From: Eledone cirrhosa
Taxonomy: Eukaryota
Length of the DNA stretch: 64,000 nucleotides
Assembly (NCBI GenBank): GCA_964016885.1
Contig: OZ024750.1
Span: 35,712,001-35,776,000 of the forward strand
Direction of reading: 5' to 3'
Position numbers and translations under genes: made by a program. The notes beneath the pieces were generated by a model. It saw only the letters and a list, made by a program, of their open reading frames with translations. It ran no database searches and had not been told where the DNA came from. Every line of letters starts with the position of its first letter. Within the stretch, counting starts at the first letter, position 1. Below, in pieces: positions 1 through 64,000 of the stretch.

Positions 1-3000
1 ATTATACAGTTACTATATTATACTGTTACTATATTATACTGTTACTATATTATACAGTTACTATATTATACAGTTACTATATTATACTGTTACTATATTA
101 TACTGTTACTATATTATACTGTTAATATATTATACTGTTACTATATTATACAGTTACTATATTATACTGTTACTATATTATACAGTTACTATATTATACT
201 GTTACTATATTATGTAGTTACTATATTATACTGTTACTATATTATGTAGTTACTATATTATACAGTTACTATATTGTAAAGTTACTATATTATACAGTTA
301 CTATATTATACTGTTACTATATTATACAGTTACTATATTATACAGTTACTATACTATACTGTTACTATATTATACAGTTACTATATTATACAGTTACTAT
401 ATTATACTGTTACTATATTATACAGTTACTATATTATACAGTTACTATATTATACAGTTACTATATTATACAGTTACTATATTATACTGTTACTATATTA
501 TACAGTTACTATATTATACAGTTGCTATATTATACTGTTACTATATTATGTAGTTACTATATTATACAGTTACTATATTATACTGTTACTATATTATACT
601 GTTACTATATTATACTGTTACTATATTATACAGTTACTATATTATACTGTTACTATATTATACTGTTACTATATTATACTGTTACTATATTATACTGTTA
701 CTATATTATGTAGTTACTATATTATACTGTTACTATATTATGTAGTTACTATATTATACTATTACTATATTAAACTGTTACTATATTATACTGTTACTAT
801 ATTATACAGTTACTATAATATGTAGTTACTATATTATAAAGTTACTATATTATACAGTTACTATATTATACAGTTACTATATTATACTGTTACTATATTA
901 TGTAGTTACTATATTATACTGTTACTATATTATACTGTTACTATATTATACTGTTACTATATTATACAGTTACTATATTATGTAGTTACTATATTATACA
1001 GTTACTATATTATGTAGTTACTATATTATGTAGTTACTATATTATACTGTTACTATATTATGTAGTTACTATATTATACTGTTACTATATTATACAGTTA
1101 CTATATTATGTAGTTACTATATTATACTGTTACTATATTATACAGTTACTATATTATACTGTTACTATGTTATACAGTTACTATGTTATACTGTTACTAT
1201 ATTATACAGTTACTATATTATACTGTTACTATATTATACAGTTACTATATTATACTGTTACTATATTATAATGTTACTATATTATGTAGTTACTATATTA
1301 TACTGTTACTATATTATGTAGTTACTATATTATACAGTTACTATATTATACAGTTACTATATTATACAGTTACTATATTATACTGTTACTATATTATACA
1401 GTTACTATATTATACTGTTACTATATTATACAGTTACTATATTATACTGTTACTATATTATACTGTTACTATATTATACATTTACTATATTATACTGTTA
1501 CTATATTATACAGTTACTATATTATACAGTTACTATATTATACTGTTACTATATTATACAGTTACTATATTATACTGTTACTATATTATGTAGTTACTAT
1601 ATTATACTGTTACTATATTATGTAGTTACTATATTATACTATTACTATATTATGTAGTTACTATATTATACAGTTACTATATTATACAGTTACTATATTA
1701 TACTGTTACTATATTATACTGTTACTATATTATACTGTTACTATATTATGTAGTTACTATATTATACAGTTACTATATTATACTGTTACTATATTATGTA
1801 GTTACTATATTATACTGTTACTATATTATGTAGTTACTATATTATACAGTTACTATATTATACAGTTACTATATTATACAGTTACTATATTATACAGTTA
1901 CTATATTATACTGTTACTATATTATACAGTTACTATATTATACTGTTACTATATTATACTGTTACTATATTATACTGTTACTATATTATACTGTTACTAT
2001 ATTATGTAGTTACTATATTATACTGTTACTATATTATGTAGTTACTATATTATACTGTTACTATATTATACTGTTACTATATTATACTGTTACTATATTA
2101 TACAGTTACTATAATATGTAGTTACTATATTATAGAGTTACTATATTATTCAGTTACTATATTATACAGTTACTATATTATACTGTTACTATATTATGTA
2201 GTTACTATATTATACTGTTACTATATTATACTGTTACTATATTATACTGATACTATGTTATACAGTTACTATATTATGTAGTTACTATATTATACAGTTA
2301 CTATATTATGTAGTTACTATATTATGTAGTTACTATATTATACTGTTACTATATTATGTAGTTACTATATTATACTGTTACTATATTATACAGTTACTAT
2401 ATTATACTGTTACTATATTATACTGTTACTATATTATGTAGTTACTATATTATACTGTTACTATATTACGTAGTTACTATATTATACTGTTACTATATTA
2501 TACTGTTACTATATTATACTGTTACTCTATTATACAGTTACTATAATATGTAGTTACTATATTATAAAGTTACTATATTATACAGTTACTATATTATACA
2601 GTTACTATATTATACTGTTACTATATTATACTGTTACTATATTATACAGTTACTATATTATGTAGTTACTATATTATACAGTTACTATATTATGTAGTTA
2701 CTATATTATACTGTTACTATATTATACAGTTACTATATTATGTAGTTACTATATTATACTGTTACTATATTATACTGTTACTATATTATACTGTTACTAT
2801 ATTATACAGTTACTATATTATGTAGTTACTATATTATACAGTTACTATATTATGTAGTTACTATATTATGTAGTTACTATATTATACTGTTACTATATTA
2901 TGTAGTTACTATATTATACTGTTACTATATTATACAGTTACTATATTATGTAGTTACTATATTATACTGTTACTATATTATACTGTTACTATATTATACA

Positions 3001-4933
3001 GTTACTATATTATGTAGTTACTATATTATACAGTTACTATATTATACAGTTACTATATTATACTGTTACTATATTATACAGTTACTATATTATACTGTTA
3101 CTATGTTATACAGTTACTATATTATACTGTTACTATATTATACAGTTACTATATTATACTGTTACTATATTATACAGTTACTATATTATAATGTTACTAT
3201 ATTATACTGTTACTATATTATACTGTTACTATGTTATACAGTTACTATATTATACTGTTACTATATTATACAGTTACTATATTATACTGTTACTATATTA
3301 TGTAGTTACTATATTATACTGTTACTATATTATACTGTTACTATATTATACTGTTACTATATTATACAGTTACTATATTATACTGTTACTATATTATACT
3401 GTTACTATATTATACTGTTACTATGTTATACAGTTACTATATTATACTGTTACTATATTATACAGTTACTATATTATACTGTTACTGTATTATGTAGTTA
3501 CTATATTATACTGTTACTATATTATACTGTTACTATATTATGTAGTTACTATATTATACTGTTACTATATTATGTAGTTACTATATTATACAGTTACTAT
3601 ATTATACAGTTACTATATTATACAGTTACTATATTATACTGTTACTATATTATACAGTTACTATATTATACTGTTACTATATTATACAGTTACTATATTA
3701 TACTGTTACTATATTATACTGTTACTATATTATACATTTACTATATTATACTGTTACTATATTATACAGTTACTATATTATACAGTTACTATATTATACT
3801 GTTACTATATTATACTGTTACTATATTATACAGTTACTATATTATACTGTTATTATATTATACAGTTACTATATTATACTGTTACTATATTATACTGTTA
3901 CTATATTATACTGTTACTATATTATACAGTTACTATATTATACTGTTACTATATTATGTAGTTACTATATTATACTGTTACTATATTATGTAGTTACTAT
4001 ATTATACTCTTACTATATTATGTAGTTACTATATTATACAGTTACTATATTATACAGTTACTATATTATACTGTTACTATATTATACTGTTACTATATTA
4101 TGTAGTTACTATATTATACAGTTACTATATTATGTAGTTACTATATTATACTGTTACTATATTATGTAGTTACTATATTATACAGTTACTATATTATACA
4201 GTTACTATATTATACTGTTACTATATTATACAGTTACTATATTATACTGTTACTATATTATGTAGTTACTATATTATACTGTTACTATATTATGTAGTTA
4301 CTATATTATACAGTTACTATATTATACAGTTACTATATTATACAGTTACTATATTATACAGTTACTATATTATACTGTTACTATATTATACAGTTACTAT
4401 ATTATACTGTTACTATATTATACTGTCACTATATTATACTGTTACTATATTATGTAGTTACTATATTATACAGTTACTATACTATACTGTTACTATATTA
4501 TACAGTTACTATATTATACAGTTACTATATTATACTGTTACTATATTATACAGTTACTATATTATACAGTTACTATATTATACTGTTACTATATTATACT
4601 GTTACTATATTATACTGTTACTATATTATACAGTTACTATATTATACTGTTACTATATTATACTGTTACTATATTATACTGTTACTATATTATGTAGTTA
4701 CTATATTATACTGTTACTATATTATGTATTTACTATATTATACAGTTACTATATTATACTGTTACTATATTATACAGATACTATATTATACAGTTATTAT
4801 ATTATACTGTTACTATATTATACAGTTACTATATTATGTAGTTACTATATTATACTGTTACTATATTATACTGTTACTATATTATACAGTTACTATATTA
4901 TACTGTTACTATATTATACAGTTCCTATATTAT

Positions 4934-4973
4934 ACAGTATAATATAGTAACAGTATAATATAGTAACAGTATA
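4934..4973 (-). repeat. Inverted satellite segment #1 (40 bp, about 2.5 reverse ACT monomers)
   Basis: ACAGTATAATATAGTAACAGTATAATATAGTAACAGTATA is the reverse complement of ACT-type monomers. Preceded by a GTTCCT variant monomer. Confidence 0.97.
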
Positions 4974-6321
4974 TTATACAGTTACTATATTATGTAGTTA
5001 CTATATTATACAGTTACTATATTATACAGTTACTATATTATGTAGTTACTATATTATACAGTTACTATATTATACTGTTACTATATTATACAGTTACTAT
5101 ATTATACTGTTACTATATTAAACTGTTACTATATTATACAGTTACTATATTATACTGTTACTATATTATACTGTAACTATATTATGTAGTTACTATATTA
5201 TACAGTTACTATATTATACAGTTACTATATTATACAGTTACTATATTATACAGTTACTATATTATACAGTTACTATATTATACTGTTACTATATTATACA
5301 GTTACTATATTATACTGTTACTATATTATACAGTTACTATATTATACTGTTACTATATTATACTGTTACTATATTATACATTTACTATATTATACTGTTA
5401 CTATATTATACAGTTACTATATTATACAGTTACTATATTATACTGTTACTATATTATACTGTTACTATATTATACAGTTACTATATTATACTGTTACTAT
5501 ATTATACTGTTACTATATTATACTGTTACTATATTATACAGTTACTATATTATACTGTTACTATATTATACTGTTACTATATTATACTGTTACTATATTA
5601 TGTAGTTACTATATTATACAGTTACTATATTATGTAGTTACTATATTATACTGTTACTATATTATACAGTTACTATATTATACAGTTACTATATTATACA
5701 GTTACTATATTATACAGTTACTATATTATACTGTTACTATATTATACAGTTACTATATTATACTGTTACTATATTATACAGTTACTATATTATACTGTTA
5801 CTATATTATACTGTTACTATATTATACATTTACTATATTATACTGTTACTATATTATACAGTTACTATATTATACAGTTACTATATTATACTGTTACTAT
5901 ATTATACTGTTACTATATTATACAGTTACTATATTATACTGTTACTATATTATACAGTTACTATATTATACTGTTACTATATTATACTGTTACTATATTA
6001 TACTGTTACTATATTATACAGTTACTATATTATACTGTTACTATATTATACTGTTACTATATTATACTGTTACTATATTATGTAGTTACTATATTATACA
6101 GTTACTATATTATGTAGTTACTATATTATACTGTTAATATATTATGAAGTTACTATATTATACAGTTACTATATTATACACTTACTATATTATACTGTTA
6201 CTATATTATACAGTTACTATATTATACTGTTACTATATTATGTAGTTACTATATTATACTGTTACTATATTATGTAGTTACTATATTATACTGTTACTAT
6301 ATTATACTGTTACTATATTAT

Positions 6322-6361
6322 ACAGTATAATATAGTAACAGTATAATATAGTAACAGTATA
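6322..6361 (-). repeat. Inverted satellite segment #2 (40 bp), right arm of a perfect 75-bp palindrome at 6287-6361
   Basis: Same inverted 40-mer, with two intact ACT monomers upstream. Followed by CTA-variant monomers. Confidence 0.97.
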
Positions 6362-9300
6362 TTATACAGTTACTATATTATCTAGTTACTATATTATACA
6401 GTTACTATATTATCTAGTTACTATATTATACAGTTACTATATTATACAGTTACTATATTATGTAGTTACTATATTATACAGTTACTATATTATACTGTTA
6501 CTATATTATACAGTTACTATATTATACTGTTACTATATTAAACTGTTACTATATTATACTGTTACTATATTATACTGTTACTATATTATACTGTTACTAT
6601 ATTATGTAGTTACTATATTATACAGTTACTATATTATACAGTTACTATATTATACAGTTACTATATTATACAGTTACTATATTATACAGTTACTATATTA
6701 TACTGTTACTATATTATACAGTTACTATATTATACTGTTACTATATTATACAGTTACTATATTATACTGTTACTATATTATGCTGTTACTATATTATACA
6801 TTTACTATATTATACTGTTACTATATTATACAGTTACTATATTATACTGTTACTATATTATACTGTTACTATATTATACTGTTACTATATTATACTGTTA
6901 CTATATTATACTGTTACTATATTATACTGTTACTATATTATACTGTTACTATATTATGTAGTTACTATATTATACTGTTACTATATTATGTAGTTACTAT
7001 ATTATACTGTTACTATATTATACTGTTACTATATTATACTGTTACTATATTATACAGTTACTATAATATGTAGTTACTATATTATAGAGTTACTTTATTA
7101 TTCAGTTACTATATTATACAGTTACTATATTATACTGTTACTATATTATGTAGTTACTATATTATACTGTTACTATATTATACTGTTACTATATTATACT
7201 GTTACTATGTTATACAGTTACTATATTATGTAGTTACTATATTATACAGTTACTATATTATGTAGTTACTATATTATGTAGTTACTATATTATACTGTTA
7301 CTATATTATGTAGTTACTATATTATACTGTTACTATATTATACAGTTACTATATTATACTGTTACTATATTATACTGTTACTATATTATGTAGTTACTAT
7401 ATTATACTGTTACTATATTACGTAGTTACTATATTATACTGTTACTATATTATACTGTTACTATATTATACTGTTACTCTATTATACAGTTACTATAATA
7501 TGTAGTTACTATATTATAAAGTTACTATATTATACAGTTACTATATTATACAGTTACTATATTATACTGTTACTATATTATACTGTTACTATATTATACA
7601 GTTACTATATTATGTAGTTACTATATTATACAGTTACTATATTATGTAGTTACTATATTATACTGTTACTATATTATACAGTTACTATATTATGTAGTTA
7701 CTATATTATACTGTTACTATATTATACTGTTACTATATTATACTGTTACTATATTATACAGTTACTATATTATGTAGTTACTATATTATACAGTTACTAT
7801 ATTATGTAGTTACTATATTATGTAGTTACTATATTATACTGTTACTATATTATGTAGTTACTATATTATACTGTTACTATATTATACAGTTACTATATTA
7901 TGTAGTTACTATATTATACTGTTACTATATTATACTGTTACTATATTATACAGTTACTATATTATGTATTTACTATATTATACAGTTACTATATTATACA
8001 GTTACTATATTATACTGTTACTATATTATACAGTTACTATATTATACTGTTACTATGTTATACAGTTACTATATTATACTGTTACTATATTATACAGTTA
8101 CTATATTATACTGTTACTATATTATACAGTTACTATATTATAATGTTACTATATTATACTGTTACTATATTATACTGTTACTATGTTATACAGTTACTAT
8201 ATTATACTGTTACTATATTATACAGTTACTATATTATACTGTTACTATATTATGTAGTTACTATATTATACTGTTACTATATTATACTGTTACTATATTA
8301 TACTGTTACTATATTATACAGTTACTATATTATACTGTTACTATATTATACTGTTACTATATTATACTGTTACTATGTTATACAGTTACTATATTATACT
8401 GTTACTATATTATACAGTTACTATATTATACTGTTACTGTATTATGTAGTTACTATATTATACTGTTACTATATTATACTGTTACTATATTATGTAGTTA
8501 CTATATTATACTGTTACTATATTATGTAGTTACTATATTATACAGTTACTATATTATACAGTTACTATATTATACAGTTACTATATTATACTGTTACTAT
8601 ATTATACAGTTACTATATTATACTGTTACTATATTATACAGTTACTATATTATACTGTTACTATATTATACTGTTACTATATTATACATTTACTATATTA
8701 TACTGTTACTATATTATACAGTTACTATATTATACAGTTACTATATTATACTGTTACTATATTATACTGTTACTATATTATACAGTTACTATATTATACT
8801 GTTATTATATTATACAGTTACTATATTATACTGTTACTATATTATACTGTTACTATATTATACTGTTACTATATTATACAGTTACTATATTATACTGTTA
8901 CTATATTATGTAGTTACTATATTATACTGTTACTATATTATGTAGTTACTATATTATACTCTTACTATATTATGTAGTTACTATATTATACAGTTACTAT
9001 ATTATACAGTTACTATATTATACTGTTACTATATTATACTGTTACTATATTATGTAGTTACTATATTATACAGTTACTATATTATGTAGTTACTATATTA
9101 TACTGTTACTATATTATGTAGTTACTATATTATACAGTTACTATATTATACAGTTACTATATTATACTGTTACTATATTATACAGTTACTATATTATACT
9201 GTTACTATATTATGTAGTTACTATATTATACTGTTACTATATTATGTAGTTACTATATTATACAGTTACTATATTATACAGTTACTATATTATACAGTTA

Positions 9301-9837
9301 CTATATTATACAGTTACTATATTATACTGTTACTATATTATACAGTTACTATATTATACTGTTACTATATTATACTGTCACTATATTATACTGTTACTAT
9401 ATTATGTAGTTACTATATTATACAGTTACTATACTATACTGTTACTATATTATACAGTTACTATATTATACAGTTACTATATTATACTGTTACTATATTA
9501 TACAGTTACTATATTATACAGTTACTATATTATACTGTTACTATATTATACTGTTACTATATTATACTGTTACTATATTATACAGTTACTATATTATACT
9601 GTTACTATATTATACTGTTACTATATTATGTATTTACTATATTATACAGTTACTATATTATACTGTTACTATATTATACAGATACTATATTATACAGTTA
9701 TTATATTATACTGTTACTATATTATACAGTTACTATATTATGTAGTTACTATATTATACTGTTACTATATTATACTGTTACTATATTATACAGTTACTAT
9801 ATTATACTGTTACTATATTATACAGTTCCTATATTAT

Positions 9838-9877
9838 ACAGTATAATATAGTAACAGTATAATATAGTAACAGTATA
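9838..9877 (-). repeat. Inverted satellite segment #3 (40 bp)
   Basis: Same inverted 40-mer, GTTCCT upstream. Confidence 0.97.
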
Positions 9878-10905
9878 TTATACAGTTACTATATTATGTA
9901 GTTACTATATTATACAGTTACTATATTATACAGTTACTATATTATGTAGTTACTATATTATACAGTTACTATATTATACTGTTACTATATTATACAGTTA
10001 CTATATTATACTGTTACTATATTAAACTGTTACTATATTATACAGTTACTATATTATACTGTTACTATATTATACTGTAACTATATTATGTAGTTACTAT
10101 ATTATACAGTTACTATATTATACAGTTACTATATTATACAGTTACTATATTATACAGTTACTATATTATACAGTTACTATATTATACTGTTACTATATTA
10201 TACAGTTACTATATTATACTGTTACTATATTATACAGTTACTATATTATACTGTTACTATATTATACTGTTACTATATTATACATTTACTATATTATACT
10301 GTTACTATATTATACAGTTACTATATTATACAGTTACTATATTATACTGTTACTATATTATACTGTTACTATATTATACAGTTACTATATTATACTGTTA
10401 CTATATTATACAGTTACTATATTATACTGTTACTATATTATACTGTTACTATATTATACTGTTACTATATTATACAGTTACTATATTATACTGTTACTAT
10501 ATTATGTAGTTACTATATTATACTGTTACTATTTTATGTAGTTACTATATTATACTGTTACTATATTATGTAGTTACTATATTATGCAGTTACTATATTA
10601 TACAGTTACTATATTATACTGTTACTATATTATACTGTTACTATATTATACTGTTACTATATTATGTAGTTACTATATTATACAGTTACTATATTATGTA
10701 GTTACTATATTATACTGTTAATATATTATGTAGTTACTATATTATACAGTTACTATATTATACACTTACTATATTATACTGTTACTATATTATACAGTTA
10801 CTATATTATACTGTTACTATATTATGTAGTTACTATATTATACTGTTACTATATTATGTAGTTACTATATTATACTGTTACTATGTTATACTGTTACTAT
10901 ATTAT

Positions 10906-10945
10906 ACAGTATAATATAGTAACAGTATAATATAGTAACAGTATA
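10906..10945 (-). repeat. Inverted satellite segment #4 (40 bp)
   Basis: Same inverted 40-mer, CTATGTTA variant upstream, CTA variants downstream. Confidence 0.97.
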
Positions 10946-13900
10946 TTATACAGTTACTATATTATCTAGTTACTATATTATACAGTTACTATATTATCTA
11001 GTTACTATATTATACAGTTACTATATTATACAGTTACTATATTATGTAGTTACTATATTATACAGTTACTATATTATACTGTTACTATATTATACAGTTA
11101 CTATATTATACTGTTACTATATTAAACTGTTACTATATTATACTGTTACTATATTATACTGTTACTATATTATACTGTTACTATATTATGTAGTTACTAT
11201 ATTATACAGTTACTATATTATACAGTTACTATATTATACAGTTACTATATTATACAGTTACTATATTATACAGTTACTATATTATACTGTTACTATATTA
11301 TACAGTTACTATATTATACTGTTACTATATTATACAGTTACTATATTATACTGTTACTATATTATGCTGTTACTATATTATACATTTACTATATTATACT
11401 GTTACTATATTATACAGTTACTATATTATACTGTTACTATGTTATACAGTTACTATGTTATACTGTTACTATATTATACAGTTACTATATTATACTGTTA
11501 CTATATTATACAGTTACTATATTATACTGTTACTATATTATAATGTTACTATATTATGTAGTTACTATATTATACTGTTACTATATTATGTAGTTACTAT
11601 ATTATACAGTTACTATATTATACAGTTACTATATTATACAGTTACTATATTATACTGTTACTATATTATACAGTTACTATATTATACTGTTACTATATTA
11701 TACAGTTACTATATTATACTGTTACTATATTATACTGTTACTATATTATACATTTACTATATTATACTGTTACTATATTATACAGTTACTATATTATACA
11801 GTTACTATATTATACTGTTACTATATTATACAGTTACTATATTATACTGTTACTATATTATGTAGTTACTATATTATACTGTTACTATATTATGTAGTTA
11901 CTATATTATACTATTACTATATTATGTAGTTACTATATTATACAGTTACTATATTATACAGTTACTATATTATACTGTTACTATATTATACTGTTACTAT
12001 ATTATACTGTTACTATATTATGTAGTTACTATATTATACAGTTACTATATTATACTGTTACTATATTATGTAGTTACTATATTATACTGTTACTATATTA
12101 TGTAGTTACTATATTATACAGTTACTATATTATACAGTTACTATATTATACAGTTACTATATTATACAGTTACTATATTATACTGTTACTATATTATACA
12201 GTTACTATATTATACTGTTACTATATTATACTGTTACTATATTATACTGTTACTATATTATACTGTTACTATATTATGTAGTTACTATATTATACTGTTA
12301 CTATATTATGTAGTTACTATATTATACTGTTACTATATTATACTGTTACTATATTATACTGTTACTATATTATACAGTTACTATAATATGTAGTTACTAT
12401 ATTATAGAGTTACTATATTATTCAGTTACTATATTATACAGTTACTATATTATACTGTTACTATATTATGTAGTTACTATATTATACTGTTACTATATTA
12501 TACTGTTACTATATTATACTGATACTATGTTATACAGTTACTATATTATGTAGTTACTATATTATACAGTTACTATATTCTGTAGTTACTATATTATGTA
12601 GTTACTATATTATACTGTTACTATATTATGTAGTTACTATATTATACTGTTACTATATTATACAGTTACTATATTATACTGTTACTATATTATACTGTTA
12701 CTATATTATGTAGTTACTATATTATACTGTTACTATATTACGTAGTTACTATATTATACTGTTACTATATTATACTGTTACTATATTATACTGTTACTCT
12801 ATTATACAGTTACTATAATATGTAGTTACTATATTATAAAGTTACTATATTATACAGTTACTATATTATACAGTTACTATATTATACTGTTACTATATTA
12901 TACTGTTACTATATTATACAGTTACTATATTATGTAGTTACTATATTATACAGTTACTATATTATGTAGTTACTATATTATACTGTTACTATATTATACA
13001 GTTACTATATTATGTAGTTACTATATTATACTGTTACTATATTATACTGTTACTATATTATACTGTTACTATATTATACAGTTACTATATTATGTAGTTA
13101 CTATATTATACAGTTACTATATTATGTAGTTACTATATTATGTAGTTACTATATTATACTGTTACTATATTATGTAGTTACTATATTATACTGTTACTAT
13201 ATTATACAGTTACTATATTATGTAGTTACTATATTATACTGTTACTATATTATACTGTTACTATATTATACAGTTACTATATTATGTAGTTACTATATTA
13301 TACAGTTACTATATTATACAGTTACTATATTATACTGTTACTATATTATACAGTTACTATATTATACTGTTACTATGTTATACAGTTACTATATTATACT
13401 GTTACTATATTATACAGTTACTATATTATACTGTTACTATATTATACAGTTACTATATTATAATGTTACTATATTATACTGTTACTATATTATACTGTTA
13501 CTATGTTATACAGTTACTATATTATACTGTTACTATATTATACAGTTACTATATTATACTGTTACTATATTATGTAGTTACTATATTATACTGTTACTAT
13601 ATTATACTGTTACTATATTATACTGTTACTATATTATACAGTTACTATATTATACTGTTACTATATTATACTGTTACTATATTATACTGTTACTATGTTA
13701 TACAGTTACTATATTATACTGTTACTATATTATACAGTTACTATATTATACTGTTACTGTATTATGTAGTTACTATATTATACTGTTACTATATTATACT
13801 GTTACTATATTATGTAGTTACTATATTATACTGTTACTATATTATGTAGTTACTATATTATACAGTTACTATATTATACAGTTACTATATTATACAGTTA

Positions 13901-15205
13901 CTATATTATACTGTTACTATATTATACAGTTACTATATTATACTGTTACTATATTATACAGTTACTATATTATACTGTTACTATATTATACTGTTACTAT
14001 ATTATACATTTACTATATTATACTGTTACTATATTATACAGTTACTATATTATACAGTTACTATATTATACTGTTACTATATTATACTGTTACTATATTA
14101 TACAGTTACTATATTATACTGTTATTATATTATACAGTTACTATATTATACTGTTACTATATTATACTGTTACTATATTATACTGTTACTATATTATACA
14201 GTTACTATATTATACTGTTACTATATTATGTAGTTACTATATTATACTGTTACTATATTATGTAGTTACTATATTATACTCTTACTATATTATGTAGTTA
14301 CTATATTATACAGTTACTATATTATACAGTTACTATATTATACTGTTACTATATTATACTGTTACTATATTATGTAGTTACTATATTATACAGTTACTAT
14401 ATTATGTAGTTACTATATTATACTGTTACTATATTATGTAGTTACTATATTATACAGTTACTATATTATACAGTTACTATATTATACTGTTACTATATTA
14501 TACAGTTACTATATTATACTGTTACTATATTATGTAGTTACTATATTATACTGTTACTATATTATGTAGTTACTATATTATACAGTTACTATATTATACA
14601 GTTACTATATTATACAGTTACTATATTATACAGTTACTATATTATACTGTTACTATATTATACAGTTACTATATTATACTGTTACTATATTATACTGTCA
14701 CTATATTATACTGTTACTATATTATGTAGTTACTATATTATACAGTTACTATACTATACTGTTACTATATTATACAGTTACTATATTATACAGTTACTAT
14801 ATTATACTGTTACTATATTATACAGTTACTATATTATACAGTTACTATATTATACTGTTACTATATTATACTGTTACTATATTATACTGTTACTATATTA
14901 TACAGTTACTATATTATACTGTTACTATATTATACTGTTACTATATTATACTGTTACTATATTATGTAGTTACTATATTATACTGTTACTATATTATGTA
15001 TTTACTATATTATACAGTTACTATATTATACTGTTACTATATTATACAGATACTATATTATACAGTTATTATATTATACTGTTACTATATTATACAGTTA
15101 CTATATTATGTAGTTACTATATTATACTGTTACTATATTATACTGTTACTATATTATACAGTTACTATATTATACTGTTACTATATTATACAGTTCCTAT
15201 ATTAT

Positions 15206-15229
15206 ACAGTATAATATAGTAACAGTATA
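15206..15229 (-). repeat. Inverted satellite segment #5 (24 bp, one monomer shorter)
   Basis: ACAGTATAATATAGTAACAGTATA, GTTCCT upstream. Paralogue of #1 at offset 10,272. Confidence 0.97.
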
Positions 15230-16577
15230 TTATACAGTTACTATATTATGTAGTTACTATATTATACAGTTACTATATTATACAGTTACTATATTATGTA
15301 GTTACTATATTATACAGTTACTATATTATACTGTTACTATATTATACAGTTACTATATTATACTGTTACTATATTAAACTGTTACTATATTATACAGTTA
15401 CTATATTATACTGTTACTATATTATACTGTAACTATATTATGTAGTTACTATATTATACAGTTACTATATTATACAGTTACTATATTATACAGTTACTAT
15501 ATTATACAGTTACTATATTATACAGTTACTATATTATACTGTTACTATATTATACAGTTACTATATTATACTGTTACTATATTATACAGTTACTATATTA
15601 TACTGTTACTATATTATACTGTTACTATATTATACATTTACTATATTATACTGTTACTATATTATACAGTTACTATATTATACAGTTACTATATTATACT
15701 GTTACTATATTATACTGTTACTATATTATACAGTTACTATATTATACTGTTACTATATTATACTGTTACTATATTATACTGTTACTATATTATACAGTTA
15801 CTATATTATACTGTTACTATATTATACTGTTACTATATTATACTGTTACTATATTATGTAGTTACTATATTATACAGTTACTATATTATGTAGTTACTAT
15901 ATTATACTGTTACTATATTATACAGTTACTATATTATACAGTTACTATATTATACAGTTACTATATTATACAGTTACTATATTATACTGTTACTATATTA
16001 TACAGTTACTATATTATACTGTTACTATATTATACAGTTACTATATTATACTGTTACTATATTATACTGTTACTATATTATACATTTACTATATTATACT
16101 GTTACTATATTATACAGTTACTATATTATACAGTTACTATATTATACTGTTACTATATTATACTGTTACTATATTATACAGTTACTATATTATACTGTTA
16201 CTATATTATACAGTTACTATATTATACTGTTACTATATTATACTGTTACTATATTATACTGTTACTATATTATACAGTTACTATATTATACTGTTACTAT
16301 ATTATACTGTTACTATATTATACTGTTACTATATTATGTAGTTACTATATTATACAGTTACTATATTATGTAGTTACTATATTATACTGTTAATATATTA
16401 TGAAGTTACTATATTATACAGTTACTATATTATACACTTACTATATTATACTGTTACTATATTATACAGTTACTATATTATACTGTTACTATATTATGTA
16501 GTTACTATATTATACTGTTACTATATTATGTAGTTACTATATTATACTGTTACTATATTATACTGTTACTATATTAT

Positions 16578-16617
16578 ACAGTATAATATAGTAACAGTAT
16601 AATATAGTAACAGTATA
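16578..16617 (-). repeat. Inverted satellite segment #6 (40 bp), right arm of a perfect 75-bp palindrome at 16543-16617
   Basis: Paralogue of #2 at offset 10,256. Confidence 0.97.
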
Positions 16618-19600
16618 TTATACAGTTACTATATTATCTAGTTACTATATTATACAGTTACTATATTATCTAGTTACTATATTATACAGTTACTATATTA
16701 TACAGTTACTATATTATGTAGTTACTATATTATACAGTTACTATATTATACTGTTACTATATTATACAGTTACTATATTATACTGTTACTATATTAAACT
16801 GTTACTATATTATACTGTTACTATATTATACTGTTACTATATTATACTGTTACTATATTATGTAGTTACTATATTATACAGTTACTATATTATACAGTTA
16901 CTATATTATACAGTTACTATATTATACAGTTACTATATTATACAGTTACTATATTATACTGTTACTATATTATACAGTTACTATATTATACTGTTACTAT
17001 ATTATACAGTTACTATATTATACTGTTACTATATTATGCTGTTACTATATTATACATTTACTATATTATACTGTTACTATATTATACAGTTACTATATTA
17101 TACTGTTACTATATTATACTGTTACTATATTATACTGTTACTATATTATACTGTTACTATATTATACTGTTACTATATTATACTGTTACTATATTATACT
17201 GTTACTATATTATGTAGTTACTATATTATACTGTTACTATATTATGTAGTTACTATATTATACTGTTACTATATTATACTGTTACTATATTATACTGTTA
17301 CTATATTATACAGTTACTATAATATGTAGTTACTATATTATAGAGTTACTATATTATTCAGTTACTATATTATACAGTTACTATATTATACTGTTACTAT
17401 ATTATGTAGTTACTATATTATACTGTTACTATATTATACTGTTACTATATTATACTGTTACTATGTTATACAGTTACTATATTATGTAGTTACTATATTA
17501 TACAGTTACTATATTATGTAGTTACTATATTATGTAGTTACTATATTATACTGTTACTATATTATGTAGTTACTATATTATACTGTTACTATATTATACA
17601 GTTACTATATTATACTGTTACTATATTATACTGTTACTATATTATGTAGTTACTATATTATACTGTTACTATATTACGTAGTTACTATATTATACTGTTA
17701 CTATATTATACTGTTACTATATTATACTGTTACTCTATTATACAGTTACTATAATATGTAGTTACTATATTATAAAGTTACTATATTATACAGTTACTAT
17801 ATTATACAGTTACTATATTATACTGTTACTATATTATACTGTTACTATATTATACAGTTACTATATTATGTAGTTACTATATTATACAGTTACTATATTA
17901 TGTAGTTACTATATTATACTGTTACTATATTATACAGTTACTATATTATGTAGTTACTATATTATACTGTTACTATATTATACTGTTACTATATTATACT
18001 GTTACTATATTATACAGTTACTATATTATGTAGTTACTATATTATACAGTTACTATATTATGTAGTTACTATATTATGTAGTTACTATATTATACTGTTA
18101 CTATATTATGTAGTTACTATATTATACTGTTACTATATTATACAGTTACTATATTATGTAGTTACTATATTATACTGTTACTATATTATACTGTTACTAT
18201 ATTATACAGTTACTATATTATGTATTTACTATATTATACAGTTACTATATTATACAGTTACTATATTATACTGTTACTATATTATACAGTTACTATATTA
18301 TACTGTTACTATGTTATACAGTTACTATATTATACTGTTACTATATTATACAGTTACTATATTATACTGTTACTATATTATACAGTTACTATATTATAAT
18401 GTTACTATATTATACTGTTACTATATTATACTGTTACTATGTTATACAGTTACTATATTATACTGTTACTATATTATACAGTTACTATATTATACTGTTA
18501 CTATATTATGTAGTTACTATATTATACTGTTACTATATTATACTGTTACTATATTATACTGTTACTATATTATACAGTTACTATATTATACTGTTACTAT
18601 ATTATACTGTTACTATATTATACTGTTACTATGTTATACAGTTACTATATTATACTGTTACTATATTATACAGTTACTATATTATACTGTTACTGTATTA
18701 TGTAGTTACTATATTATACTGTTACTATATTATACTGTTACTATATTATGTAGTTACTATATTATACTGTTACTATATTATGTAGTTACTATATTATACA
18801 GTTACTATATTATACAGTTACTATATTATACAGTTACTATATTATACTGTTACTATATTATACAGTTACTATATTATACTGTTACTATATTATACAGTTA
18901 CTATATTATACTGTTACTATATTATACTGTTACTATATTATACATTTACTATATTATACTGTTACTATATTATACAGTTACTATATTATACAGTTACTAT
19001 ATTATACTGTTACTATATTATACTGTTACTATATTATACAGTTACTATATTATACTGTTATTATATTATACAGTTACTATATTATACTGTTACTATATTA
19101 TACTGTTACTATATTATACTGTTACTATATTATACAGTTACTATATTATACTGTTACTATATTATGTAGTTACTATATTATACTGTTACTATATTATGTA
19201 GTTACTATATTATACTCTTACTATATTATGTAGTTACTATATTATACAGTTACTATATTATACAGTTACTATATTATACTGTTACTATATTATACTGTTA
19301 CTATATTATGTAGTTACTATATTATACAGTTACTATATTATGTAGTTACTATATTATACTGTTACTATATTATGTAGTTACTATATTATACAGTTACTAT
19401 ATTATACAGTTACTATATTATACTGTTACTATATTATACAGTTACTATATTATACTGTTACTATATTATGTAGTTACTATATTATACTGTTACTATATTA
19501 TGTAGTTACTATATTATACAGTTACTATATTATACAGTTACTATATTATACAGTTACTATATTATACAGTTACTATATTATACTGTTACTATATTATACA

Positions 19601-20093
19601 GTTACTATATTATACTGTTACTATATTATACTGTCACTATATTATACTGTTACTATATTATGTAGTTACTATATTATACAGTTACTATACTATACTGTTA
19701 CTATATTATACAGTTACTATATTATACAGTTACTATATTATACTGTTACTATATTATACAGTTACTATATTATACAGTTACTATATTATACTGTTACTAT
19801 ATTATACTGTTACTATATTATACTGTTACTATATTATACAGTTACTATATTATACTGTTACTATATTATACTGTTACTATATTATGTATTTACTATATTA
19901 TACAGTTACTATATTATACTGTTACTATATTATACAGATACTATATTATACAGTTATTATATTATACTGTTACTATATTATACAGTTACTATATTATGTA
20001 GTTACTATATTATACTGTTACTATATTATACTGTTACTATATTATACAGTTACTATATTATACTGTTACTATATTATACAGTTCCTATATTAT

Positions 20094-20133
20094 ACAGTAT
20101 AATATAGTAACAGTATAATATAGTAACAGTATA
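20094..20133 (-). repeat. Inverted satellite segment #7 (40 bp)
   Basis: Paralogue of #3 at offset 10,256, GTTCCT upstream. Confidence 0.97.
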
Positions 20134-21161
20134 TTATACAGTTACTATATTATGTAGTTACTATATTATACAGTTACTATATTATACAGTTACTATATTA
20201 TGTAGTTACTATATTATACAGTTACTATATTATACTGTTACTATATTATACAGTTACTATATTATACTGTTACTATATTAAACTGTTACTATATTATACA
20301 GTTACTATATTATACTGTTACTATATTATACTGTAACTATATTATGTAGTTACTATATTATACAGTTACTATATTATACAGTTACTATATTATACAGTTA
20401 CTATATTATACAGTTACTATATTATACAGTTACTATATTATACTGTTACTATATTATACAGTTACTATATTATACTGTTACTATATTATACAGTTACTAT
20501 ATTATACTGTTACTATATTATACTGTTACTATATTATACATTTACTATATTATACTGTTACTATATTATACAGTTACTATATTATACAGTTACTATATTA
20601 TACTGTTACTATATTATACTGTTACTATATTATACAGTTACTATATTATACTGTTACTATATTATACAGTTACTATATTATACTGTTACTATATTATACT
20701 GTTACTATATTATACTGTTACTATATTATACAGTTACTATATTATACTGTTACTATATTATGTAGTTACTATATTATACTGTTACTATTTTATGTAGTTA
20801 CTATATTATACTGTTACTATATTATGTAGTTACTATATTATGCAGTTACTATATTATACAGTTACTATATTATACTGTTACTATATTATACTGTTACTAT
20901 ATTATACTGTTACTATATTATGTAGTTACTATATTATACAGTTACTATATTATGTAGTTACTATATTATACTGTTAATATATTATGTAGTTACTATATTA
21001 TACAGTTACTATATTATACACTTACTATATTATACTGTTACTATATTATACAGTTACTATATTATACTGTTACTATATTATGTAGTTACTATATTATACT
21101 GTTACTATATTATGTAGTTACTATATTATACTGTTACTATGTTATACTGTTACTATATTAT

Positions 21162-21201
21162 ACAGTATAATATAGTAACAGTATAATATAGTAACAGTAT
21201 A
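21162..21201 (-). repeat. Inverted satellite segment #8 (40 bp)
   Basis: Paralogue of #4 at offset 10,256. Confidence 0.97.
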
Positions 21202-21859
21202 TTATACAGTTACTATATTATCTAGTTACTATATTATACAGTTACTATATTATCTAGTTACTATATTATACAGTTACTATATTATACAGTTACTATATTA
21301 TGTAGTTACTATATTATACAGTTACTATATTATACTGTTACTATATTATACAGTTACTATATTATACTGTTACTATATTAAACTGTTACTATATTATACT
21401 GTTACTATATTATACTGTTACTATATTATACTGTTACTATATTATGTAGTTACTATATTATACAGTTACTATATTATACAGTTACTATATTATACAGTTA
21501 CTATATTATACAGTTACTATATTATACAGTTACTATATTATACTGTTACTATATTATACAGTTACTATATTATACTGTTACTATATTATACAGTTACTAT
21601 ATTATACTGTTACTATATTATGCTGTTACTATATTATACATTTACTATATTATACTGTTACTATATTATACAGTTACTATATTATACAGTTACTATATTA
21701 TACTGTTACTATATTATACTGTTACTATATTATACAGTTACTATATTATACTGTTACTATATTATGTAGTTACTATATTATACTGTTACTATATTATACT
21801 GTTACTATATTATACTGTTACTATATTATACAGTTACTATATTATGTAGTTACTATATT

Positions 21860-24800
21860 ATACAGTTACTATATTATGTAGTTACTATATTATACAGTTA
21901 CTATATTATACAGTTACTATATTATACTGTTACTATATTATACAGTTACTATATTATACTGTTACTATATTATACAGTTACTATATTATACTGTTACTAT
22001 ATTATACAGTTACTATATTATAATGTTACTATATTATACTGTTACTATATTATACTGTTACTATGGTATACAGTTACTATATTATACTGTTACTATATTA
22101 TACAGTTACTATATTATACTGTTACTATATTATGTAGTTACTATATTATACTGTTACTATATTATACTGTTACTATATTATACTGTTACTATATTATACA
22201 GTTACTATATTATACTGTTACTATATCATACTGTTACTATATTATACTATTACTATGTTATACAGTTACTATATTATACTGTTACTATATTATACAGTTA
22301 CTATATTATACTGTTACTATATTATGTAGTTACTATATTATACTGTTACTATATTATACTGTTACTATATTATGTAGTTACTATATTATACTGTTACTAT
22401 ATTATGTAGTTACTATATTATACAGTTACTATATTATACAGTTACTATATTATACATTTACTATATTATACTGTTACTATATTATACAGTTACTATATTA
22501 TACTGTTACTATATTATACAGTTACTATATTATACTGTTACTATATTATACTGTTACTATATTATACATTTACTATATTATACTGTTACTATATTATACA
22601 GTTACTATATTATACAGTTACTATATTATACTGTTACTATATTATACTGTTACTATATTATACAGTTACTATATTATACTGTTACTATATTATACAGTTA
22701 CTATATTATACTGTTACTATATTATACTGTTACTATATTATACTGTTACTATATTATACAGTTACTATATTATACTGTTACTATATTATGTAGTTACTAT
22801 ATTTTACTGTTACTATATTATACTGTTACTATATTATACAGTTACTATATTATACTGTTACTATATTATACAGTTACTATATTATACTGTTACTATATTA
22901 TACTGTTACTATATTATGTAGTTACTATATTATACTGTTACTATTTTATGTAGTTACTATATTATACTGTTACTATATTATGTAGTTACTATATTATGCA
23001 GTTACTATATTATAGTGTTACTATATTATACTGTTACTATATTATACTGTTACTATATTATACTGTTACTATATTATGTAGTTACTATATTATACAGTTA
23101 CTATATTATGTAGTTACTATATTATACTGTTAATATATTATGTAGTTACTATATTATACAGTTACTATATTATACAGTTACTATATTATACTGTTACTAT
23201 ATTATACAGTTACTATATTATACTGTTACTATATTATGTAGTTACTATATTATACTGTTACTATATTATGTAGTTACTATATTATACTGTTACTATATTA
23301 TACTGTTACTATATTATACAGTATAATATAGTAACAGTATATTATACAGTTACTATATTATCTAGTTACTATATTATACAGTTACTATATTATACAGTTA
23401 CTATATTATGTAGTTACTATATTATACAGTTACTATATTATACTGTTACTATATTATACAGTTACTATATTATACTGTTACTATATTAAACTGTTACTAT
23501 ATTATACTGTTACTATATTATACTGTTACTATATTATACTGTTAATATATTATGTAGTTAATATATTATACAGTTACTATATTATACAGTTACTATATTA
23601 TACAGTTACTATATTATACAGTTACTATATTATACAGTTACTATATTATACTGTTACTATATTATACAGTTACTATATTATACTGTTACTATATTATACA
23701 GTTACTATATTATACAGTTACTATATTATGCTGTTACTATATTATACAGTTACTATATTATACTGTTACTATATTATGCTGTTACTATATTATACATTTA
23801 CTATATTATACTGTTACTATATTATACAGTTACTATATTATACAGTTACTATATTATACTGTTACTATATTATATTGTTACTATATTATACAGTTACTAT
23901 ATTATACTGTTACTATATTATGTAGTTACTATATTATACAGTTACTATATTATACAGTTACTATATTATACTGTTACTATATTATACAGTTACTATATTA
24001 TACTGTTACTATATTATGTAGTTACTATATTATGTAGTTACTATATTATACTGTTTCTATATTATGTAGTTACTATATTATACTGTTACTATATTATACA
24101 GTTACTATATTATGTAGTTACTATATTATACTGTTACTATATTATACTGTTACTATATTATACAGTTACTATATTATGTAGTTACTATATTATACAGTTA
24201 CTATATTATACAGTTACTATATTATACTGTTACTATATTATACAGTTACTATATTATACTGTTACTATATTATACAGTTACTGTATTATACTGTTACTAT
24301 ATTATACAGTTACTATATTATAATGTTACTATATTATACTGTTACTATATTATACTGTTACTATGGTATACAGTTACTATATTATACTGTTACTATATTA
24401 TACAGTTACTATATTATACTGTTACTATATTATGTAGTTACTATATTATACTGTTACTATATTATACTGTTACTATATTATACTGTTACTATATTATACA
24501 GTTACTATATTATACTGTTACTATATCATACTGTTACTATATTATACTGTTACTATGTTATACAGTTACTATATTATACTGTTACTATATTATACAGTTA
24601 CTATATTATACTGTTACTATATTATGTAGTTACTATATTATACTGTTACTATATTATACTGTTACTATATTATGTAGTTACTATATTATACTGTTACTAT
24701 ATTATGTAGTTACTATATTATACAGTTACTATATTATACAGTTACTATATTATACATTTACTATATTATACTGTTACTATATTATACAGTTACTATATTA

Positions 24801-25120
24801 TACTGTTACTATATTATACAGTTACTATATTATACTGTTACTATATTATACTGTTACTATATTATACATTTACTATATTATACTGTTACTATATTATACA
24901 GTTACTATATTATACAGTTACTATATTATACTGTTACTATATTATACTGTTACTATATTATACAGTTACTATATTATACTGTTACTATATTATACAGTTA
25001 CTATATTATACTGTTACTATATTATACTGTTACTATATTATACTGTTACTATATTATACAGTTACTATATTATACTGTTACTATATTATGTAGTTACTAT
25101 ATTTTACTGTTACTATATTA
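21860..25120 (+). repeat. Duplicated block of about 960 bp at offset 2,300 (about 21860-22820 versus 24160-25120)
   Basis: Shared ATGGTATA, ATATCATA, CATTTACT and ATTTTACT variants. Pseudo-ORFs 22023/24323. Confidence 0.8.
23318..23341 (-). repeat. Inverted satellite segment #9 (24 bp)
   Basis: Short form, intact ACT monomers upstream, CTA variant downstream. Confidence 0.97.
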
Positions 25121-27530
25121 TGTAGTTTCTATATTATACTGTTACTATATTATGTAGTTACTATATTATACAGTTACTATATTATACAGTTACTATATTA
25201 TACTGTTACTATATTATACTGTTACTATATTATACTGTTACTATATTATGTAGTTACTATATTATACAGTTACTATATTATGTAGTTACTATATTATACT
25301 GTTACTATATTATGTAGTTACTATATTATACAGTTACTATATTATACAGTTACTATATTATACTGTTACTATATTATACAGTTACTATATTATACTGTTA
25401 CTATATTATGTAGTTACTATATTATACTGTTACTATATTATGTAGTTACTATATTATACAGTTACTATATTATACAGTTACTATATTATACAGTTACTAC
25501 ATTATACAGTTACTATATTATACTGTTACTATATTATACAGTTACTATATTATACTGTTACTATATTATACTGTTACTATATTATACTGTTACTATATTA
25601 TGTAGTTACTATATTATACAGTTACTATACTATACTGTTACTATATTATACAGTTACTATATTATACAGTTACTATATTATAGTGTTACTATATTATACA
25701 GTTACTATATTATACAGTTACTATATTATACTGTTACTATATTATACTGTTACTATAGTATACTGTTACTATATTATACAGTTACTATATTATACTGTTA
25801 CTATATTATACTGTTACTATATTATACTGTTACTATATTATACTGTTACTATATTATACTGTTACTATATTATGTAGTTACTATATTATACTGTTACTAT
25901 ATTATGTAGTTACTATATTATACAGTTACTATACTATACTGTTACTATATTATACAGTTACTATATTATACAGTTACTATATTATACTGTTACTATATTA
26001 TACTGTTACTATATTATACTGTTACTATATTATACAGTTACTATATTATACTGTTACTATATCATACTGTTACTATATTATACTGTTACTATGTTATACA
26101 GTTACTATATTATACTGTTACTATATTATACAGTTACTATATTATACTGTTACTATATTATGTAGTTACTATATTATACTGTTACTATATTATACTGTTA
26201 CTATATTATGTAGTTACTATATTATACTGTTACTATATTATGTAGTTACTATATTATACAGTTACTATATTATACAGTTACTATATTATACATTTACTAT
26301 ATTATACTGTTACTATATTATACAGTTACTATATTATACTGTTACTATATTATACAGTTACTATATTATACTGTTACTATATTATACTGTTAATATATTA
26401 TACATTTACTATATTATACTGTTACTATATTATACAGTTACTATATTATACAGTTACTATATTATACTGTTACTATATTATACTGTTACTATATTATACA
26501 GTTACTATATTATACTGTTACTATATTATACAGTTACTATATTATACTGTTACTATATTATACTGTTACTATATTATACTGTTACTATATTATACAGTTA
26601 CTATATTATACTGTTACTATATTATGTAGTTACTATATTTTACTGTTACTATATTATGTAGTTTCTATATTATACTGTTACTATATTATGTAGTTACTAT
26701 ATTATACAGTTACTATATTATACAGTTACTATATTATACTGTTACTATATTATACTGTTACTATATTATACTGTTACTATATTATGTAGTTACTATATTA
26801 TACAGTTACTATATTATGTAGTTACTATATTATACTGTTACTATATTATGTAGTTACTATATTATACAGTTACTATATTATACAGTTACTATATTATACT
26901 GTTACTATATTATACAGTTACTATATTATACTGTTACTATATTATGTAGTTACTATATTATACTGTTACTATATTATGTAGTTACTATATTATACAGTTA
27001 CTATATTATACAGTTACTATATTATACAGTTACTACATTATACAGTTACTATATTATACTGTTACTATATTATACAGTTACTATATTATACTGTTACTAT
27101 ATTATACTGTTACTATATTATACTGTTACTATATTATGTAGTTACTATATTATACAGTTACTATACTATACTGTTACTATATTATACAGTTACTATATTA
27201 TACAGTTACTATATTATAGTGTTACTATATTATACAGTTACTATATTATACAGTTACTATATTATACTGTTACTATATTATACTGTTACTATAGTATACT
27301 GTTACTATATTATACAGTTACTATATTATACTGTTACTATATTATACTGTTACTATATTATACTGTTACTATATTATACTGTTACTATATTATACTGTTA
27401 CTATATTATGTAGTTACTATATTATACTGTTACTATATTATGTAGTTACTATATTATACAGTTACTATACTATACTGTTACTATATTATACAGTTACTAT
27501 ATTATACAGTTACTATATTATACTGTTACT
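24450..27530 (+). repeat. Tandem duplication of 1,536 bp (96 monomers)
   Basis: Variants at 24527/26063 and pseudo-ORFs 25683/27219 are offset by 1,536. Confidence 0.85.
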
Positions 27531-27649
27531 ATATTATACAGTTACTATATTAATTAGTTACTATATTATACTGTTACTATATTATACTGTTACTATATTA
27601 TACAGTTACTATATTATACTGTTACTATATTATACAGTTCCTATATTAT

Positions 27650-27705
27650 ACAGTATAATATAGTAACAGTATAATATAGTAACAGTATAATATAGTAACA
27701 GTATA
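27650..27705 (-). repeat. Inverted satellite segment #10 (56 bp, one monomer longer)
   Basis: Three AGTATAATATAGTAAC units, GTTCCT upstream. Confidence 0.97.
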
Positions 27706-28781
27706 TTATACAGTTACTATATTATGTAGTTACTATATTATACAGTTACTATATTATACAGTTACTATATTATGTAGTTACTATATTATACAGTTACTAT
27801 ATTATACTGTTACTATATTATACAGTTACTATATTATACTGTTACTATATTAAACTGTTACTATATTATACTGTTACTATATTATACTGTTACTATATTA
27901 TACTGTTACTATATTATGTAGTTACTATATTATACAGTTACTATAATATACAGTTACTATATTATACAGTTACTATATTATACAGTTACTATATTATACA
28001 GTTACTATATTATACCGTTACTATATTATACAGTTACTATATTATACTGTTACTATATTATACAGTTACTATATTATACTGTTACTATATTATACTGTTA
28101 CTATATTATACATTTACTATATTATACTGTTACTATATTATACAGTTACTATATTATACAGTTACTATATTATAATGTTACTATATTATACTGTTACTAT
28201 ATTATACAGTTACTATATTATACTGTTACTATATTATACAGTTACTATATTATACTGTTACTATATTATACTGTTACTATATTATACTGTTACTATATTA
28301 TACAGTTACTATATTATACTGTTACTATATTATGTAGTTACTATATTATACTGTTACTATATCATGTAGTGACTATATTCTACTGTTACTATATTATGTA
28401 GTTACTATATTATACAGTTACTATATTATACAGTTACTATATTATACTGTTACTATATTATACTGTTACTATATTATGTAGTTACTATATTATACAGTTA
28501 CTATATTATGTAGTTACTATATTATACAGTTACTATATTATACAGTTACTATATTATACTGTTACTATATTATACAGTTACTGTATTATACTGTTACTAT
28601 ATTATACAGTTTCTATATTATACTGTTACTATATTATACTATTACTATGTTATACAGTTACTATATTATACTGTTACTATATTATGTAGTTACTATATTA
28701 TACTGTTACTATATTATACTGTTACTATACTATACAGTTACTATATTATACTGTTACTATATTATACAGTTACTATATTAT

Positions 28782-28821
28782 ACAGTATAATATAGTAACA
28801 GTATAATATAGTAACAGTATA
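28782..28821 (-). repeat. Inverted satellite segment #11 (40 bp)
   Basis: Same inverted 40-mer. Confidence 0.97.
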
Positions 28822-31145
28822 TTATACAGTTACTATATTATGTAGTTACTATATTATACAGTTACTATATTATACAGTTACTATATTATGTAGTTACTAT
28901 ATTATACAGTTACTATATTATACTGTTACTATATTATACAGTTACTATATTATACTGTTACTATATTAAACTGTTACTATATTATACTGTTACTATATTA
29001 TACTGTTACTATATTATACTGTTACTATATTATGTAGTTACTATATTATACAGTTACTATATTATACAGTTACTATATTATACAGTTACTATATTATACA
29101 GTTACTATATTATACTGTTACTATATTATACTGTTACTATATTATACTGTTACTATATTATACAGTTACTATATTATACTGTTACTATATTATACTGTTA
29201 CTATATTATACTGTTACTATATTATACAGTTACTATATTATACAGTTATTATATTATACTGTTACTATATTATACAGTTACTATATTATACAGTTACTAT
29301 ATTATACAGTTACTATATTATACTGTTACTATATTATACTGTTACTATATTATACAGTTACTATATTATACTGTTACTATATTATACTGTTACTATATTA
29401 TACAGTTACTATATTATACTGTTACTATATTATACTGTTACTATATTATACTGTTACTATATTATACAGTTACTATATTATACTGTTACTATATTATGTA
29501 GTTACTATATTATACTGTTACTATATTATGTAGTTACTATATTATACTGTTACTATATTATGTAGTTACTATATTATAAAGTTACTATATTATACAGTTA
29601 CTATATTATACTGTTACTATATTATACTGTTACTATATTATACTGTTACTATATTATGTAGTTACTATATTATACTGTTACTATATTATGTAGTTACTAT
29701 ATTATACTGTTACTATATTATGTAGTTACTATATTATACTGTTTCTATATTATGTAGTTACTATATTATAAAGTTACTATATTATACAGTTACTATATTA
29801 TACTGTTACTATATTATACTGTTACTATATTATACTGTTACTATATTATGTAGTTACTATATTATACAGTTACTATATTATACAGTTACTATATTATACT
29901 GTTACTATATTATACAGTTACTATATTATACTGTTACTATATTATGTAGTTACTATATTATACTGTTACTATATTATGTAGTTACTATATTATACAGTTA
30001 CTATATTATACAGTTACTATATTATACAGTTACTATATTATACAGTTACTATATTATACTGTTACTATATTATACAGTTACTATATTATACTATTAATAT
30101 ATTATACTGTTACTATATTATACAGTTACTATATTATACAGTTACTATATTATACAGTTACTATATTATACAGTTACTATATTATGCTGTTACTATATTA
30201 TACAGTTACTATATTATACAGTTACTATATTATACTGTTACTATATTATGTAGTTACTATATTATACAGTTACTATATTATACTGTTACTATATTATACT
30301 GTTACTATATTATACAGTTACTATATTATACTGTTACTATATTATACTGTTACTATATTATACTGTTACTATATTATACTGTTACTATATTATGTAGTTA
30401 CTATATTATACTGTTACTATATTATGTAGTTACTTTATTATACTGTTACTATATTATACTGTTACTATATTATACTGTTACTATATTATACAGTTACTAT
30501 ATTATGTAGTTACTATATTATACAGTTACTATATTATACAGTTACTATATTATACTGTTACTATATTATGTAGTTACTATATTATACTGTTACTATATTA
30601 TACTGTTACTATATTATACTGTTAGTATATTATACAGTTAGTATATTATGTAGTTACTATATTATACTATTACTATATTATACAGTTACTATATTATGTA
30701 GTTACTATATTATACTGTTACTATATTATACTGTTAATATATTATACAGTTACTATATTATGTAGTTACTATATTATACAGTTACTATATTATACTGTTA
30801 CTATATTATACTGTTACTATATTATGTAGTTACTATATTATACAGTTACTATATTATGTAGTTACTATATTATACAGTTACTATATTATACAGTTACGAT
30901 ATTATACTGTTACTATATTATACAGTTACTATATTATACTGTTACTATATTATACTGTTACTATATTATACAGTTTCTATATTATACTGTTACTATATTA
31001 TACTATTACTATGTTATGCAGTTACTATATTATACTGTTACTATATTATGTAGTTACTATATTATACTGTTACTATATTATACTGTTACTATATTATACA
31101 GTTACTATATTATACTGTTACTATATTATACAGTTACTATATTAT

Positions 31146-31185
31146 ACAGTATAATATAGTAACAGTATAATATAGTAACAGTATA
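31146..31185 (-). repeat. Inverted satellite segment #12 (40 bp)
   Basis: Same inverted 40-mer. Confidence 0.97.
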
Positions 31186-32689
31186 TTATACAGTTACTAT
31201 ATTATGTAGTTACTATATTATACAGTTACTATATTATACAGTTACTATATTATGTAGTTACAATATTATACAGTTACTATATTATACTGTTCCTATATTA
31301 TACAGTTACTATATTATACTGTTACTATATTAAACTGTTACTATATTATACTGTTACTATATTATACTGTTACTATATTATACTGTTACTATATTATGTA
31401 GTTACTATATTATACAGTTACTATATTATACAGTTACTATATTATACAGTTACTATATTATACAGTTACTATATTATACTGTTACTATATTATACTGTTA
31501 CTATATTATACTGTTACTATATTATACAGTTACTATATTATACAGTTACTATATTATACTGTTACTATATTATACTGTTACTATATTATACAGTTACTAT
31601 ATTATACAGTTATTATATTATACTGTTACTATATTATACAGTTACTATATTATACAGTTACTATATTATACAGTTAATATATTATACTGTTACTATATTA
31701 TACAGTTACTATATTATACTGTTACTATATTATACTGTTACTATATTATACAGTTACTATATTATACTGTTACTATATTATACAGTTACTATATTATACA
31801 GTTACTATATTATACAGTTACTATGTTATACTGTTACTATATTATACAGTTACTATATTATACTGTTACTATATTATACATTTCCTATATTATACTGTTA
31901 CTACATTATACAGTTACTATATTATACTGTTACTATATTATACTGTTACTATATTATACTGTTACTATATTATACAGTTACTATATTATAATGTTACTAT
32001 ATTATACAGTTACTATATTATACAGTTACTATATTATACTGTTACTATATTATACTGTTACTATATTTGACAGTTACTATATTATACTGTTACTATATTA
32101 TACAGTTACTATATTATACTGTTACTATATTATACTGTTACTATATTATACTGTTACTATATTATACAGTTACTATATTATACTGTTACTATATTATGTA
32201 GTTACTATATTATACTGTTACTATATTATGTAGTTACTATATTATACTGTTACTATATTATGTAGTTACTATATTATAAAGTTACTATATTATACAGTTA
32301 CTATATTATACTGTTACTATATTATACTGTTACTATATTATACTGTTACTATATTATGTAGTTACTATATTATACAGTTACTATATTATGTAGTTACTAT
32401 ATTATACTGTTACTATATTATGTAGTTACTATATTATACAGTTACTATATTATACAGTTACTATATTATACTGTTACTATATTATACAGTTACTATATTA
32501 TACTGTTACTATATTATGTAGTTACTATATTATACTGTTACTATATTATGTAGTTACTATATTATACAGTTACTATATTATACAGTTACTATATTATACA
32601 GTTACTATATTATACAGTTACTATATTATACTGTTACTATATTATACAGTTACTATATTATACTATTAATATATTATAATGTTACTATA

Positions 32690-33840
32690 TTATACTGTTA
32701 CTATATTATGTAGTTACTATATTATGTAGTTACTATATTATACAGTTACTATATTATACTGTTATTATATTACACAGTTACTATATTATACAGTTACTAT
32801 ATTATACTGTTACTATATTATACAGTTACTATATTATACAGTTACTATATTATACAGTTACTATATTATACAGTTACTATATTATGCTGTTACTATATTA
32901 TACAGTTACTATATTATACAGTTACTATATTATACTGTTACTATATTATGTAGTTACTATATTATACAGTTACTATATTATACTGTTACTATATTATACT
33001 GTTACTATATTATACAGTTACTATATTATACTGTTACTATATTATACTGTTACTATATTATACTGTTACTATATTATACTGTTACTATATTATGTAGTTA
33101 CTATATTATACTGTTACTATATTATGTAGTTACTTTATTATACTGTTACTATATTATACTGTTACTATATTATACAGTTACTATATTATGTAGTTACTAT
33201 ATTATACAGTTACTATATTATACAGTTACTATATTATACAGTTACTATATTATACTGTTACTATATTATGTAGTTACTATATTATGTAGTTACTATATTA
33301 TACAGTTACTATATTATACTGTTATTATATTACACAGTTACTATATTATACAGTTACTATATTATACTGTTACTATATTATACAGTTACTATATTATACA
33401 GTTACTATATTATACAGTTACTATATTATACAGTTACTATATTATGCTGTTACTATATTATACAGTTACTATATTATACTGTTACTATATTATACTGTTA
33501 CTATATTATGTAGTTACTATATTATACAGTTACTATATTATACTGTTACTATATTATACTGTTACTATATTATACAGTTACTATATTATACTGTTACTAT
33601 ATTATACTGTTACTATATTATACTGTTACTATATTATACTGTTACTATATTATGTAGTTACTATATTATACTGTTACTATATTATGTAGTTACTTTATTA
33701 TACTGTTACTATATTATACTGTTACTATATTATACAGTTACTATATTATGTAGTTACTATATTATACAGTTACTATATTATACAGTTACTATATTATACA
33801 GTTACTATATTATACTGTTACTATATTATGTAGTTACTAT
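32690..33840 (+). repeat. Tandem duplication of 560 bp (35 monomers)
   Basis: GTTATTAT..TACACAG..GCT..ACTTTAT markers are repeated. Pseudo-ORFs 32884/33444. Confidence 0.85.
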
Positions 33841-35157
33841 ATTATACTGTTACTATATTATACTGTTACTATATTATACTGTTACTATATTATACAGTTA
33901 GTATATTATGTAGTTACTATATTATACTATTACTATATTATACAGTTACTATATTATGTAGTTACTATATTATACTGTTACTATATTATACTGTTAATAT
34001 ATTATACAGTTACTATATTATGTAGTTACTATATTATACAGTTACTATATTATACAGTTACTATATTATACAGTTACTATATTATACAGTTACTATATTA
34101 TACAGTTACTATATTATGTAGTTACTATATTATACAGTTACTATATTATGTAGTTACTATATTATACAGTTACTATATTATACTGTTACTATATTATACA
34201 GTTACTATATTATACAGTTACTATATTATACTGTTACTATATTATGTAGTTATTATATTATACTGTTACTATATTATACTGTTACTATATTATACTGTTA
34301 CTATGTTATACTGTTACTATATTATACTGTTACTATATTATACAGTTACTATATTATACTGTTACTATATTATACAGTTACTATATTATACTGTTACTAT
34401 ATTATACAGTTACTATATTATACTGTTACTATAGTATGTAGTTACTATATTATACTGTTACTATATTATACTGTTACTATATTATACATTTACTATATTA
34501 TACTGTTACTATATTATACAGTTACTATATTATACAGTTACTATATTATACTGTTACTATATTATACTGTTACTATATTATACAGTTACTATATTATACT
34601 GTTACTATATTATACAGTTACTATATTATACCGTTACTATATTATACTGTTACTATATTATACTGTTACTATATTATAGAGTTACTATATTATACTGTTA
34701 CTATATTATGTAGTTACTATATTATACTGTTACTATATTATGTAGTGACTATATTATACTGTTAGTATATTATGTAGTTACTATATTATACAGTTACTAT
34801 ATTATACAGTTACTATATTATACTGTTACTATATTATACTGTTACTATATTATGTAGTTACTATATTATACAGTTACTATATTATGTAGTTACTATATTA
34901 TACAGTTACTATATTATACAGTTACTATATTATACTGTTACTATATTATACAGTTACTATATTATACTGTTACTATATTATACAGTTTCTATATTATACT
35001 GTTACTATATTATACTATTACTATGTTATACAGTTACTATATTATACTGTTACTATATTATGTAGTTACTATATTATACTGTTACTATATTATACTGTTA
35101 CTATATTATACAGTTACTATATTATACTGTTACTATATTATACAGTTACTATATTAT

Positions 35158-35197
35158 ACAGCATAATATAGTAACAGTATAATATAGTAACAGTATA
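35158..35197 (-). repeat. Inverted satellite segment #13 (40 bp, ACAGCATAAT variant)
   Basis: Inverted 40-mer with T>C at its 5th base. Confidence 0.97.
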
Positions 35198-38100
35198 TTA
35201 TACAGTTACTATATTATGTAGTTACTATATTATACAGTTACTATATTATACAGTTACTATATTATGTAGTTACTATATTATACAGTTACTATATTATACT
35301 GTTACTATATTATACAGTTACTATATTATACTGTTACTATATTAAACTGTTACTATATTATACTGTTACTATATTATACTGTTACTATATTATACTGTTA
35401 CTATATTATGTAGTTACTATATTATACAGTTACTATATTATACAGTTACTATATTATAGAGTTACTATATTATACAGTTACTATATTATACTGTTACTAT
35501 ATTATACTGTTACTATATTATACTGTTACTATATTATACAGTTACTATATTATACAGTTACTATATTATACTGTTACTATATTATACTGTTACTATATTA
35601 TACAGTTACTATATTATACAGTTATTATATTATACTGTTACTATATTATACAGTTACTATATTATACAGTTACTATATTATACAGTTACTATATTATACT
35701 GTTACTATATTATACAGTTACTATATTATACTGTTACTATATTATACTGTTACTATATTATACAGTTACTATATTATACTGTTACTATATTATACAGTTA
35801 CTATATTATACAGTTACTATATTATACAGTTACTATGTTATACTGTTACTAATTTATACAGTTACTATATTATACTGTTACTATATTATAGATTTCCTAT
35901 ATTATACTGTTACTATATTATACAGTTACTATATTATACTGTTACTATATTATACTGTTACTATATTATACAGTTACTATATTATACTGTTACTATATTA
36001 TACAGTTACTATATTATACTGTTACTATATTATACAGTTACTATATTATACTGTTACTATATTATACTGTTACTATATTATACTGTTACTATATTATACA
36101 GTTACTATATTATACTGTTACTATATTATGTAGTTACTATATTATACTGTTACTATATTATGTAGTTACTATATTATACTGTTACTATATTATGTAGTTA
36201 CTATATTATAAAGTTACTATATTATACAGTTACTATATTATACTGTTACTATATTATACTGTTACTATATTATACTGTTACTATATTATGTAGTTACTAT
36301 ATTATACTGTTACTATATTATGTAGTTACTATATTATACTGTTACTATATTATGTAGTTACTATATTATACTGTTACTATATTATGTAGTTACTATATTA
36401 TAAAGTTACTATATTATACAGTTACTATATTATACTGTTACTATATTATACTGTTACTATATTATACTGTTACTATATTATGTAGTTACTATATTATACA
36501 GTTACTATATTATACAGTTACTATATTATACTGTTACTATATTATACAGTTACTATATTATACTGTTACTATATTATGTAGTTACTATATTATACTGTTA
36601 CTATATTATGTAGTTACTATATTGTACAGTTACTATATTATACAGTTACTATATTATACAGTTACTATATTATACTGTTACTATATTATACAGTTACTAT
36701 ATTATACTATTAATATATTATACTGTTACTATATTATACTGTTACTATATTATGTAGTTACTATATTATGTAGTTACTATATTATACAGTTACTATATTA
36801 TACTGTTATTATATTACACAGTTACTATATTATACAGTTACTATATTATACTGTTACTATATTATACAGTTACTATATCATACAGTTACTATATTATACA
36901 GTTACTATATTATACTGTTACTATATTATACTGTTACTATATTATACAGTTACTATATTATACTGTTACTATATTATACTGTTACTATATTATACTGTTA
37001 CTATATTATACTGTTACTATATTATGTAGTTACTATATTATACTGTTACTATATTATGTAGTTACTTTATTATACTGTTACTATATTATACTGTTACTAT
37101 ATTATACTGTTACTATATTATACAGTTACTATATTATGTAGTTACTATATTATACAGTTACTATATTATACAGTTACTATATTATACAGTTACTATATTA
37201 TACTGTTACTATATTATGTAGTTACTATATTATACTGTTACTATATTATACTGTTACTATATTATACTGTTACTATATTATACAGTTAGTATATTATGTA
37301 GTTACTATATTATACTATTACTATATTATACAGTTACTATATTATGTAGTTACTATATTATACTGTTACTATATTATACTGTTAATATATTATACAGTTA
37401 CTATATTATGTAGTTACTATATTATACAGTTACTATATTATACAGTTACTATATTATACAGTTACTATATTATACAGTTACTATATTATGTAGTTACTAT
37501 ATTATACAGTTACTATATTATGTAGTTACTATATTATACAGTTACTATATTATACTGTTACTATATTATACAGTTACTATATTATACAGTTACTATATTA
37601 TACTGTTACTATATTATGTAGTTACTATATTATACTGTTACTATATTATACTGTTACTATATTATACTGTTACTATGTTATACTGTTACTATATTATACG
37701 GTTACTATATTATACAGTTACTATATTATACTGTTACTATATTATACAGTTACTATATTATACTGTTACTATATTATACAGTTACTATATTATACTGTTA
37801 CTATAGTATGTAGTTACTATATTATACTGTTACTATATTATACAGTTACTATATTATACTGTTACTATATTATACTGTTACTATATTATACTGTTACTAT
37901 ATTATACAGTTACTATATTATACTGTTACTATATTATGTAGTTACTATATTATACTGTTACTATATTATGTAGTTACTATATTATACTGTTACTATATTA
38001 TGTAGTTACTATATTATAAAGTTACTATATTATACAGTTACTATATTATACTGTTACTATATTATACTGTTACTATATTATACTGTTACTATATTATGTA

Positions 38101-39297
38101 GCTACTATATTATACTGTTACTATATTATGTAGTTACTATATTATACTGTTACTATATTATGTAGTTACTATATTATACTGTTACTATATTATGTAGTTA
38201 CTATATTATAAAGTTACTATATTATACAGTTACTATATTATACTGTTACTATATTATACTGTTACTATATTATACTGTTACTATATTATGTAGTTACTAT
38301 ATTATACAGTTACTATATTATACAGTTACTATATTATACTGTTACTATATTATACAGTTACTATATTATACTGTTACTATATTATGTAGTTACTATATTA
38401 TACTGTTACTATATTATGTAGTTACTATATTATACAGTTACTATATTATATTGTTACTATATTATACTGTTACTATATTATACAGTTACTATATTATACT
38501 GTTACTATATTATACTGTTACTATATTATACTGTTACTATATTATACTGTTACTATATTATGTAGTTACTATATTATACTGTTACTATATTATGTAGTTA
38601 CTTTATTATACTGTTACTATATTATACTGTTACTATATTATACTGTTACTATATTATACAGTTACTATATTATGTAGTTACTATATTATACAGTTACTAT
38701 ATTATACAGTTACTATATTATACTGTTACTATATTATGTAGTTACTATATTATACTGTTACTATATTATACTGTTACTATATTATACTGTTACTATATTA
38801 TACAGTTAGTATATTATGTAGTTACTATATTATACTATTACTATATTATACAGTTACTATATTATGTAGTTACTATATTATACTGTTACTATATTATACT
38901 GTTAATATATTATACAGTTACTATATTATGTAGTTACTATATTATACAGTTACTATATTATACTGTTACTATATTATACTGTTAATATATTATGTAGTTA
39001 CTATATTATACAGTTACTATATTATGTAGTTACTATATTATACAGTTACTATATTATACAGTTACGATATTATACTGTTACTATATTATACAGTTACTAT
39101 ATTATACTGTTACTATATTATACAGTTTCTGTATTATACTGTTACTATATTATACTATTACTATGTTATACAGTTACTATATTATACTGTTACTATATTA
39201 TGTAGTTACTATATTATACTGTTACTATATTATACTGTTACTATATTATACAGTTACTATATTATACTGTTACTATATTATACAGTTACTATATTAT

Positions 39298-39337
39298 ACA
39301 GTATAATATAGTAACAGTATAATATAGTAACAGTATA
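39298..39337 (-). repeat. Inverted satellite segment #14 (40 bp)
   Basis: Same inverted 40-mer. Shares downstream TACAATAT and GTTCCT markers with #12. Confidence 0.97.
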
Positions 39338-42300
39338 TTATACAGTTACTATATTATGTAGTTACTATATTATACAGTTACTATATTATACAGTTACTAT
39401 ATTGTGTAGTTACAATATTATACAGTTACTATATTATACTGTTCCTATATTATACAGTTACTATATTATACTGTTACTATATTAAACTGTTACTATATTA
39501 TACTGTTACTATATTATACTGTTACTATATTATACTGTTACTATATTATACTGTTACTATATTATGTAGTTACTATATTATACAGTTACTATATTATACA
39601 GTTACTATATTATACAGTTACTATATTATACAGTTACTATATTATACTGTTACTATATTATACTGTTACTATATTATACTGTTACTATATTATACAGTTA
39701 CTATATTATACAGTTACTATATTATACTGTTACTGTATTATACTGTTACTATATTATACAGTTACTATATTATACAGTTATTATATTATACTGTTACTAT
39801 ATTATACAGTTACTATATTATACAGTTACTATATTATACAGTTAATATATTATACTGTTACTATATTATACAGTTACTATATTATACTGTTACTATATTA
39901 TACTGTTACTATATTATACAGTTACTATATTATACTGTTACTATATTATACAGTTACTATATTATACAGTTACTATATTATACAGTTACTATGTTATACT
40001 GTTACTATATTATACAGTTACTATATTATACTGTTACTATATTATACATTTCCTATATTATACTGTTACTATATTATACAGTTACTATATTATACTGTTA
40101 CTATATTATACTGTTACTATATTATACAGTTACTATATTATACTGTTACTATATTATACAGTTACTATATTATACAGTTACTATATTATACTGTTACTAT
40201 ATTATACTGTTACTATATTTTACAGTTACTATATTATACTGTTACTATATTATACAGTTACTATATTATACTGTTACTATATTATACTGTTACTATATTA
40301 TACTGTTACTATATTATACAGTTACTATATTATACTGTTACTATATTATGTAGTTACTATATTATACTGTTACTATATTATGTAGTTACTATATTATACT
40401 GTTACTATATTATGTAGTTACTATATTATAAAGTTACTATATTATACAGTTACTATATTATACTGTTACTATATTATACTGTTACTATATTATACTGTTA
40501 CTATATTATGTAGTTACTATATTATACAGTTACTATATTATGTAGTTACTATATTATACTGTTACTATATTATGTAGTTACTATATTATACAGTTACTAT
40601 ATTATACAGTTACTATATTATACTGTTACTATATTATACAGTTACTATATTATAATGTTACTATATTATGTAGTTACTATATTATACTGTTACTATATTA
40701 TGTAGTTACTATATTATACAGTTACTATATTATACAGTTACTATATTATACAGTTACTATATTATACAGTTACTATATTATACTGTTACTATATTATACA
40801 GTTACTATATTATACTATTAATATATTATAATGTTACTATATTATACTGTTACTATATTATGTAGTTACTATATTATGTAGTTACTATATTATACAGTTA
40901 CTATATTATACTGTTATTATATTACACAGTTACTATATTATACAGTTACTATATTATACTGTTACTATATTATACAGTTACTATATTATACAGTTACTAT
41001 ATTATACAGTTACTATATTATACAGTTACTATATTATGCTGTTACTATATTATACAGTTACTATATTATACAGTTACTATATTATACTGTTACTATATTA
41101 TGTAGTTACTATATTATACAGTTACTATATTATACTGTTACTATATTATACTGTTACTATATTATACAGTTACTATATTATACTGTTACTATATTATACT
41201 GTTACTATATTATACTGTTACTATATTATACTGTTACTATATTATGTAGTTACTATATTATACTGTTACTATATTATGTAGTTACTTTATTATACTGTTA
41301 CTATATTATACTGTTACTATATTATACTGTTACTATATTATACAGTTACTATATTATGTAGTTACTATATTATACAGTTACTATATTATACAGTTACTAT
41401 ATTATACAGTTACTATATTATACTGTTACTATATTATGTAGTTACTATATTATACTGTTACTATATTATACTGTTACTATATTATACTGTTACTATATTA
41501 TACAGTTAGTATATTATGTAGTTACTATATTATACTATTACTATATTATACACTTACTATATTATGTAGTTACTATATTATACTGTTACTATATTATGCT
41601 GTTAATATATTATACAGTTACTATATTATGTAGTTACTATATTATACAGTTACTATATTATACAGTTACTATATTATACAGTTACTATATTATACAGTTA
41701 CTATATTATACAGTTACTATATTATGTAGTTACTATATTATACAGTTACTATATTATGTAGTTACTATATTATACAGTTACTATATTATACTGTTACTAT
41801 ATTATACAGTTACTATATTATACAGTTACTATATTATACTGTTACTATATTATGTAGTTACTATATTATACTGTTACTATATTATACTGTTACTATATTA
41901 TACTGTTACTATGTTATACTGTTACTATATTATACTGTTACTATATTATACAGTTACTATATTATACTGTTACTATATTATACAGTTACTATATTATACT
42001 GTTACTATATTATACAGTTACTATATTATACTGTTACTATAGTATGTAGTTACTATATTATACTGTTACTATATTATACTGTTACTATATTATACATTTA
42101 CTATATTATACTGTTACTATATTATACAGTTACTATATTATACAGTTACTATATTATACTGTTACTATATTATACTGTTACTATATTATACAGTTACTAT
42201 ATTATACTGTTACTATATTATACAGTTACTATATTATACCGTTACTATATTATACTGTTACTATATTATACTGTTACTATATTATAGAGTTACTATATTA

Positions 42301-42765
42301 TACTGTTACTATATTATGTAGTTACTATATTATACTGTTACTATATTATGTAGTGACTATATTATACTGTTAGTATATTATGTAGTTACTATATTATACA
42401 GTTACTATATTATACAGTTACTATATTATACTGTTACTATATTATACTGTTACTATATTATGTAGTTACTATATTATACAGTTACTATATTATGTAGTTA
42501 CTATATTATACAGTTACTATATTATACAGTTACTATATTATACTGTTACTATATTATACAGTTACTATATTATACTGTTACTATATTATACAGTTTCTAT
42601 ATTATACTGTTACTATATTATACTATTACTATGTTATACAGTTACTATATTATACTGTTACTATATTATGTAGTTACTATATTATACTGTTACTATATTA
42701 TACTGTTACTATATTATACAGTTACTATATTATACTGTTACTATATTATACAGTTACTATATTAT

Positions 42766-42805
42766 ACAGCATAATATAGTAACAGTATAATATAGTAACA
42801 GTATA
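42766..42805 (-). repeat. Inverted satellite segment #15 (40 bp, ACAGCATAAT variant)
   Basis: Inverted 40-mer with T>C. Confidence 0.97.
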
Positions 42806-45800
42806 TTATACAGTTACTATATTATGTAGTTACTATATTATACAGTTACTATATTATACAGTTACTATATTATGTAGTTACTATATTATACAGTTACTAT
42901 ATTATACTGTTACTATATTATACAGTTACTATATTATACTGTTACTATATTAAACTGTTACTATATTATACTGTTACTATATTATACTGTTACTATATTA
43001 TACTGTTACTATATTATGTAGTTACTATATTATACAGTTACTATATTATACAGTTACTATATTATACAGTTACTATATTATACAGTTACTATATTATACT
43101 GTTACTATATTATACTGTTACTATATTATACTGTTACTATATTATACAGTTACTATATTATACTGTTACTATATTATACTGTTACTATATTATACAGTTA
43201 CTATATTATACAGTTATTATATTATACTGTTACTATATTATACAGTTACTATATTATACAGTTACTATATTATACAGTTACTATATTATACTGTTACTAT
43301 ATTATACAGTTACTATATTATACTGTTACTATATTATACAGTTACTATATTATACAGTTATTATATTATACTGTTACTATATTATACAGTTACTATATTA
43401 TACAGTTACTATATTATACAGTTAATATATTATACTGTTACTATATTATACAGTTACTATATTATACTGTTACTATATTATACTGTTACTATATTATACA
43501 GTTACTATATTATACTGTTACTATATTATACAGTTACTATATTATACAGTTACTATATTATACAGTTACTATGTTATACTGTTACTATATTATACAGTTA
43601 CTATATTATACTGTTACTATATTATACATTTCCTATATTATACTGTTACTATATTATACAGTTACTATATTATACTGTTACTATATTATACTGTTACTAT
43701 ATTATACAGTTACTATATTATACTGTTACTATATTATACAGTTACTATATTATACAGTTACTATATTATACTGTTACTATATTATACTGTTACTATATTT
43801 TACAGTTACTATATTATACTGTTACTATATTATACAGTTACTATATTATACTGTTACTATATTATACTGTTACTATATTATACTGTTACTATATTATACA
43901 GTTACTATATTATACTGTTACTATATTATGTAGTTACTATATTATACTGTTACTATATTATGTAGTTACTATATTATACTGTTACTATATTATGTAGTTA
44001 CTATATTATAAAATTACTATATTATACAGTTACTATATTATACTGTTACTATATTATACTGTTACTATATTATACTGTTACTATATTATGTAGTTACTAT
44101 ATTATACAGTTACTATATTATGTAGTTACTATATTATACTGTTACTATATTATGTAGTTACTATATTATACAGTTACTATATTATACAGTTACTATATTA
44201 TACTGTTACTATATTATACAGTTACTATATTATACTGTTACTATATTATGTAGTTACTATATTATACTGTTACTATATTATGTAGTTACTATATTATACA
44301 GTTACTATATTATACAGTTACTATATTATACAGTTACTATATTATACAGTTACTATATTATACTGTTACTATATTATACAGTTACTATATTATACTATTA
44401 ATATATTATAATGTTACTATATTATACTGTTACTATATTATGTAGTTACTATATTATGTAGTTACTATATTATACAGTTACTATATTATACTGTTATTAT
44501 ATTACACAGTTACTATATTATACAGTTACTATATTATACTGTTACTATATTATACAGTTACTATATTATACAGTTACTATATTATACAGTTACTATATTA
44601 TACAGTTACTATATTATGCTGTTACTATATTATACAGTTACTATATTATACAGTTACTATATTATACTGTTACTATATTATGTAGTTACTATATTATACA
44701 GTTACTATATTATACTGTTACTATATTATACTGTTACTATATTATACAGTTACTATATTATACTGTTACTATATTATACTGTTACTATATTATACTGTTA
44801 CTATATTATACTGTTACTATATTATGTAGTTACTATATTATACTGTTACTATATTATGTAGTTACTTTATTATACTGTTACTATATTATACTGTTACTAT
44901 ATTATACTGTTACTATATTATACAGTTACTATATTATGTAGTTACTATATTATACAGTTACTATATTATACAGTTACTATATTATACAGTTACTATATTA
45001 TACTGTTACTATATTATGTAGTTACTATATTATACTGTTACTATATTATACTGTTACTATATTATACTGTTACTATATTATACAGTTAGTATATTATGTA
45101 GTTACTATATTATACTATTACTATATTATACACTTACTATATTATGTAGTTACTATATTATACTGTTACTATATTATGCTGTTAATATATTATACAGTTA
45201 CTATATTATGTAGTTACTATATTATACAGTTACTATATTATACAGTTACTATATTATACAGTTACTATATTATACAGTTACTATATTATACAGTTACTAT
45301 ATTATGTAGTTACTATATTATACAGTTACTATATTATGTAGTTACTATATTATACAGTTACTATATTATACTGTTACTATATTATACAGTTACTATATTA
45401 TACAGTTACTATATTATACTGTTACTATATTATGTAGTTACTATATTATACTGTTACTATATTATACTGTTACTATATTATACTGTTACTATGTTATACT
45501 GTTACTATATTATACTGTTACTATATTATACAGTTACTATATTATACTGTTACTATATTATACAGTTACTATATTATACTGTTACTATATTATACAGTTA
45601 CTATATTATACTGTTACTATAGTATGTAGTTACTATATTATACTGTTACTATATTATACTGTTACTATATTATACATTTACTATATTATACTGTTACTAT
45701 ATTATACAGTTACTATATTATACAGTTACTATATTATACTGTTACTATATTATACTGTTACTATATTATACAGTTACTATATTATACTGTTACTATATTA

Positions 45801-46345
45801 TACAGTTACTATATTATACCGTTACTATATTATACTGTTACTATATTATACTGTTACTATATTATAGAGTTACTATATTATACTGTTACTATATTATGTA
45901 GTTACTATATTATACTGTTACTATATTATGTAGTGACTATATTATACTGTTAGTATATTATGTAGTTACTATATTATACAGTTACTATATTATACAGTTA
46001 CTATATTATACTGTTACTATATTATACTGTTACTATATTATGTAGTTACTATATTATACAGTTACTATATTATGTAGTTACTATATTATACAGTTACTAT
46101 ATTATACAGTTACTATATTATACTGTTACTATATTATACAGTTACTATATTATACTGTTACTATATTATACAGTTTCTATATTATACTGTTACTATATTA
46201 TACTATTACTATGTTATACAGTTACTATATTATACTGTTACTATATTATGTAGTTACTATATTATACTGTTACTATATTATACTGTTACTATATTATACA
46301 GTTACTATATTATACTGTTACTATATTATACAGTTACTATATTAT

Positions 46346-46385
46346 ACAGCATAATATAGTAACAGTATAATATAGTAACAGTATA
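46346..46385 (-). repeat. Inverted satellite segment #16 (40 bp, ACAGCATAAT variant)
   Basis: Paralogue of #15 at offset 3,580. Confidence 0.97.
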
Positions 46386-49300
46386 TTATACAGTTACTAT
46401 ATTATGTAGTTACTATATTATACAGTTACTATATTATACAGTTACTATATTATGTAGTTACTATATTATACAGTTACTATATTATACTGTTACTATATTA
46501 TACAGTTACTATATTATACTGTTACTATATTAAACTGTTACTATATTATACTGTTACTATATTATACTGTTACTATATTATACTGTTACTATATTATGTA
46601 GTTACTATATTATACAGTTACTATATTATACAGTTACTATATTATACAGTTACTATATTATACAGTTACTATATTATACTGTTACTATATTATACTGTTA
46701 CTATATTATACTGTTACTATATTATACAGTTACTATATTATACAGTTACTATATTATACTGTTACTATATTATACTGTTACTATATTATACAGTTACTAT
46801 ATTATACAGTTATTATATTATACTGTTACTATATTATACAGTTACTATATTATACAGTTACTATATTATACAGTTACTATATTATACTGTTACTATATTA
46901 TACAGTTACTATATTATACAGTTACTATATTATACTGTTACTATATTATACAGTTACTATATTATACAGTTACTATATTATACAGTTACTATGTTATACT
47001 GTTACTAATTTATACAGTTACTATATTATACTGTTACTATATTATAGATTTCCTATATTATACTGTTACTATATTATACAGTTACTATATTATACTGTTA
47101 CTATATTATACTGTTACTATATTATACAGTTACTATATTATACTGTTACTATATTATACAGTTACTATATTATACTGTTACTATATTATACAGTTACTAT
47201 ATTATACTGTTACTATATTATACTGTTACTATATTATACTGTTACTATATTATACAGTTACTATATTATACTGTTACTATATTATGTAGTTACTATATTA
47301 TACTGTTACTATATTATGTAGTTACTATATTATACTGTTACTATATTATGTAGTTACTATATTATAAAGTTACTATATTATACAGTTACTATATTATACT
47401 GTTACTATATTATACTGTTACTATATTATACTGTTACTATATTATGTAGTTACTATATTATACTGTTACTATCTTATGTAGTTACTATATTATACTGTTA
47501 CTATATTATGTAGTTACTATATTATACTGTTACTATATTATGTAGTTACTATATTATAAAGTTACTATATTATACAGTTACTATATTATACTGTTACTAT
47601 ATTATACTGTTACTATATTATACTGTTACTATATTATGTAGTTACTATATTATACAGTTACTATATTATACAGTTACTATATTATACTGTTACTATATTA
47701 TACAGTTACTATATTATACTGTTACTATATTATGTAGTTACTATATTATACTGTTACTATATTATGTAGTTACTATATTGTACAGTTACTATATTATACA
47801 GTTACTATATTATACAGTTACTATATTATACTGTTACTATATTATACAGTTACTATATTATACTATTAATATATTATACTGTTACTATATTATACTGTTA
47901 CTATATTATGTAGTTACTATATTATGTAGTTACTATATTATACAGTTACTATATTATACTGTTATTATATTACACAGTTACTATATTATACAGTTACTAT
48001 ATTATACTGTTACTATATTATACAGTTACTATATCATACAGTTACTATATTATACAGTTACTATATTATACAGTTACTATATTATGCTGTTACTATATTA
48101 TACAGTTACTATATTATACAGTTACTATATTATACTGTTACTATATTATGTAGTTACTATATTATACAGTTACTATATTATACTGTTACTATATTATACT
48201 GTTACTATATTATACAGTTACTATATTATACTGTTACTATATTATACTGTTACTATATTATACTGTTACTATATTATACTGTTACTATATTATGTAGTTA
48301 CTATATTATACTGTTACTATATTATGTAGTTACTTTATTATACTGTTACTATATTATACTGTTACTATATTATACTGTTACTATATTATACAGTTACTAT
48401 ATTATGTAGTTACTATATTATACAGTTACTATATTATACAGTTACTATATTATACAGTTACTATATTATACTGTTACTATATTATGTAGTTACTATATTA
48501 TACTGTTACTATATTATACTGTTACTATATTATACTGTTACTATATTATACAGTTAGTATATTATGTAGTTACTATATTATACTATTACTATATTATACA
48601 GTTACTATATTATGTAGTTACTATATTATACTGTTACTATATTATACTGTTAATATATTATACAGTTACTATATTATGTAGTTACTATATTATACAGTTA
48701 CTATATTATACAGTTACTATATTATACAGTTACTATATTATACAGTTACTATATTATACAGTTACTATATTATGTAGTTACTATATTATACAGTTACTAT
48801 ATTATGTAGTTACTATATTATACAGTTACTATATTATACTGTTACTATATTATACAGTTACTATATTATACAGTTACTATATTATACTGTTACTATATTA
48901 TGTAGTTACTATATTATACTGTTACTATATTATACTGTTACTATATTATACTGTTACTATGTTATACTGTTACTATATTATACGGTTACTATATTATACA
49001 GTTACTATAATATACTGTTACTATATTATACAGTTACTATATTATACTGTTACTATATTATACAGTTACTATATTATACTGTTACTATAGTATGTAGTTA
49101 CTATATTATACTGTTACTATATTATACAGTTACTATATTATACTGTTACTATATTATACTGTTACTATATTATACTGTTACTATATTATACAGTTACTAT
49201 ATTATACTGTTACTATATTATGTAGTTACTATATTATACTGTTACTATATTATGTAGTTACTATATTATACTGTTACTATATTATGTAGTTACTATATTA

Positions 49301-50981
49301 TAAAGTTACTATATTATACAGTTACTATATTATACTGTTACTATATTATACTGTTACTATATTATACTGTTACTATATTATGTAGCTACTATATTATACT
49401 GTTACTATATTATGTAGTTACTATATTATACTGTTACTATATTATGTAGTTACTATATTATACTGTTACTATATTATGTAGTTACTATATTATAAAGTTA
49501 CTATATTATACAGTTACTATATTATACTGTTACTATATTATACTGTTACTATATTATACTGTTACTATATTATGTAGTTACTATATTATACAGTTACTAT
49601 ATTATACAGTTACTATATTATACTGTTACTATATTATACAGTTACTATATTATACTGTTACTATATTATGTAGTTACTATATTATACTGTTACTATATTA
49701 TGTAGTTACTATATTATACAGTTACTATATTATACAGTTACTATATTATACAGTTACTATATTATACAGTTACTATATTATACTGTTACTATATTATACA
49801 GTTACTATATTATACTATTAATATATTATACTGTTACTATATTATACTGTTACTATATTATGTAGTTACTATATTATGTAGTTACTATATTATACAGTTA
49901 CTATATTATACTGTTATTATATTACACAGTTACTATATTATACAGTTACTATATTATACTGTTACTATATTATACAGTTACTATATTATACAGTTACTAT
50001 ATTATACAGTTACTATATTATACAGTTACTATATTATGCTGTTACTATATTATACAGTTACTATATTATACAGTTACTATATTATACTGTTACTATATTA
50101 TGTAGTTACTATATTATACAGTTACTATATTATACTGTTACTATATTATACTGTTACTATATTATACAGTTACTATATTATACTGTTACTATATTATACT
50201 GTTACTATATTATACTGTTACTATATTATACTGTTACTATATTATGTAGTTACTATATTATACTGTTACTATATTATGTAGTTACTTTATTATACTGTTA
50301 CTATATTATACTGTTACTATATTATACTGTTACTATATTATACAGTTACTATATTATGTAGTTACTATATTATACAGTTACTATATTATACAGTTACTAT
50401 ATTATACAGTTACTATATTATACTGCTACTATATTATGTAGTTACTATATTATACTGTTACTATATTATACTGTTACTATATTATACTGTTACTATATTA
50501 TACAGTTAGTATATTATGTAGTTACTATATTATACTATTACTATATTATACAGTTACTATATTATGTAGTTACTATATTATACTGTTACTATATTATACT
50601 GTTAATATATTATACAGTTACTATATTATGTAGTTACTATATTATACAGTTACTATATTATACAGTTACTATATTATACAGTTACTATATTATACAGTTA
50701 CTATATTATACAGTTACTATATTATGTAGTTACTATATTATACAGTTACTATATTATGTAGTTACTATATTATACAGTTACTATATTATACTGTTACTAT
50801 ATTATACAGTTTCTATATTATACTGTTACTATATTATACTATTACTATGTTATACAGTTACTATATTATACTGTTACTATATTATGTAGTTACTATATTA
50901 TACTGTTACTATATTATACTGTTACTATATTATACAGTTACTATATTATACTGTTACTATATTATACAGTTACTATATTAT

Positions 50982-51021
50982 ACAGCATAATATAGTAACA
51001 GTATAATATAGTAACAGTATA
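50982..51021 (-). repeat. Inverted satellite segment #17 (40 bp, ACAGCATAAT variant)
   Basis: Paralogue of #16 at offset 4,636. Confidence 0.97.
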
Positions 51022-54000
51022 TTATACAGTTACTATATTATGTAGTTACTATATTATACAGTTACTATATTATACAGTTACTATATTATGTAGTTACTAT
51101 ATTATACAGTTACTATATTATACTGTTACTATATTATACAGTTACTATATTATACTGTTACTATATTAAACTGTTACTATATTATACTGTTACTATATTA
51201 TACTGTTACTATATTATACTGTTACTATATTATGTAGTTACTATATTATACAGTTACTATATTATACAGTTACTATATTATACAGTTACTATATTATACA
51301 GTTACTATATTATACTGTTACTATATTATACTGTTACTATATTATACTGTTACTATATTATACAGTTACTATATTATACAGTTACTATATTATACTGTTA
51401 CTATATTATACTGTTACTATATTATACAGTTACTATATTATACAGTTATTATATTATACTGTTACTATATTATACAGTTACTATATTATACAGTTACTAT
51501 ATTATACAGTTACTATATTATACTGTTACTATATTATACAGTTACTATATTATACTGTTACTATATTATACTGTTACTATATTATACAGTTACTATATTA
51601 TACTGTTACTATATTATACAGTTACTATATTATACAGTTACTATAATATACAGTTACTATGTTATACTGTTACTAATTTATACAGTTACTATATTATACT
51701 GTTACTATATTATAGATTTCCTATATTATACTGTTACTATATTATACAGTTACTATATTATACTGTTACTATATTATACTGTTACTATATTATACAGTTA
51801 CTATATTATACTGTTACTATATTATACAGTTACTATATTATACTGTTACTATATTATACAGTTACTATATTATACTGTTACTATATTATACTGTTACTAT
51901 ATTATACTGTTACTATATTATACAGTTACTATATTATACTGTTACTATATTATGTAGTTACTATATTATACTGTTACTATATTATGTAGTTACTATATTA
52001 TACTGTTACTATATTATGTAGTTACTATATTATAAAGTTACTATATTATACAGTTACTATATTATACTGTTACTATATTATACTGTTACTATATTATACT
52101 GTTACTATATTATGTAGTTACTATATTATACTGTTACTATATTATGTAGTTACTATATTATACTGTTACTATATTATGTAGTTACTATATTATACTGTTA
52201 CTATATTATGTAGTTACTATATTATAAAGTTACTATATTATACAGTTACTATATTATACTGTTACTATATTATACTGTTACTATATTATACTGTTACTAT
52301 ATTATGTAGTTACTATATTATACAGTTACTATATTATACAGTTACTATATTATACTGTTACTATATTATACAGTTACTATATTATACTGTTACTATATTA
52401 TGTAGTTACTATATTATACTGTTACTATATTATGTAGTTACTATATTGTACAGTTACTATATTATACAGTTACTATATTATACAGTTACTATATTATACT
52501 GTTACTATATTATACAGTTACTATATTATACTATTAATATATTATACTGTTACTATATTATACTGTTACTATATTATGTAGTTACTATATTATGTAGTTA
52601 CTATATTATACAGTTACTATATTATACTGTTATTATATTACACAGTTACTATATTATACAGTTACTATATTATACTGTTACTATATTATACAGTTACTAT
52701 ATCATACAGTTACTATATTATACAGTTACTATATTATACAGTTACTATATTATGCTGTTACTATATTATACAGTTACTATATTATACAGTTACTATATTA
52801 TACTGTTACTATATTATGTAGTTACTATATTATACAGTTACTATATTATACTGTTACTATATTATACTGTTACTATATTATACAGTTACTATATTATACT
52901 GTTACTATATTATACTGTTACTATATTATACTGTTACTATATTATACTGTTACTATATTATGTAGTTACTATATTATACTGTTACTATATTATGTAGTTA
53001 CTTTATTATACTGTTACTATATTATACTGTTACTATATTATACTGTTACTATATTATACAGTTACTATATTATGTAGTTACTATATTATACAGTTACTAT
53101 ATTATACAGTTACTATATTATACAGTTACTATATTATACTGTTACTATATTATGTAGTTACTATATTATACTGTTACTATATTATACTGTTACTATATTA
53201 TACTGTTACTATATTATACAGTTAGTATATTATGTAGTTACTATATTATACTATTACTATATTATACAGTTACTATATTATGTAGTTACTATATTATACT
53301 GTTACTATATTATACTGTTAATATATTATACAGTTACTATATTATGTAGTTACTATATTATACAGTTACTATATTATACAGTTACTATATTATACAGTTA
53401 CTATATTATACAGTTACTATATTATACAGTTACTATATTATGTAGTTACTATATTATACAGTTACTATATTATGTAGTTACTATATTATACAGTTACTAT
53501 ATTATACTGTTACTATATTATACAGTTACTATATTATACAGTTACTATATTATACTGTTACTATATTATGTAGTTACTATATTATACTGTTACTATATTA
53601 TACTGTTACTATATTATACTGTTACTATGTTATACTGTTACTATATTATACGGTTACTATATTATACAGTTACTATATTATACTGTTACTATATTATACA
53701 GTTACTATATTATACTGTTACTATATTATACAGTTACTATATTATACTGTTACTATAGTATGTAGTTACTATATTATACTGTTACTATATTATACAGTTA
53801 CTATATTATACTGTTACTATATTATACTGTTACTATATTATACTGTTACTATATTATACAGTTACTATATTATACTGTTACTATATTATGTAGTTACTAT
53901 ATTATACTGTTACTATATTATGTAGTTACTATATTATACTGTTACTATATTATGTAGTTACTATATTATAAAGTTACTATATTATACAGTTACTATATTA

Positions 54001-56657
54001 TACTGTTACTATATTATACTGTTACTATATTATACTGTTACTATATTATGTAGCTACTATATTATACTGTTACTATATTATGTAGTTACTATATTATACT
54101 GTTACTATATTATGTAGTTACTATATTATACTGTTACTATATTATGTAGTTACTATATTATAAAGTTACTATATTATACAGTTACTATATTATACTGTTA
54201 CTATATTATACTGTTACTATATTATACTGTTACTATATTATGTAGTTACTATATTATACAGTTACTATATTATACAGTTACTATATTATACTGTTACTAT
54301 ATTATACAGTTACTATATTATACTGTTACTATATTATGTAGTTACTATATTATACTGTTACTATATTATGTAGTTACTATATTATACAGTTACTATATTA
54401 TACAGTTACTATATTATACAGTTACTATATTATACAGTTACTATATTATACTGTTACTATATTATACAGTTACTATATTATACTATTAATATATTATACT
54501 GTTACTATATTATACTGTTACTATATTATGTAGTTACTATATTATGTAGTTACTATATTATACAGTTACTATATTATACTGTTATTATATTACACAGTTA
54601 CTATATTATACAGTTACTATATTATACTGTTACTATATTATACAGTTACTATATTATACAGTTACTATATTATGCTGTTACTATATTATACAGTTACTAT
54701 ATTATGTAGTTACTATATTATACAGTTACTATATTATACTGTTACTATATTATACTGTTACTATATTATACAGTTACTATATTATACTGTTACTATATTA
54801 TACTGTTACTATATTATACTGTTACTATATTATACTGTTACTATATTATGTAGTTACTATATTATACTGTTACTATATTATGTAGTTACTTTATTATACT
54901 GTTACTAAATTATACTGTTACTATATTATACTGTTACTATATTATACAGTTACTATATTATGTAGTTACTATATTATACAGTTACTATATTATACAGTTA
55001 CTATATTATACAGTTACTATATTATACTGTTACTATATTATGTAGTTACTATATTATACTGTTACTATATTATGTAGTTACTATATTATACTGTTACTAT
55101 ATTATGTAGTTACTATATTATACAGTTACTATATTATACAGTTACTATATTATACAGTTACTATATTATACAGTTACTATATTATACTGTTACTATATTA
55201 TACAGTTACTATATTATACTATTAATATATTATACTGTTACTATATTATACTGTTACTATATTATGTAGTTACTATATTATGTAGTTACTATATTATACA
55301 GTTACTATATTATACTGTTATTATATTACACAGTTACTATATTATACAGTTACTATATTATAGTGTTACTATATTATACAGTTACTATATTATACAGTTA
55401 CTATATTATACAGTTACTATATTATACAGTTACTATATTATGCTGTTACTATATTATACAGTTACTATATTATACAGTTACTATATTATACTGTTACTAT
55501 ATTATGTAGTTACTATATTATACAGTTACTATATTATACTGTTACTATATTATACTGTTACTATATTATACAGTTACTATATTATACTGTTACTATATTA
55601 TACTGTTACTATATTATACTGTTACTATATTATACTGTTACTATATTATGTAGTTACTATATTATACTGTTACTATATTATGTAGTTACTTTATTATACT
55701 GTTACTATATTATACTGTTACTATATTATACTGTTACTATATTATACAGTTACTATATTATGTAGTTACTATATTATACAGTTACTATATTATACAGTTA
55801 CTATATTATACAGTTACTATATTATACTGTTACTATATTATGTAGTTACTATATTATACTGTTACTATATTATACTGTTACTATATTATACTGTTACTAT
55901 ATTATACAGTTAGTATATTATGTAGTTACTATATTATACTATTACTATATTATACAGTTACTATATTATGTAGTTACTATATTATACTGTTACTATATTA
56001 TACTGTTAATATATTATACAGTTACTATATTATGTAGTTACTATATTATACAGTTACTATATTATACAGTTACTATATTATACAGTTACTATATTATACA
56101 GTTACTATATTATACAGTTACTATATTATGTAGTTACTATATTATACAGTTACTATATTATGTAGTTACTATATTATACAGTTACTATATTATACTGTTA
56201 CTATATTATACAGTTACTATATTATACAGTTACTATATTATACTGTTACTATATTATGTAGTTACTATATTATACTGTTACTATATTATACTGTTACTAT
56301 ATTATACTGTTACTATGTTATACTGTTACTATATTATACGGTTACTATATTATACAGTTACTATATTATACTTTTACTATATTATACAGTTACTATATTA
56401 TACTGTTACTATATTATACATTTACTATATTATACTGTTACTATAGTATGTAGTTACTATATTATACTGTTACTATATTATACTGTTACTATATTTTACT
56501 GTTACTATATTATACTGTTACTATGTTATACAGTTACTATATTATACTGTTACTATATTATGTAGTTACTATATTATACTGTTACTATATTATACTGTTA
56601 CTATATTATACAGTTACTATATTATACTGTTACTATATTATACAGTTACTATATTAT

Positions 56658-56697
56658 ACAGTATAATATAGTAACAGTATAATATAGTAACAGTATA
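56658..56697 (-). repeat. Inverted satellite segment #18 (40 bp)
   Basis: Same inverted 40-mer. Confidence 0.97.
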
Positions 56698-57069
56698 TTA
56701 TACAGTTACTATATTATGTAGTTACTATATTATACAGTTACTATATTATACAGTTACTATATTATGTAGTTACTATATTATACAGTTACTATATTATACT
56801 GTTACTATATTATACAGTTACTATATTATACTGTTACTATATTAAACTGTTACCATATTATACTGTTACTATATTATACTGTTACTATATTATACTGTTA
56901 CTATATTATGTAGATACTATATTATACAGTTACTATATTATACAGTTACTATATTATACAGTTACTATATTATACAGTTACTATATTGTACTGTTACTAT
57001 ATTATACTGTTACTATATTATAATGTTACTATATTATACAGTTACTATATTATACAGTTACTATTTTAT

Positions 57070-60000
57070 ACTGTTACTATATTATACTGTTACTATATTA
57101 TACAGTTACTATATTATACAGTTACTATATTATTCTGTTACTATATTATACAGTTACTATATTATACAGTTACTATATTATACAGTTACTATATTATACT
57201 GTTACTATATTATACAGTTACTATATTATACTGTTACTATATAATACTGTTACTATATTATACAGTTACTATATTATACTGTTACTATATTATACAGTAA
57301 CTATATTATACAGTTACTATATTATACAGTTACTATATTATACTGTTACTATATTATACAGTTACTATATTATACTGTTACTATATTATACAGTTACTAC
57401 ATTATACTGTTACTATATCATACAGTTACTATATTATACTGTTACTATATTATACTGTTACTATATTATACAGTTACTATATTATACTGTTACTATATTA
57501 TACAGTTACTATATTATACAGTTACTATATTATACAGTTACTATATTATACTGTTACTATATTATACAGTTACTATATTATACTGTTACTATATTATACT
57601 GTTACTATATTATACAGTTACTATATTATACAGTTACTATATTATACAGTTACTATATTATACTGTTACTATATTATACTGTTACTATATTATACAGTTA
57701 CTATATTATACAGTTACTATATTATACTGTTACTATATTATAATGTTACTATATTATACTGTTACTATATTATACTGTTATTATATTATACAGTTACTAT
57801 ATTATACTGTTACTATATTATACTGTTACTACATTATACTGTTACTATATCATACAGTTACTATATTATACTGTTACTATATTATACTGTTACTATATTT
57901 TACAGTTACTATATTATACTGTTACTATATTATACAGTTACTATATTATACAGTTACTATATTATACAGTTACTATATTATACTGTTACTATATTATACA
58001 GTTACTATATTATACTGTTACTATATTATACTGTTACTATATTATACAGTTACTATATTATACAGTTACTATATTATACAGTTACTATATTATACTGTTA
58101 CTATATTATACTGTTACTATATTATACTGTTACTATATTATACTGTTACTATATTATGTAGTTACTATATTATACTGTTACTATATTATGTAGTTACTTT
58201 ATTATACTGTTACTATATTATACTGTTACTATATTATACTGTTACTATATTATACAGTTACTATATTATGTAGTTACTATATTATACAGTTACTATATTA
58301 TACAGTTACTATATTATACAGTTACTATATTATACTGTTACTATATTATGTAGTTACTATATTATACTGTTACTATATTATACTGTTACTATATTATACA
58401 GTTAGTATATTATGTAGTTACTATATTATACTATTACTATATTATACAGTTACTATATTATGTAGTTACTATATTATACTGTTACTATATTATACTGTTA
58501 ATATATTATACAGTTACTATATTATGTAGTTACTATATTATACAGTTACTATATTATACAGTTACTATATTATACAGTTACTATATTATACAGTTACTAT
58601 ATTATACAGTTACTATATTATGTAGTTACTATATTATACAGTTACTATATTATGTAGTTACTATATTATACAGTTACTATATTATACAGTTACTATATTA
58701 TACAGTTACTATATTATACAGTTACTATATTATACTGTTACTATATTATGTAGTTATTATATTATACAGTTACTATGTTATACTGTTACTATATTATACA
58801 GTTACTATATTATACTGTTACTATATTATAGATTTCCTATATTATACTGTTACTATATTATACAGTTACTATATTATACTGTTACTATATTATACTGTTA
58901 CTATATTATACAGTTACTATATTATACTGTTACTATATTATACAGTTACTATATTATACTGTTACTATATTATACAGTTACTATATTATACTGTTACTAT
59001 ATTATACTGTTACTATATTATACTGTTACTATATTATACAGTTACTATATTATACTGTTACTATATTATGTAGTTACTATATTATACTGTTACTATATTA
59101 TGTAGTTACTATATTATACTGTTACTATATTATGTAGTTACTATATTATCAAGTTACTATATTATACAGTTACTATATTATACTGTTACTATATTATACT
59201 GTTACTATATTATACTGTTACTATATTATGTAGTTACTATATTATACTGTTACTATATTATGTAGTTACTATATTATACTGTTACTATATTATGTAGTTA
59301 CTATATTATACTGTTACTATATTATGTAGTTACTATATTATAAAGTTACTATATTATACAGTTACTATATTATACTGTTACTATATTATACTGTTACTAT
59401 ATTATACTGTTACTATATTATGTAGTTACTATATTATACAGTTACTATATTATACTGTTACTATATTATACTGTTACTATATTATACAGTTACTATATTA
59501 TACAGTTACTATATTATTCTGTTACTATATTATACAGTTACTATATTATACAGTTACTATATTATACAGTTACTATATTATACTGTTACTATATTATACA
59601 GTTACTATATTATACTGTTACTATATAATACTGTTACTATATTATACAGTTACTATATTATACTGTTACTATATTATACAGTAACTATATTATACAGTTA
59701 CTATATTATACAGTTACTATATTATACTGTTACTATATTATACAGTTACTATATTATACTGTTACTATATTATACAGTTACTACATTATACTGTTACTAT
59801 ATCATACAGTTACTATATTATACTGTTACTATATTATACTGTTACTATATTATACAGTTACTATATTATACTGTTACTATATTATACTGTTACTATATTA
59901 TACAGTTACTATATTATACAGTTACTATATTATACAGTTACTATATTATACTGTTACTATATTATACAGTTACTATATTATACTGTTACTATATTATACT

Positions 60001-61830
60001 GTTACTATATTATACAGTTACTATATTATACAGTTACTATATTATACAGTTACTATATTATACTGTTACTATATTATACTGTTACTATATTATACAGTTA
60101 CTATATTATACAGTTACTATATTATACTGTTACTATATTATAATGTTACTATATTATACTGTTACTATATTATACTGTTATTATATTATACAGTTACTAT
60201 ATTATACTGTTACTATATTATACTGTTACTACATTATACTGTTACTATATCATACAGTTACTATATTATACTGTTACTATATTATACTGTTACTATATTT
60301 TACAGTTACTATATTATACTGTTACTATATTATACAGTTACTATATTATACAGTTACTATATTATACAGTTACTATATTATACTGTTACTATATTATACA
60401 GTTACTATATTATACTGTTACTATATTATACTGTTACTATATTATACAGTTACTATATTATACAGTTACTATATTATACAGTTACTATATTATACTGTTA
60501 CTATATTATACTGTTACTATATTATACTGTTACTATATTATACTGTTACTATATTATGTAGTTACTATATTATACTGTTACTATATTATGTAGTTACTTT
60601 ATTATACTGTTACTATATTATACTGTTACTATATTATACTGTTACTATATTATACAGTTACTATATTATGTAGTTACTATATTATACAGTTACTATATTA
60701 TACTGTTACTATATTATACAGTTACTATATTATACTGTTACTATATTATGTAGTTACTATATTATACTGTTACTATATTATACTGTTACTATATTATACT
60801 GTTACTATATTATACAGTTAGTATATTATGTAGTTACTATATTATACTATTACTATATTATACAGTTACTATATTATGTAGTTACTATATTATACTGTTA
60901 CTATATTATACAGTTACTATATTATACAGTTACTATATTATACAGTTACTATATTATACAGTTACTATATTATGTAGTTACTATATTATACAGTTACTAT
61001 ATTATGTAGTTACTATATTATACAGTTACTATATTATACTGTTACTATATTATACAGTTACTATAATATACAGTTACTATATTATACTGTTACTATATTA
61101 TGTAGTTATTTTATTATACAGTTACTATGTTATACTGTTACTATATTATACAGTTACTATATTATACTGTTACTATATTATAGATTTCCTATATTATACT
61201 GTTACTATATTATACAGTTACTATATTATACTGTTACTATATTATACTGTTACTATATTATACAGTTACTACATTATACTGTTACTATATCATACAGTTA
61301 CTATATTATACTGTTACTATATTATACTGTTACTATATTATACAGTTACTATATTATACTGTTACTATATTATACAGTTACTATATTATACTGTTACTAT
61401 ATTATACTGTTACTATATTATACTGTTACTATATTATACAGTTACTATATTATACTGTTACTATATTATGTAGTTACTATATTATACTGTTACTATATTA
61501 TGTAGTTACTATATTATACTGTTACTATATTATGTAGTTACTATATTATCAAGTTACTATATTATACAGTTACTATATTATACTGTTACTATATTATACT
61601 GTTACTATATTATACTGTTACTATATTATGTAGTTACTATATTATACTGTTACTATATTATGTAGTTACTATATTATACTGTTACTATATTATGTAGTTA
61701 CTATATTATACTGTTACTATATTATGTAGTTACTATATTATAAAGTTACTATATTATACATTTACTATATTATACTGTTACTATATTATACTGTTACTAT
61801 ATTATACTGTTACTATATTATGTAGTTACT
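57070..61830 (+). repeat. Tandem duplication of about 2,400 bp (150 monomers, no inversion inside)
   Basis: Pseudo-ORFs 57743/60143 and the TATCAAG variant at 59150/61550. Confidence 0.85.
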
Positions 61831-62925
61831 ATATTATACAGTTACTATATTATACAGTTACTATATTATACTGTTACTATATTATACAGTTACTATATTA
61901 TACTGTTACTATATTATGTAGTTACTATATTATACTGTTACTATATTATGTAGTTACTTTATTATACTGTTACTATATTATACTGTTACTATATTATACT
62001 GTTACTATATTATACAGTTACTATATTATGTAGTTACTATATTATACAGTTACTATATTATACAGTTACTATATTATACAGTTACTATATTATACTGTTA
62101 CTATATTATGTAGTTACTATATTATACTGTTACTATATTATACTGTTACTGTATTATACTGTTACTATATTATACAGTTAGTATATTATGTAGTTACTAT
62201 ATTATACTATTACTATATTATACAGTTACTATATTATGTAGTTACTATATTATACTGTTACTATATTATACTGTTAATATATTATACAGTTACTATATTA
62301 TGTAGTTACTATATTATACAGTTACTATATTATACAGTTACTATATTATACAGTTACTATATTATACAGTTACTATATTATACAGTTACTATATTATGTA
62401 GTTACTATATTATACAGTTACTATATTATGTAGTTACTATATTATACAGTTACTATATTATACTGTTACTATATTATACAGTTACTATATTATACAGTTA
62501 CTATATTATACTGTTACTATATTATGTAGTTACTATATTATACTGTTACTATATTATACTGTTACTATATTATACTGTTACTATGTTATACTGTTACTAT
62601 ATTATACGGTTACTATATTATACAGTTACTATATTATACTTTTACTATATTATACAGTTACTATATTATACTGTTACTATATTATACAGTTACTATATTA
62701 TACTGTTACTATAGTATGTAGTTACTATATTATACTGTTACTATATTATACTGTTACTATATTTTACTGTTACTATATTATACTGTTACTATGTTATACA
62801 GTTACTATATTATACTGTTACTATATTATGTAGTTACTATATTATACTGTTACTATATTATACTGTTACTATATTATACAGTTACTATATTATACTGTTA
62901 CTATATTATACAGTTACTATATTAT

Positions 62926-62965
62926 ACAGTATAATATAGTAACAGTATAATATAGTAACAGTATA
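62926..62965 (-). repeat. Inverted satellite segment #19 (40 bp)
   Basis: Paralogue of #18 at offset 6,268. Confidence 0.97.
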
Positions 62966-64000
62966 TTATACAGTTACTATATTATGTAGTTACTATATTA
63001 TACAGTTACTATATTATACAGTTACTATATTATGTAGTTACTATATTATACAGTTACTATATTATACTGTTACTATATTATACTGTTACTATATTAAACT
63101 GTTACCATATTATACTGTTACTATATTATACTGTTACTATATTATACTGTTACTATATTATGTAGATACTATATTATACAGTTACTATATTATACAGTTA
63201 CTATATTATACAGTTACTATATTATACAGTTACTATATTGTACTGTTACTATATTATACTGTTACTATATTATAATGTTACTATATTATACAGTTACTAT
63301 ATTATACAGTTACTATATTATACTGTTACTATATTATACTGTTACTATATTATACAGTTACTATATTATACAGTTACTATATTATTCTGTTACTATATTA
63401 TACAGTTACTATATTATACAGTTACTATATTATAAAGTTACTATATTATACTGTTACTATATTATACAGTTACTATATTATACTGTTACTATATAATACT
63501 GTTACTATATTATACAGTTACTATATTATACTGTTACTATATTATACAGTAACTATATTATACAGTTACTATATTATACAGTTACTATATTATACTGTTA
63601 CTATATTATACAGTTACTATATTATACTGTTACTATATTATACAGTTACTACATTATACTGTTACTATATCATACAGTTACTATATTATACTGTTACTAT
63701 ATTATACTGTTACTATATTATACAGTTACTATATTATACTGTTACTATATTATACAGTTACTATATTATACAGTTACTATATTATACAGTTACTATATTA
63801 TACTGTTACTATATTATACAGTTACTATATTATACTGTTACTATATTATACTGTTACTATATTATACAGTTACTATATTATACAGTTACTATATTATACA
63901 GTTACTATATTATACTGTTACTATATTATACTGTTACTATATTATACAGTTACTATATTATACAGTTACTATATTATACTGTTACTATATTATAATGTTA

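What the first reader, a model, noticed from the sequence alone, without database searches (positions are those of the whole stretch)
4934..62965. 19 micro-inversions punctuate the satellite and all appear to descend from one fold-back/template-switch event
Seen: 19 segments in reverse orientation with the same junctions. The left junction is ...TATAC-A-GTATA..., with ACAGT shared between a forward ACA monomer and a reverse ACT monomer. The right junction returns to forward orientation through a shared TATA. All 19 are followed by a related allele string (typically GTA,ACA,ACA,GTA,ACA,ACT,ACA,ACT) and the rare TTAAACT marker about 130-180 bp downstream. Established: short inverted duplications bounded by microhomology are the signature of replication template switching. 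Inference: a single event was later spread by array duplication, making the inversion a landmark of an ancestral higher-order unit rather than a recurrent or programmed switch.
Basis: partly seen in the sequence, partly recalled or inferred. Interest (0 to 1): 0.72.

Follow-up and report, generated by a model that had tools for sequence, protein, structure and literature searches.

The report
One inversion copied along a satellite
A 205-kb run of 16-base repeats holds 24 copies of one small back-to-front patch (about 40 bases), all with related neighbours, so the patch likely arose once from a copying strand switch and was likely multiplied passively as the array duplicated: a good lineage marker, but ordinary.

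Summary
The window has 19 reversed tracts, and the whole single-locus 205-kb array has 24; the junction patterns occur nowhere else in the assembly. All 24 have the rare TTAAACT monomer 8-11 monomers downstream, against 2.6% of monomer slots by chance, and upstream and downstream flank distances are correlated (rho 0.68). Single origin followed by duplication is well supported. Three corrections: (1) the junctions sit on the monomer's best strand-symmetric microhomologies, so identical junctions alone are weak evidence; the flanks carry the case. (2) Each tract shifts the repeat register by 12 mod 16, which points to a templated insertion, not an in-place flip; fold-back cannot be told from an inter-strand switch, and no uninverted ancestor was found. 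(3) There is no regular higher-order unit, only nested duplications of variable size. The tract behaves like a neutral marker: typical copy number, no extra conservation, no breakpoint hotspot. Public reads gave no support: no listed contig spans the right junction, which is inconclusive. The scan noted the same pattern in other satellites of this genome (unreviewed AI notes). Known kind; low interest.

The parts
1..64000 (+). 16-bp satellite, monomer GTTACTATATTAT plus ACT, ACA or GTA; part of a 205-kb array (G000:C10, about 35,703,800-35,908,900)
4934..4973 (-). inverted tract, 2 monomers; clade with TTCC variant in the junction monomer
6322..6361 (-). inverted tract, 2 monomers; CTA clade; full 37-bp mirror of the left flank
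9838..9877 (-). inverted tract, 2 monomers; TTCC clade
10906..10945 (-). inverted tract, 2 monomers; CTA clade
15206..15229 (-). inverted tract, 1 monomer; duplicate of the 4934 tract with one reversed monomer fewer
16578..16617 (-). inverted tract, 2 monomers; duplicate of the 6322 tract
20094..20133 (-). inverted tract, 2 monomers; duplicate of the 9838 tract
21162..21201 (-). inverted tract, 2 monomers; duplicate of the 10906 tract
23318..23341 (-). inverted tract, 1 monomer; CTA clade (a second, separate loss)
27650..27705 (-). inverted tract, 3 monomers; TTCC clade
28782..28821 (-). inverted tract, 2 monomers
31146..31185 (-). inverted tract, 2 monomers
35158..35197 (-). inverted tract, 2 monomers, T>C at the left junction
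39298..39337 (-). inverted tract, 2 monomers
42766..42805 (-). inverted tract, 2 monomers, T>C at the left junction
46346..46385 (-). inverted tract, 2 monomers, T>C at the left junction
50982..51021 (-). inverted tract, 2 monomers, T>C at the left junction
56658..56697 (-). inverted tract, 2 monomers; ACAGT shared at 56658-56662, TATA shared at 56694-56697
62926..62965 (-). inverted tract, 2 monomers
5118..63100 (+). linked TTAAACT marker, one per tract: 5118, 6538, 10022, 11122, 15374, 16794, 20278, 21378, 23486, 27850, 28966, 31330, 35342, 39482, 42950, 46530, 51166, 56842, 63094 (the one at 770 follows a tract just left of the window)
1129..21641 (+). recent 10,272-bp tandem duplication (1129-11385 and 11401-21641) that turned 4 tracts into 8; over 628 tokens compared the copies differ by 2 substitutions and one reversed monomer

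Best explanation
The 24 tracts share junctions and flanking alleles and are likely copies of one ancestral 40-bp inverted insertion, likely made by a microhomology-primed strand switch during DNA synthesis and likely multiplied passively by kilobase-scale duplications of the array. Inferred steps: a growing 3' end finishing in ACAGT paired with an ACTGT (an ACT monomer junction) in the opposite sense; it copied about 31 new bases across three consecutive ACT monomers; it returned to the forward strand at the TATA-T-TATA near-palindrome. Because the two switches use different symmetry axes of the monomer, the forward register moves by 12 mod 16 (shown). Whether the template was the new strand itself or the sister strand, and whether this happened at a fork or during break repair, the sequence cannot say. 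Later duplications copied the tract with its flanks; one T>C change, two monomer losses and one gain followed. No function is indicated.
For: Confined to one array: the right-junction pattern has 24 matches in the 3.0-Gb assembly, all in C10:35.71-35.84 Mb; reversed monomers number 43 in the genome and 43 in the fetched region. TTAAACT lies 8-11 monomers downstream of 24 of 24 tracts; only 27 such monomers exist among 12,654 and 2.6% of slots have one within 12. The string gaagatat (collapsed alleles) occurs 22 times, always beside a tract. In a copying model 24 of 24 tracts take another tract as partner (the scoring favours tract-to-tract matches, but the matched segments run 8-635 tokens with 0-8 mismatches). 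Upstream and downstream distances correlate, Mantel rho 0.68, p 1e-4; mean downstream distance 5.8 against 17.0 for random anchors. Variants inside the tract follow flank clades: the four T>C copies group together, with one T copy (28785) among them. All 43 exact reversed monomers are of the ACT type, which makes up 40% of the array. ACAGT is the longest exact strand-symmetric run of the 16 registers (5 nt); the right junction register matches 8 of 9. Register shift is 12 in 24 of 24. Neutral behaviour: 24 copies is mid-range among rare alleles; flank sharing ranks 7th of 35 markers; 1 substitution in the tract against 2.7 expected, p 0.25; no excess of large breakpoints nearby, p 0.55-0.93. 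A SINE-like insertion was multiplied to 4 copies the same way.
Against: No uninverted version of the flanking haplotype was found, so the switch points and template are inferred, not read from an ancestor. No public read or contig supports the junctions: in three contig sets of one sample (X2-X4) no record at 100% covers both sides of the right junction, although ordinary words there stand at about 2.1-2.4 times their assembly count in X2, which would predict roughly 50-fold depth if that sample carried the same array. The tool warns that contigs drop rare variants and that a hole proves nothing, and the sample may be another individual. Three RAD-seq runs laid 0 reads (no test). Upstream similarity fades fast (13.3 against 17.0 at 20 monomers), the largest up/down asymmetry of 35 markers. 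Tract length changed 3 times against 0.5-1.1 expected (p 0.016-0.10).
Confidence: 0.8

Rival explanations
1. One in-place inversion by breakage and rejoining or by recombination between short inverted repeats, with a small deletion, and no templated synthesis; then the same passive spread.
For: A 60-bp ancestral segment holding three ACT monomers could be replaced by the 40-bp reversed piece (worked out by hand from the monomer positions). Single-origin evidence is the same.
Against: A clean flip keeps the register; it shifts by 12 mod 16 in 24 of 24, so a flip needs extra losses at both ends. Both junctions sit on microhomologies, which one switch-and-return event explains at once.
Confidence: 0.07
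2. The tract is a functional landmark (hairpin or cruciform site) kept by selection, as proposed for conserved inversion sites in Tribolium satellites.
For: Single strands around three tracts fold far better than shuffles (z -3.8 to -8.3) while a tract-free control does not (z +1.5). PMC13081366 and PMC12581902 (passages) raise this idea for their arrays.
Against: Folding follows trivially from any inversion in a tandem array. Copy number, flank sharing and substitution load match neutral point variants. Spacing is irregular; a 51-kb stretch and the last 65 kb have no tract. One locus only.
Confidence: 0.05
3. Assembly or sequencing artefact, such as polymerase fold-back in long reads.
For: No listed public contig spans the right junction. 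The array is hard to assemble and has one 200-N gap.
Against: An artefact would not carry nested shared variants, always sit beside one rare marker, or fall at matching places in duplicated segments. An assembly error could at most change the copy count of recent duplicates.
Confidence: 0.05
4. Recurrent or programmed switching at a favoured microhomology pair, with each tract formed separately.
For: The junctions use the best microhomologies, and strand switches of this motif family occurred at least twice more.
Against: Independent events would share the marker with probability about 0.026 to the 24th power. The two other switches have different junctions. All reversed monomers are of one allele.
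Confidence: 0.02

Closest known systems
Short-range template-switch mutations, four-point model (Loytynoja and Goldman 2017, PMC5453318; passages)
   Same: A short fragment copied in reverse complement from nearby sequence between two switch points, with a net length change and new inverted repeats.
   Different: Those events are single-copy and typed against an ancestral allele; here no ancestor was found, so the type cannot be assigned, and the product was amplified 24-fold. That paper reports no evidence for intra-strand events, which weakens a strict fold-back reading.
Snap-back SD-MMEJ (PMC5728401; passages) and fold-back inverted insertions at breaks (PMC11724301; abstract and section list)
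   Same: Short inverted primer repeat (3-6 nt favoured there, 5 nt here), limited synthesis (about 5-34 bp in yeast, about 31 new bases here), rejoining at a microhomology.
   Different: A break and the enzymes cannot be shown from sequence. The tract mirrors the adjacent flank fully in only 3 of 24 copies.
Tribolium macro-dyad symmetries with conserved inversion sites (T. madens PMC13081366, T. freemani PMC12581902; passages)
   Same: Many near-identical inversion junctions within satellite arrays, with no foreign sequence at the junction.
   Different: There the inverted subarrays are kilobases long, number in thousands and lie on many chromosomes; here 24-56 bp, 24 copies, one locus, and neutral by three measures.
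Strand switches in human HSat3B5 and beta-satellite arrays (10.1101/2021.07.12.452052; passages); block-type HintCl-18 arrays of Hieracium alpinum (PMC11566620; passages)
   Same: Short-monomer satellites with many orientation changes; microinversion by template switching is named as a possible cause in the Hieracium paper.
   Different: The passages seen do not trace the switches to one event; the Hieracium blocks are about 650 bp with linkers.
Satellite turnover by unit-preserving tandem duplications and deletions (Arabidopsis CEN178, 10.1101/2025.06.02.657473; passages)
   Same: Kilobase duplications in whole repeat units multiply any variant they contain.
   Different: The word 'inversion' does not occur in that main text; the monomer is 178 bp and centromeric.

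Membership tests
Short-range template-switch mutation (four-point model) | Inserted fragment is the reverse complement of nearby sequence | tested here: met
   Tract equals the reverse complement of three consecutive ACT monomer ends; such a run follows TTAAACT in the downstream flank of most copies
Short-range template-switch mutation (four-point model) | Switch points 1-4 placed on an ancestral allele, giving an event type | tested here: inconclusive
   No uninverted haplotype found: 22 of 22 gaagatat strings lie beside a tract
Short-range template-switch mutation (four-point model) | Arises during replication | not testable with these tools
   Sequence does not record the process
Fold-back or snap-back templated insertion | Short inverted primer repeat at entry and microhomology at exit | tested here: met
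   ACAGT/ACTGT, 5 nt; TATA, 8 of 9 in register
Fold-back or snap-back templated insertion | Insert mirrors the sequence just upstream of the junction | tested here: inconclusive
   Full mirror in 3 of 24, 22 bp in 2, 15 bp or less in 19; a longer loop or one later change would also fit; the tree is unrooted
Fold-back or snap-back templated insertion | Formed at a double-strand break by end-joining polymerases | not testable with these tools
   Needs experiment
In-place inversion between inverted repeats | Repeat register and length kept across the event | tested here: not met
   Shift of 12 mod 16 in 24 of 24
Tribolium-type macro-dyad satellite | Kilobase-scale inverted subarrays | tested here: not met
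   Tracts are 24-56 bp; no larger reversed block in the 205-kb array
Tribolium-type macro-dyad satellite | Conserved inversion junctions in many copies | tested here: met
   24 of 24 right junctions identical; 20 of 24 left junctions identical at ACAGT
Tribolium-type macro-dyad satellite | Present on many chromosomes, (peri)centromeric | tested here: not met
   One locus on C10; centromere position could not be tested
Regular higher-order repeat | Fixed multi-monomer period repeated in tandem | tested here: not met
   Tract spacing 1,068-51,213 bp; duplication offsets 832-37,745 bp; median copied segment 36 tokens

The most novel reading that the evidence does not exclude
The reversed tract is a locally unstable hairpin seed: because it can pair with any neighbouring forward monomer in many registers, it gains and loses whole monomers several times faster than the forward array and erodes its upstream flank, so a single 40-bp inversion acts as a heritable mutator inside a satellite and could later seed larger inversions. 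Hints: 3 length changes against 0.5-1.1 expected; the only indel in a 10.3-kb recent duplicate is in a tract; the largest flank asymmetry of 35 markers. Against: no breakpoint excess, flank indel rate not raised, no larger inversion in the array.
Probability: 0.12. Interest if true: 0.5.

Novelty: new member of a known kind. Interest (0 to 1): 0.22.

Why it matters
It is a clean worked case that many identical inversion junctions in a satellite can come from one mutation and passive duplication. The array supplies its own neutral yardsticks (point variants of similar copy number and a four-copy SINE-like insertion). That is a useful caution where conserved inversion sites have been read as a sign of function (PMC13081366, PMC12581902). 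The tract is also a good marker for ordering duplications in this array. It shows no new mechanism.

Tried and rejected
Read support: one run search gave 7 runs. Three RAD-seq runs laid 0 reads and X1 laid 0 contigs: no test. X2-X4 hold the satellite but no listed record spans a junction; 32 of 40 and 52 of 76 records were not shown: inconclusive. Breakpoint hotspot: large copying-model jumps are not enriched within 3, 5, 10 or 20 tokens of a tract (p 0.55-0.93). An apparent excess of small indels within 10 tokens (3 against 0.4, p 0.007) vanished in a marker-anchored test: 5 gaps in 556 tokens beside tracts, against 167 in 9,838 beside 28 other markers (Fisher p 0.15 on gaps against substitutions). 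Conservation of the tract: not seen (p 0.25). Search for an uninverted ancestor: none. The idea that the three main alleles are themselves strand flips (ACAGT/ACTGT, TACA/TGTA): dropped, because single-step intermediates exist (ATA 44 copies, GCA 28). The lead from earlier notes that such tracts anchor larger inversions: none in this array. Earlier-findings look-ups by place and by sequence returned nothing. Paper searches listed no description of this satellite; I read listings, not all papers, and no supplements.

Full report
What the window is. All 64 kb are one tandem array of a 16-bp monomer, 19% G+C throughout. The genome is 3.0 Gb and the window lies at G000:C10:35,712,001-35,776,000. 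I fetched 100 kb to the left and 300 kb to the right. The array runs from about 35,703,800 to 35,908,900, about 205 kb with one 200-N gap. It parses into 12,654 monomers, 24 inverted tracts and 20 irregular tokens; the three main alleles end in ACT (5,115), ACA (4,132) and GTA (1,677). The satellite is single-locus: a dimer pattern has 6,658 forward and 19 reversed matches in the genome and the same counts in the fetched region. A SINE-like element in the array looks to me like an octopus repeat (recalled, untested), and earlier scan notes say 'likely octopus'.

The observation. Nineteen reversed tracts lie in the window at the stated range. Sixteen are 40 bp, two 24 bp and one 56 bp. The right junction is identical in all; four share a T>C change at the left junction. 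The right-junction pattern has 24 matches in the genome, none on the other strand, all in this array. A left-junction pattern has 19 forward matches, all at known tracts; the 5 missing are the copies with a TTCC variant in the junction monomer. All 43 exact reversed monomers in the genome belong to the tracts and all are of the ACT type.

One origin or many. Identical junctions do not settle this. Comparing the monomer with its reverse complement in all 16 registers, the left junction uses the longest exact run (ACAGT, 5 nt) and the right junction a register with 8 of 9 matches, so repeated events might reuse them. The flanks do settle it. TTAAACT monomers number 27; 24 of them lie 8-11 monomers after a tract, one per tract, whereas 2.6% of slots have one within 12. 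The collapsed string gaagatat occurs 22 times, always beside a tract. Mean distance between downstream flanks (20 monomers) is 5.8 against 17.0 for random anchors; upstream 13.3 against 17.0, and 2.8 against 5.5 over the first 7 monomers; the two sides correlate (rho 0.68, p 1e-4). In a copying model each of the 24 tracts takes another tract as partner. One 10,272-bp duplication alone turned four tracts into eight; its copies differ by 2 substitutions and one reversed monomer over 628 tokens. Two other strand switches in this motif family have other junctions: a degenerate hairpin at the array's left edge and a single reversed block of about 0.35 kb in a related 29-bp satellite on C4.

How it likely formed. 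Every tract shifts the forward register by 12 mod 16. A clean in-place flip would keep the register. Entry and exit at two different symmetry axes, six bases apart, give exactly this shift. The simplest account (inferred) is one switch and return during synthesis: a 3' end ending ACAGT pairs with an ACTGT in the opposite sense, copies about 31 new bases through ACT monomers, and returns at TATA. This is the four-point template switch (PMC5453318, passages). It equally fits snap-back synthesis at a break (PMC5728401, passages; PMC11724301, abstract). The apparent one-base-loop palindrome at the left junction need not be the real loop: in a tandem array any loop of whole monomers gives the same text. 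The tract mirrors its left flank fully in 3 of 24 copies and for 22 bp in 2 more, all in the CTA clade; the other 19 have an ACA monomer where the mirror needs ACT. The clustering places the CTA clade apart but has no root, and no uninverted haplotype was found. So fold-back is possible, not shown.

Passenger or landmark. Twenty-four copies is mid-range among rare alleles, whose counts run from 100 down to 1. Flank sharing ranks 7th among 35 markers of 14-37 copies. The tract has 1 substitution against 2.7 expected (p 0.25). Large breakpoints are not enriched nearby, and flank indels are not raised. There is no fixed period: spacing is 1,068-51,213 bp and duplication offsets are 0.8-38 kb. A SINE-like insertion with a 16-bp target duplication was carried to four copies in the same array, the same fate for a plainly unique event. 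Single strands at three tracts fold well (z -3.8 to -8.3; control +1.5), which any inversion in a tandem array would do.

Results against my reading. Public data gave no support for the junctions. Three RAD-seq runs laid no reads. In three contig sets of one sample the only record covering 56697-56700 at 100% is an ordinary forward piece (depth table and pieces), although common words in X2 stand at about 2.1-2.4 times their assembly counts, so about 50-fold depth was expected if that sample had this array. Contigs drop rare variants, records are filtered, and the sample may be another individual, so this is inconclusive, but an artefact is excluded only by internal evidence. Tract length changed three times against 0.5-1.1 expected (p 0.016 or 0.10 by baseline), and upstream similarity fades faster than downstream. 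These hints are kept as the novel case.

Comparison and novelty. Repeated, conserved inversion junctions in satellites are described in Tribolium (PMC13081366, PMC12581902; passages), human HSat3B5 and beta satellite (10.1101/2021.07.12.452052, passages) and Hieracium (PMC11566620, passages). This case is much smaller and single-locus and fails the macro-dyad test. Six paper searches listed nothing on this satellite; supplements were not read. The scan's own unreviewed notes report amplified single-origin inversions in several other satellites of this genome; I did not check those arrays and take them as leads only. Verdict: real, most likely one template-switch insertion spread by duplication; a new member of a known kind; interest 0.22.

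Noticed in passing
G000:C10 35,885,319; 35,892,450; 35,901,405; 35,904,296 (outside the window): Four near-identical copies of a roughly 190-bp SINE-like insertion inside the array, flanked by a 16-bp target duplication (one monomer length); the same element is dispersed in both flanks. Likely one insertion multiplied by duplication.
   Followed up: partly
L010:1777-1850 (array left edge): Degenerate seed with a short reversed piece forming a hairpin of about 12-bp arms around TAG, a junction different from the 24 tracts.
   Followed up: partly
L041:5125 to L042:5723 (G000:C4:235,460,125-235,470,723): A related 29-bp satellite of 10.6 kb shares a 15-base word with this monomer and has one unamplified reversed block of about 0.35 kb with its own TATA junctions.
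   Followed up: partly
L001-L007 (G000:C10:35,612,001-35,678,012): A 51-bp satellite of at least 66 kb (94% match) lies 26 kb left of the array; being a multiple of three it gives stop-free frames of up to 5,385 codons, likely not genes.
   Followed up: no
G000:C10:35,685,235-35,688,690 and 35,966,677-35,970,165: Two open frames of about 1,150 codons that begin like the endonuclease domain of LINE ORF2 (recalled likeness, not searched), each preceded by a shorter frame; possibly intact non-LTR retrotransposons on either side of the array.
   Followed up: no
G000:C10:35,909,358-35,910,009: A degenerate 8/40-bp minisatellite related to the monomer just beyond the right end, possibly a relic of the seed.
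   Followed up: no
window 35162, 42770, 46350, 50986: The T>C change makes the first reversed monomer read as the reverse complement of the GCT allele (43 forward copies); either a plain transition or a conversion from that allele.
   Followed up: no
G000:C10:35,861,277-35,861,476: A 200-N gap; the allele strings beyond it differ and carry no tract, so the true array length and tract count may be larger.
   Followed up: no
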